Positions 1-64,000 are shown, counted from the stretch's first letter. The stretch: 64,000 nt of DNA from Raillietiella orientalis (GCA_036172245.1 JAYWIR010000013.1:3968001-4032000); one strand, 5' to 3'. Translations and numbers: made by a program. The notes: generated by a model from the letters alone, not told the origin.

Positions 1-1299
1 ACGGGGCAGTCGCTCCAGGCCTCGAGGTCACAGCCAAGGAGGGAAGCTGCCACGAGCTGCCTAAAGGGTCGGGCAGAGTAGTCGCCTGTGTCCACGGGGG
101 AGCCCTTGCAAACTTCCGGCACGAAGCATTTCGTTTCCCGTGCTCGGAAACCTCCGGTCCTTTCTCCTCCTCCCAGCTTCGTGATTCTGGCTAAAGTGCT
201 CGAGCGACTGTTCACGGGTCGGGGTGACAGAGATTTCGGAAAGAAGAAGAAGAAGAAAAAAAAATCGTCATCTCCTCTTCACCAAATGCCCGGAGAATTC
301 CGTTCGGATCCACCCGGTCAGGTCCACTTGAGGAAGGAGGAATGGAAATCCAGAGGTTTTTCGCTTCAGGACGCCGCGTTCGAGAAGAATGGAACGCATT
401 CTTTCGTGGCCGAGCCTCAGTTCTCGAGCTCCATGGCAACTCTCATGCCTTCCCCAGCGCAGTGTGAAAGAATCTGGGTGTTCTCCTGATGAGTGATACA
501 AAGGGTATAAATCTGTTCAGAGGTCAAACATGCAAGCCGAGCTAATGAACAACAGCACCGCGAAGGACAAGCGGTTCATCTTTCTGAAAAATGAGTAATT
601 AAGCACATGTTGTGCACGGTTGCCCGCTGCTCTTGCATCAGGTCTGCCCATGGTGGTAGCCCGGCGCACTTTGCGCTCAACATGTCGCCACGGAGCAGGC
701 ATCCCTTTCGAGCACGTCAGCACTCGCATACCGCCCAAGGTTTTCTTTTTTGGCACGGAAGAAACGCAGTGGGCAGAGAAGAACCCCAACTCGCTGCTCC
801 GAAGGATCGGAAACTCGACTGCATCCACTGGGCTCCGTGGTTTGTGGTCAGCACTTTCCAAGGAGTGCTGGGCTCAAGCACCCAGACTAGCAAGATGAAA
901 AGGCGGATGCGCGCGTTCCCTTCGCCGCTTCCTTTCAGCAAGGACTCCTTTCGTCGCCCGACGGTCGGCGATAAATATCGTGCGAATCGGTCAGCGCCAG
1001 CGAAAAGTCGACCTCTCGCGGCTGCTGCTACAAAGATGTTCGCGGCCTCGCGAAGCGAAGGATGAATTTGAGCCTTCCGTTTCCGTCGGAGCTGTGCCGC
1101 CGCCAAGTCTGGAGACGTCACTGGGCGCGACGTCCCGGCCATCCTTGATGACTCCGCATTTCATCCGACAAATTTCTCTGCGTTCCGCTCGAGGATCCAC
1201 GCGTCGAAACGAAAAGACCCTTTCATGGGTAGTGTGCTCCCTACTCTTCCTATTCGTTCGTGGGGGGGAGCAAACGGTCTTGTGGTGTGCTGGTTGATT

Positions 1300-4200
1300 C
1301 ACAGCACCATCTCTTGCTGCCTTGAATATCTCGAATAGGATTAACGTAGATGCAGATCGCCATTAAAAACAAAGGGTTCGCGGATGTTGTGCGGGAGATG
1401 CTGCACTTCACATCCCTGCCAAAGTGCGCGCGGACCTCAGCCTGTCCGTCCCTTAAGGTGGCATCCTGGAGATTCAGGCGTTCCGACTGTCGATGGTCTG
1501 TTAGCAGCTCGGGCGTGGAAAAGCAACAGGCAGATGGACGGCCAGGAAAGCTTAGCTCGGTGCTTGTTTCCATGTCTTTGTGACAGCTGATTTTTTAAAG
1601 TGTGTGTGTGTTTTTGTGGTTTCCTTGTTCGACAGAACGTGTTCGTGTTCGTGCGCTCTCCTCAGCGCTGGCTTGAATTCAAAAGTCCGCAGCCGGAGTC
1701 GTTTTCCCGCAGGACATCCCCACCTGCGCCGTATCCATGCGAACGGCGTTCGTTACGCTCGGAAATATTCCTCGAGCGAGTGGCGGAACTTCTGGAAACG
1801 TCATCCGAGGAATTCGGCAAACGAATGGATCTCGGGCGAATCTTTCAAGCGACCGTCTCTGAAGAAACCCCCAGCTTCTTCGGGCTCCCATACGCATCGC
1901 GCGGAGGGCAAGCTGCATCATTCCGAACAGCCGTCGTGTAGTCTCTGCGTGAAGCCTTCCTCATTTGTGCGATCACAAAGAGGGCCCGTGGTTTCGCTGC
2001 TGGCTCGGAGAGAGTCCCTGCATCCTGAGTGGTCTGCTGCTGCTCGCCGGGCTGCTGCTCGCAGAGCACGTGCGCACGGTAGCAGGAACTCTTCCTCTCG
2101 GGACTGGAAGAAGGAAGCTGCGCGCTAACGAGCTCGCATCACCTCGGAGGTCACTTCTGAAACTCGCCCAACTACCTAAAATATGCAGACGTGGTAACGA
2201 GGAAACGAGCCGAAACACTCACAATATTTCAAGGCTGCATGCTGGGAAGCTGATTGCAGATGAGTTGTGCGCTCTCCTGTGTGGATCGCCATCGGTGTTA
2301 AAGCTCTTGATTTGTATTCCGTGAAAGACGTCGGATGCATTGGAACACCGGGAATCTCCTAAAGAATGCGCTTGGTTCTTAGCGAATGACCGCTTCCGCA
2401 AGCGAGATGGCCGTCTCTTGCTGCGCACGAGTAGCCTCCGACAGTTCGACGACGTGGCTGTTTGTTAAAGGTGCCCAATGATGGCACTCCTCTCCAGCCT
2501 CTGAGCAAAAACTCCTTTCGGGGATGGGATGCTGCGTTCCTGAAAAACTTGTTCGTCCTGATGGATCGGAATCGCGTGGCAGCTTCCAGTAGCATGCAAG
2601 ACGCTTGCAAAGTCGGTTTCGATGGCTGACAGAGAGAAGTGCAAGTCTTTCCGAGGGGGGAAGCTGACCTCGAGAAGCAGCAGCGATTCTACAATGCGCT
2701 AGCAGCTGCAGGGATGCTTCGCAAAGAACTTTCAACGCTGGTTTTCAGGGTGGGCTGCTAAGGTTCGTCCCGGTTGGCGGTGACGTCGTAGAAGCATCCT
2801 CCTCGATGGAGCGGGGAAGCAAAACAAGCAAAGAAGGCCTTAGGAAGCAGCAAACAGAGATAATGGTCCTCATCAGGCAGTCTTGAGTCTCCATCATCGA
2901 GTTCCCTTGGTCCTTCCGGAGGGTTTCAAGCCGTACTGCGTCAAAAAGGAAACATCTACGAGAGCGAATTCTCAACTAAAGACGAGCCAGCAGAACGAGG
3001 TGCAGACTTCAAGAAGAAATCATGCGGTGGTTCGTGGATAATCCCATCTTGGAGCCGATCTTGTTCAGAGCAAGGTAGACCAGATGAAAACGTGGATGGC
3101 TGCCTTAGTGCTAGGGAGGCTGCTGGTCATCGGAAACTGAATCAAGCAGGGGCGCTGCTACTAAGGCACAAGAGGTCTTCGAGATGTCAGTGAGAATTTT
3201 TCTATCAGTAAGTGCATGCACGTGAACGATAGATTTCCCAGGAATTAGCACACGGGTAGTGTTCGGCAGATAAGATTTCCGCTTCCAAAACTTTACTGGC
3301 AAAATGGAAAATGTCAAGAATCAACAAGCCGGGATGCAGGGCTTCAAAGCAGAGCCATTTGGTTATTATCGTTGTAGGCGTTGACAGAGTTAGCATAGTA
3401 AAGCACTTCTTCTTGATGGAAAGTTTGCTGGAAACCTTGAGAACGGAAGCGTTCGCCGGTGTACTTTCGCCTGGAGCAACGAGAGCCCGTCGCATGACCA
3501 GCTGGAGGGGTTCAATCCAGTGACCCAAGAAGGACAAGAAGGGAATTCCCTCGCAAGTTCCACCGGATGCCAACGAGCGCACACGCGGAACTGTCATCCA
3601 TTTTTCAGAGTGAGAGATCGAGTCCTTCGGAGAGAGACTGGGACCGAAAGCACCCGCCGTTTGCTTTCGTTTCTTTCTCAGAGACGGGACGTGTCAGTTT
3701 GAAAGCGTCGTGCTGTTGCAGGGACTGCAGCAGGTCATGAATGAACTCCGAGCGCCGATTGCATTTCAACTCGAATCCACCCCTGGCCATGCGGCATTCT
3801 CCACTCTCTCTTGCTCTGAAGTTGAGTTTTGGCTGCCTGCATCCGTCCATTAGCATAAGGATGGAGCAACCTTTGTCCAAAAAATATGCAGCAAGGGAAC
3901 TTTGCCATCTCGGCCAGCCTCTTATTTGCGCCGTGAACTCCATCACCTAATAGGAAGCTGCCTATGTCGCTTGCACTGGTTAGGGGTGATTCTGATTAGA
4001 GCGGCCTTTCGAAAACCACTGGAAATCGTCTTCCATGGGAACGCTCTTAGCATTCGCACATCGCTCGTGAACGATTCGCGGCAACTGCTGTTTAGCGATG
4101 CCACCCGAATTTCACAGTACCTCGATCTCTTCCGGTTGGACCCGACCCGGAGACTTTCGAAGCCGAGTGATCATTCTGATCTGTGCAGAGAGGCTTTGGT

Positions 4201-4420
4201 CTTTAAATCTGCTGCATCTGCTGCATCCCGCCCACTCACCCTCACAGTTCGAGTCGCCGCATTGCATCTGCGTGCGAACCTGCATTTTTGCATCCTTCAT
4301 AGTTCGCGCTGGGAACAACGCCAGCGCCTTCAAGAAATTCAGCTCCAGTTCGGCCTCCATCCGTCATCTCACTGCATTTCGGCTTTCTTAGGACTGGGGC
4401 CTCACAGCGAACGAGAGCGG
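1300..4420 (+). pseudogene. Degenerate ankyrin-repeat + NACHT NTPase (NLR/STAND-like) gene
   Basis: Motifs occur in canonical order across shifting frames. Ankyrin-like: GDAALHIPAK (1394), EETPSFF (~1861), ALLCGSPSVLKLLI (~2270), DGTPLQPL (~2480). Pre-Walker-A RLLVIGN (~3117); Walker-B-like HLVIIVVGVDRV (3356-3391); LEGFNPVTQE (~3502, cf. ILGFS); SPLSLAL (~3798, cf. NPLLL); SLVNDSRQLLFS; LTVRVAALHL (4241-4270, cf. FxHLTxQEFLAALHL). Many stops and frameshifts. Confidence 0.65.
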
Positions 4421-6043
4421 GATGCTTCGGAGGAAAGAGAAACGAAGTATCCGCGTTGCAGCATCCATTCGAAAGGGTTCTAAGCCGATCCTGTCGGTGC
4501 TTCCAATGTCAACCGTTCCTCACGTGCTGCGCTAATCTCTGCAGTCACGCTAAGCAGCTGGAAACGCTGAAGACTTTTTCGAAAAAGCCCTGTCTTTTCA
4601 CTGCTGGGCACGATCCAATGCTGTCACAGCTCACGCTTTTCGGACGTGAGCTCGGGAATTCATACATTCGAATGCTGGAAGGGCAGGCACAATGGCTCAC
4701 CTTTCTTCCGTTGTGAGCAGCGGGTTGTGGTGGTGCCTCGCATCGTGAAAGATGAATGCTTCAGAAAGAGTCGAACACTTCTCCACTGATTTTTGATGGA
4801 AGGAAGAAATGCACCCCCACCGCTTGATCACGCCTGAGTCCAGGCAAGACTCCTGGCACGTGTTGACCTCGTCGGTGAAAGAATGCAAGAGTTCCCCAAT
4901 GCAGAGATGCACGCGAAGAAACACGGAAGACACACACGGAAGGGGCAACAGCGATGTGCGGCAGTGAAGAAGAGACGGCGATCGAGGTGGCTGCAGCTTT
5001 TTCTCAACCAGACCTTAGGTTCTAGCATGGAGGAGAATTTTTGTGTCTTCTTCTTCCTTTCCTAGGATGATGAGCATGACGCGAGCAGAGTGAATGGACG
5101 GTGGGAAGATCATTTCTTGTGCATCCCTCATCAGCAGAGAGATCGCGCTGACGAGGAATGCTTCCTAGCAAATAATATCCACAAGAATATTTAACGCGAT
5201 AAAAGATTCTTAGAAGATGCTGAGGCAATTTAAGAGAGCAGAACGTTTTTCTTCCTGACACTTCGGACTTGAAAAATAGCATGCCGTGGACGGAGTTTCA
5301 CGGCTTCTTTCGCTTTCCCTTGATCGAGCGATAGCAGTGGAGGCCGAGGTCAGCATCGGCAAATGAGAATCCTAAAGAATCGCGAGGGGTGAGCGGCTGA
5401 GCTGCCTCAGATCTATGGGGGTATCATGACAAGACGTGCAGATTCGCGGTCTCCGATCTACCTGCTCGTCCAGCCAGCGTGTAGACTCACCTGCGGCTGA
5501 CAAAAGAAACGGAGCCTGGTTTCCTTCTTGCAGAAGAAACGGAAAGAGGAAGGGAACGCAAGTCCGCGAACCGGAGTTTCGTGCCCTTCAGTCATCCTGA
5601 CCAGAGGAGAAGCGAGGACCATCTCGAGTCGAGCCTTGCTGTAGGAAGACGCCGAACGTGTGCATCGACTTCTCCGCGGATGTCCTGAAGGTCCCTCGTT
5701 TCCGTGGAACCACTCGCTTTTCCGGAGGCTCGTGAGGGGGAGGGTCTCGTCTCCACAAACTCTCGAGAGGCCTTGCATTCATCTCCACTGCTTTGTCGAC
5801 GCTCGGAGGAGGTTCGGAGACGTGCAGCAACCCCCCTACCGCGGCTGTTCCCGAAGCGGTGTGCTGAGGATCGCGTCCGTCGCTGACACTCGTAGCTCCA
5901 GGCTGTTTCCTCTCTCGCCCCACACTGTCGGCGCGCATGCGACGGATCTGAAGCTCCTGCAGCACTTCCTCGGATCCCATGATATACCAGGGAGTCTGCA
6001 CCCAGTCACGCCGGAGCTCATATAGTGAAAAAAAAAAAAAAAA

Positions 6044-6345
6044 CTACATATGAACTGTCAAAATCCATATATCCCTATATAAACTTCCACTATGAACTTT
6101 ATACAGTCCTCCCTTCATAGTAAAATCCCAATTCCTATACGTCGGCGAATGTCCCGGAGGCGATTCTTGCTCGCGCTGCCGACATGCGGCTGCGGTCTCC
6201 TTCGCACATGGCGCCAAGCATCCGAACCCCACCAGGGAAGGGATGAACGCTGAGAAATGGGGGGTGCGTCGTGGGTTTCGATTCCCTTCCCCCTCAGGAT
6301 GACGCTGGTTGGCCTGCGGGCTTGGAGTGCGGCACTGGTTGTCAC
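6044..6345 (-). mobile_element. CR1/L2-like LINE fragment (same family as 6950-9800, 25190-26790, 63760-64000)
   Basis: 6266-6335 (gtcgtgggtttcga...caggatgacgctggttggcctgcgggctt) aligns at DNA level with 25277-25330 and 63862-63925. Confidence 0.55.
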
Positions 6346-6360
6346 CCAGTCACAACCCAG

Positions 6361-6416
6361 TCCTGCCACAGCGTGTGTGCGTATTTATAAAATAAACACA
6401 CGCGTCTGTGGCAGGA
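6361..6416. repeat. 56-nt inverted repeat / hairpin
   Basis: TCCTGCCACAG-CGTGTGT ... ACACACG-(cgt)-CTGTGGCAGGA around an AT-rich loop; read directly. Confidence 0.85.
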
Positions 6417-6949
6417 TGTTTGATCCTGATACGTTACTTGAGGGGGGGAGGGCTCAGAAAGGAATCACCGGGTGCTGGAGGGTGCCCTCTGCATCCTTGT
6501 AAGGATGCCGGCAAGTTCCCGCTTCAAGACTCTCAGATGGGGTCATCTTGACATCGTCCTCATGAAGAGCATAGATGGCGTCCCTGTTGTTCCATGAGGC
6601 CACGATCCCGCGTGGGTAGCAAAGTGCTGCTGGGGATGCGACCGGAGTGAGGGTGTCGTGCTGGAAGAGGTGCTTCACAACGTCTCTTGTGTTGCCGCCT
6701 GGGATCCCAAGGGTCGCAGCAAAGCATCCCCAAAGGAGTCGGAGGGCAACAGAGTCCACTTGGAAGTGCAGGAGGGATTCCCTATCCTCGCTCCTTGGAC
6801 AGTTTGAATACACACACCCTCGTGCCCAATAATGCTGGTGGACGGTGCACGGGAGACCCCAGTGCAGCAGCATCAACTCCGACTCTTGCCACTTCAAGGA
6901 GAGGATGCGGGTGTTCATGAGCACCAGAGGTCAGGTCGCAGGTCTTTTT

Positions 6950-9800
6950 CTAGAATAGCCAGCTACACGTCCCAGCGCAAAAGTCCACGAGGTCGAGGAC
7001 TCGGGGTCGCAGCGTCAGTGAGCTGGCCCGTCGTCCACTTTTCCAGTCCCTTCCTCCTTCGGGAGCATAGTAACCTCCCATCCAGCCGTAAGTCTGGCTG
7101 TCCTTGTGTTTCCTGAGGGATGGCAGCGCGGCGACGAGGGAGTTCTGCTTGCCCACGCACTCTTCGTGGGATCTTCCAGGATCTCCCGGAGCGTGTGCTT
7201 TTGCTGCTGCGCGTTCACAGGAAACGTCGCACCTGTTCTGCTCTTGGCTCCTGGATCCTTGCCCACGTGCGAACGGTTCCCTGCAACCAGGCACTACCGT
7301 TCGCGGTGCAACACGGGATCCATCCCAGTTCTTCCTGGCCAGCGTGCCACCTTCCAAAGATGCAGTCCGCAGTGGATGAGGCTACGTGGACGGCGCGCAA
7401 GGAAGGACGCGGTACTGGAAGTCGTAAGCTCCCGTTGACCGGCCGCGATTGGAAGTCGAGCCTCCGGAATCCTTCCAGGAACCGGGAAGCTGGCTCCCTT
7501 CGGGGTTTCCCTCCTGTTGTGAAAGCAGAGCCGTTGCCATGGAGATGGTTGATACTTCTCCCGGGGGGTCGCCCCTCCAGAGTGTCAGAAGCGTGCTGCC
7601 CCCTTCGGGGAGCGCCCCTCAGAGAAATTCGATACCCGTACCATGGCAAGACCCAACAGTAAACCAAGAACGGTTCCCTTGCGCGTTTCCCCGGAGGAGG
7701 AATTCCAGGAAGGGATCTTTCCCGGACTCTCCTCGGTAAAGAAACGAGGAGCAACTTCCATCAGGGGGTCCCTTCGGAAAAAACAAAAAAAGAGGTTCCT
7801 TTCGGGAACAACCAGGCGGAGGGTTTCTTCCCAGGTGAAAGAGGAACTCCCTCCCTCCCTCCTGCGCCTTCCTGGATTCATAAGGTGGCTCCCACGGGGT
7901 CACCCCCTACAACTCGAAGGTTAAATGCATCCTCGGGTGGCGCTAAAGTGTTTCGTGAATGCCCCACAAGGAGGCAAACGATTCTTCAGCACTTGGAGGA
8001 CCAAAAAAAAAAAAAAAATCAATCCAAAAAAATTCTTCTGAAAAAACACTGGGGGCAGCCGAAAGGTTCGCGGAGAGCTCCCTGGAGTCTCCAGCATCCC
8101 GTCCAAGATACAGGAGAGTTCCTCCTTTCTTTGCAGATGCAGTTCATCCTTGAGGTCCTCCTTGAAAGAGAGCAGACGATCGTGATGGCGCCTCCTGTTT
8201 GCCAGGTTTCTCTCGGAGTGGCTCCTCTCGCCACGGGGCTGCTCGCGGAGGAAGCACGAAGCTGCGCACCACGCGCAGAGGAGGCCCTCGGGGTTGTCCC
8301 TTGGAGATGCAGGGCTGTAGTGAGACACTCCCACGCATTCTGAAGGGCAGCGCACTCAATCCGCAGGTGCATGGAGGTTTCTCCCTCCCGCCGCACCGGG
8401 CGCATTCCTGGGCCACACTTCCCCTCGTCCGGTGGTGAGGGAGAAGCGCGGGACGGCCCAGTGCAACAATCGGAACGCCGGGACCTACCACTTCCGGGGG
8501 GAAGCATAGAACTTCCTGGAAGCACGGCGGAGAATCCCTCGTTTTCCCCTGAGGGATTCCGAGGAGATCCGCGCAGGGTAGAGGGGTGGACAAGGATGAA
8601 CGAGCCGTCAATCTGAGATGCCATCCAGCATCCCACTCTTCGTGAAACCACGCAGGTGATTTCTCGCCTTGCGGATCTGATTCCCTCTCCGAATTTGGTG
8701 GGGCACTTTGCGTCCATAGGGGGGGGGAGGCTACCATCGCCACCCGTACCCAGGACTGTGCTCCTCTAAAGAAGAGGAGGGTTGGTCTACGGAGGTACCG
8801 AGGATGATGGCAGTGACTCGTTCCTTCTCCCACGGGACCAAGTCCAGCCGAAGTTTTCGACCTGACCTCCCGGGATCGTCCGCTCGCGCGTTCCCGCTGT
8901 TTGCGTAACCTCTTTGAGGCGGTGAAGAGGACCATTGCCCCTCCTCCGAGGAATCCTTCCCGCACCTGCTAATGGATCGTGTTGCCCTCCGGCCCATCTG
9001 GGAACGCTTTGCGGCGACCCTGAGGATCCCCCGGTGGCAACTCCAGGGACGCTTTGCGGCCCCCTCCTCCTACGCGACGCCCTTCAGCCGGCAGCCTCGC
9101 TGGCAGCTCTCTGCTGCCTATGCGGACCGTTGTTAGCTGGAGCGACTCAAGAGGAGGACCAAGCGACAGGGGTGCCACCTCCACTTCGCCGTCCGCTTCC
9201 TGAGAGATGGCTCCACCTGGATTACAACATCCAGCAAGACCTTGCCGGCATCTTCCAAAGGATGCAGAGAACCGCCCCCAGAAGAACGTGGTCCCTTCCT
9301 CCAGCCCCCCGTCCATCCCCACTTGGAAGGCGTGAGCATGGATGAGATGGGAGACAAACCCTTTCTTTCACTCAATGGCGTTGACTTTAGTGGGGGAAAG
9401 GGGAGGGGACAAGCGAGGGAAGTGCCTTTCCCTCATCTCCCACCGGAATCATCCAGACCAGCGAGTTCCAGGCCGGGAAGACCGACTTGAACAGTCGTGA
9501 GGACTCCTGCTTTTCTGGATTCTTCCATTCCTGCTGGCTTCCATGCTGCTTCAGCTTCAGGAGGACCCCAGGCAAGGTTGGAAGCTTTTGTCGGAGGGTG
9601 TTGGACAGGAGCAGAAGTCTGACCCCGGAAGGGGTGCTCGGGTGCACACTCAGCTGTGAACTCGAAGGAGCGATGGAGACCGGGAGAATGAGGGCACTCA
9701 GCAGGGTCTTTGCCGGGACGGCGGGAAAGTGCAGGGTCTCTTTCCTTCCTGCGGGGGGGGGAGTCGCGCAGGCTCCATTAGCCGGAGGCTGCAAGAGCAC
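6950..9800 (-). mobile_element. Degenerate CR1/L2-clade LINE ORF2 (APE endonuclease, RT, C-terminal region)
   Basis: Order on minus strand: endonuclease-like GGGSLHPLED (~9270); ELSCILDGMLETPGSSP (cf. PL..IFN.SLETG.VP); KNRLPP (cf. DLRPISL); SSSGETRKGTVLGLLL (cf. SGGVPQGTVLGPLLF); SHEECV...AALPSLRKHKDS (cf. SYEEAL...LPSL..RRD). DNA homology to 25310-25990 and 13040-13290. Confidence 0.65.
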
Positions 9801-10089
9801 GCGAGAGACTTTTCGAGCCTCAGCTGCTCCAGGGTGGTGGCCTCAAGTTTCGGTCCTTCCCAGAGGTTGTGCTTTCGAGGATGCAGCGGGATGGCGCTCG
9901 GTGCTGCCGGAGGCGCCGGTGCACTCGCGCGCGTGGCGACGGTGGCGGCTGCGGAAGGCGAGGAACGCGTTCCGTGCTCGCTCGCCCACCTCCGCGGCAC
10001 CCCTCCCTGCCTCTCTCCCTGCGGCATCGATCGGATGAGCGCCGCCTTTTCTTGGCTCCCTCTCAGACAAAGGGATGCGCTTGCGAGTT

Positions 10090-12250
10090 AATGAAACGCC
10101 CGCGAATCGCCATGGGAAAGGAGGAAGGAGGAGGAGAGGGACGAAGCCGAGACACCGCAGAAGCGCAGCGAGGAGGAGGGGGTAGGCGGGAAGGAGGAGG
10201 AGGGAGGGAGGGGGGGGGGGGAGAAATCGAATTTCTGCGGCGCGTGACCTTAAACTTTGCTCCGAATGGTTTCTGTCATCTGGAAATGAATGTTTCGCCT
10301 TATCGTCCGACTTATCAGCATCCGTCAGGGCGCGCGACTCCGTAATTCATGACCACCGTACTTTAGGGTTTGTCACGAAGATGCTGACTGCGACATCCGA
10401 GTTCCAATTCCTCGGAATCTGGATAGTCTGCGCCAGCTCCCCCCGCCGCTGGTAATGCGAGGGGGGGGGGGGGGGGGGGTTTGGCGAATCGGGCCCGAGA
10501 TCGAAAGACAAGAACGAAATCCGCGCGCTCGCTGGGGGGGAAGAGGACAGGAAAAGAGCGAGCGGGCAAAGATGCCCCCTCGCCGCCGCCGCCGCCGATG
10601 CTGCCTGTACCATCCGACGAGAGGGCGGAAGGCGCGCTCGCTCGCCCGCGCCGACGAAGGAGGCGCCGACGCCGCCTCCTCCGAACGCGACGGCGGGCGC
10701 GCCGCGCTCCCTCAAAAACCCGTCTTCCCCGAGACTGCGGCCGGAGGGGAGGGGAGGGGAGGGCTCGCCCACCCCCCCTCCCCTCCCCTTTCGCTCTTCC
10801 GCCCTGCACCACCCGCCTCCCGCGAGGACCGAGCAGGACGAGGAAGGTCTTTGCCATCCTCGCCGTTCTCCGGCAACGCGGGGGTGCGCGCTTGCCCTGA
10901 GGCGCCAAAGTGCTTCAGGGGTTTTCGCTTCGCTCCTTCCCCCCTCCCGCGTGCGCAGCTCCGCTCGCAGGAAAGGACGGCGAACCGAGTGCTCGACGGA
11001 CGAAAGAAGGGGGTTCGTTCCCTCGTCCCCCCTCCCCCCTTCCGTCCGCGAAGGGGTCGTCTCCGCTTCCTCCGCCGCCGCCTGCCGGCCATTCGTCCCT
11101 CCTTCTCCGAAAGGTAAACAACGTCCGGGAGAGGGAGGGAAAAAAAAGGAAAAAGCCGCGGGAAGCAGGCAGGGATGCGCCGCCTCCGTGGTCCTTTGTT
11201 TTGACAACTTGTTTGCAGCAGCGCGACAAGTGCTGCGGAGAAAGCCAAAAAAAAAAAGAAAGAAAGAACGGGAAACCTGGGAGGGAGGGAGGGAGGGAGG
11301 GAGGATGCCCCCGCAAGATCCGCGGAACGCGTCCGCTCCGCTCCGCTCGCGCCCCCGTGCTCGATAAACCCCGCGGGTCGTTCGGGGCCGCGGATCTCCC
11401 GCCACCATTCGGTACGACATTCTTCCCTCCCATTTTAATTCATTTCATCTTCGCAGCGGAGAGTCGTTCGGATGCGTTGCATCATTACGTTCGTCTCGTG
11501 CGTGACCGACGCACACGAACGGCTGCCTTCCCTTGTTCTCCCGTAGGAACCGGAAACCGAAATCCGGAAAGGCAAAAATGTCAGGAAAACTTGCGGGGCC
11601 CGAAGCTGAAATTCCCCCTCTGGGCAGCGGCAGCGACAACAACGGGGAAAAAAGAAAAAACGGCAAGTAGAAGAAGAAGAAGGAGAAGAAGAAGAGAGGA
11701 AAAAAACGGAATGGAGAGGAGCCACTCCGCCGCCGCGGGGACGGCTCTGCACGAGTGTGGCGACGGCATTCGGAGGAGGAAAGCGCCAGCCGGCCTCCCT
11801 GCGCGCTGCCCTTCGAGCACCCTGGGCAACCACCACCCCGGTTCCCCCCGCTTCGGCCGCTGCCACGGGCGGCGGCGCCTTTCGTCGAGGTGCGCGCGGG
11901 AGGACCCTGGAAGAGCCGCCCGGAACGGGCGACCGTTGGGCCTCCTGGCCGAGGCGCAGGTGTTGTTTCCGCGGACGGGCCCCCGGGGCTGCTCTCGCCG
12001 GCCCGGCGGCTGCGCACGCCGCCGGGACTCCTTGTCGAGGGCGAGAAAGGGCCAGGGAGGGCGCTTCCCGCCGCGCTTCTCGACGAGGCGCCCACGTGAC
12101 GCGCGAACGGCCGTGTCTTCGGGGCGGCGGCCGGGTGCAAAATGGCCGCGCGCCAGTTCGCCGCTGGTGGCTGCCGGGAGGGCGCGCACCCCGTGTCCTC
12201 TCTTCGTTCCGCTGGTGCTTTGAAGATTAACAGCAAATTAATGAAAGATA
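10090..12250. other. Very GC/CpG-rich island with G/C homopolymers and GCC repeats
   Basis: Composition seen directly. The long overlapping Arg/Pro/Gly-rich ORFs are consistent with stop-codon scarcity. No recognisable product. Confidence 0.6.
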
Positions 12251-12489
12251 ACGAAGCTGGACGTCCTGGTGCGATCACTTCAGAGAGGAGGAAAGGAAAA
12301 AAAACTGCTCGCCGGAAGGCCCATTTCTTTTATGGGTTTCTGCTCTTTCCGTCTCCATGGAAGCCACGAAAAAGCGCGACTTTCTCAACTTGGCGCGCAT
12401 TCCTTTTGTCTCACAAGAACAGCATTCCGTTTCAGGAGCTCATTTTCAGCTCTTTTTTTCTTTCTGGAGGAAACAAAAAAAAAAAAAAA

Positions 12490-15400
12490 AAACAGAAATG
12501 GGAAGCAGCGCTTCAAGAGCAGAGCATCGTTTCAGACCGACTCACGGAAAAAGAAGCAGATGCTGCCATCTTGCTTCGGATTCATGGATGTCGAGATCGA
12601 GCTGTGCGCCATACCAAATTCCAAATTTCGAATCGGAGGCGAGGAAGGAACCACATGAGGCGGACCGAGCTCACTCCTCGAATAGGACCTCCGCGCGCAC
12701 CTCTCATCTCTTCAGGCCCGCCGAGATTCGCCCCAGCCGTTGGTCGGAACGTGGGGGAGCGAGCGGAAGGTGCGCTCCCCCTTCCGATCCAAGTGGTCGG
12801 TGAGAGTCGCAGCCTAAAGAGAGAGATGCTTGCAAAGAGATGCGAGCTGCGGACGGTGAAAGCCCCCCCCCCCCCCTTGCTTTCTCTTTCGGCCTCGGGT
12901 GTTCATCAGCTACCAGCGAGACTGCTGAAAGGCATCTGATGGAAAAGTTGGGAGCGAAAGATGCTGCGTACGAGGTCCCTCTCAGGGTGCGGCTGCTGAT
13001 CTTCGGTTTGTGGAAGGCACGCCTCGTTTCTTCTCCAAAGGAGCCGCTCCTGGAAATTTCTCCTCTGGAGGGAACCCGCAAAGGAACCGCTCCCCGTTTC
13101 CCGTTCAGTTTTTACAAGGGACTCTTCCAAGTGCTTCCGAAGAGCGCTCCCTCGAGGGGACAGCGCGCTTGTTGCCCGAGGGGCTGGTCGATAACCCCCT
13201 CGGGGGTGTCAACCAGCTCCATGGGTAACGAGGTGGAGAGACTCCCCTCCAGGAGGGAGAACGGCTCCATTTCCACAACCGGAACCGGCGCTCTTCGAGC
13301 GACAGGACCAAGGTGGCCAAACTGCATCCTTTCCAGAAGGGCAACAGGAAGAGCAGGAAGACGCCCTGAACGCCCTTGAAGAAACCGCCCTTCTCCGATG
13401 CTGACAATAATCAGCGCCACTCACTCATCATCACAGGAAAAAGAATCCATGAAGGTCACTCGATGATTACCGCCAACCCTCCGATTCCCAAACACCCGGA
13501 TCCCAAAAGGGAAAAAAAAAGAAAACAAAACAAAACTCATCTGTGCGTGGCTGGGCTGGTGAGGGAGAGAACGATCCTCGATGAACGCCACCCAGCTTTA
13601 AGGAGGACCTTGCGAGATGGGTCCCATGGCGAATGCACCGTGGAAAAAGGAAAGGAAAAAAAAAAAAAAAAGAAGCACGGGAGAAGGCAACAGGAGCGAA
13701 GACGCCGAAAGAACAAAGTTTCGGGAACAATGCAGTTCTCACAGTTCTGGATGTCCGTTAATCAGGCTAATGTCGGAAACATTCCCATGGGATGGTATGA
13801 GCGAAAGGGGAGCAGATGGTCTCGCACGTCCACGGGCCCTGCAGGCGGAACTAATGAGGAAGAGGATGGGACCTGATCACTCGCTGCCCCCTTTCCAGAC
13901 GGCGGCGGCGGACTGCAGCTCAAAGATGAGCCCACGCGCTGAGCGCCGGACCGTCGTGGGCCGCATTTTTCTTTGAATTCCGCGGGAAATCATATCAAAC
14001 GGTGATGCAATCGCAGCATCCGTTCCTCCTCCCCTCCCTCGAAGTATTTTCCTAGGTCATTAATTTGAGCAACACTCGGAGTATTCGTTTCCCACGACTC
14101 AGTGTACATAGTAGCAGGTGCTACAAGAAGGAGAGGTAATTATTTTAATGGTAAACGAGGTTCCCAGTGTGATATACCGGCAGTCAATACGAACGCTTTA
14201 TTATTCCTGCTAATTGCTCTCATGCCAGCAGATTAGCGTGAGAATGCGAAGGAGGGGGGAGCTGCCGGTGTCCAGTTGGCCACCACACCAGCAGGCTTTC
14301 TCTCTCTTCTTTTTTTCTTTTTTTTGGCCGGCACGGTGAATTCGAGTGCGTAAGGGAAATTTCGTGTTTTCCATTAATCAGCATCCCCACGGAGCATGCC
14401 GATCAAATGATGGCCACGCTTGCTTCATCATCATGAGCGATGAGCGATGAGACTTGCCGCTGCTGGACTCTTCCGCGGCGCCGTTGACATTTCGCTCCGG
14501 AGCACCCTCGGAGAGGGAGAGAGCCCAGGAGATGAATGCTCTTCACGCTTAGATACTTGGCTGCACTAGAAGGAACCCATGAAATTCACGGGGAGGGAAG
14601 TCGCAGGAGGTGTACTTCTTCCACCCTTCAAGGAATCGAAATGTCAATCCCCACAGTTAGGGAGCGCAACACAGATCGATCGCCCTTTCTCCGCATAAAC
14701 TTCACGTATGGTAAACCCCGACGATGGCGCCAGCGGTACTGCCAAACCATGGACCTCTCGTAAGAGAACGGGTGGCGCATCTTTCCGGGTATGAAATTCC
14801 CGAGGCGAAAATGCCTCGCGCCTTTCGGCGAATGCAGCAGCGCTGCTACGTTTCGAAAAGCAGGAGCCACCGAGGATGCGGTCAGTGGGTCCAAGAAGAA
14901 AGCGGGGAGGGGCGACGCTGGACCAAGAGGACGCGGTTTCGGCGGCCGAACGGAAAGCGGCAGTGCGCAGATTCTCGAATCCAGTTGGAGGACAAGCTCG
15001 TTGGAGGCTGGTAATCTCATCTCCCGTCAGTGGACCGTCCAGGTGTGCTCACGGAGGAATCGGGAAGCTTCCGGTTCACGGGAGCACCGAGTTTGGTTCG
15101 CGTGGTTTCAACAGGCGGTGCACGGAAGGTGCCCTCTGTGCACCGCCTTTCGTACTAAGGGAGCACCATTCCTTCAGGGCCGTCTCGAACTGGACGTCGA
15201 AACGAACCTTCCTCCTCCTCCTCCTCCGAAATCCTTGATTTTTTGCCTTCGGTCGTGTTCAGTGAGCCAAGAAAGCGATGGTGCAGGGGAGCGGAGGGAC
15301 TGTGGTTTGCATCCTCTGACAAGTAAGGGTGGTCTTGCGATGCTCCGAGAGTGGTCTCCATGTTGTCGTTTCTGAGGAAGGAATGCCAGCTGACCTTTGG

Positions 15401-17280
15401 CCTCTTGTTCCTTCTGAGGCTCGAAAAGGGCTCCAAGCGACTCCATAAACTCCTGCGCCGTCTGCAGGATGAATCGTGTGCATTTCATGCTGCATCACGT
15501 GGTACTGGGAAAAGGAGCGCCAGAAAAAGAACTGCGAGCAGCTCCGAGTAAGCGCCCTGTCGGGTCCGGAGTCCAGCAGCGACTGGTCTCCAATGGGAAG
15601 ATCAATCCCATGCTCGCATTTACTCTTCAAAATCCCGAAATAACCCGCAAACAGTCCTGCTGAGCGTGCCCTCCCTTTGCTTTCGAGCTGCCCACCTTGG
15701 CGTGTGCTTGAAAGTCCAACTCTCCTCATCAGGGCAGAGACGTCAGTGGAGACTTCCACGGCCCAGCTTTCTTGCGATTGTTTTTCAAAAAGAATTCGTC
15801 CAGATTAATGAACATAGGGAGCGCGACAGGAAAGGCAGGCAGCCAGAGTTCTCCCAACAGGGTCCCTCCTCCCCCGCTTTCCCCTCCTCGCCGGTTTTTT
15901 CAGCTCCCTGATATCCTGAATTGATGATTTCGAGTCTCAACATCACTTAGCTCAGCTCTCCCTTCCTGTATTTACACGTTTTCGAGCCCGCATCGTTTTT
16001 CATCTTCTTCAGCTGATGGTTCTTAGAATCTTGATTGCCTAGCCGGATTTCGCCCCAGGCCTTCTGTGTACACGCTTTCTGCAGCGCGTTCTTTTTCAAT
16101 AGATCTGTGGACTGGACCGCTGATGCCGCCCTTCTCCTTGGTTCTTCGGCTACAAAGCACGTAGGAAGCTCCATATAAGGCAGGAAGGAAGCGATGCATC
16201 ATCTCTCACAGAGAAGGCTCCTCTTTGATCCTCTATTGGGTTTCTGGCTCTCTGACCTGTGAGATGACTCTCCGACCGTGGCTTGGCACCAACCAGCTCT
16301 TTCTCTGCAGCATGGTGCTCTCTCTGAGGAGCTTCAGCAGCGCTGCCGCCTTTCGTCCCGATTGGCTTCCGCCGGCACCCCTGCCTTTATCCGAAGACGC
16401 AGAACCGAAGAACGCTATCCAAGAAAGGACATGGAAAGCGTGGAACATCGGTGAGAAACAGCGGATCTCTGGACGTCGTTTTTCTTCTCCTTTTTTTCTC
16501 CTTCCGAGACTCACAAGGTCAAGGAGACGCGCTGGGATTCGAAGTCACGCGACTGTGCAGCCGGCGAGACGGCCAAAAGGCAACCCTCCGCCAAGATCGA
16601 GAATTGTATCAGCTCGTCACCGGAAGCGATGCAAGTGCGTATGCATCCCGCGTGAGCATCTGTGCGCGTTTTCCTCTCAGGGTGGATGAAAAGTCTCGGT
16701 CCTTCGTTAACCTCAATCCTGAAAACCGCGAGGCTACTGCTGATCAAGACGAGGAGGCTCGTGCTTCCGATGTTCTTGCAGCTGGGGATGTTCTGGATGG
16801 GACGCGGGAACTGGCACCAGTTGCCGCGAAAGCTGGATCGCCGCTGGCGCAAGGAGTGTGTCAGGTCACGACAGCGTTCGTTTTGATTGCGCACATGCTC
16901 TTACCACTGTGTTTGCATCTCCCGAACGCGCATCAGCGGGATGCCCCGAGGAAACTGCGTTGGCTAAATGATGACGTCGAAGTACCCGATCCGTGTCTCG
17001 ATCCTTTCGAAGCGAAGCTGCCCGTGAGAAAATCCGGGATTCCAGCGAGCTGCACCAAACCGCCAAATGAAAGGTCGTAGCAATGCATGATTTGGAGGCC
17101 GGTGCTGGAGGAGTCCCTCCAGGCTGTGCTTTTATATTAAAAGTGGGAGCAGCGAAGGCTCATTTGGATGCCTTCGTAGGTGCTCATACAAGCGGATTGG
17201 CAGAGTTTTCGAAGAAGCTTGTCAGTGAGAGCAAGCTCGGGGCTCAAGATGCTGCAGGGGCTGGCTGCTGCTGCTTGAAC
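12490..17280 (+). pseudogene. TXNRD-like: High-Mr (animal-type) thioredoxin reductase pseudogene, possibly thioredoxin-glutathione reductase with N-terminal glutaredoxin domain
   Basis: Strong C-terminal half: AAGDVLDGTRELAPVAAKAGSPLAQ (16778-16852; cf. AIGDVLxGKPELTPVAIxAGxLLAxR), TTVFASPERASAGCPEE (cf. PTTVFTPLEYGxxGLSEE), DDVEV..PFE, KVVAMH..GAGGVPPGCA..LKVGAAKAHLDAFVGAH, ending AGAGCCC (cf. AGCUG). Weaker N-terminal pieces: HSLIITG (~13418), GGPC..ECTVEK (13602-13648; cf. GGTCVNVGCIPKK), FPWDGM, SRGFNRRCTE (~15098). A tentative Grx-like stretch lies at 12490-12770. Frameshifts and stops throughout; possible intron 16452 GT..AG 16680. Confidence 0.85.
12930..13400 (+). mobile_element. CR1/L2-like LINE RT fragment within the reductase pseudogene region
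   Basis: 13041-13290 aligns with the reverse complement of ~7510-7720 (ISPLEGTRKGTAPRF vs SSSGETRKGTVLGL). Confidence 0.65.
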
Positions 17281-17388
17281 AGGAAACAGCATGGACCAAA
17301 CCGTTACCCGCTGGCTCACAAGAAAGCCTACTCTAAAGTTCATAGCAGCATAGAAGCGCATGCCAACATCCTACGAGTGCAGCCAAAT

Positions 17389-17428
17389 ATGAGGAAGGCA
17401 GCTAGAAGAGCGCATTTTGTCTTCCGAG
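17389..17428 (+). other. Relic eukaryotic SECIS-like stem-loop
   Basis: AUGA-G, then helix GAAGGCAG paired with UUGUCUUC (8 bp incl. 2 G-U), AGAA 11 nt after AUGA, closing CGAG. Located ~115 nt downstream of the reductase GCxx C-terminus. Confidence 0.55.
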
Positions 17429-17649
17429 TGAAGTAACCTATAAAATGTGGGGCACGCACGCGCAAAGGAAATCTTGGTTTCGGATGGAACTTTTTGCAGC
17501 TTATGGCTCCTTGCCAAAACTCCATGAATGTTCTCAACCATTAATAGAAGAAATGAATGAAAAAGTGTTAGTAGTTTTTTTTTTTTTTTTGCGTGTGTTT
17601 TTTCCTTTTTCAAAGCCTGCAGCGTTCTCATTTCTGAGTGAACTTCCTG

Positions 17650-20050
17650 TCGCCAGGAAACTGGCATCATCCGCCATGTCATTCATGCCTCGACCTGTGT
17701 GGTACTCCATTCGTCCGTCACATGTTTGGGTTTACAAAGAGGCCCTCTGAGTGCTGGCTGCGAATCACCAAACCGGTCGGGCGAACCAAACCATCTTTCC
17801 CGTCCAACTACTCACTCGGAATGCCAGCAACAGTTGCTCGGAATTTTCTATTCAATCAACGAGGGCGCTTGGATTTGCTGGCCTCTGGTCAAATTGTCGT
17901 GGAGATTGACAGCACGCGCTCCGCGATCCCGTCAGGTGTTGAAAATGCGGTCGCCGCGCTGTTCATTTCCCCTCACAAATGTGATTTTCCTCCTGGCGTC
18001 CATCCGACCCACTCGATTAGGTGTCCGGTCATCCATCAAGCCATCAGAAAAAGCGGAAGAAGTGGAATCTGGAGATCGCAGGTGATACCCGGCCAGCTCT
18101 CTTGGCACCAGCCTCAGAGCAGAGGTGGCATTTTTTTTTCACACTTCGAATCCCTCGGACCAGGGTAGCTGCCAGATGCGACCTCCCGAAAGACGAAGGC
18201 AACGAAACGATCGCTTCGTGTTTGCTACCTGAGAGAAATTTCTCTCCGTGATTCACCAAGAGTGATGCTCCCCGAGATACGATAACATCTCCGCAGACTA
18301 AAAGGCAGTCCTTTTAGTTTCCTGCGTGATCCTCCACTCGAGAAGGCCTAGCTGTTTCGAGGCAGCGACTTTTGCGCTGGAGGAAGAATTCCTGCAATCC
18401 CTTCCCTCGCATTTTTTCTCTTCTCGCCGTGAGGGACATGGAACCAGAGATCTTCGCGACATGCAGGATGGCTGGACTGTGCGCCAGAACTGTGGTCCTT
18501 GTTTAGGATCCCTCATCGCAAGAATCGCGCGGTTTAATGAGCGATGCTTCATTGCAATTGTGTTCGCGGGGCTTTTCAGCAGCGCTCAAAGTAACGTCAG
18601 TTGCTCGAATGAACCGATGCTCCGTCGATGTCCCATTGAATGCTTCCGTGGTTTCCTCTCGGTCATCTCTCCTGAGACGAGGTGCAGTTTCAAGCACACA
18701 AACTTGATCCAAAGATTCGACTTTATGAATGTGGCGGGAATGAAAGGTTCCTCTAAATCGGGATGCATTCTGGGACGCAGAGTAGGAACGAGGAAGGGGT
18801 TTCGCCTCGATTTCGCTGGTGCCCTTTCGGGCCGACGGATGGAACCGGTCTGCCCCGTGTGCTAGTCCCTGCTGCAGAGCGATGGAGACCGGAGACTGAT
18901 ACACTGCTCGGATCTGGCTTGCTGGAAATTTGAAATGCTGAGGGAGCGCCACGGGTCAGGTGGGCTCTTGAATGGCACCTGAATCCTAAGCTGTCATGGA
19001 TGCTGCGAACGGCGAATCGTTCGTGCACCAGAGTTTCACTCCAGCCACGCTGAGGAGTAAGGTTGCCATGTTGCCATGGAAGCGGGATCATGCGCTTGCG
19101 TGTTCACCCTCTCATCGAGACGTATATTTGTGAACTTGCATCTAACCTCATCGGATCTTCTCTTGGAAGCTGGGTGTTCGGGGTCCCTGTACTGCCTTTT
19201 TTCCCAAAATAATCAAAGAAAAATGATTTCTCGAGACATTTCCTCACGTTCTCTTCTCGGCAAGCTCTGGTACTTCTACTCATTGGGTTTGGCGGCACTC
19301 CGTGTTCTGCTGGAGAAGCAGCAACACTCCATTTCCTGCACTGCTGCCGAAATGATCTTGCCACTCATCCCTAAAACAGCTTTGTTTGTCTTCAGGCCCT
19401 GATTTCCGCGTGACCCGGGTTCAAGTGGAGGAGTCTGGTATCGCGAAGATCTCACATTTGTGTCTTTTGTTGCGTGGACCATTCTTCAGGAGTCAGATAC
19501 AGTTGCTCTTTTGACTTGGAGAGATTTATTCGGAAAAAGAGGAGGCTTGCCTCGTTCCCCTCGAACTCTCAGTATGAACCGGTGCTTGACTAGAGCCCGA
19601 GAGCATTCTTTGTAATTTCAAGATGTTTCTGTAATAACAACCTGACGCTCACAAGAATTTATCGTATGCACGACAGCCGAAACCGACCTTTAGGAAGCAC
19701 AGATTTATAATGAGAAATGGCCGTTTGCCAGTCTGCTTTCTCGTCTCCGTCCCTCTTCATCCCAACACGAAACTCGTCACCTGCCATCAGGAGAGTTTGT
19801 TTACCAAGTCCGATCGATGAAATCTCCATTTCGTGTCCTTCAGATCCCGATGATCCATATTGAAAGGATCACTGGGAACCATGCCGGGTTGGTCACAAAG
19901 GCCCTTCTTCCGTTCCCAATTTCGCAACTCGGGAATGACGTGTGCTAAACGGAAGGACCGACTCTCTGCCTCGAAGTTGCTGCTTTTTTCCTCCTCCATA
20001 GAGAATCGAAGTCATGGCGACTGATTCGAAAGGCGAGGGGGAAAGTCCGC
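17650..20050 (-). mobile_element. Degenerate Tx1/L1-like LINE ORF2
   Basis: SRSTRACREENVRKCLEKSFFFD (cf. IRSRARWVEEGEK.TKFFF), HPDLEEPFIPATFIKSNL (cf. IHPDQ.GFIPGR.I.DNL) and LDGKDGLV (cf. EEGGLGL), in expected order. Confidence 0.55.
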
Positions 20051-21070
20051 TACGTGGAAAGAACGGAGGGAAGTCTCCTCGACAGATTCTCCCTGTGATC
20101 GAGAGAGGCTCCTGGAACACTCCCAGCAAGCAGAAGTGGGGCATGCACCTTTGGGTTGCGCCGCACGACGCCGCTTCCCGCGTTCCTTGTTCTCTCTCCT
20201 CCGCTATAATTCTTTATATTCGTTCCCATTTGGAATCGGATCCCATCTATGCTGCCTCTCCGAAAGACTTGTTTTCTCCGAGCTCCAGCCAGCAAGGATG
20301 CAGAGCACGCCCTTAAGTGATGAAAGCTTTATGACGACTTGCTCCTGGAGCTAGCAGAGAGACGGATATCGTCGCCGGCTGCAAATGGGCCAAGGAGCTC
20401 CCACAATGCCACTTTTTCCTGGGGTTCATTGATGAACTTCCATGGAGCATCTTCTGGGGTTCGAGGCGATCCGACAAATGAGCGTCGGTCTCTGAGAATG
20501 GCAACGCGAGTGACGGTGAGAGAATCGCAAAAATGAGAATGCAGACCGGTCCGCGTTGGTTTGGGAGGCAAGGAGCATTTCTTCCAGCCAGCCCCAAGGG
20601 GTCATTGAAGTCTTTCCTACTCGTATCCTTCGTTGCTTACTCTTGAGAGTGGGGTTAGGGATCGCAACGAGGAGTCTTGGTCAAAACCAGATGAATGAAT
20701 GCAGACCTCTCTTTTCCTTAAAAAGAGTGGCAGCCCAAGACCCATTATCCCGAGACCAGCCTTAGCATCTGCTTACAGATGCACTTCCTCTTCTTATGCC
20801 ACCTTTACTAATGACGTCTATGGGAATGGGTATGCCCCAAGCAGGGCTTCTGCAATGCCCCCTATCATGGCAATGCCACCATCTGCAATGCCAGTATATG
20901 CTCGGCAAACTCGCCTTTCTCCAGAACAACCACGTCCTTCATCTGCTGCTCCATTTAGACCAGCGATACTCAACCTTTCTTCTTCTCGGGCCACATACAT
21001 AAGCTTGCAAGATTATGCGCGGGCTGTATACAGTAGGTTATGTATTATAACATAATCATGTAAAGGATTT

Positions 21071-21205
21071 TTGCAAATTAATACCTTTCAATTCATTCCA
21101 CAAATTTCAACACAATATAAGCTTTTTTACATTCATACATTCTATGTAAAAAAATCTTTAGAATATGTATGTGAAAGAATGCTTTTTTTTAATTGTGGCG
21201 AGTTC
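21071..21205. other. AT-rich imperfect palindrome with G-poor left half and C-poor right half
   Basis: 21071-21145 has 2 G vs 16 C. AAGC..TTCATACATTCTA pairs imperfectly with TAGAATATGTATGTGAA..GCTT. Centre AAAAATCTTTAGA at 21150-21162. Confidence 0.75.
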
Positions 21206-22149
21206 AGGGCAGAGTGTATTCTTTCCGCGTACCACAATGCAAATTGCAAGAAACGAAACTGTACGCACCCACGACAACCCGCGAGAGGCGCTGTGCGCGT
21301 GGGTGCTGACCGCTCACGGAATTTGCCTTCTGTAAAAACCACCGCCTGACTGTGAGAAGTTTAAACAAAAAAATACTTAATGGCTGTGGATGGTATGGCA
21401 GCTTGGCGGGCCGCATGCGGCCCTCGGGATGGGCCCGAGATTGAGTATCGCTGATTTGGACCATCACCTTCATCACAACCGTCGTCCTTCACCATCTTTG
21501 CCTCCTACTCCTGCTGCTTCAGATGAGCAAGCACTTCTCGCAGTCTCTTTCAGGAACAGCAAACCAACATGCAGGTGTACCCTAAACCGCCACCACCATC
21601 AGGGATACGAATAGAAAGGGAAAAAATTGTTAGAAGATGGATCGAAGCAGTACGCGAGAAGGGAGGAGGCGATGACCATTCCGATGTGCTCGCCCAGTGC
21701 CACCACCTCCAGGTGTGTTGTGCTTGAAGGCAACATCCCAAAATGATACGGTGACTTATACGCAGACTAGCAGGGTGTTCCAGAACCAGAGTGGGGTGTG
21801 GCTGTGTCTTCCGGTGCCAGTGGCAACGCTCCCGCACGAATCAAAGGATACACTGCCCGTAGGATTGCCCCTGCACGAAATACAGGAATGTCAGAAGAGG
21901 TTCGGCGTCTCTGTCAATGCCCTCTCCCCTACTTTCGATCCAAAGGAAGGAAGGCATTCGCATCAAGATCAGTAGCGAGTCCCACCCGGCCGTTCCTCGA
22001 ACTGCTCTATTTTTCGCCCATTCCGGGAGTGCAAGACCGACTTCAGCGAATTATCCTCAACGGCCTGAGGGCACAGTAAACACACAGCAGAGGCTTGCAG
22101 CCAATCCTCCCACGTTTCTTGCGCCACCGACGGCCGCAGCGTTACGAAA

Positions 22150-22990
22150 TTGGGAACAAAGACCAACGGTTTGCACAAGTCCTGCTTCCCATCTCTCGGT
22201 GCTGGACGGACCGACGATGCCTTCGTGTCCAATCCACGGCCCTCTAAACAGTCACGGCGGCGGCGGTTTCTCCAGGTTTTCCTGCTGCTCCACAACCCCT
22301 GTGCAGCAGCATCTGAGCTCCAAACGCCGAGGCGGGTTTTCAAGAAGTCGGGGCTTCTTGCATCGGTCTTTACCGACGCGTTTCCGTTTCACGGAAACAC
22401 CAACTTTTAAGGACGAGGATAATTTCCTCCAAGGCTGAAGTGGGCGTTCTGCCGAGCGCAGTGCGCAGCCTTCCGCCACAGTGTCCATAAGGCACTCGAG
22501 TGCTGCAGATTACTTTCCGGAAGTTCGAAATCATTAAAGTTTTCCAGCTTTTCCACCTCTTTTGTAGTCGAGCGTTCCATCATCCCTTTTTATTGCCTTT
22601 ATTCAGGATGCGACTTGCAACATTGCAATAAAATGGCACAGAGGACAATCCCAATAGGCAAACAGACATGAAGTCTGCATCCATGCTGGCCATATGGCCT
22701 GCGAGTTAGGTTGGAATTGATGGCTGCCGCCGTTTTTTTTCCCTTTCTTCCCTCCCGTAGGCACTTATCGAAGCTGTGGAGGAATCTTTGCGGGATCTCT
22801 CGCTAGGCAACGCCATTTCCGTACGCCCAGGAAGTCCTCCCGCAGCATTGCAGAGCGCGAGATCTTCTGCATCGGCGGAATGTCCGCGCTGTCGAAATTC
22901 CAACGCAGAATGCGCCGCAAGGATGCGATTCGAATGCTTCGAAAGCGTACAGACTGCGGGTGTCGATGGCAACACGACGGTTCGAAGCTC
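22150..22990 (-). mobile_element. RTE-clade LINE 3' fragment
   Basis: IASLRRILRWNFD (cf. RCLRRILxIxW), followed by KRKRVGKDR and QQENLEK (cf. GKR..GRPKKRWKD / ENWE). Confidence 0.5.
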
Positions 22991-23279
22991 AGTTCGAGAT
23001 GAGCATGAAAGCTACATGCTCCTGGAAAACGGGGATGCGAATGCACTTTGATCTTGCTGCATCTCGTGCCTTTTTTCCCCTTGCATCGGAAGGGGCCAAC
23101 GATGAGCGCACACACAGATTCCGGAAATGCTTTTCTCCTCGAATCAGCTCGATGGAGCTGCCGACGTGCGTGAGAGAGGTGGGATCGATCTTCAGTTACT
23201 TTATTTATTTCTTTTATCAGCATTCTGAAACCTTTTCCCGCTTCCCATTCGCTATCTCCGTTCAGCTTTAGGGACCTCG

Positions 23280-25170
23280 AAAGTCGCTGAGCCGTTTGGC
23301 CACAGTTGGGCATCTCGAAAACGTTTTGGCTTGCCGAGAAAAAATTCCTCCAGACGGATGCTACAGAGGAGGGTGCACTTGGGGAAACTCAGCCATCCGC
23401 AACATCTCCTGCTGGAGTCCGTCGCCGAAACCCGGAAAGCCGCCACGGGGGATCCCGTTCGCACGGACAGATATTTCCAGAACAGCCGGAGCCTACGGAC
23501 TTCCTGGGCGGAAGCACCCGAAGAAGAGGTCGAGGTGAGGGATCTCTCAGCGCGAAGAGCGCCGGAAGTTCTCTCCCAGACGGGACTGTCCATGTTTGAA
23601 AAAGCTGGAGCTCGACCCAGGAAGTAGGGAGGTATCATCTTCACAGGCGTCCAGATCCACACCAGAAGTGACGCCGAACAACAGAATCGAACTGCGGGAA
23701 ACCCATAATAGGAACGATGGGCCCACGAAACATATTTACAAGAGAATGCTTTGAAGGCAGTGGGAAGGTAATAATTCGGCGTTGAAGACTTGGGGGCAGC
23801 TGCGTGTTTTGCTTTGCTTTTTCTTCCTCCTCCTTTTCCAAGTCTCGCACTTCATAAATTATTGTAGACATCTTCAGGCTACTGAACCATAAACGCCCCA
23901 TTCAGCGGATTCTGACGAGCAGGATAAAGAATGTGAACATCCACGCTGCTGCTCCGCAGCATCCCACACACTAAGAGAATACCCGTGACGCGCGGCTACT
24001 GAGGCTCTTCAGAGTTACGAAAGAATTCTCTCCTTTGTGGTGAATACGGAGGCCCGTTCTGAAGACACTGACCAGCATGCCAACGTATAAAATGGAAAAA
24101 GATTGCCAGCTAGGGGGCGTTCCCACTGGGGTGCAAGACACCGTCCTCATGTTCACCTCGCACGGTGAGCTGGGGTTCCGGAATGGCCACAGATTGGCAA
24201 AGATAGTGACACAGACGGAAGGGTGGCGCTCTAGCTGGACGGGCCAATTTCTCTCGGCCACTGGAAGGGAGCATCCGCTTGTTGGGTGATGTTCTCGTCT
24301 ATACCTGGAGCTCGCTGGGATGTCTGCGTCTCCTCAAAAGCTCTTTCGCCGTCAGCCGCTTCGATGAATTCTAGGAACTGGCCGGCCGATCCTCTCTTCG
24401 AATTCGCCCGTGGCAATTTACGGAACTTGTTCTTCCCAGGCCCATCTCATTCCCATAAGTGCGCACAGTCCACGCCGGCGCTGCTTCACAACTGAGAGCC
24501 TCGGCGGCTCAAACGAATCGAAATCAGTGATTTTCCTCTGCGCTTCTTTCAGTGGAAACGGAGATCGGTTTGCTTGCGGAGATGTTGAAGCGGTCCTCTG
24601 CTCCTGCTTCACTATGAAGTTGTCGAGGGCAGCCGTTTTGGGGACACTTCCCCGTAGCCTCGCGTGTTTCTCATTCTCATCCATGCTGCACCCACGAAGC
24701 CTGCAGCTGAGATCGCGGTTCATACCGTGGCACACCCGAGCTCCCAACTGCCCATTTAGCTTTTGTTCCGTTATGAATTGCATTTGACTGGGGATGGCTG
24801 TGTGTGTGCGTTTGTCTTGGAAAACAGACCACTGGAACTGCGCTCTTTCATCTCATAAGTTGCTCGCTGGATGGAGCGTGAATCACCACGTTCTCTGTTC
24901 TCGCGAATCCTCACGAACTCGAGTTCTCATCTGCTTAAAATGCTCTTTGCTCTCATTCTATTCGTCATCTCCTGAGAGCTGTTTAATTACGGGAATCTTG
25001 GGCTTCCATCAGCTCCAGCTCCGCTCTCAAGCAACTTCCCTTCCTGCTGATTCCCTGAAAAATCATTTCTTCCAGTTCAAAGAAAAATTTCAGCTTTCGG
25101 CGGAGAAATCCTCTATGAAGGGCCCAACTGTTGCTTCGAAGCTGGCAGTCTTGAACTCCTGGAAATCGCT
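23280..25170 (-). mobile_element. Degenerate RTE (BovB-like) LINE ORF2
   Basis: ESKEHFKQMRTRVREDSRE, GSAGQFLEFIEA (cf. GCPEKF..II), GLRIHHKGENSFVTLKSLSSR (cf. G.YIRYRTDG.LFNLRRLQAK), APAFSNMDSPVWERT (cf. ASAAFGRL...VWER), GKPKRFRD. Confidence 0.65.
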
Positions 25171-25189
25171 ATCCAACCCACGCTGACGG

Positions 25190-26790
25190 CAGCGCGGCCG
25201 AGGTCTTCGCCCGTGGAACCGGGCGTCGCGGGTTCAAATCTCCGCGTGAAGGGTCGACGTCCAGAACGGGGAGTGACCTCGTGGGTTTCGAGTCTTCCTC
25301 GCAGGATGACTCTGGTTGACCTGCGGGCTTCGGGTGAGGAAACCGGATGCCTCTGTTGACCGACCGGGATTGGAAGTTGACCCTCCGGGGTCCTTCCAAA
25401 ACATCAAGGAGTCCTTTCGGACTGCCCTCCGGCTGTAAAAATGGAGCCGCCCCACCCTGGGGGAGGTAAACGCTCGTCCCCGCGGTTGATCTCCTCCCTC
25501 GGTTGCCTCTCCAGAGTGCCAGAAGCGCCCTTCAGAGAAAGTTTGAAAGGATCCCTTCGTGGTTCTCTTCAGGGGAGGAAACCAGGAATGGTTTCCTTGC
25601 GTGTTTCCTGCGGAGAAGAAATTCCAGGAGCGGATCCTTTCCGGGTTCCCTCCCGAGAAGAATTGAGGAACAGCCTCCACAGGAGGGTCCCTTTGGAGAC
25701 AACCAGGGCGAGGGTCCAGTTCCGCGTTCGAGACCTTCCGGAATGGCGCGCTAGGTCTCTTCCGGGCTGCAGATAGTCGCTTCCTCCCAAGCGTATGAAA
25801 AACGGAACTCTTTCCTCCTTCGTCTTCCTGGATTCTCATGGTGGCTCCTACGGGTTCGCCCCCTATAACTTGAAGAGTCAAACACGCAGCCCCGGGTGGC
25901 ATGGGCAGTGTTTAAAGAGCTTTGTGATTTCCCCCCCAAGGAGGCGAACGGTTCTTCAGCAATTCGGCAACCCGAGAAGGAAAAAAAAAAAAGAGAGAGA
26001 ACCGTTACCTAGAAACCCAAACTTCAGTTACCTCGCAATCTCCAGATTAGACAAATCTTCTCGCTAATATGCGCGTTGATGAATTACGATCAACACCCAA
26101 CCGAAAGCGTACCGAATTTTCGTACCATTTTCAGAAGAGCTGCTGCAGTCCACCGGAAACTTCTGACGAGACGCTGCGCCGTAATGAACGCGGGTCCTCC
26201 TCGCCTCCCCTGGCGAACCTTCGATTGCCCGACCTACTAATCCGGAGGTTATCCACAGGGCTGGGCGCGTCAGTTGAACACGGAACACTCACTTGGTCGG
26301 GCGTCGTGTCGCAGGCTGCGAGAGCATTCGTTAAGACCTCTAAGGAAGTCGTTGGTTTTCCTTCACGAGGAACCGCCCACCGCCAGGATGGTGTCACTCG
26401 ATCTCGCGTTCGGTCGCCTGGGCATCCGAGACATCCCCGTTCTTCAGCGAAGCCCTCTCGAGGAGGAGAGGGCACGGATCGCTGATCACGCGAGATTGGC
26501 ACTGCTGCCCTCCGGCCGCAGGCAGCAGCATCTTTGGTACACGCCGGCAGTTTTCTACGCACGTTGCGCTTCCCCCCAGCCAGAGCCGACGCCGGCCGAG
26601 TTCCCTGGAAGATTTCTTTCCTTTTTCGCCAGCCCGGGGGAAGGACCATGCAAAGTCAGCGCGTCGCGGGTGATCCCCTCTTTGAAGTAAGGAATGCCTT
26701 CACTAGGAAAATCCTTCCCAGTTGTGTTTACAGGACTCGAGCACGGGCAATCAATTTTGAGCAGCTCGCATTCCATGTCACGTGCTCGTG
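25190..26790 (-). mobile_element. CR1/L2-like LINE copy
   Basis: DNA homology to 7430-8020 over ~600 bp; upstream LGVDRNSSTRILARRF (cf. GPD.IP.RILKEFA). Confidence 0.65.
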
Positions 26791-26929
26791 ACGGTTGGAC
26801 CGCTCACGCCTGAATCTGCGAGGAAGGCAATTTTCCTTCTTTCTTCTTCTTCTTCTTCAGAAGCCTCGCTCGCCTGATTTTCTACATCCGGCTGACTTTG
26901 AAACCTGACGACTAGGAAAAGAACGAGAG

Positions 26930-27950
26930 ATCCGTTCGGTTCTCGGACCCGGTTGCAGCCTCGACCGCCTTCGGCATCACGAGCAGAACGGGATCTGCAC
27001 CGGGAGGAGCCCCGGATGCTGCAAGGTACTCAGGGAATTTCCTCGGTGCAGTGCCATGCGGTGGAGCATGGAGTTCGCCATTCGTTTGCAGCCGCGGTCA
27101 CGTCAGATGACGCAAAAGGCGCAATGCATTTCTGCACAGCAAAGAACCGATGACGGCTTCGGGAGGGCTGGCGTGTTTCACCAGGGCACAAGTGGGATCG
27201 TCCTTTCCTGTAGGATTAAGAAATCATCCACTCGAAATTCGAGGTAAAAATCATTACATGGGAGAGACGACCAGTCGCGTTTGAGAAGTTCATCTTCGGT
27301 TCCGCATTAGAAAGCAGATCTCTGCGATGGAAGTTGCCTGGAAACTCCTGCAAGGGCATTCTTCCTAAATACAGATCAGGCATTGCAGCAGAATTCGTCG
27401 TGAGGCTGCTTGGAATACATGCCTGAAATAAATAAATAAATAAACATTTGGCCCTGCGCCCCGCATCGCAGTGGAAACATCAGGCGCGCTTGCATGCAAC
27501 AGAAGCATGCAAGCTTGCATCGCTTGCATGCCTCCCCAGATCCAAGCGCATCCTCCGGACTTCACTGATCTGCCTGAAAATGAGACTGCCTGACCAGCAT
27601 TGGGAGCGCAGGAACGCGAGCGCTTGACCTGGATCTCGCCATTGATCTCACCATTTTTCTCATTATGAAGATTGCTGCGAGTCGGACAGGTGGCCATATA
27701 TGGCCCTTCGAAAGCCGACTTCCAAAGCAAGCGTTTCACGGACCAGAAGTTCCTCGAGGGAGTCCGAAGGGGCTGAAAACTACAGGGCGATCCCGGAAAA
27801 GTCCTGCGGGCCCGGTCTGTGAGCGGGAAAGAGCGGAACGCGCTGCGCGTCTCATCCCGGTGAGACGAAGGAACGGGAAGGAGCGGATCCCGCCGACTCT
27901 TTTGCTTTCGGGTTCGAGACGCAGCCGCTCCACCAACGGCGCCTCGTCCA
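26930..27950 (+). mobile_element. RTE-clade LINE 3' fragment interrupted by a segment ending in a (TAAA)n tail
   Basis: AASTAFG (~26955), GGHIWPFESRLPKQAFHG (~27690; cf. WAGHV.RM.DSRLPKQL.YG); AAAT repeats at 27425-27444. Confidence 0.55.
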
Positions 27951-27999
27951 CGTGAGAAAATCGTGGACGAAACGGCTGCCGTCGGGAGCGCGGGGTGAG

Positions 28000-30900
28000 A
28001 CGCGAGGCTGAAACGATCCGACAGAAATCGAAAAATTCGGATCCGAAAGTCCGGTGGCCGCTGGATGGACGACGTCCCACCGATATCTCCAGGAGATGGT
28101 TGGAAAACGCGGTGGGAGGAGCGGTCGCGAGGGAAAGATTCCCAAGGCAAACAAACAGACAGCGCTCCTGGAGGGGGGGAATCCTCAAGGACTGAGGAGA
28201 AGGGAGCTTCACGGCGTGTGTGCCATCCTTCAAAGGAACTTTTGGGAGCTGCTCCCGAAGTGATCCCGGCGTCCGAATTCCTCTCGTGAGAGCCGAATGC
28301 GTTCTTCGGGCTGGGGGAAGCAGCCAGAATTTCCAGGCGCCCCTGCGCTCGGCCGGTGATAGGCCGTAGAAGCTGAACACCCCGCTATGCGTGCTGCCCA
28401 CGCCAGTGCAATCCATGTTCAAAGGCTGACGGACCACGGTGGGTCCGAAAGATCAAAAACAAGCACCGGACACACCTCTAGCTGTGTCTGAACGGTTGCC
28501 GGCTTTCAGGAAACCTGAACCGAAGAAAGGGATCCCGTTTCGATCCGTTCACTCAGCGGTTGCCGGGAGGCAGATGCAACCGAACCCTTTTTGAGGTCCC
28601 GAAAGGCAGACTCACACTTCCAGAGGGAACACTCACGTACACTTTTCCTGCTGCTTGCAACAGCTCCGGTGGCTCCCTTTTGGCTTCGGGGTAGTGAGGG
28701 CGACCAAACCAACGAGCTGGATGAATCCTGCTTCCGATGACGCTTCCGGAAGCCCTCCCAGTGAGTCGGTCCACAATAACGTCAATCTGCAACCCAACCT
28801 TGACTGCTTCTCCTCTTTCCCGCAGCATTCGGGAATTTCTGAAATTTCAATAGCTGTGGGCATTAAGAACGAGCAGCCCAAATGGTTAGCTCCTCCCTCG
28901 AATCATTCGTTCGGATTATTCTCAGAATCCTTTGTTTCTGGACCTCGAATGACCTCATTCTTTCAATGCAACCGACTGCCGATGGAAAGATCACTTGCCA
29001 CTCAGTTACGAATAACCGGCAGTCCGAAAACCTGCTGGAGAAACGGCTGCTGCACATGCAAAGGTGTGCAGCGGTGCTCGTGGCTTGGTGTGCTCGCCAA
29101 AGGGAGGCACTCCTTTTTCCTGCCTCTCCGGCGTCCTGCCTGCAATCGGACCCACCGCAAAATCCGGGGTGCTTGCCGACGGGAAGATGGTGGAACACGC
29201 TCTTGGACTCAGTTTCACAGAAAACGGTGCCCCATGTATGCATCCATCCCGTCTGTGCCGCTTTCTTCCGGAATTTCCTCTCAGCGCCAAGCTCCCCGCG
29301 GACTCACCTTGCTGATACCAACTCGGACTGATTCGCACTGCTCGGTGCGCAAACGAACGGGCACTGCTCGGAGAGTGTGCAAGGAACACCTCCCCACCTT
29401 CCAAGTCATCACTGCTGAAGAGGGTAGGAGAGGTGCAAGAAAATTGGCTCGTGGTGAAAAGGTGGCGCCTGGAAGGTACATGCCAAGGAGAGAAAAGGGA
29501 AGTTTCCATCCTTTTGATTCTCTTCTTCCCATCCGTCTGTTTGGTAGCTCCGTACGCCGGAATCGTTTCGCCCGAGAGTGTTCCAGATGCAGCGGAGATT
29601 AAGCGGAGATTCTTTGGGGGAAAGCAACTCGAGATTAACTCAGCATCCTCACCCGGCTGGAACCACAGTTTCTGGTTTCCTTTGCACGGAGCTCAGATGC
29701 TTGCCGATCCTCAGCTGCATTCATTACCCTCCGTGCATCCCATCTGTTCTGGGGACAGGATCCATCTGAAATCCTGCTGCTTTTTTCCCGACCGCCGAAG
29801 CCGGGCTGCCTGTCGGAAGGCTCATTGTAATTTCCATTAGCGATCTCCGCCGACGTGCCGACGGTCTGAGCGGTTGCGCCGAGGCAGCTCTAAGGCAAGG
29901 AGAGCCAACCACAGCCTCCCCTGTTTCAGCTTTTACTGCCCGAGCTTCCTGGATAATTTATTTCGGCCTGGGAGAGCACACGGTGGCACATTCTAGAGGC
30001 ACCGAGTGCAGTCGCGTTTTGCTTCCTTCTGGAAACAGGAAAAGTTTCAGGAAAAAAAAAAAAAAAAAATGTCACATTGAAAGAATGAGGCCTTTCGAGG
30101 TCCAGAGGCAAAACATCCAGAGAAGAATTCGAATGAATGATTCGAGGAGGGACGTTTGCACAGTAGCAGCCAATCATTTAGGTTGCTCGCTCTCAACGGC
30201 CACAGCTATTAAAATTTCAGAAATTCCCCAATGCTGCGGGAAAGAGGAGAAACAGTCAAGGATGGTTTGCAGATTGACGTTATTGTGGACGGATTCACGG
30301 GCGAGAGAGAGAAAAAAGAAAGGAACAAAGCTCCCCAGTCGGATGTTTCCTCTGGAACACCTTCAGATCATTCCTTCGATTCGATGGCTCCCGGTACGTG
30401 GCGCCTCCGAGAGAAGGCAGCGGGATCGGTGCCGAAGTGCAGCGATGGGCTCAGACCAGATTCGTACGATTTTCTCCCGTGGTGCCGATTTCATCACTCG
30501 GAGTTCCCGATCTCGTGCTACCAGGAAGGAGAAAGTTGAGAAAGCATCCCACCTCGTCCGCCGCGGATGCAATTTTCTGGTATTTCTTTACGCAGAATGC
30601 TGGCGAGAGCCTTCTAGAAGTGAGCCCTATCGCAATGTTCCATCACATCCTCAGCCTTGAAGATTGGAATGGAAGGATTCGAGATGGTCTTCGAGAAATC
30701 CCACGGCTGGTTCCGCCACATGGACCTACTCACTCGCACCTGCATTCATCTTTTCTGAAGATGTCGGAACTTTGAGTCGGATCGGAACAGTTAGAGATCC
30801 GAGGAAATGTCCCAAAGGGAGGAAGCAGAAATGTCTTTCCCATAGAGAGCTCCGAGCTTCCTGAGAATCTATCGGCTTCTTGGCTTCTTTCTCGAAGAAC
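28000..30900 (+). mobile_element. RTE-like LINE RT remnants (fragmented; includes an inverted copy at 28761-28969)
   Basis: AECVLRAGGS..KLNTPLCV (cf. EQAGFRAGRS..YN.PLCL), IRMND..NHL (cf. GIRING..LNHLRFADD), GEAVKVGLQID (cf. KVGLQIN), MFHHILSLEDWNGRIRD. Confidence 0.55.
28761..30298. repeat. Inverted repeat, ~210 bp arms (28761-28969 and 30076-30298), ~1.1 kb spacer
   Basis: Manual alignment of the first 120 bp gives 15 differences (10 transitions). Confidence 0.9.
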
Positions 30901-31300
30901 CTTGGTGCCGAGCTGGGATCGGTTACGGGTGTGGACACTCTCTTTGACTGAGAAATGGCAGCCAGAGAAAGTTCCTTACGAAAATGAACAACCTGATCTA
31001 CTAGATGCATGCAGCGCCGCCCGCGTCTCTCTCAGATTTCTAATCTAGTCATCAAACGGTAGTTGCATTATCCACGCCGCATCGGCTTTCCATGGCTCTC
31101 TCTCTATGGCAACGCCGTGTGGAATCATCCAGTCGTGAAGTCCTTTCGACCACAAAGTCCAAACAGCACTCCTGAGAGAGTCCCTGAAGGAACACTGTTT
31201 CCACATGGGCTGCCAATGAACAGCAGTTAGGGGCATCCTCCCAGTCTCCCTTCCTCTGTTCCCGGTGGAATGAAACGATAAAGCTCATTTGCTATGGAAT
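30900..31300 (-). mobile_element. LINE RT fragment
   Basis: QRKGDWEDAPNCCSLAAHVETVF (cf. KKGDK.D..NYRPISLLSHVYKVF). Confidence 0.45.
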
Positions 31301-31899
31301 GCATCCTTTTCCGCCACCAGAGGAAAAGCCAAGGCCATCCTGGATTCCGAGGAAATAGGTGCATCAGAAATGGCTCAAGTGGAAAGCGATTCGCAGTAGC
31401 AAAGAGGATTTATTTTGGTTGTTTGTTAATGGCTGCCGGATGCGTTTGGAAAGGCACGATAAATGCAGGAGATCTGCTGCGATTCCCTTGCAGCCGAAAT
31501 CCGAGTTCGAAGAAAGGGAAACACCCACGAGCGCGAATGTCACGAGAGATTCGGGTGCAAGAACTGGGAAGCCGAAGACAAGAGGAGCACCACGCTCTGC
31601 TCATTTTTAGGCGTGACTTTCGAGAGCGATGATCAAGGATTCAGGGGACCGTGAGATGAAAATCCGGTCGGGAAACCGGACAGTGTCCGTGCCTGGGAAC
31701 GTCCGCACTTTTCCCTGTTTGCGCATCAGCACTCACGAGTGCCACATTTGGGATGTTCGACTGGAACGCTCGGTGATTTAGAAATCTTCGCGTAAGGCAA
31801 CAACAGCTAATAAGAGCCCATCTTCACGAATCGAAACAGGAGGGCCATCCATCTACTGGGTTTGCCCAGTTCCCAGCGAGCGGCAAGACGAAAGGCTTC

Positions 31900-32535
31900 T
31901 TGCGGATTCACAGGAGACTTCCATGAGGTGAACGATTCCGAAAAAAAGAAAGTGGACTTGGAAGAAACAAGAGGTTCTTAATGTGGAACTGGTCCCGAGT
32001 AAACAGTGGCTTCGACGCGACCCTAAAAGGAAAAATGAAATGATGTCTGGAAAACATGGTAGCCATACAACTGCTTAGCCACTGACGATTCGTCTCACCT
32101 GAAAATCTTATTGGAAGCGGATGCACAAATCATTCAATGCAACCATGTGGCCGTCTCAATGGAAAATCAGCGAGTGAATGAAACCTCGCCAGGAAAAGGC
32201 AAACAAACCGTTAAGGCAGGTGTTCTCATCAACATTCGCCCGTGGCAAGACAGCAGTCTTGTTATGCAACCAAGCTGCATGGTGTACCGTGTCTTGCGTT
32301 GTTCTCGAAAAGTGCTCTAGCAGGCAACCCCTCCTCGTTCTTGTGTTACTTCACTTCCAGAAGGCACGAGCCCTGCCGAAAATCGTAGGTTAAGGCAGTT
32401 GTACTGCTTCAAGTAGGAGCTCTCATCTGGCTTCAGCTGAATCATTTTCTGCAGCACCTTTGTTTCCCAACTCGGGCTTGTTGTTTTTGCAGTCCAAAGT
32501 GAAATGCGTAGGTAAAGTTGAAAAACATTACCCAT
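31900..32535 (-). mobile_element. Possible Penelope-like GIY-YIG region
   Basis: FSGETNRQ (cf. YIGETxR.L); only one short motif. Confidence 0.3.
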
Positions 32536-32599
32536 GAAGAATAAAATCTGCTAATGATAATAAGCTAGTTATTAATAGCGATAATTTTTGGTAATTAAG

Positions 32600-33020
32600 A
32601 CTTTGTTCATTTTGTTAACGGAAACTTTTCTTAACGAAAAATTTTTTTGCATGGTAGACTTTTTCGATCGCAAGTTTTGCAACCTGCAAAATGTTTTCAC
32701 GAAGGTCCGTCAACGGCTGATTTGGTGAACAATAAACTTCCAAAATGGGGAACTTCATAAAAAACAAATTTTGCAAATCCTAAACTCGTTAATACTTTAA
32801 TAAATTCTGTACACAATAATTGTATCAACAGCGGAATTCCAAGACGACTTTCTCAACAATCAGTGGAGCAGACGGTGGCTTTCTCAACAATCAGTGGAGC
32901 AGACGGTGGCTTTCTCAACAATCAGTGGAGCAGACGGTGACTTTCTCAACAATGAATTACGGGAACGGTAACTTTCATAAGGCTCAGATTTGTAAACAGC
33001 AAGCTTTGCTAACCACAGGC
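32600..33020. repeat. Degenerate 15-16 bp minisatellite containing a near-perfect 31 bp x3.4 tandem array (32846-32953)
   Basis: Unit CTTTCTCAACAATCAGTGGAGCAGACGGTG(G/A) repeated head-to-tail. Flanking 16-mers such as TTGGTGAACAATAAAC, TTCCAAAATGGGGAAC, TTCATAAAAAACAAAT, TTTGCAAATCCTAAAC. Confidence 0.85.
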
Positions 33021-33699
33021 CAAAAAATCTCTCAACTTTCATGAACTTCAACTCCAGTAAACCTCAACGAGTCTGCAGGCCCCACATTCCCCCAACTTCC
33101 CTTATGCTCGTACCCAGACTTCCGAATGACAGATCTGCCCCACTGCAAGCCTTCCGAATCCAGAGAGAGAAAGCGGGGAGCGCCCATCGACATCCTCCAT
33201 AATGGCGTATCCATCCAGTACAACCTCCTGTTCCTTTCTTCCGCTTCTGGACGCTCTGCTTATGCCAGCCCCCGCCTCCCAGGGCGTTCCTTCCCGAGGA
33301 GCTGCTGTGGCTGGTTCGAGCCGGCGATCTGGAAGGAGCTGGAAATTCCCGGAATCGTCTCACAGGAGAGGAAGTCAGCGGAAGGAGTCGGACCAGTCCA
33401 CCGTAGGGCGGTTTCACCGTAGGGTGGGATTGGGATGATAATGAGGACGAATAAGGTCAGGAAAGAGAAGAGAAAGGGAAGTGCAACTGAGGCGCTTCGC
33501 CGACTCGCGTGCCCAAGGGTTCCGAGAGGACGCAGGCGAACGGCTGAGGTCCAACAGAACACGAGAGGTCGCCCAGACTCCTCGTCGCGTCGAACCTAAA
33601 ACGTCGAAGCGCAAGATGACCACGGGCACCTCAGTGTCTCCAGGAGCTCCCTCTTAAGAATCTCCACCCTCCCGCGGCCTTGCACTCCTCGCCTCCTGG

Positions 33700-36400
33700 G
33701 CATCTGTGCGTTTCCTCGCCGGGTGCGCGAGAAGCAAGGAGGGGCGCTACGGGGAAAAAGCACGTGCGTGCGCTAGGAGCGCTCTGAAGAGAGAAACGGA
33801 GGGTGTGCCGGAGCAGAGATGACCGGAAAATCTGGCGGCGCCGCGGGGCAGAAAACTTGCACACGCACACGCGCGCACGTGCACACACTAACACAAAAAA
33901 AAAAAAAAAAAACGCGCGCACACACGTCCACACACAAAGAAAAGGGAGATGCCCGAGAATCGACGGAAGAGGCGTGCGCTTGGGTTTTCCTCGCCAGTGT
34001 TCGCGACGACACCTCCCTTCAAGGGGGACAGGGCGTCCCTGAGGCAGACGGTAAAAATTTCCTCTTCCATATGCGAATGTCGTCGCATCCTCCCGGCTCA
34101 CCGCCGCCGCCTCAGTCCACTCACACCCTCGGCAGAGTCCTAGAAACCTAGGAAACCAAGGCGACCTTTTCCCTCTTCCTTACAGATCACCCTCCCGACA
34201 TCTCACTTTTCGGTGGAAGACGGCGGCTCCTCCTGAGGTCCTTCTCGCTATCTGGACGACTTCCGGAACCATCTTCCTGCTGCTGCTGAGGCAGAAGTGG
34301 CGCGCTACCGCCACCGCTGCTGCAGCTTCTTGGCGGGCGGACGCGAGGGAGGTGGCGGAGGGCACTGCAAGTGCACGGATGCCTCCTCCTCCTCTCTCGA
34401 CTCCACCGTCGGGCACCGCCCGAGGTCGCTTCTTCCCTCAGGCGAGAAAAAGAGAACTTGAGCCTCAGAGGTGGGAATCGCAGCTGCCGCTCCCGCGAGA
34501 GCCAGTGGCTGCTGCGGGAGACTTCCCCCCGTCCCTTGCTGGAAGCGTGCTCCGGGCGACGGGGTCCGTTTCCCCGCGCGCCCTCTCGCCACGATGAGGC
34601 GGCTGGGAGGCCAACACGGTACGCGCCTGAGGGCGATTGCCGCGACGGCGGCGTCCGGAAGGCTCTAAACCCCTCCTCCCTCCTCTCTCCTCCGTCCCCC
34701 GCTTTCCCCTCCCCCTTTAGCGAGTTGGCGCGTTCATCGATCAAACCGGCGGGGTAAGCGGGGCGCGAGCGCGAGACTTGTGGCGTCGTCCGTCCCTGCC
34801 GTCCACCCTCATAGGGAGGTGCCGGCGTCATTTGCCCCCAGCCCTTAGTCGCACCGGGAGGATGCCGGGATCGGCCGCCTCCGAGGACCGTAGGCGCTTG
34901 CAAAACGCGCGCGCTTCGGTGCGCAGGAGGAGATGAGGCCAAGGGGAGAGACATCTTGGACGCATCCACGCGCCGGTGGACGTGCTCTCCGTTCGGTCTC
35001 TTGGAAACTCGACAGGCCTGGTGCCTGGTTGCCGGGATAGCGAGCGACGCGGGAAGGCAAATGAAGTGGGAAGCGAGCAAAGGAGGAGGGGCTCAACAAG
35101 AACGCCGACGACGAGGACATCCGACATTTCGTTTCTGTTACTGCTGGTGGTGGCAGCGAAGAAGGAAAAAGACCGAGGTCCCCCAAACTGTGGGCTGACG
35201 AGGGGTTCCAGGAAAATCAGAAGAATCCCTTGAACGGAAGGATGTTGTTGGACGGTGGCGCGGCGGCCGAGGAACGAGGAAGGGTAGACCTTCCCTCCCC
35301 GACCTGCCTGCGAGCTCGTTGAGAGCGCGCCCGGAAGGGGAAGAGGCTCGTGGAGGATTCGCGAGCAGTCAGGTACGCGGGGGTGGGGTAAGGGGGCGAC
35401 AGAGACGCCCTCAGGTCGCCGTTGCCTTCCTGGAGGCGGATGCACCTTCCTCCCGGGAAAGTAGCGGAGGCACGGACGCAGGAAGGACGATCGCCTCCGC
35501 AGGTACTCCTACCCGTGCGCACCGCCGCCGCAAGCCTCCTTGCTAGAATACGGTGCCTGCCAAAGAGCTGCCGCCCCCGGGGACCCCGGGGACCGCCAGG
35601 GGTGCGCCCCCCTGGCCTTACTCGTCCATCCTGAACCTCTCGATCTCCCCCTACGCAGGACTCTTCCGCCCGCTCGAGGTGGCGCCCCGAGGGAAGCACG
35701 CTGTCGCCGATGACGACGACCTCGCATTTCCCCAGGAACGGGCGACCGCGCCGTCCGTCGTCCGGCCCGCTAGCCATCAACCGGCAGCGAGCGCGCATTC
35801 TTTCCCCCGCTGGCCGCGCAAGGCCACTGTCGCCGCGCGCTAATCGAATGCGCGAGGCGAGGCGCGCGCGAGCGCTTTGATTAGCTCGGAAGCCGCGTGA
35901 GCGCGCGAGTTGCCCACGTGCGCGCGCGGGGAGGTGTCGTCAGGGTGTGCTCGAGGCCGTCTCCCAGGCAGCCCCCACACGCACGCCTGGGGAAGCGCGC
36001 GTCGTGGTCGTCGTCGTCGGTCAGGAGGGGGGGAGGAGAAACGCCGGAGGTTTCTGCTCCTCGGGCGTTCGTCCGTCGCGGCGGAAGAGTTGGTGCGTGA
36101 GACAGCCGCCCGAAGGCGCAGCGGAGCGCACCCGCGACGCGTGAGGCCGCCTCATCGATCCCAGGGCGATGCGAGCATCCCCGCGCGCCGCCGGCGGCCT
36201 TTATCCCGCGGGACGCGGATCGCGCAGCGGACGTTTTCCCTGCCACCGCCACGGGCGGTGCCGGCGCGAGCATCCACGAATCTTCCTGCGCGCTCCGAGG
36301 CGAGCGCTGAAGCTCGAGACGTCATGCCAGTACCGAGTCGCTTCACCTCCGACCTTTCTTCTGGGGTGCCTTCTGCAAGGGCGGGGAGTGTGACACGCCG
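33700..36400. other. Second very GC/CpG-rich island
   Basis: Composition seen directly. Candidate acceptor ttccttacag at ~34186, but no recognisable protein. Confidence 0.55.
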
Positions 36401-36449
36401 CAGCAGCCGGCTGGAAGGATGCACGGGACTTGCATGCTTGCTGTCTCTG

Positions 36450-37450
36450 GATGGCAGACCGACGCCTTCGTTGCCATTTCGGGGGAAGGAGAGAGGGGGG
36501 GAACGACTTCCTGGCTATTGCAGTGGCTCCACCTTCAGCGGTTCCTGACTGCTGCGTGGAAGACGCAGCATCCGGGTGAAAAGGTGTGCTTTATGCTGCT
36601 TGCAGATACGTAGAAGAGGTCGAAAAAATGCCCCCGGAAAGATGCCATGTGGGTCTCTCCGCTTTCCAGCGGATGTTTGATGGTGGCGTCCCTTCTCGAC
36701 ATCGGGGACATCGGGGAGTGAGAGTGAAGGTCCTTCCTTCTGTTCAAGAAAAGAACTGTCAAAGCGGGGCATCGCCCCCTCTTACGGGACGAACTCTTCG
36801 CTGCGTTGTTCGTTTTTTCCGCCCCTGATTTTCCTTACTGGGTCATGTAAGAGGTTTTTTCTTTCCTTATTGCCAGGGGCTTTGCTACGGACCACATGGC
36901 AAGGCAGGGCCCGGCCAAGACCCTGCGAACGTGGCACTAAGCGATTCACTCCGTTCGTTGAGGAAGCAGCCGAAACGCTTCTTGCAAAGCATTGCGGCCG
37001 ATGGCTGCTGCTGCCATCTTCAGTCCCGGGCCAGGAGGCGCTTTCATTGGGATCGCTTCCCCTTCGTTCCCGATCTCTCGACACCGTTCGGGCTGGGACG
37101 CTCGCAAGGTGGGCTTCCCCCGTGTTTTGCCAATCTCGCAGTCGGCAGGTTTGCCAGAAATGCGAAACCAAAGGAACCCTTCATCCTGAGAGACGCTCGT
37201 CATCAGAAATGGTGACGCTCCTATTCAGGGGAACAGCTGATTTTTCAGGTTCTGAACCCATTTGACGGATGATTGGAAAACACAGATGACGCTTTCGTCT
37301 TTTCGAGGGGGAGGGAGAAAAATGCCTGAAGAACAAATACGCGGGGATGGTTATTTACTTTCACGGACATGGGTGATTTTGTCTTTGTCCATGACGTAGG
37401 CAGTGACGTAGACAATTCGAGCACAATGACGGAGCACAAAAAAAGACGTC
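36450..37450 (-). mobile_element. hAT (Ac/ZBED-like) transposase remnant
   Basis: QNTGEAHLA (cf. HTGENLA), HRPQCFARSV (cf. H.PCFAHxLNL), FLEQKEG (cf. RFLEQKEAI), FFDLFYV (cf. LKPFY). Confidence 0.55.
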
Positions 37451-38099
37451 ATGCAAAAGCCGATTTAAATTTTACACAAAGCTCTACAAGTGAAAGCAGC
37501 TTTGTCCATTTTCTGTTTGTCGAGGATCATGTTGAGGAGCATTCTGCAAAGCTTGAAATCAATGATCACTTCGCGGCTGCGCAGGAAAAGCCCACCAACC
37601 CCTCCGTATGTGGCAATCCGCTTCCTCGAACGGATTCATCTCCACATGCAGAATTCCAACGACTAACTCGAACTGACCATTTTTTTGCGGGGGGTCGAAG
37701 AATTTTCAAGGGCGCGAATGTTCACGAAGACAACTTTCTGGATATTCTTAGAGCGCTTTCCCCTTCCCCCCCCCCCACTTTTCACCACGGGTCTTTTTAC
37801 CGACCTTCTACCTGGGCATTTGATTTCCATCAGAAACGCATGCGGGCACACTGAGGTTTGGGCTGCGCGGAGGTCGGTCGAAACGGGAAGAGCCCGGCAG
37901 CGAAATGGTCCAGTTGCTTTTTGCGGAGTCCCGTTTCGTCTTTCGGCAAAGGCGCTTTCGGTCCATCGGATGCGCGAAGCCCGGCAAGGACCACTAGCTG
38001 CTCCCTCCCCCCGTGGGAGACTGCCAAACGTGGTTTGCACGGACACCTTTGCAAGTGATGTGGGGGAGGCTGCTGCGGGGCAGGAGTCCTCCTCGCCTG

Positions 38100-39300
38100 A
38101 ATACTCGAGCGGGCCGTTTTCGGAAACGCAGATGCGGCCTCTGAAAATCCGGGACCGAGCTCTTCCGAATGAACGCGCTTCCTTCATCAAGAAGAAGAAA
38201 GAAGCATCATCGGCGCGCGCACTTGGATCCCATGGCGAACCAGAAGCATCCAGAAGCAACAGCGTACAGCGGCTCTCGGTGAGCTGTCGCTGCAGTCTCA
38301 ACAAAGTGGTGCGAAGTTGCTTTCGCCGAAGAAGAGAGGCGAACGCCGCTCATGCCGCAAGAGGCGGCCGGCTGCGAGAGGCAGGATTGTTCTTGCAGGG
38401 CGTGCTCGAGAAATTCAAGAACAAGGAACCGTCCCGCACAAAGCACAAAGGAGTGCGTGCCTTTTCACGTGAGATGGGTTCAGGTCACACGGGAGGGAAG
38501 CAAGTTGCGCATGCTGATTGGAATCGCCATGGGACGAGCAGCAGACGCGGGAAAAGCGAACCAGGTCCGCGCTTGGAACTCTGGAAATCGTGCTTTGCAT
38601 TTGGCCCCAAGGCATTTCCAGAGAGAAGAACCATCATCTACAGGGAGCATTTGACGCTCGATTCCCGAAACACCCGCCTCTTAAGTTTCAGCAAAGCTCT
38701 CATCGAAATGCACCGCATCAACGCAGCTGAGCCGACTTGCCGGCCGCCAAGCTGTTCCAAAGTGTTGCGAACTTTGGGCCGCACGGAAGGCCGAATCCCG
38801 GTGGCTACTTTTCGTTGTGTCGGAGCAGCCGGGAGAGAAACTTTGAGGACATGTCGCCTCCTGGTCACAGGATAGAAAGTCAGGAAGGTCAAAAAGAATC
38901 TCGCGGTGGTGTACTTCCCGGGAAACACCTCGGAATTGGCCCGCCGAGGACAAGCACGATGTCATTCTTGCACACCGATTCCTGACGTGCACCAACGTCC
39001 TGCACGGTTTGGGCTTCTGGGATTTTTTGCACGCCGCAATGGCCGCGAAATGGTCTGCCGAGTAGATCGGCGCATGAATGAAAATGCGGGGAAGGGATAC
39101 GAGGCGTAATGTACACTGAACGTGAGCCAGTGGGCCTTCACGGGGAAACGACCGCTGCGCATTGTGGTCAATGGTGTTCCACCTCGGATGATCCCAGTTG
39201 ACCAAAGAATAAATGGAGCACCCGGGAACCGGTTCGAATCACCGGAGTGTCTTGCTGGAGGGGAAAGGTGCAATCCATCGCATCCGAGGAAGATGGACAG
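38100..39300 (+). mobile_element. Tigger/pogo DDE transposase remnant
   Basis: SLNKVVRSCFRRRREAN (CENP-B HTH-like), GVLEKFKNK (cf. GWLEKFKKR), KAFPERRT, VVYFPGNTSELA..GQ (cf. V.F.PPNTTS.LQP.DQ). Confidence 0.6.
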
Positions 39301-39429
39301 TCACTTCTTTGATGGACTGGTGGACACTTTTGCAAGCTGCTTATTCATCCGCTTTCATTTGTGTATGAGGAGGTCGGTCGCAGCTTCCACGGTGACATAA
39401 ATTCTCTGGGGGATTCATCCCATGCTTGC

Positions 39430-41100
39430 TACATTCTGGGGCGTTGCATCCTGTACTCAAAGGGTTTCAAAGTGGTCTCCGACGGCTCCAACCTCGCCAG
39501 TGATGCACTGCTAATCCATCCGTGAAGTGATTGAGACACGAACGAGAATCCTCCAAGGGAGATCTCAGGAATCAGGAATTCTCGACTCAAACACGTAGTC
39601 AAAGAGATCTTAGCTAATCGATCGAAGGAAGAGTAGGAGGCACAATTCATTGACTGATAATGTCGGTATCATCATGGAATCCCGAAAAACACTGACAGCA
39701 ATGCAGATGAATCGCTGGATTGAAAATTGGATGGATTTTCGAAAAATTCAAGGACGATCATTAGAAATTACAGTCATCTGACTGCACTGCTGTACATCAG
39801 GTACCGCTGACCGAAGACCTCTGTACTGCCGGAATTGCGGTTCTCGTGAGAAAGTCAGTGCTGCAGGGTTCCGTCATGAAAGGCCTCATCCTGGCAGGCA
39901 CCCGTAGCAGAGCGGTAGTGCTGCAACCTTCGAGGGAGCCACGAGGGCCCGTGCTGATCTCGGAAAAGGCCAGAATCACCTACTCTAACATCAAAGGAGC
40001 CGAGACGAGCTGAACGCCCTGGGAATTGCATTCGGAGGGGGGGAACCTTTCGAGTCCACAAGGAAACAGAATCCCGCGGGACAAATAGACCCCAAAACAA
40101 GACATCCCGACTCCATCTTGGTCGGTCTTGCGTCTTGGGATCGTGGCATGAACGGGTTCAACACACGGAGGCATTTACGCAACCTGGAATCGCGACACTC
40201 GTTCACGACTGCTTCTGAATGATTTGCTCGTAAGTAGTGAGAACGCCTGTCGGTGAATGAAATGCGGACGCAGCCTCCCAATTCTCGAAAGTTAAATCCA
40301 CCTGGAGGGCTGCAGAGAAGGCACGCCTGACTTGCCGCTTTGCAGGTTTACTCGAGAACAAAAAGCATCCGATCCGAGTGGTAAGTGGCACACATTTCAG
40401 CTTGCTGGTGGGGACCTCCAGAAACGCCAGCTCGTATTCCAAGTTATCCAAAAGCGGCAGCGTGTTGGCATCATTAGTCGACTGTGGCGACGAAATCTTG
40501 GAACTGGAAGAAAGGCTTGCGAGCCCTCAAGGTAATGCGTGGTTCGTTGCGAAAGCGACGAACCACGCATCACCATGCGTGGTTCTCTCCCGGTATTCTT
40601 GGGTGGCAAAAGATCGGAAATTCCGTTGAGAACGCAAGGAGAGCGCGTCTGCTCCGATTTCGTCTGTCCGGGCAAGATAAAGATGGACCACCGAACGCGG
40701 AGATGGATAAGAAGATTCCTGCCAGCGTGCCTGTCGGGACGCATCGCCCCGTCACCAAATTGAACGTGACCCGGATCGCATGCAGCGGTGTTCCATTCCT
40801 TTTGCACTGAAGACTGTGCACACAATAGGCCGGTAGACGTCAGCATCCAAGCGACTGAATAAGGACGCGACGAAGACGGAAGATGCTGCCGCGCTCTTTG
40901 GACAAACAAAACAAAAGAGCCGCGCGAGCCCCTCGAAAATCCAAGAGGGCATCTCAGAAAAATGGATTCGAGGATATGCGCCAATGCCACTCGCTGAATG
41001 TGGAAACAGAAACACGGAAAGCGTGGATAACTTTTCCGTTATCATGCAGCATCGCTCTTCCGCTTCCTGTTAACTGGATTACGAAAAGTAATGGACCGCT
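39430..41100 (-). pseudogene. Extracellular-type leucine-rich-repeat protein pseudogene
   Basis: HFSEMPSWIFEGLARL, DNLEYELAFLEVPTSKLKCVP, LAFSEISTGPRGSLEG and IVPPTLPSID*LRSL*L fit LxxLxLxxNxL..IP..xFxGL repeats in different frames. Confidence 0.55.
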
Positions 41101-42791
41101 GACCGACTGGACAAGAGATGGGCGAATTTGTTGGCGGTTGGATAACCTTGCCGGGCGGAGAGAGGTGCATCTTCTTGTTCGGGTGAAATCAGGAACAATC
41201 GGATCAGCCCTGCTGGGAGGCTGGCTGATCCGATCAGCTTCCGTATTCTGGAAGATGATTTTCGGTGATGCGAACCAGTAGATCCGCCAGCCGAGTTCGC
41301 TTCTGTCTAGCAGACCCGTCGGTCTGCCTCACACAAGCGCCGTAACTGACCATCGGCTCTCGCACGAAGGCATGAAGACCTAAGGAAAAAGGTGCTGTTC
41401 GTCTCCTCGAACACAGATGGATACATTGCACCTGGGAAGTGAATGATTGATGCTCAAAGCATGCGTGATTTGTGTATTACCAGTGCGATCAAAGTATCGT
41501 TGGTTGTCAAGGAAATTTCAGAATAGCATTTTCACTGATTATGCCTCCCATCACGACCACTTTCACAATCAGCCTTCGAAGAAGCGAATTTTCTTACTCA
41601 TCTGTATCCGCTTTGCAATGGGTGCTTTGGGTTTTCGATAGAGACACGAACACTCTCTGCGTGCCTTCTCTTATGATCTTCATTTGCCCAGCTTCCTCCG
41701 CGTGCAGTGTGAATTTCATCTTCTCAAAAACGATTCGTCAGCTTTAAAAAGATTTTCCAGCGGTGCTGCTCACAGAAAACGGAAACACTGATTTGAAACA
41801 GAAGGCTAAGGATTCTAATCGCAGGGGTGAATCCATCTGACCAGACTTCTCACCTCCGCAGGGAACATCCACTCTGTTTGACGCGCCCATGGGGTATCGA
41901 CCCTTCTCCAAACAACCGCGAAGCTGGGCAGGTCGAGGGAATGGCGGAAGCGGAACGGAGGGCCAAAAAAAATCGCCCCATCTGCCTCCCTCCCCCCCCG
42001 CGCGTTCCTCTATGTGGCTGAGAACCTTTCGAATCCAACCCTCAGGAAATGCGATTTCCATGGCAACGCGATCCAGATGGCTCTCTTGCGCCGATTCGCA
42101 GAAGTGCACTTGGGAGTCTGTCTCACCCCAAGCTCCTCCGTACGTGGCGAGCCGCGCCCCATGGCGGGTAAATCAGAGCATCCCACCGAAATCGAGGGAT
42201 GTACAGATTCTCCCAAACTTGCAGCATGCATCTCCTCTTTGTGTTGGACGTCCCGAGCCAATCTGCTTTGGCTCGGCTTCATGCCTTCTATTCTTCTACG
42301 AATGGGGGGGTAGATAGAAATCATAGGGACTCCACGGGCGCAAATCAGCAAGGCGCATGAGACGAAAGGACCTGAAAATCCAATGCAACTTTCACAGCAT
42401 CACACTGCTGACAGCGCGGGACACGCACGCGACGCCGACAGGAGATGCAGCGATGAGGGAGGCTGCTCCACGCTCCACCGCAGCACCAGAACTCCGGGCT
42501 GGCTGTGGATGCCAACATCGAATTCAATTCGAAAGCTCCGTGTCATTGGTTTTTTCCGTTTTGTTTTTTTTTCCTTAGCTTGAAACTACTTGGAAAAGAA
42601 CTTTCGCAAACTGAACGTTAAGAGGGACTGTTCCTTTCCAATTGAGGATTTCGGATCCAGAAGGAGTCTGAGCACATCCACGACCCTTGGGTTTTGCTCC
42701 CGATGAAGATGCTTGGTCCTGAAGAGTCGAACTTGAGTGTTGCTTCCCAGGAAACAAAGGAAAGCACGGCTTCTTCAACTCTCAGCTGGAG

Positions 42792-44890
42792 ATGGAGACG
42801 CGAACTGTGAGGACTAGAAGATTAGGAAAAGCTCTGACGTTTACAAATGGCGATGTGGTAAAAGAGGATACTCGCTATAGGGTGTCTGCTTGGGAATATG
42901 CAAGTGGATACGGTGAGTTGGTTGATGAGTTTTGCTTCGACTCCGTTTCCATGGGCAACGAGGCAATGTTCTCTGTGAAGAATAAAGAAAGCAACGCTTC
43001 CCACTTGCTTGCCGAAAATGGTAGTTGGACCCCCATATCAACACATGCAGAAAAACATCACTCGGATAAGTTGAGCGAAATTGCTCACGTTGGGAACGAT
43101 TTTGAAGCAACTCCGCCTCGTGCTGCTGCTGCGAGAGGAAGATGGAACGCGGTAAGGCGTTTAGCGAACAGGGGTGCCAATGTCCATGCTGAAATGTGTG
43201 GATACGCTCTCCTTTACATTTTGCTGCCTTACAGATTATCCTGCAGCCACCATCCAGGAAAATGGAGCTTTGTCCCCCTATTTGCTTCACCCACTTGGCT
43301 TGCGCTGAGGTGTGTGTTCAGTTTCGTCTTCCAATCCGTCTCAGCTCTTTGGTCATTTCTTTGCCGACTACCACATTGAGTTTTGGAATTCCCAGCAGAT
43401 GCCAAGAAAGCGAGTCAAGATGCCCCCTGCGATGCGATTTCCCCACGTACCTTTTTTCAAGGTGTTCTTCGAAAACACATGTTTGTCGCTACACGATGAA
43501 TGCGTGTCCTCGTTATCGTTCTCACAACCGTACAGGTGTGCCATTTAGTCGCACTCTACTTTCCCTTACGATCTCTGCGTTCACAAAAAAATCCCTTCGG
43601 TCCGAACTCCACCGCACAGCTCCTGATCTGAGGCGGATGAAACCCGGGCAGGGGCGACGGAGCGTTCCGAAGTCATCTCGGACTGATGATGCTTGTTTTC
43701 GAGAAGCTGCTTCCAGCTTCTTCCAGCTGCTGGAGCTGATACGGCGTTCGGCTGGAGAACACCTCCGAGAATCGCGCATTCCTCTCGACGCGCGAACCGC
43801 ATGAATGTTTGCCGATCGGGGCCCATGCGGTTTTCCCCATCTAAGGTCCAAACGGCCCTCGAAGCCCTTCTGTCGAGGCCCTTCAGAAGGCCCTTCTGTT
43901 TGACGGAATTCGAGTTCGACGCGGACGGCGGGTGCTCGCGAGAAGCCGCCCGATCGCTGCAAGGATCAGTGAGGGTGAGCTCTCGCCATGGAACTTCGAA
44001 GTGTCTTCCGGCTCGCCCGGGTGGAGGGATTCCCCTCTGAAAGGAGGCTGGGCCGGTGATTTGACTCATCGCTCGGCTTCCGCTCCAAAATGAGACTCGA
44101 ATCGTAAGCGAAAGCTGTCCGCTGCGAGATCCCTGCGAAACCTTCCCTTTCTCATCAGCGTGATCATTCCTCCAGCAGCTGGGATCAGAACGAGAGATTC
44201 CTGGAGCCAACCGGACCACGGAGCAGAGCGGCAGCCAGTCGGCCACGTGGGACTCGCAGATGCAAACTGCCTCTGGAGCCACACTGATGGTCAGCATGCA
44301 GGACGAACGACTGACCTGGCGAAGCAACAGCTTGCATCGGATTTTCGAAAGAAGCACCTCGGAAGATTTCAAAGAAGAGTTTACGGTGAATGCACTTTCC
44401 GCACCGAAGTGTGACTTTCTGGAGGACGCAGGTCATCGTTCACAACTCTTTGATATTTCCTTTGTGCTTTCTAATTGCTCTCTACTGTTTCCTATGCTTT
44501 TGCTTGCAGCAAAATTTGCTTCTTTGGCTGACGTCTTTCAGATGTGAGAACGACTTCCAAGAAAAAGGAAAGAAAAAAGTCCGATCGTGGTACTCCCAGG
44601 CTGCATCTTCTGACAAAGCCAAATACGCTGCTTTTGGGCCGAGTGGCCTCGAGGTGTTCCCGGGACGAAAACGAAAGGACGTTCCCTACCTATCTTTCAA
44701 TGCCAAAGGAAACAAGAAACTGCTTTCTCATCTCGTTTGCAGATGGCAGAACCGTTCGGCGACGGACGCTGATCTCCGGGAAATGTTTCCATGCTTCGAA
44801 AGTTTGCAGGGACGTTGGACTGAAGCACTTCATCGCTCGAATCTCAATTTCATGGATGTGATCAACTTTTCATCCCATGGCTGGAATTGA
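42792..44890 (+). pseudogene. Ankyrin-repeat gene relic (downstream segments unidentified)
   Basis: NKESNASHLLAENG and NDFEATPPRAAAARGRWNAVRRLANRGANVHA (43095-43190; cf. TPLH.AA..G...VV..L...GANV.A). Extent beyond ~43200 is a guess. Confidence 0.55.
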
Positions 44891-45099
44891 ATTTCGATCA
44901 CATGGAGATGGTGAGGATAGGGAATCGGAGGTCAGGGAAACATGCAAGTGCCGATCTGCACCGATGGAAGCGTGCAGATTAAAAGATCAAACGCGTAAAT
45001 GTCGAGGGAGCCCACAAATGGGGGGGAAGGGGGGGGGGATGAGAAAAATCAAAAAAAAAAAAAAAAAAAGAAAAAATCCTGAATTTCGAGTTTCTCTTA

Positions 45100-46340
45100 C
45101 TGCATCCTCTTTTTCAAACGCACCAACTACCCGATTCTTGATTTACTAACGCTCTCTTCGGGTGCTGCGTTTCCACCACATAAACCAAAAAAGGATTTCC
45201 TTTGGGTCGAAAACTCTTATTTATGCTTTGCAAAAGATTTGCGAAGCTGGAGGAACCGATGGAGTGTGCTGCCATCAGTAGGGTCCAACGCCATGAGAGG
45301 ACTCGCGCGAAGACTTGGCTGTTGGTAGGGAAAGCGAGTGGCGGTGGCACGAATCCACGTTCAATGTGTGGCAGAAACTGCACGACGCATCGCAGTTTCG
45401 CTCTCTCATTTGAGCTCTTCGGGCTTTCTTTCCGATCCCGGAACGAGCCGCAGTTCCTTCGTTCATTTCAACCAACCGTTCTTCGAAGTCCAGGTCTTCT
45501 CAAATCTTCAGGATCTTTCATTCCGGCGTCTGCCTAGCACTGCTCTCTGTCCTTTGAAGTTTCCTCTTTCACGACTCGATGTCGTTTCCATCAGAATCAA
45601 TCTTCTGCTTCAGCTTGCTCCTTGGATACCTTGAGAGAGGGGGCCTTCCTGAAGCCCAGCCCGGGACTTTCGGGCATCGCAGAGAGCAGCATTTTCGCGC
45701 ATGCTTGAACGTCCCTCTATTTAGCGCCGAAGACTCGCACGAGGCACGGAGCACGAGGTGCCGATGCAACATGGGGCACCCTCGTGATGGATTCCTCCGT
45801 CGCCTAGTAACGGTTGTTTCAGAGCTCTGCCTTGAGAGCGAGATGCTCAGTTCCCTGCTGCCGCGGCCAAGCAGGTCCGGTCCAGGGCTTCCCGTCAGTG
45901 ACTCTTTTGGGTCCACACTCGTCGTCGGCAGGGCGAATCTTGCCATCTGATACCGCCTTCCCCTCACTTAGCGACCGGGAAGAGAAGGGTTACAAGTTCT
46001 ATCTTCTTTTGGCGCCACTTTTCGGGAATCTCTCCCCTTCGCCGCTTGGCGCTCAATGCCGCGGCCAGCTTTCTCCGAAAATCCCTTTGTCCGGTGCACG
46101 CAGGTCAACTTCCGGAGGGGGGCCACGATCTCTCCCTGCCCTCAAGAAACCGTTGGAAGTTGAAGCCTCTGCGGAAACTCAGTACTCCCTCAGGGAAGCG
46201 GCCATCCTGCTTTGCATCTCGAGCGTGGTTAGCCAATCAGAAGCAGTCGGATAAAAGGGTGTCAAGTGGTCTTTCTGGATGCCTACCGTCAAAGGTTCCA
46301 TTCGGGGCCGCAGGTCACTTGATGAGGCATCGTAAATAAA
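45100..46340 (-). mobile_element. Penelope-like retroelement remnant (RT + GIY-YIG)
   Basis: KQDGRFPEG (cf. Q.DGLPMG), LSRYPRSKLKQKI (cf. NGYP..FI), FLPHIERG (cf. LPYI.G), VYVVETQ (cf. YIGET), in order. Confidence 0.5.
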
Positions 46341-46405
46341 ACGCGTTAATTATTTAGCATTGGAGATAAATCGCGGGAATTTGGAACTTTTTGCCTCGAA
46401 AAAAA

Positions 46406-46436
<31 letters not shown>

Positions 46437-46659
46437 GTCTTTGATTTTCCTTCCGTAAAATTGCTGCGTGAATCTAATTCTAGGACCCCAGCCGCCGAAC
46501 CGTCAAAGGAAACGCTCTTTTCCTTTCTTTTTTTTTTTTTTTTCGAAAAAGAAGAAAAATCGAAAAATGATACAAATTGAGACGGAGTAAGATTTGTGGT
46601 TTCTTCAGGCTACGGTGCTGGCTGCGAAATCCTGCCTGTGACAGTTAATAACTCTCTCT

Positions 46660-49110
46660 GAACCACAGACCGCTTCTCTGGATTAGACGCTGAGGCCCGA
46701 GGCTTTTTTTTGTAGCCCCACAAAAAATTTCGCTGTGATGAGAAGCACCACGTTCAGGAAGGGCAAAAAATCGCGCTGGGCCGGTAAATATTTTCGGAAA
46801 CTTATCAGCTGGAAGAAAGGAAAGGAGGAAAGAGGCATTTTCATCTTCCAATGATGAAGCGGCGAGCTTTCACGATAAATACCGGGAACCGCCACGTGAT
46901 TTATGCGATCCATCTTCTATTCAATTAGGAGCAGGCAAAAAGTTGCAGGCATCGGAAATGGCTTTCTTCGAAAGACTCCGAAGTGAAAAGTAGATGGACA
47001 GTTCTTAAGAAAGTCCTCGGAGGACCCTGGACCACGTTCCGCCGCTTTGCTCCGTGCGCTCCACGCTACAGATGCTGGAACTGCAGCCGGTCGAAGGCAC
47101 TCTTCGTGCGGTCATAAATCCTGCTCCCATCTCCGGAAAGACCATCGCGCATCAGCGCGTTCCTTCTCATTTCCTCGCAGTGATAGCTCATTCTGTCTCA
47201 TCTTCTGCTCGTCAGGTTCTGCGCATCCGTCAGAACATCAACGCTTTGCGGCCTTCTGCGGCTGCCAAGTTCGCCCAAAAAAAAAAAAAAAAAAAAAGGC
47301 AGTCCGAGGAGGAATTTCTGGCACTCCAGTGCAATTTCCGGTCCTGGAGTTTCTTTCATCCCTTTTTTGGTTCCGAAGCGCCAGGCGACGGACAGTTCCG
47401 ATTCATTTCGGCTCATTCGTTTCTGAGCAAACTGCGGCGTTTCTCATCTTCGCGAAGAGGCGCTGCTGCGGCGGCGTAATTTACGGCGTAGGGGGAATCG
47501 AATGGGGAGCCATTTTGTCTCATTGAGAGATAGGGAAAATATTTAGACAGGGCTCCGCGCCCCGTGATTTGTGATTTCCCGAAAATCGAGCAAGTATCGC
47601 GTTGCTCCAGAATCCTCTCGGTGAGAACGTCCCTTGAGAGTGGGGCCGTGCTGCGCTCGATCTCCTCCTTGCTCAGAGGATGCACTTTCGATATTCTTGA
47701 GAAGGGATTGGTATGCAGGACGTCTCTGACCTTCCCGGTCAGTTTCACGCAAACGTCCTTAAACACTGACCATTCTAGCTCTTCTGTCCTTCTGTGAAGT
47801 TTCTCCAAGAGCCCTTCCAAGAATTTTCCGGAGCGATCCACGCCTCGCCCCATCCCACGGCGTTTCCGCATCCTCACTTTCAGCTGGGCATCTTCATCTG
47901 TTTGGGCTTTCCTTTCGCCGCTCGCCGCCAATCCGGGCACGTTGTCTGTGGGCTCCTCCTCCTCGCAAAATCCTCAATGATAGACTTTGGAAGCTGCTCA
48001 GTATCCAGGGAGTCTCCTAAAGGAGGAAAAGCTTCTGCGTCGAAGAGTGACATCGAGGGGGAAGTGTTCCAGATGCATCTCCTCTACTGTGCCGCCCTCG
48101 ATATCTTGCAGGTCGTCCAAAAGAAAGCCCTCCTCCATGATGGAAGAATTCCCCTCTGGCATTCTTGGAAGCGCAAACGGAGGCTGCCAAAATTCGTGTT
48201 CTTTTGGAGTGGATGCAGCTACCGAAGGCGATCGCGGCATCGACGCGAGTCCTCGTCTAAGGAGAATGGCAGCAATTTGACTTGACTACAAATTGACGGC
48301 TTTGTGAGGGCACACCCACACACACCAAAACATAATTCTGATATTGATTTTGGCACATTTGTAATCTCTGCCGCGTCCATTGAAAATGACGATTCCTTCG
48401 GCATTCAGGGTACGCCGTCGTCTTCCTGCTTGTTGCCGGCCCTCGTCATATCAAACTTTCAGATCTGACGACGACACTGAGCAAAACGCCAGGAGCAGCC
48501 GTTGTGACTTCAGAATCATCGGGAACCATCAAGCGATTTCATCAGTGACCGGCAGAGTTGGATGCTGGAAGAGTACATTTCCCTGGAGAAAGAAGGGGCA
48601 GTGTTGACCTGAGCTGTTGGACAGTTCCGGACAAGCAAGCAGGAATGAGAAGATGAGCATCTTACGTTTGCAATGAGGGGCAAGGGCAAGATCAGAGTAT
48701 TCGGGCACTTCGGTGGTCTCGAAAGTCACATTTCGGACATTCAGTTCACGATATGAAGCGCCCATTCCTTAGGTAGCAGAAACCTGGCCAAGGTCGTTTC
48801 TTTCATCTTGCAAGAGCATGCTCTCCATTCTTTTGCTTCTATCTACAGAGCAACGGGCCCTTTACGCGCAGACCGCAACTGGGATGTGGAAAACCCCACC
48901 CACAAGGTGGTACAGAAATTCGTGCTGGAGAAAGTCATGTAAGGTGAACGAGAACTGACGTCCGCTGACTTTGCTGCTTTTGGATTCGGACTCATTGGGC
49001 TCAGATGATGCTCGAAACGAACTTTTGATAAATTTGCCATTCCAGGATAGTGAAAAAGGCCATGAGATGCATGATACACTGTACCAACGTTGAGCTCAAA
49101 GTGTTCCATG
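46660..49110 (-). mobile_element. hAT transposase remnant
   Basis: MEHFE (BED-like), GVCGCALT (cf. GCxAHxLNL), AETPWDG (cf. V.TRWNS), LEWSVFKDVCVKL..ISKVHP, and dimerisation-domain-like PLHHWK / KFPKI...ARFFALP....EIF. Confidence 0.6.
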
Positions 49111-49663
49111 CAACCTCAGAACGGGAACCCCCAAGCAGGCGGAGATGAGGCTCACGAAACCAAGACCGGCATCAAAGACTCCAATCTGTTTGAATGCAGG
49201 CCAAGAGCCACCGGCAGCCCTGAAGTGCTGCTCATGTGGCTCATTGCCAGTCTGTGCACAAACTAACATAACTTCAGAGGATGAAATTCGGGAATTCGGG
49301 GCTCACTTGTGCGCATTCGGGAAATTCTTTCACGAGTTTTAGTGCTATGAGGGAATGAGTATGTTTCTCCCTGCGGAGTCGGAAGTCACCAAGCTCGGTG
49401 CGAAGATCAAATTTCCCAGAGCAGCCAGTAGCCCGCAGCGCCCACGGCCGCCCTACAAATTGCTCCTATAACAGCAGTGCACCCAGTTTTCTTAATTTAT
49501 ACTATGGGAAGATGCTCCGTACTTCAAGTTATGCAGAGTCCCACGGGCTGGGCGAAGGCGATCTTCAGCACCACTTTCGTGACAACGCGCCGCCGCCATG
49601 GAGCTCACAAATGCAAACGCAACATCCAGCTCCAGGATTTTCTCCAAAACACCTCGCGGAGGA

Positions 49664-52600
49664 GGGTGTTCCTGCTCGCTCACGACCCCGGGAGCCTTCC
49701 ACCTTTCCGACTGTCTCTTGGCGGCCACCGAAGGAGGATGAAGGCCTCTCTAAACGGACGGAAGTCGGTCCTCTCTGAGCCTGGAGCTCGCTTTAATTAG
49801 TTGAGGTTCTTTCGGAATGGCCGGCCTTGGCGCGAATCAACGAAAGAACAAGAGAATCGGACCGGGTGCCTCGGGGAAATTCGATTCAAGCACGCCAGAT
49901 CGCGAAAGCGGACTGCAGAATCTTTCAGATGAAGCACTCAAAGGGAACGTCTCTCGACCGCTGATTCGTTTCTTCCCAGGAAGAAAATCACAGCATGGCT
50001 TTGGTCTCCAATTGAAAGACAAAGGGCAGCACCTATCCCGAACAACCTTCAAAATGCAGCACCCTTCAAGGAATAGAGAGGGGGCGGACGGTTGCCCGTA
50101 ACTACCAGGGAACATGCCAAATCTGTTGGGATTTTGGAAACCTTGGAGCTTGGTGGCAGAAACCTTTCCTGGAACTCCAGATCAAAGACTGCTCGAGACT
50201 GAAGTTCCTCAACTGAGCACCTTTTTTGGAAATTACGGACATGTCCTGAAATGGAAAGCATTCAGCGGCGCGAATGTGGTCGATTTCAGGCGCTTAGTCA
50301 TCAATACAAAAATCGTGCTGCTGTCATATGCCTTGATAAGTGGCTCATTTTCTAGGCATCTTATAGAGCTCGGTGGAGCTCCTTGAGGAACGTTTCCGCT
50401 GGCGAGATGTTTTCGAAGGATTCTGCAGAATTTCGTCAAGCCAGAAGGCTTGCCTCTCCTATGAAATAACATGAGATGCGATGGAATCTCAGTTCGCTGC
50501 CATTTGCTGTTCCTGAAAGGGTCGAATCTCCGAAACAAAGCTTGCGCTCCTGAGAAAGGCTGCAGAGTCTGCATCTTTGCGAGTCGGAGCGCAAGCTGAG
50601 TTTGGGGTTTCAGCGCAGAGGGACCTGGACAAAGCCCCTCATGTATTTTCGGACCTCAGTCATTTACTGCCATTGCTCAGCGCACTGTCCCGTCGTCCGA
50701 TCGTTCCGGAAGGCTTGCAGACTCAAGGATCAGTGCATCTCCCTTTATGATTGGCGTTGAGGAAGATGGCTCATTCTTTCCACGCTCATCGACAGCAAGG
50801 GAGCTGATCATCCAGAATCTCCACACGTCCTCAGACAAGACTTGGGCAAGAGCATCTTTGAGGATTCATTTTCGCGACCAGTTCCCAGATCTCAAAGATG
50901 AGTTCCAAGAACTAAAATTTCGTGGATCGAAACATGGCATCGTCGTCAGTTGGAAATGAAATCACGTGTATGGAAGATGAATTTTTGAGAGCTGTTTCTT
51001 CGGGAAACTCAGCATCTGTAGTTTTCTTAGGGATCATGGATTTCACGTCGCTGCTTGGAGCGCTGCAAGAAAAGCAATCATTTCTTCCATTACCATTGAA
51101 AACTTTGAAAAGGAGATGTAGTAGTATCCACGAGCACACGGTCGTTTATCTCAAAGTTCCTTTACCCTGAGTCTGGTACAGCGTTCGCTTTGCTACTCTT
51201 CTCCTCGAACGGCCTTCCGATCATGGTATAATCTCTGCCGCTTTCCTTTTTCGACCTTGCTGACACGGTCGCATACATCCGGTCATCTTAATGCGAACAG
51301 AAAAATGCCAACAAATGCGCTGTGAAACCGACTCTGTTGAGCAGACTTGGAAGACACTCGACTCATGGTGAAGCTGTTGGTTGCTATGTAGTGGTACGGG
51401 CTGCAGTTGTCCGAAGAGGACTCCAGCAACGGCCTAGGAGACTGCTGATACTCAGTGGGGGTTGTGTTGGAGCTGTTCTGGTTGGAATAAGCATACGGCT
51501 TGCTATCCGAAGGAGCGTGGTCCCTGAACAGCAGATCTGCGGACAGTTCTGAGAATAGGAGAGCAAGGGCGCGCCCCCTTATGGAGCGGTTCCCGGCCAA
51601 CGCTACCTCTAAGCTCACAGGTGGCGAAGCTGCTCCTCTTCTTCAGCAGCGAGCGGTAGCGGCGCGTGCAAGAGACCGTCAGTATGCACAGTGCTACGAC
51701 GGCCACGGAGATGAGGATCACGGACCAGAAGGTAAAGTCGGTCCTGGAACGCATCTCACGATGCTTCCCTGCAAACCCAGGAGCAAACGAACGAGCTTAC
51801 ACGGACAGCTCGGAGAGGAAGATGTCCCTTTCGGAGCAGCAGAATTTATGGGAATTTCTTTCGCAGCAGAGGAATTCTAAAGGGCAGTGGAACGAGTGGA
51901 TCCATCTCCCATTCCGGTCGTAGTAGCTGGTGCAGTGGTTGATGAGCGAAACTGAAATTCGAGAAGGGTTTCCCTGAAGAGAGGCGCCGGAGGCAAGTCC
52001 GCAGCCGTGAAGCGCCACGGTTCGCACTTTCGCGCGTGCGCGCGGCGTCGAAAGGATACCTCCTAGGCTCTTCTTCGTAAGCAGTGAATAATATTGCATC
52101 ACAGACACCAGCAGGGGGAAGCTGCGAACAGAAAAGGAAAGTCACGGGCAGCACACGAGAGGAAAAGAGGCAGTGCTTACAGATGTGAGCTCTGACACGC
52201 CTCTTACGAAGGGAATGCTTCCGGCAGAACCACCGTCCCAGGAAGAGGCATCGCTTGCGTCCTTCTTTAAAGTTCCGAGCGCCTCGGTGGCAACCCGGGG
52301 AACACGGTGGCTGCTATTCTGAAAGGGAAGCCGCACGATTACTTCCTTGGCTACTGCGCCATTACGCGGAGAAAGTGGTCGCCACGTGCTTGCGCCCACT
52401 CACTCCCTGCAATCCATTTTCAAAGAAGCCAAAGTCCCTTTTGCGTTGCGTTAGGCCACGAGCACGCAGGAGTGGCTGGCAGGCAAATTGCAGGTGTCGA
52501 AAGTCTGCATCTAGTAGGGGAGGGGGGAGGAGGAGGAAAAGGCTTCCTGATTAGACAGAGCGCCACGGTAATTTCGGGAAAATCACGAGGCGGCCGCCCG

Positions 52601-53335
52601 TTCCTTGCTACCGTAAGGGGGGAGAGTCTCCCTCCTCCTCTCGTTCCCCGGGAGCGCGGAGATTCGAGGACCGAAGCACTACGGCGAGCGATCACGCGGG
52701 CGTCTCAGCAGCAGACTCGGAGAAACCGAAAGGGCAGAGAACACGGCGGATGTGCCCTCCGCTCCTCAGGGATTTGCCCGCCTACGCTGCACCACGTTCG
52801 CGGTCCGGTGGGATTCCTGGGGCTGGCGAGAGCGCCATCGTGCACGCAGGCTGCTGTGTCGGCGCGCGTGGACGGTCCAAGGATGCACAGCTGCTTTGAA
52901 GCCTATCCGTGCATCCAAGGGGACGAAGATCGATTTTAGGGAAAAGAGGGGAAAACGAATTCCGAAACTTCCCTTAAATTCCTCCTTCCCGGAGAGAAAC
53001 CGTTCCCGAGAGACCCAATAAGAGGGTGGCCTTTCCTTGCTCTTGGAAACCGAAGACATCCAAGCGGGGTATGCCGTGGATCAAGATTTTCCTCCACAAA
53101 TGGCGAAGGTTCTATCCACACTATGTGGCCACAAGGAGTTCGAAACGAAGATAGTTTTTCGCAGAGGGGGTGTTCCTGCTCGCTCACGACCCCGGGGGCC
53201 TTCCACCTTTCCGACTGTCGCTTGGCGGCCACCGAAGGAGGATGGATGCCTCTCTAAACGGACGGAAGTCGGTCCTCTCTGAGCCTGGAGCTCGCTTTAA
53301 TTAGTCGAGGTTCTTGAAGATTGGCCGGACTTGGC
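49664..53335. repeat. Direct repeat pair, ~170 bp (49664-49831 and 53168-53335)
   Basis: The 148 bp core has 5 mismatches by manual alignment; offset 3504 bp. Confidence 0.92.
50050..52000 (+). pseudogene. Toll-like receptor pseudogene (LRR-TM-TIR)
   Basis: LRR-like GNEITCMEDEFL..DFTSL..LKTL (~50950-51110); hydrophobic TM LLILSGGCVGAVLVGISIRLAI (51442-51507). TIR-like segments: RQYAQCYDGHGDEDH (box1), LGEEDVPFG (cf. L.ERDF.PG, box2), SSWC (51922-51933, cf. SEWC). Confidence 0.55.
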
Positions 53336-54249
53336 CTGCGTGCGTGTTCTCCCATTGATGATGATCGCAGCGCCGAGTGCAGAGAGCGGAAACCTCGATT
53401 AACGAGACCCCCCCCCCCCCCCAAAGATAAACACACACACACACACACACACACATCGAGAGAAACAAAAATGCGAGAACGAAACGAAAGCGGAGAAAGT
53501 GGAGCAGTCATCTAGAGGATTTTTGGCTCCTCCAGCATGCATCCCTTGAAACTCAGTCGGTGGGAGGTAGCTTTGAGCAAAATGCCTCAGCCGCCTCTGG
53601 CAAACCAGGAAATCTTTCCTTCCGCAAAAGTGGATGGCCACGGGAGTCGTGGGGATGGACCACGTGATGGGATGGGTCATCTACTGCACAGAGCGATCGC
53701 GAGCTGTGAGAGCGCTGAGAAACGGATCGACGGCCACATAGGGATACTCTCGCAGGTCTTCCGGTCTGCAACGGTGAATTATCGATGCAGAAACGCATCT
53801 GTTTACAAAGAAATGCGGTCTTGGATGCCGGGCGATGGCTCCCCAAGCGGACACTTTTAGCAACGTGCGTGCACTCCGCTGATTTCCTTCAGCGACAAAA
53901 AAAAAAAAAAAATCCATTCAGGTCTTTGAATTTTTCTCGAAAGTTTTGTGCAACGGAATTTTCCGACGGATCTTTGGCTTTCCAGAAACCATACGTGGAG
54001 CTGCTCTGGTCGCACCCAAGGAAGAGCAGTGGGGGGGCAGGTGAGTTCTGAAACAAGGCCAGCAGCTCCGGTTTCGCCCAGATGACCCGGAAAGTCGTCA
54101 CGGAACCCGAAGAACAAGAGATACTTAGGAGAAGGAGCGATTTGATCGGGCAGTTTGATTCTGCGCAACGCAGAGAACACCCTACTACCGGGTGATCCTA
54201 CAAGATGGGGGGCTCCCGGGAAGGGGTCCGCCCTATGGATCCAGGAAGG

Positions 54250-56050
54250 AATCGGAGTCCGTTCCTCTCACGCCTGGGGAGGGATCCCCGGAAACGGAGA
54301 TCACCTCCGCCCTGGTTGTCTCCGAAAGGGAATCCCGAAGGGAATCTCCTCCCTCTTATTTGCTCCCATCGAAAAATTCAAACGTGGAATGGCGCGAGCG
54401 AACGCGAAGATCGGATATGTAACAAAGGTCGCCTATGTCACGCCATCAGGGAAGACCAACTGCTTGCATGACCCGTTCGCCGTGATTCCTGAGAAAGCAG
54501 GAGCGAGGAAAGAGCGGATGGGACAACGAATTCCTGCAGGAAGGTCGAGGAATCGGCATCGGTTCGAACGGGATCAAAGTCACTCTGGCCTCGTCCTGCG
54601 ATCGGAATCGCAAGATCAAGTGAATGAGTTGGCTCGAAGAAAACTGCTTCGGGTTCCAATGCAGACCGGAAATCTTCTCCGCACCAAGGAGAGAGCAGGC
54701 GATCTTTCGCCGAAGATGTCCATCTTGTTCTTCCCTCCGGTGTCTGACGATGTTTTCCCCGTTCGCCCTCCATCATCGGATTCGCAGGAGCGGATCTTCT
54801 GCAGGGCAAGAGGCGATGATGACCTTTGCTGTTTATCTGACATCTAGCGGATGGCGTACTGACTGAGCCGGAAGGCAAGGAGAAACGGTGCCACGGAGGA
54901 GTTCCCCGGATGCGTTCCTCGTGCCTTCCCAGTTTATCTTTGAAGTTTCGCATTCTCGATCTTCTGAAGCGACAGCAAGAGCGGCACCCCAGCAGGTGCG
55001 CCCCACGCAACACCGTGCGGGACTCGGCCTGCGTGCATCCGGAAGCAGCTTCGGCTTTCTTTCCACTTGAATGAGCTCCGCAGCCTCCTCTCCCTCTCCT
55101 CGTCCTTGTCTTCCGCGGCCTGAAGTGCATCCGAGATAACGAGGTGTTGCCGATGTCTGCTTCCGATTGAAGAAGCGGAACCTGCATCGAAAGGACCTGC
55201 TACCACTAATGATCTGATCTTTCTCCACGTACGCGCTGCCGTCTTATCAGTGGAATGTGGCCAGCCTGAATGAAAGCAAAATTGGCGGTGGTCGCTGTAC
55301 ACGAAGACACGCGTGCCAGTTCGAAGGGCTCGCTGCAATCCCTAGGGCGGTCATACTGGGCGGTCAAGAAAGCCATCCAGCTGACGAGGGATGGAACCAT
55401 TTTGGAAAGTTTCGGACCTCTGTGATCCCCTGGGAAGGATATATTCCTTCCCTCTCCCCACTTCCCAGAAGACGATGCTGAAAAACCCGCCCTAGGGAGA
55501 CCCGTGAGAAACCCGTGAGAATTCCGCATTCAGCGGTTCCGAGGTTTCTCAGGCGATGGAGGAGGAAAAAAGGAAGCCGTTTGGAGGAATCCCACCGAAA
55601 CGCGCGTCTCGGCGAAAGCGGGCGCAGTTCCTCGGCAGGACCCCCCTGGGAGCTGCTGATGCCAATTATCGCCCTTATGACAATTTCACTCTGCTCCATG
55701 GGTTTCTTTTGTCTTTCTGCCAAGCAAACGCCTCGGCTTTTTCGTTTGATAAAGCGCGGCTGAAGAGAATCGGATGGAAATCGAGGTGACCCTGGATGCC
55801 CGCGGAGCGGAGCATGCGATTAGTGAACGAGACCACTGATAAGTAAGATGAATGCCCAAGACGATACAGACGCTGAATTTATAAGAGAAGAGCATTCCCT
55901 GATTGCGAGCTTATGGCTCCCAATGTGATGCAGGTGAACGACGCAGGCGGTAAACGGATATCCGCGCGCGGCCGAGGGATTTCAGGGATGCGTCTCACCA
56001 AGGAGAGAGATTCGAGAGGAGCGTGTGTGTCCCATTCTCACTCTGTGGGC
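54250..56050 (+). mobile_element. pogo-like DDE transposase remnant
   Basis: IEKFKRG..KIGYVTK, FERDQSHSG (cf. FN.DQSG), TFAVYLTSSG, RFLRRWRR (cf. FFRQWK), QTPRLFRLIK (cf. SSPRF..LIK). Confidence 0.45.
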
Positions 56051-56699
56051 CGAGAGAAGGGATGACGTCATTCGTCCAGGGAGACGGTTCGGTGGACGGG
56101 GAGATCACGAGAGGAATAATAAAACGCTCGTGTGAGATTAATGTGAGCGAGCAAAAGGGAAGACCGAAATTCGAGGTTGAAGATCCGAAGACCTAAGGAC
56201 CACTCCAAGAGCCTTCGACTTTGGAACTGCCGTGAAAGAGGGAGCAGCGGCTTTCGGTCCGGGAGCGCAGCTCTGTTGAGGACAAGAAGCAGTTTCTCGG
56301 AGTTGAGGACTCTAGAAGTGCTTTGGATCCTGACTGATGCCTCCAAAATGATAGAGCTGATTGCCCCCCCCCCCCCTAAGGCACATCTGGGAAAAGTCAC
56401 ATACCAATTTTGCATGTAAGGCAAATGCATCTCAGGCAGCGGAATTCGAGCTGCAAGGAAATGTGACCAAGTGAGGGGTTTCATCAGCAACGGATGGGCA
56501 GACAAAGTGTGCCTTTTGGGGGGGGGAGGGATTTTTGATAGCCTTCGAAAGTACGAGCCATTCCAGTACGGCGCGCGTACAGCGTAGGACTGAGATTTTT
56601 GCTTTCCCAAGTCAAAGATAAAATGGGGGGCCCCATGAATTCCAAAGAGCCATTCTGTGATCGCAAGAAGAATCGAATAAGCCTCGCATCTCCTAACGC

Positions 56700-57210
56700 G
56701 TCATTACATAAATTTCCATCCAACGCATGGATCCGGAAAATATCACTGCAAACTGAAATTTATCAATAACTTCATGACCACACCCCAACAACCCATCCAA
56801 ATAAACAGAATCACCAACCCAATCTTCCAAATGAATAAACTATCCCTTACCCGTTACACCCTCCACTATGTCAGAACTCACCCAACCCACATTCAAACAA
56901 ACAGTACATAAAATCATTCCCAAACACACACTGGTACATATCCAAATTTAAAATATTGTAGCTCACTGATATTCCTTTCCATGCTGCACCTCGATTAACA
57001 CTTTTAATTACTCCTTATGAAGAAAATCGATTACTCTTACGTAATCAAATCAACGATACACAAACGCCAAAAAAGATAAAAATCTTTAGAGTGTTTGGAT
57101 TAATTGGTTGTTTTTATGTGGTAACGAAGGTTTATTTATTTTCATTTATTCTGGAATAATTTGGAGTCAAAATATTTTGTGTTTTGTAATTTTTATGGAT
57201 TTTAATGGGG
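56700..57210. other. AT-rich island with abrupt GC-skew inversion
   Basis: 56761-56940: 9 G vs 63 C; 57091-57210: 27 G vs 4 C (hand counts). Switch at AAGAT-AAAA-ATCTT / AAAAATCTTTAGA (57078-57090). Confidence 0.9.
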
Positions 57211-57339
57211 AAAGCAATATGCAGGCAGTTTCCAGGAGTAAACGGGAAGTAATCCCGTGAGCCCGAACACCACAGTTTGAACACCCTTCTCGCATTCCCC
57301 CCTTTTCTCCCGGTCATTCAGAAGAAAAAAAGCTGGTCG

Positions 57340-58720
57340 GGAAGGGCATGCGGATCCCGGTGTTTTGGATTCCCTACTCAACGTGAAATGACCTCCACGA
57401 GACCGAGCCATTTCAAGTGCCAACTTTGAGCAGGCAATCCACCAACAGCCAACACCGCAACCACCCTAATGGGTGGGATCTTTCACTTTTCACTCTTCCA
57501 ACGAAACGACGGACCGTCGGACACCGAAAATGCCATGGGTCTTCGTGCACAGTGCCTCCAGCCATTGCGTGAACCCGAGTCAAGGGACAGCGATGGAAAT
57601 GCATGCAGTCCTTGGTGCGCAGGGCGCCAAAAAGGCTGCTTGTCCTCCCCTCTGGCCGCTCACCTGGAGGTGTGCCCAGTGGGATGGACGCGCCGCCAAG
57701 GGGTACTTGGGCTCTTGTACTCTGTGACAACGCAGAGCGAGGATGCCTGGTGGTACTTTCGCGGGCATCCGATGATCTGTGCGTGGGCAAATGCTATCTT
57801 TGCTTTCTTCCATCTGATGCTGCGAGTCCACGCGAATGGCGTACATCGAGCAGCGTACGTCCGTACTCTATTCGATGGCATCGGCGTGCAAACCTCTTAA
57901 AGTGCTTCCCCATCTTTTGGCCCCACATCCAAGGACGGATCGGGAGGAAGGCAGGGAAATAAATTCAAGTTTGCTAATAGCATTTCACTGTTAGCCATGG
58001 AGGATGTCAGAGTTCGTGTTGGTCAGTCTTTTCAATCAAAATCAGTAGGAATGTGGGAATTTAAAAGAGGTGCTTTTGCAAGAGTACTCTGTTTTTGTTT
58101 TTGCTTTTTCTTTTTTGATTTCCCTCCCTCTTCCTGTTCGATCTCTTTCGGTTTGCAGCAGCTCCTCGAACCGGGGTACTCTATAAACAGTGGAACGAGG
58201 ACACTGAGATCACACTACTGAGATCTTTCCGGTCAGAAGCGACTCGCGTTGGCCGGCTGCCCAAGGTCGCCGACCAGGGCGTGAAACTTCGTACTATGAC
58301 CACATGCTACTGTACACGTGGTCCCTTCGGACCCCCCCCCCCCTTTCTGCTTCCCCGTCCTCGCATCTCCGATGGTGCATCCGGCCAGACGAGCGGAAGC
58401 CAAAAGGACGGAATCCGCCATCCCAAATTTTCGATCATTTCGAAGTATCCTTTGCCCAGACGCGTTGCAATGAGAGGCGGACGATGCCCAGCCGCCAGGA
58501 GGTCCACAGCTCCTTCGCGCTGCGGAACGCACGCGGGAAAGCTCACGTCCGATGAGCGAGTGCATCGCCGAAGATGTGTCTTCCGTCGCTGTGATCCCAG
58601 GCTGACCGATGCTCCATGCGCTGCATCCGGCTGCATGCAGCTGGACCCGCTATCGTCGGCGGACGGAGTCCTTTCCTAATGGCGGTTGCGCAACCGGACG
58701 GTTTGCTAATCTAATTTCAC
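57340..58720 (+). pseudogene. Kringle-TM-tyrosine kinase (ROR/Nrk/MuSK-like receptor) pseudogene
   Basis: Kringle: TST..KCQL* (57391-57429; cf. CQxW), SHCVNP (cf. NYCRNP), SPWC (57607), EVCPV. Hydrophobic ICAWANAIFAFFHLML. Kinase-like: GAFARV (58069), IPNF (cf. ISDFG), GKLTSD (58536; cf. GKFTT.SD), CMQLDP. Confidence 0.55.
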
Positions 58721-59039
58721 GTTCTCAGAGTTCACAGATCTCTTCGCAGCTGGAAAGTGCACGCGTACACTCAAATGCAATCCTTGAGAGAGATGCAATT
58801 TATCTCCCGTTTCTCCAGGCTTGTTCCGCGACCACAATATCTGTCTTCCACTTCATGGGATTGAGAGCGTTACTTTCTTTTACTAACAAGAGTAATTCAA
58901 TGGATCTCTTCATTTGGAACTCCGTTTCAGTCAAACAAAACTGACAGGTGGTGGCCCACTTGCGTCAATGACTTGTCTCGGAATTTGCCTTTCTTATTCC
59001 TGTATTTTCTTACTGAATCATTTCTCATTGAAGAAAAAA

Positions 59040-60200
59040 TGTGGTGTTGAAACCTTCTGAAGCAACGCCAATGAATGGGAAACTTTCCGAATTCAAAAAG
59101 GAAGCAGATGGACAGGAGAGAGAAGGAAGGGAAAAAAAAAATGAGGAAGGGGATGAAAGGTCTTTTGGGAATCGCCGAGACAAACCCTCATGACAACTCC
59201 TGCTTGAGTAAACATATGAAAGCTGACCGGGCCAATCAAAAACTTTGGACGCGGGGAGCGGAAGAATTTTCCGTCCGGAAAGCGTTCCATCCCACGGAGC
59301 TGAAACGCATCTGCCGCCGTACCAACGGAGTCGCTTGCCGAGAGAGGAAAAGTAGTCCGAGCGGGCGGAAGACTCGAAGGGCCGTTTGCATGCCCCTGGC
59401 AGCACCCATCCGCACTCGCGCCCAATCAGCACCGCACATCTTGCACGGGGGGTAATTTCCTGCACGCCGGAGGACCGTACCCCTTCCTCTCTCTTCATCC
59501 ATCTCCTCGTGCATCTGCCGCATCACCTCTGTAATGATCGGCACCAACAGGGCGCCGCGAGAACGTCACCACTTCGAAAATTCCTCTTGGAAATCCCTTC
59601 CGAGGATGAGTCCCGTATTAGCAAAGAGGCGGGGCAACGTAACAGGAAGAGGCCAGGTTGCGGTCGGAGGAAGAAGCGAAAGCCCAAGTTCCCGGTGGGA
59701 GCCTACGAATGGGGATCAGCATCCAGTCTTCTGCTAGCCGCTCTCCTCTTCGGAGGGAGAGAAGGGAAGGCTTTCCAGATAGCTGGCTTGGGAGCGTTCC
59801 AGGCAGTGCCGTCCTTGCAGTGTCAGGGAGCTGCTCTCTCTTTACAGTTCTTCTGACGAGCCATAGAAACGAGGCAGCTCTTTGAGAAGAACGGACACAC
59901 CCATCGGTGCAAAGTGGTCCTCATGGGTTTGGAGCCGAGTGACCATTCTACCCATTGTGGAAACCACTTGTGTTCCGAGGTGACTTGCGATTGGCTTTCC
60001 ACGATTGTGCCGATTTCGACGAAAGGGTGACGCTTACGAGAAGCATCAGGAGCGAGCATCTTTGCGATCCCTTCTTTTTTGCTTTCAGCAGGACGATCCC
60101 GCAAAAGGGATTCACCGAACGTACGTGGTGCAAGTTGCGCAGCAGCATCACAGCGGCACAGCTTCCCTCCTTCTCTGGGGAGATGTGGGAGCGCGCCGAC
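59040..60200 (+). mobile_element. Possible pogo-like transposase remnant
   Basis: GKLSEFKK, LWTRGAEEFSV, APHILHG, SLLLAALLFGG weakly match pogo DDE motifs. Confidence 0.3.
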
Positions 60201-60559
60201 TCGCCAATGCCATGCGCGCCAAACCTAACGATCGAGCGTTTGCTGGCGTCGCAGGGGCGTCATTCCGCCTGGGGACAGTCGAAGGAGCGGACGCCTCGTC
60301 GAGGCGCTCCCTCCCCGTTGACGATCAAATGCTCCCTGTCGCAGGACTGTGCAAAGAAAGCCGCTGGGCACCCTCAAAGAACAGCAAGGACGTCCCCCTG
60401 ACCTGCTCGGGCGGGGGGAAACACCGCGGATGTGCTCGTGGGTTCGTCCGCGGCTTCTGCGCAGACGACGCTCCTGCGTGAAGGACGTGCGGTTCACGAG
60501 CGCCGTATTACCCCCACCCCCAACTCGTAGAGCACACGCACAGTACGAACACCCTCTTT

Positions 60560-61441
60560 GAGCACACTTCCTCCCCCGCGCATTTTTTGGCAAATCTTCT
60601 CACGAGTAGCGTCCTTTTGCAAGGTGCTCCTTCCTCTCTCGGCCAAGCCGACGAGGGCGAAATCGGATACACACACGCGTGTGCGTACGCGGAGCTCACA
60701 TGCGCAGATCTGCGTGCGAATGCATCACGGGAGACGTTTTCCAGAAGCTTCCCCGACGTTTGGCCCGTATTTTTCCTCCTTGCCCGCTCGGCAACAGCGA
60801 GGAAACGCTTACGAGGGAAACCATTGCGGGGTTCCGGGACCTCAAATCCCCTCCCCCCCTCGGGCAGGCGGAAGCGTGCAAAACGCGGTTCAGGGCGAAG
60901 TTTGAGAAAACGAGCTCCTTACCTCCGACGGAGATCCAGAGCATGCAGCATTCAGATGTGAATCTTTGAAGCAAAGTCCTCCCTGTGTTGGATCCAGGAG
61001 ATGCAGGCTCCGCGCGCGCATGCGCCAGTTTCTAAATAGATCGGTCTGTTTGGAAGGCTGCAGCCGGAGATCTCGGGAGGAGGCTGCGAACGCACAAAAG
61101 AGGCTCGTCGTCGTCGTCGTCGGGGCTCGGAAACATCGTGCAGGCGCAACCGCTGCCACTCCGAGCCACTGCTGCACAATTCGCTATTTCGTTTTCGATG
61201 GGCATTATTATTGCCCACTGTTTTCCGGACTTTTATTGGAATGGCCCGCGCAATTCCACGCGTGCCGGAGGGTGTTGCCGGGGGGTCCCCTTTTAAAAAC
61301 TCGGGTCGCATTCTGCTTTTGAGGGCTCCGCAAGCCAAAAACTTCTCCAGAGATGGCTGGTCAAAATGCCTTTCGGTGCTCGGCGCAAGGGCCCGCCCGT
61401 GATGAACAAGTGATGTGGCATCTAAAAGTAAGATGCCCTCA

Positions 61442-61495
<54 letters not shown>

Positions 61496-62870
61496 GTGGG
61501 TGGGGGAGGCAATCAGCGTCTCTGCGATTCCCTATTTGAATTACAAATATTGGTTCTTTCTACATAATCAATCAGCGTTTGGGCTTCTGATGAGCGGAGG
61601 ATGCCACACACATCCGAAGGAGAGCTCGCTGGGTTTGATCAGCGAACTGCAACCGGGAATTTCGGAACGGCAGAACGCAAAGACCTCCGATCGCTGCTGC
61701 TTCAAGTTCAAGGCTTTCCTCGTTTCTTCCTGCCGCTGTTTTCCCTTTTTCCTTCTTTTTTTTTTTTTTTTCTCTTTCGGGCTGCAGACTGCCTCGATGA
61801 ATTCTCATCTGGGGCAAACTGCGCGAGCGATCCTCATCAAATGCCATCGATGACACAAACGAATCTCAACAGGGTGCCTCCAGGTGCTATTTGGGAGCTG
61901 AAGCGTAAGTGAGCAATTAAGATAACATATATGGTTCTGTATCTGAATGATGCCAGCTGGAATGTCTCTGTAATGCCGAATGACTCTTGATTTCATGCTC
62001 CCTCCACAGTTCCAATTTTGGAAGCCGAGGAGTAACAGCGAAACTGTCCACGGACTCCTCGAACAATTCAGTTCGTGCAGTGTGTGGTTTTCATAGATGC
62101 TTGCAGAGGATCAAAAAAACAGGGCTGTCGACAGGGCAGGAAGTGCAAGCTTCACAGGAGAAACAGGGAGTTTTAACAGCAAAGCAGCAAAAAAGACACA
62201 CGAGGCATAGATTGCTTCCTCAGACCACTAAATCAAATGCCAGTGTGGCTCACGCCTACCGAAGACGTCAGCGCTTAGGAAGCGAAAGAGATGACTTTCC
62301 TTCGAGTGGGATGACGTCATCGTCGTGCTCTTATGGACTGTCGTCAATAGTAGCACCATTCATGTACAAGTTGATCAGCCGGCACTTTGCTTCCTCTAAG
62401 AACGTATCAAGAAAAAATTATCTAAGAGAGAAGCACTGCTAAAGGCAATGGAAATATTCGAAGCAAGAAGTCTTCAAAGAGCATCGCATGAGGTCAACCC
62501 GAATCCACTTTGTTGGAATTTGTGTTCATGGTGTGCATACTGATTATGAGGGAAACCCTCGAACGCATTCGAAGCACTGAGAACCGTAGTACCTGTCGCA
62601 TCTCCAAGGTAGGGGCAGATCGGATGGAAAGGAGGGACGAACGAGAGGAGCAGAAATGCATTCGTGGCTCTGAGCACAGACGTCCCCGTGTCACTTTTCC
62701 ACGTGGTCGCCATTTTGCTTCCAAGCACTTTTGCTTCCGTGGAACGAGCTTTTTGGAACCGCCTGCATGAAGTCCGCCGCCTGTCAGCTCAGCAGCGCTG
62801 CACTTTCCGACTCCCCACTTTCCCCCTCGAGATAGAAGAGGCCACTTGCAATGCAGGGAGGAAGACGTGG
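60560..62870 (+). mobile_element. hAT transposase remnant (ZMYM1/P52rIPK-like lineage)
   Basis: FFLLAR...LRG (cf. FLARQG.A.RGH), SLPPTEIQS (cf. YTSP.IQNE), CCTIRYF (cf. ICIRYV), RCSAQG (cf. CRGQ.YD), LGLISEL, GVTAKLST, PFMYKLIS, and dimerisation motif ILLPSTFASVERAF (~62712-62753). Confidence 0.7.
61444..61492. repeat. (TG)n microsatellite inside the hAT transposase remnant
   Basis: Read directly. A (CA)n tract also occurs at ~53431-53455. Confidence 0.95.
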
Positions 62871-63511
62871 TAGCCACCGGGCGCGAGGTCAGGACTGGTG
62901 ATCTTCCCATTCGAATGCCTGAACTGCCTGGAATGTGCGGACGGCATGTGTTGCTAAGGCGCGCGTTGCCGTGAAGGAGAGGAACCGTTCCTTCTGACCT
63001 CAGCCCTCCACGTCTTCGGTGGTACGCCGCAGCTTCGAGAGTGTTTCTACGCAGTGGACTGGCCAAGTGGTGGTCGTTCCGGGCTCCATAAAGTCCACCG
63101 AAAGCACGCACACTGCCGTCCGCACACTCCACACAATTCAGGCATTCGAATGGGAACTTTTTGAAGTTCTCGCGCCCGGTGGCTACCACGCCTTCCTCCC
63201 TGCACCTCATGAAGTGGCCCCTTCTATCTCGAGGGGGAAAGTGGGGAGTCGGAAAGTGCAGTGCTGCTGAGCTGGCCCCACTCCCAGGCGGCGGAATTCC
63301 ATGCAGGCGGTTCCAAAAAGCTCGTTCCACGGAAGCAAAAGTGCTTGGAAGAAAAATGGCGACCACGTGGAAAAGTGACACGGGGACGCGTGTGTTCCGA
63401 ACCACCGATGCATTTCTGCTCCTCTCGTTCGTCCCTCCTTTCCATCCGATCTGCCCCTACCTTGGAGATGCGACAGGTACTACGGTTCTCAGTGCTTCGA
63501 ATGCGTTCGAG
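62558..63511. repeat. Long fold-back: ~400 bp arms (62558-62955, 63103-63511), ~147 bp loop
   Basis: Outer 104 bp are perfect reverse complements (62558-62661 / 63408-63511). Inner parts alternate near-perfect and diverged patches. Confidence 0.97.
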
Positions 63512-63759
63512 ATGCGCCTCGTACATGCAAACACAGAATTCTGCGAGTGTCCCATGAGCGCATTCAAAGAGACTTCATTGTCTGCAAGCTGAGGTGTCAT
63601 GTCTTAAAAAAAAAAATGGATAGGAAGCCACTGAAAAATGGACACTGAAATGCGCTTTCTGGAACAGAAAGAACACATGTGAGACATGCAAAATGCGGAA
63701 AGGACATTGCAGTCTGCAAAGGTTATTTCGGACGTGGACTTCCCATCTCAGCAAACGGT

Positions 63760-64000
63760 GAGGAAAATCCCACGTGGGTGGCCGTGTGGCCGCGCGTGCC
63801 CCCGCCGCGTCGCAGTATTCGAATCCCGCCCGGGTAAGGGTCGACCCCGAGAAAACGGGCGCGTCGTAGGTTTCGAGTCCTCCCGCTAGATGACGCAGGT
63901 TGGCTTGTAGGCCTCGAGTGCGGTACCAGTGGAAGCAGCCGGAAACCAGATGCTCCCGTTGACTGGCTGGGATTGGGAGTCCAAAGCGTCCTCCTTGAGG
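63760..64000 (-). mobile_element. CR1/L2-like LINE copy, truncated by the window edge
   Basis: gatgctcccgttgactggctgggattggga matches 7428-7455 and 25347-25376. Confidence 0.6.

Follow-up and report, generated by a model that had tools for sequence, protein, structure and literature searches.

A thioredoxin-reductase relic in the window analysed here (the whole stretch of 64,000 nt) has changed in excess from A:T to G:C, on both strands alike, and lies in DNA of uniform composition. The explanation that accounts best for this pattern, to which we give roughly an even chance, is that neutral substitution is biased toward GC throughout the genome, most probably by GC-biased gene conversion (gBGC); we infer that the evolution of the relic since insertion was neutral and that gBGC is the cause. 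An A:T>G:C excess in unselected DNA is unusual, as mutation in eukaryotes is biased from GC to AT almost without exception (PMC11884799). The relic and its background are:

16639..17268, plus strand: thioredoxin-reductase (TXNRD/TGR-type) pseudogene, from tblastn, frameshift-aware alignment and PDB matches
1..64000, no strand: background composition, from base and dinucleotide counts, 32 bins and a codon-periodicity scan

The relic was matched at positions 16706-17268 on the plus strand by 110 of 112 TXNRD proteins in tblastn searches (E <= 1e-3; best 3e-16), all of its PDB matches are to TrxR, TGR or GR (26/26), and its single match in the protein library is P0002, a TrxR fragment. The reductase relic reported by the first-pass annotation is thus confirmed, and so are its codons: the changes at 16814 (ACA>GCA) and 16841 (CTG>CCG) were reproduced, and those at 16853 and 16859 were read from the sequence. 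The similarity is to those parts of high-molecular-weight TrxR that bind FAD/NAD(P) and serve in dimerisation, and the Pfam profile search did not detect the relic even at E <= 10. Only the C-terminal ~200 codons are present (consensus positions 408-598 of 598), with 76 of 201 positions identical to the family consensus (38%) in the frameshift-aware alignment. The reading frames +2 and +1 alternate through about six frameshifts, in-frame stops lie within the alignment, 36 of the 70 columns conserved in at least 90% of homologues are replaced, and the consensus tyrosine is lost at all five aligned positions. The relic is a true pseudogene, a non-functional copy. As it is 5'-truncated and no intron interrupts its ~200 codons, the simplest reading is a processed pseudogene that never functioned; the sequence downstream is non-coding, and neither a poly(A) tract nor a target-site duplication was recognised there. 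Its GC content (0.554) is close to that of its flanks (0.548 and 0.506) and its TA O/E (0.38) is that of its surroundings, with a third-codon-position GC (GC3) of 0.45-0.47, below background.

The direction of change was quantified for this single relic at 136 columns conserved in at least 70% of homologues, the ancestral states being the consensus of 112 functional TXNRDs of other species, mostly vertebrate TXNRD3, and not the parent gene. Seventy-five of these columns are replaced. A>G/T>C transitions amount to 36.5-37.8 versus 12.8-13.0 for G>A/C>T (~3:1; 2.8-3.1x), whereas the GC-changing transversions are less skewed (A>C/T>G 15.1-19.2, C>A/G>T 12.1-13.7; 1.25-1.4x), and the GC-neutral changes are 8.8 for A<>T and 23.7 for C<>G. 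The confidence interval of the transition ratio (1.6-6.5) overlaps that of the transversion ratio, the counts being small. Taken over 136 W and 136 S sites, W>S changes (52) outnumber S>W changes (22.7) and imply an equilibrium GC (GC*) of 0.70 (bootstrap CI 0.60-0.79), compared with a window GC of 0.54; GC* fell to or below the relic's own GC in 0.2% of the bootstraps. At the 70 columns conserved in at least 90% of homologues, A>G reaches 17 versus 6.3 for C>T, with a GC* of 0.77 and a per-site transition ratio of 4.2 (CI 1.8-15). On the sense strand no single change is as frequent as A>G (25.5/87 sites, 0.29); T>C occurs at 12/49 (0.24), and the reverse changes are at 8.5/84.5 (G>A) and 4.3/51 (C>T). 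The A:T>G:C excess is therefore strand-symmetric, as had been proposed from a first reading of this unselected DNA. That reading had also taken A>G and T>C to be most of the departures; the direction is real, but these changes make up about a third of those inferred. Conservative exchanges by one transition are frequent (K>R, I>V, T>A, N>D, V>A), and radical replacements are also many (L>P, Y>C, Y>R, Y>P, E>G, N>G).

By the same measure, 108 functional homologues are balanced (transitions 289 versus 285; W>S 571 versus S>W 528), the most divergent of them differing at up to 33% of the scored columns. Codon shuffles of the relic (n = 300) gave a transition ratio of 1.61 compared with the observed 2.8, which 0.3% of them reached. 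W>S transitions form 33-34% of the relic's changes versus 18% in the functional homologues and 21% in the shuffles, and W>S transversions 14% versus 18% and 19.5%, respectively.

Over the whole window, TpA O/E is 0.39 (0.21-0.62 over all 32 two-kb bins) and CpG O/E is 0.95, so that the scarcity of TpA noted earlier holds, while CpG, which had been called abundant, is undepleted and not in excess. The dinucleotides in excess, AA/TT (1.3) and GA/TC (1.2), are transversion neighbours of TA, AC/GT is at 0.75, and the transition neighbours of TpA (TG, CA and CG) are at 0.95-1.02, which indicates that the TpA deficit does not arise simply from A>G at TpA. GC varies between 0.48 and 0.66 across the 32 bins, and neither GC nor TA O/E is bimodal. 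Codon periodicity is nearly absent (mean chi-square 6.3 where the null is 6; no more than 5 regions exceed 22), and the 219 stop-free frames of at least 110 aa are due to the rarity of TAA and TAG (0.38x and 0.29x of uniform). The window is best explained as gene-poor, largely unique non-coding eukaryote DNA; the Shisa-like gene described below and the animal type of the TXNRD relic suggest that its source is probably an invertebrate animal. Two further features were found in it:

51506..51951, minus strand: Shisa-like gene, apparently live, used as coding comparator (Shisa_N, E 1.6e-8, 34.9 bits, cut-off 22)
42993..43202, plus strand: ankyrin-like motif(s), within the stop-free, codon-periodic frame 42723-43376

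In the Shisa-like gene a Cys-rich exon is followed, after a putative 57-nt GT..AG intron with splice-like sites, by a transmembrane helix and a basic tail. Over its 129 codons, GC3 is 0.72 and the 4-fold sites are A5 C29 G19 T12 (GC 48/65), both close to the GC* inferred from the relic. The ankyrin relic claimed by the first-pass annotation has weak support. All 42 PDB matches of the stretch are ankyrin-repeat proteins (best E 1.4e-4, a score that sums one query stretch of ~30 residues over many target repeats), and the surrounding frame has a periodicity of 30.8 with G at codon position 1 at 0.40. On the other side, the per-domain i-E-values are at least 20 in the two alignments printed, most rows contain no stretch that passes individually, and the Pfam ankyrin profile gave no match at 43104-43196 even at E <= 10. 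No homologue of similar length was found for the frame. A putative repeat beside the motif is built of A/T-rich codons.

The hAT transposase, kringle and kinase relics, which had been listed without coordinates, were not located: they gave no Pfam match in 610 ORFs and no convincing site in motif searches. One kringle-like candidate failed against PDB. Likewise, no transposon protein domain was found by Pfam in these 610 ORFs of at least 65 aa, and repeats are few in the window. The absence of Pfam matches is weak evidence, since Pfam missed the true TXNRD relic too. What carries the proposal that dead genes and transposons erode across the whole window is one quantifiable relic together with the composition. 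Self-BLAST revealed five repeat pairs, of which the longest is:

62558-62950 and 63110-63511, no strand: inverted repeat, arms 88% identical

Its arms differ by 19 transitions and 11 transversions and have GC contents of 0.567 and 0.569. The five pairs together, which are unpolarised, show 141 transitions (A/G 67, C/T 74) and 84 transversions, an ordinary transition share of 63%, and the copies within pairs are equal in GC. CpG steps are not hypervariable in them (48/164), and the variability of TpA steps only slightly exceeds that of other steps containing A or T (15/39 versus 34/96 for AT).

According to the gBGC model, an old intron-less and 5'-truncated TXNRD copy would have been inserted, non-functional from the start, and its later drift would have followed the substitution regime of the DNA around it. 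This regime would be strand-symmetric, directed from A:T to G:C with an equilibrium GC of ~0.7, and may already have brought the relic to the background GC and TpA deficit. gBGC would act as a fixation bias on all recombining DNA, and not as an editing process or a defence against repeats or pseudogenes. The uniform GC and TA O/E over the 32 bins and the resemblance of the relic to its flanks count for such a general, untargeted regime and, as expected for gBGC, GC* (0.70) lies above the present GC of both the relic (0.554) and the window (0.54). Also in favour of this explanation are the balance in functional homologues, the codon shuffles, the strand symmetry, the ordinary Ts:Tv and equal GC of the repeat copies, the lack of CpG hypervariability and the high GC3 of the Shisa-like gene. 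gBGC should raise W>S in transitions and transversions alike; the observed W>S skew, strong in transitions and weak in transversions, counts against it. Equal enrichment of A>C/T>G had been put forward as favouring gBGC, and the small counts show a transversion skew of 1.25-1.4x, in the same direction as that of the transitions (2.8-3.1x) but weaker. By a two-state calculation, a relic GC3 of 0.45-0.47 together with a GC* of ~0.7 requires an AT-rich parent with a GC3 of ~0.2-0.3, which contrasts with the GC3 of 0.72 in the Shisa-like gene. In addition, a window at 0.54 would be far from equilibrium if GC* is 0.7, which also counts against the gBGC explanation. The same holds for the dinucleotide neighbours of TpA, for the only slightly raised TpA variability in the repeat pairs, and for the use of a consensus of other species as the ancestor of a single relic.

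It is possible, though not probable, that the mutation spectrum itself is biased to A:T>G:C transitions on all DNA, without fixation bias, through a lineage-specific alteration of replication or repair fidelity or of base damage, for instance weakened mismatch repair or increased adenine deamination. This would agree with the concentration of the skew in transitions (36.5 versus 13.0), the transversions being near balance (15.1 versus 12.1), with the same pattern in the 54 certainly derived columns described below, and with the rise of W>S transitions to 34% of the changes while W>S transversions are not raised. It is weakened by the small counts and overlapping confidence intervals of the two ratios, as well as by the ordinary transition share of the repeat pairs. 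According to PMC11884799, such spectra have precedents in a few eukaryotes, Gephyrocapsa huxleyi and Prasinoderma coloniale, and are rare exceptions. We consider it rather doubtful that this is an animal lineage in which the net direction of spontaneous mutation has been reversed to A:T>G:C transitions, with a strong context-dependent loss of TpA from unselected DNA. Mismatch repair, the handling of adenine damage or a base modification, altered in that lineage, could be the cause. If true, the whole genome would have started from an AT-rich ancestor and be moving toward ~70% GC, in keeping with a relic GC3 of 0.45-0.47 next to a GC* of 0.7. The lineage would then be one of the rare metazoans in which mutation does not run GC>AT, and would offer a natural experiment on the turnover of base composition.

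The direction may also be largely an artefact of ancestor inference, which we find unlikely: the parent, in a GC-rich lineage, would already have been GC-shifted in its functional protein (Gly, Ala, Arg, Pro, Val, Asp, Glu), and the relic would simply have come to match a stationary background, without any directional process still at work. The consensus states are mainly those of vertebrate TXNRD3, the relic residue is present in at least one functional homologue at 21 of the 75 replaced columns, many exchanges are conservative and need one transition, the GC3 of the Shisa-like gene reveals GC pressure on coding DNA, and the GC of the relic equals that of its flanks, all of which would be in line with an artefact. 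However, the bias is equal or stronger at invariant columns (per-site ratio 4.2), it persists at 32.3 versus 10.3 transitions in the 54 columns whose relic residue occurs in none of the 112 homologues, and many of the changes are radical. Moreover, a stationary reversible process at the base composition of the window is expected to give an A>G/G>A ratio of ~1.15, not ~3.

An editing defence targeted to repeats or pseudogenes (a 'reverse RIP'), in which duplicated or foreign DNA would be recognised by an adenine deaminase or a modified-base system and filled with A>G/T>C changes, is very improbable. In its favour are only the relic's A:T>G:C excess and the fact that few transposons are recognisable, which could mean that they were destroyed. 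However, the composition is uniform, with no mutated islands in a normal background, the relic is single-copy within the window and neither more GC-rich nor more TpA-poor than its flanks, and the actual duplicates, including the 400-bp inverted repeat, differ by transitions and transversions at 141:84 with equal GC. RIP-like hypermutation would be marked by compositional islands and by near-pure transitions of one type between copies, and neither occurs in the window. The ordinary ratio in the repeat pairs and the uniform composition thus do not support repeat targeting, and the idea that the process is aimed at repeats or dead genes is not supported. ADAR-type A-to-I editing of the parent mRNA before reverse transcription, suggested by the processed appearance of the relic and by A>G being its commonest sense-strand change (25.5), is hardly credible and is excluded as the main cause, because mRNA editing would mark one strand only, whereas T>C is as frequent per site (0.24) as A>G (0.29). 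The flanking non-genic DNA, of the same composition as the relic, also counts against it.

Among known systems, gBGC shares with the window a strand-symmetric W>S excess in unselected DNA, an equilibrium GC above the present one (0.70 versus 0.54 in the window) and an action on all sequence classes rather than on repeats. It differs in that the transversion skew of the window is weak, and an undepleted CpG with an extreme poverty in TpA is no standard gBGC signature. Gene conversion is typically GC-biased in eukaryotes, and the GC>AT/AT>GC mutation ratio is 0.38 in G. huxleyi and 0.87 in P. coloniale, as given in PMC11884799. These two species share a neutral GC pressure in a GC-rich genome, against the general bias, but they are algae of 65-70% GC studied in mutation-accumulation lines, whereas the present case is one pseudogene in a window of 54% GC, probably from an animal. 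Fungal RIP, the analogy drawn by the first-pass annotation, shares directional transitions that ruin non-functional copies. Its changes are C>T/G>A, affect duplicated DNA only, are nearly all transitions and leave AT-rich islands, whereas the direction in the window is opposite, the composition is uniform and the Ts:Tv of duplicates is 141:84. Like the processed pseudogenes of animals, the relic is copied from a housekeeping gene, lacks introns and the 5' part, carries frameshifts and stops, and is succeeded by non-coding sequence; it differs from them in that no poly(A) or target-site duplication was recognised here. The pseudogenes of well-studied animals decay toward AT, whereas this relic decays toward GC.

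The thioredoxin reductase (TXNRD) relic that the first-pass annotation had placed in the window is real. An HMMER search with the frame 16328-17077 (+) matched a single protein (P0002, E 6.6e-4), a member of the thioredoxin reductases that shares 99% identity with a protein of Bugula neritina, and all 26 PDB matches of the relic frame were TrxR, TGR or GR. Within a set of 112 TXNRD proteins of at least 450 aa, 110 matched 16706-17268 (+) by tblastn at E<=1e-3; the best match (E 3e-16) had 33% identity across 133 residues read in frame +2 and then 36% across 66 residues read in frame +1. The frameshift-aware alignment to the family consensus runs from 16639 to 17268, with 76 of 201 residues identical; it changes frame about six times and contains in-frame stops. 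Consensus positions 408-598 of 598 are the only part represented anywhere in the window. The relic codons had also been read correctly (GCA at 16814, CCG at 16841, GGA at 16853 and TGT at 16859). Empty profile searches and the small number of repeats had suggested that the relics might be chance sightings; for the reductase this is wrong.

The nearest homologue of the relic is, marginally, a Lingula TXNRD (81/200), and a metagenome scan returned no relatives of its ORF. By impression the window resembles coccidian DNA, but its Shisa-like gene would point to an animal. The relic comprises about 200 codons without an intron and is most simply read as a 5'-truncated processed pseudogene; since neither a poly(A) nor a target-site duplication was recognised downstream of it, this label is a reading of its structure. 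Just past the coding end, the stretch 17300-17600 (+), closed by a T-run at ~17575-17590, exceeds the average of the window in A/T and TpA content and may derive from the 3' UTR of the parent; no SECIS element was found there by Rfam.

To examine the direction of decay, the ancestral state of every column with at least 70% conservation among the 112 homologues, which are proteins of other species and not the parent gene, was set to the consensus residue, and the minimal codon change was inferred for each replaced column. Among the 136 such columns, 75 are replaced in the relic. The inferred transitions were 37.8 A>G/T>C against 12.8 G>A/C>T, and the transversions 19.2 A>C/T>G, 13.7 C>A/G>T, 8.8 A<>T and 23.7 C<>G. 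At codon positions 1 and 2, which offer 136 A/T and 136 G/C sites, 52 changes led from A/T to G/C and 22.7 in the opposite direction. A two-state model gives an equilibrium GC content (GC*) of 0.70 (bootstrap CI 0.60-0.79), with 0.2% of the bootstraps at or below the relic GC of 0.554, and a per-site transition ratio of 2.9 (CI 1.6-6.5). At the 70 columns conserved in at least 90%, 36 are replaced, with 17 against 6.3 transitions, a GC* of 0.77 and a ratio of 4.2. Both strands agree in this bias, the per-site transitions being 25.5/87 for A>G and 12/49 for T>C, against 8.5/84.5 for G>A and 4.3/51 for C>T.

Functional homologues did not share the skew. When 108 of them were compared with the same consensus, 571 changes toward G/C were balanced by 528 toward A/T (transitions 289 and 285); even where a homologue departs from the consensus at as many as 33% of the columns, the ratio was mostly about 1, and it was 0.66-2.3 in the twelve most divergent. 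Composition alone was controlled for by shuffling the relic codons over the columns, which gave a transition ratio of 1.61, the observed 2.8 being reached by 0.3% of 300 shuffles. The high C<>G share, considered as a sign of GC-biased gene conversion (gBGC), was dropped as a composition effect, since codon shuffling left it unchanged (0.195 vs 0.199). At 54 replaced columns, none of the 112 homologues has the residue seen in the relic, so the changes there (transitions 32.3 vs 10.3, transversions 13.2 vs 9.2) cannot, judging from these proteins, be attributed to a divergent functional parent. The directional decay from A:T to G:C that had been proposed thus holds for the reductase relic, the only one that can be quantified, and the signal is real but modestly supported; A>G and T>C, said to make up most departures, account for roughly one in three of the inferred changes.

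The window has a GC content of 0.54 (0.50-0.62 in 4-kb bins) and strand-symmetric base counts (A 15008, T 14474, G 17339, C 17179). The scarcity of TpA noticed earlier was borne out, with an observed/expected ratio (O/E) of 0.39 overall and of 0.21-0.62 across all 32 two-kb bins. CpG, which had been called abundant, is better described as not depleted (O/E 0.95; 0.75-1.08 across the bins). TG (1.02) and CA (1.00) are likewise not in excess, AC (0.74) and GT (0.75) are low, and the excess falls on dinucleotides that differ from TA by a transversion, namely AA (1.34), TT (1.31), GA (1.21) and TC (1.25); A>G change at TpA therefore does not simply explain the extreme TpA deficit. The neutral relic has taken on this deficit, and none of its five aligned consensus Tyr codons survives, which speaks for an origin by mutation or fixation rather than by selection on transcripts. 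Local departures were also observed. At 32780-32976, an AT-rich patch that contains TpA precedes a tandem repeat of 31 bp (3.4 copies with 98% matches) and locally interrupts the TpA-poor background. The GC-rich islands 8001-12300 and 34001-36000 (GC 0.61-0.66) have stop-free frames in all six phases and purine/pyrimidine tracts, including a GGGA repeat at 11279-11304; in 10001-12000, TG/CA is very low (0.65) and AA/TT high (1.77). At 10738-10795 lies a GC-rich hairpin whose resemblance to miRNA precursors is weak, with scores far short of the gathering level.

Because TAA and TAG occur at only 0.38 and 0.29 times the uniform expectation, the 64 kb, almost entirely non-coding, contain 219 stop-free frames of at least 110 codons, and ORF length is worthless as evidence for genes in this DNA. 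The codon-periodicity chi-square of 360-nt windows averaged 6.3 against a null of 6. Features of the window include the following.

16621-17161, 20761-21121, 37381-37741, 42781-43201 and 51601-51961: the only five regions with a periodicity chi-square above 22
43104-43196: ankyrin-like stretch within the frame 42723-43376, which is stop-free, shows coding periodicity and is rich in G at first codon positions
51506-51951 (-): small, apparently intact Shisa-like gene (Shisa_N, E 1.6e-8)
62558-62950 and 63110-63511: arms (88% identical) of a 400-bp inverted repeat, 160 bp apart

Pfam profiles were searched against stop-to-stop ORFs, 219 of at least 110 aa at E<=0.001 and 391 of 65-109 aa at E<=0.01. 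The sole match above its curated cut-off was Shisa_N at 51800-52141 (-); CFTR_R, Mucin and DUF7279 matched below their own cut-offs. No reverse transcriptase, transposase, kinase, kringle, ankyrin or reductase domain was found in these 610 ORFs, and the frames over the two located relics, reductase and ankyrin-like, matched none of these families even at E<=10. Rfam gave no match in the window at gathering scores and six weak ones at E<=0.5, every one far below its gathering score, and no tRNA was found. Because Pfam overlooked the genuine TXNRD relic in this DNA, the absence of others from the scans is weak evidence. This applies to the kringle, kinase and hAT relics, reported without coordinates, which were not located in the window. 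A kringle-like candidate at 20765-20938 (-) had no kringle match in the PDB search, and a PDB search of the ORF 37330-37851 returned nothing. The regions 20761-21121 and 37381-37741 (+) show codon periodicity with T-rich third positions (GC3 0.36 and 0.43) and no recognisable family, and may be unknown exons or further relics.

The ankyrin relic is weakly supported. All 42 PDB matches of its frame were ankyrin-repeat proteins, the best E of 1.4e-4 summing one query stretch of ~30 residues over many target repeats; the per-domain i-E-values were at least 20 in two alignments, and most rows lacked a stretch passing alone. Neither a homologue search with the ORF among proteins of similar length nor Pfam gave a match. 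Read by eye against the usual motif, the codons at conserved positions of the repeat show T>C, A>G, C>G and A>C changes and none toward A/T, but the putative repeat immediately before it has A/T-rich codons without such a trend. The frame 42723-43376 may be a live exon.

The Shisa-like gene consists of a Cys-rich exon with AG/GT boundaries and an inferred 57-nt intron, followed by a transmembrane helix and a basic tail. Its GC3 of 0.72 (4-fold GC 48/65) is far above the non-coding GC. A homologue search with the exon in the 62-200 aa class found none, a metagenome scan detected no relatives of the ORF, and an Atlas search gave a weak 0.86 match to a Shisa_N cluster. A 178-bp direct repeat, 93% identical (49654-49831 and 53159-53335, +), flanks the ~3.3 kb holding the gene, which could thus be a segment that was mobile or duplicated, with the repeat at its ends.

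Our conclusion is that the relic reflects how neutral DNA generally evolves in this genome, under a strand-symmetric and GC-biased regime: a dead gene copy, readable letter by letter, indicates that unselected DNA here moves toward GC and loses TpA. Since nearly all eukaryotes mutate toward AT, high neutral GC requires a counter-force. Among the known causes of a regime of this kind, gBGC is the commonest and is taken as most likely. A GC* of 0.70 above the present GC and the high GC3 of the Shisa-like gene fit gBGC. It accounts less readily for the window GC, which lies far below GC*, and for the third codon positions of the relics, which are below background GC (0.47 for the reductase relic and 0.45 for the ankyrin-like one); with a GC* near 0.7, the latter implies AT-rich parents. 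The main rival is that the mutation spectrum itself is GC-biased. It is favoured by the transition-specific skew: equal enrichment of A>C and T>G had been proposed as a mark of gBGC, and transitions are strongly skewed, whereas transversions toward G/C exceed the reverse only weakly (15.1 vs 12.1). Against it, essentially all eukaryotes are biased from GC to AT, according to PMC11884799; exceptions are very few, and G. huxleyi, at a ratio of 0.38, is the most marked of them. The whole genome would allow gBGC to be told from a flipped mutation spectrum, and the origin of an extreme TpA deficit without selection to be asked. Editing of the mRNA before retroposition is excluded by the strand symmetry of A>G and T>C in the relic.

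The proposal that the process is aimed at repeats and dead genes, in the manner of a reversed RIP, is not supported, as composition is uniform and the relic resembles its surroundings (GC 0.554 vs 0.548 and 0.506 in the flanks; TA O/E 0.38 vs 0.39 in the window). Self-comparison of the window revealed only a handful of repeats, and the copies in five pairs, the 400-bp inverted repeat among them, are equal in GC. In these pairs CpG steps are not hypervariable (48 of 164 vary), and the variability of TpA steps (15/39) is little above that of other steps containing A/T (34/96 for AT). The inverted repeat at 62558-63511, in or near which no protein match was found, could be a foldback or terminal-inverted-repeat element. 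A RIP-like process is expected to leave almost only transitions, whereas the five pairs differ by 141 transitions and 84 transversions. The signal does not amount to a new defence system; it is best filed under a known kind, neutral substitution with a GC bias, here in a genome unusually poor in TpA.
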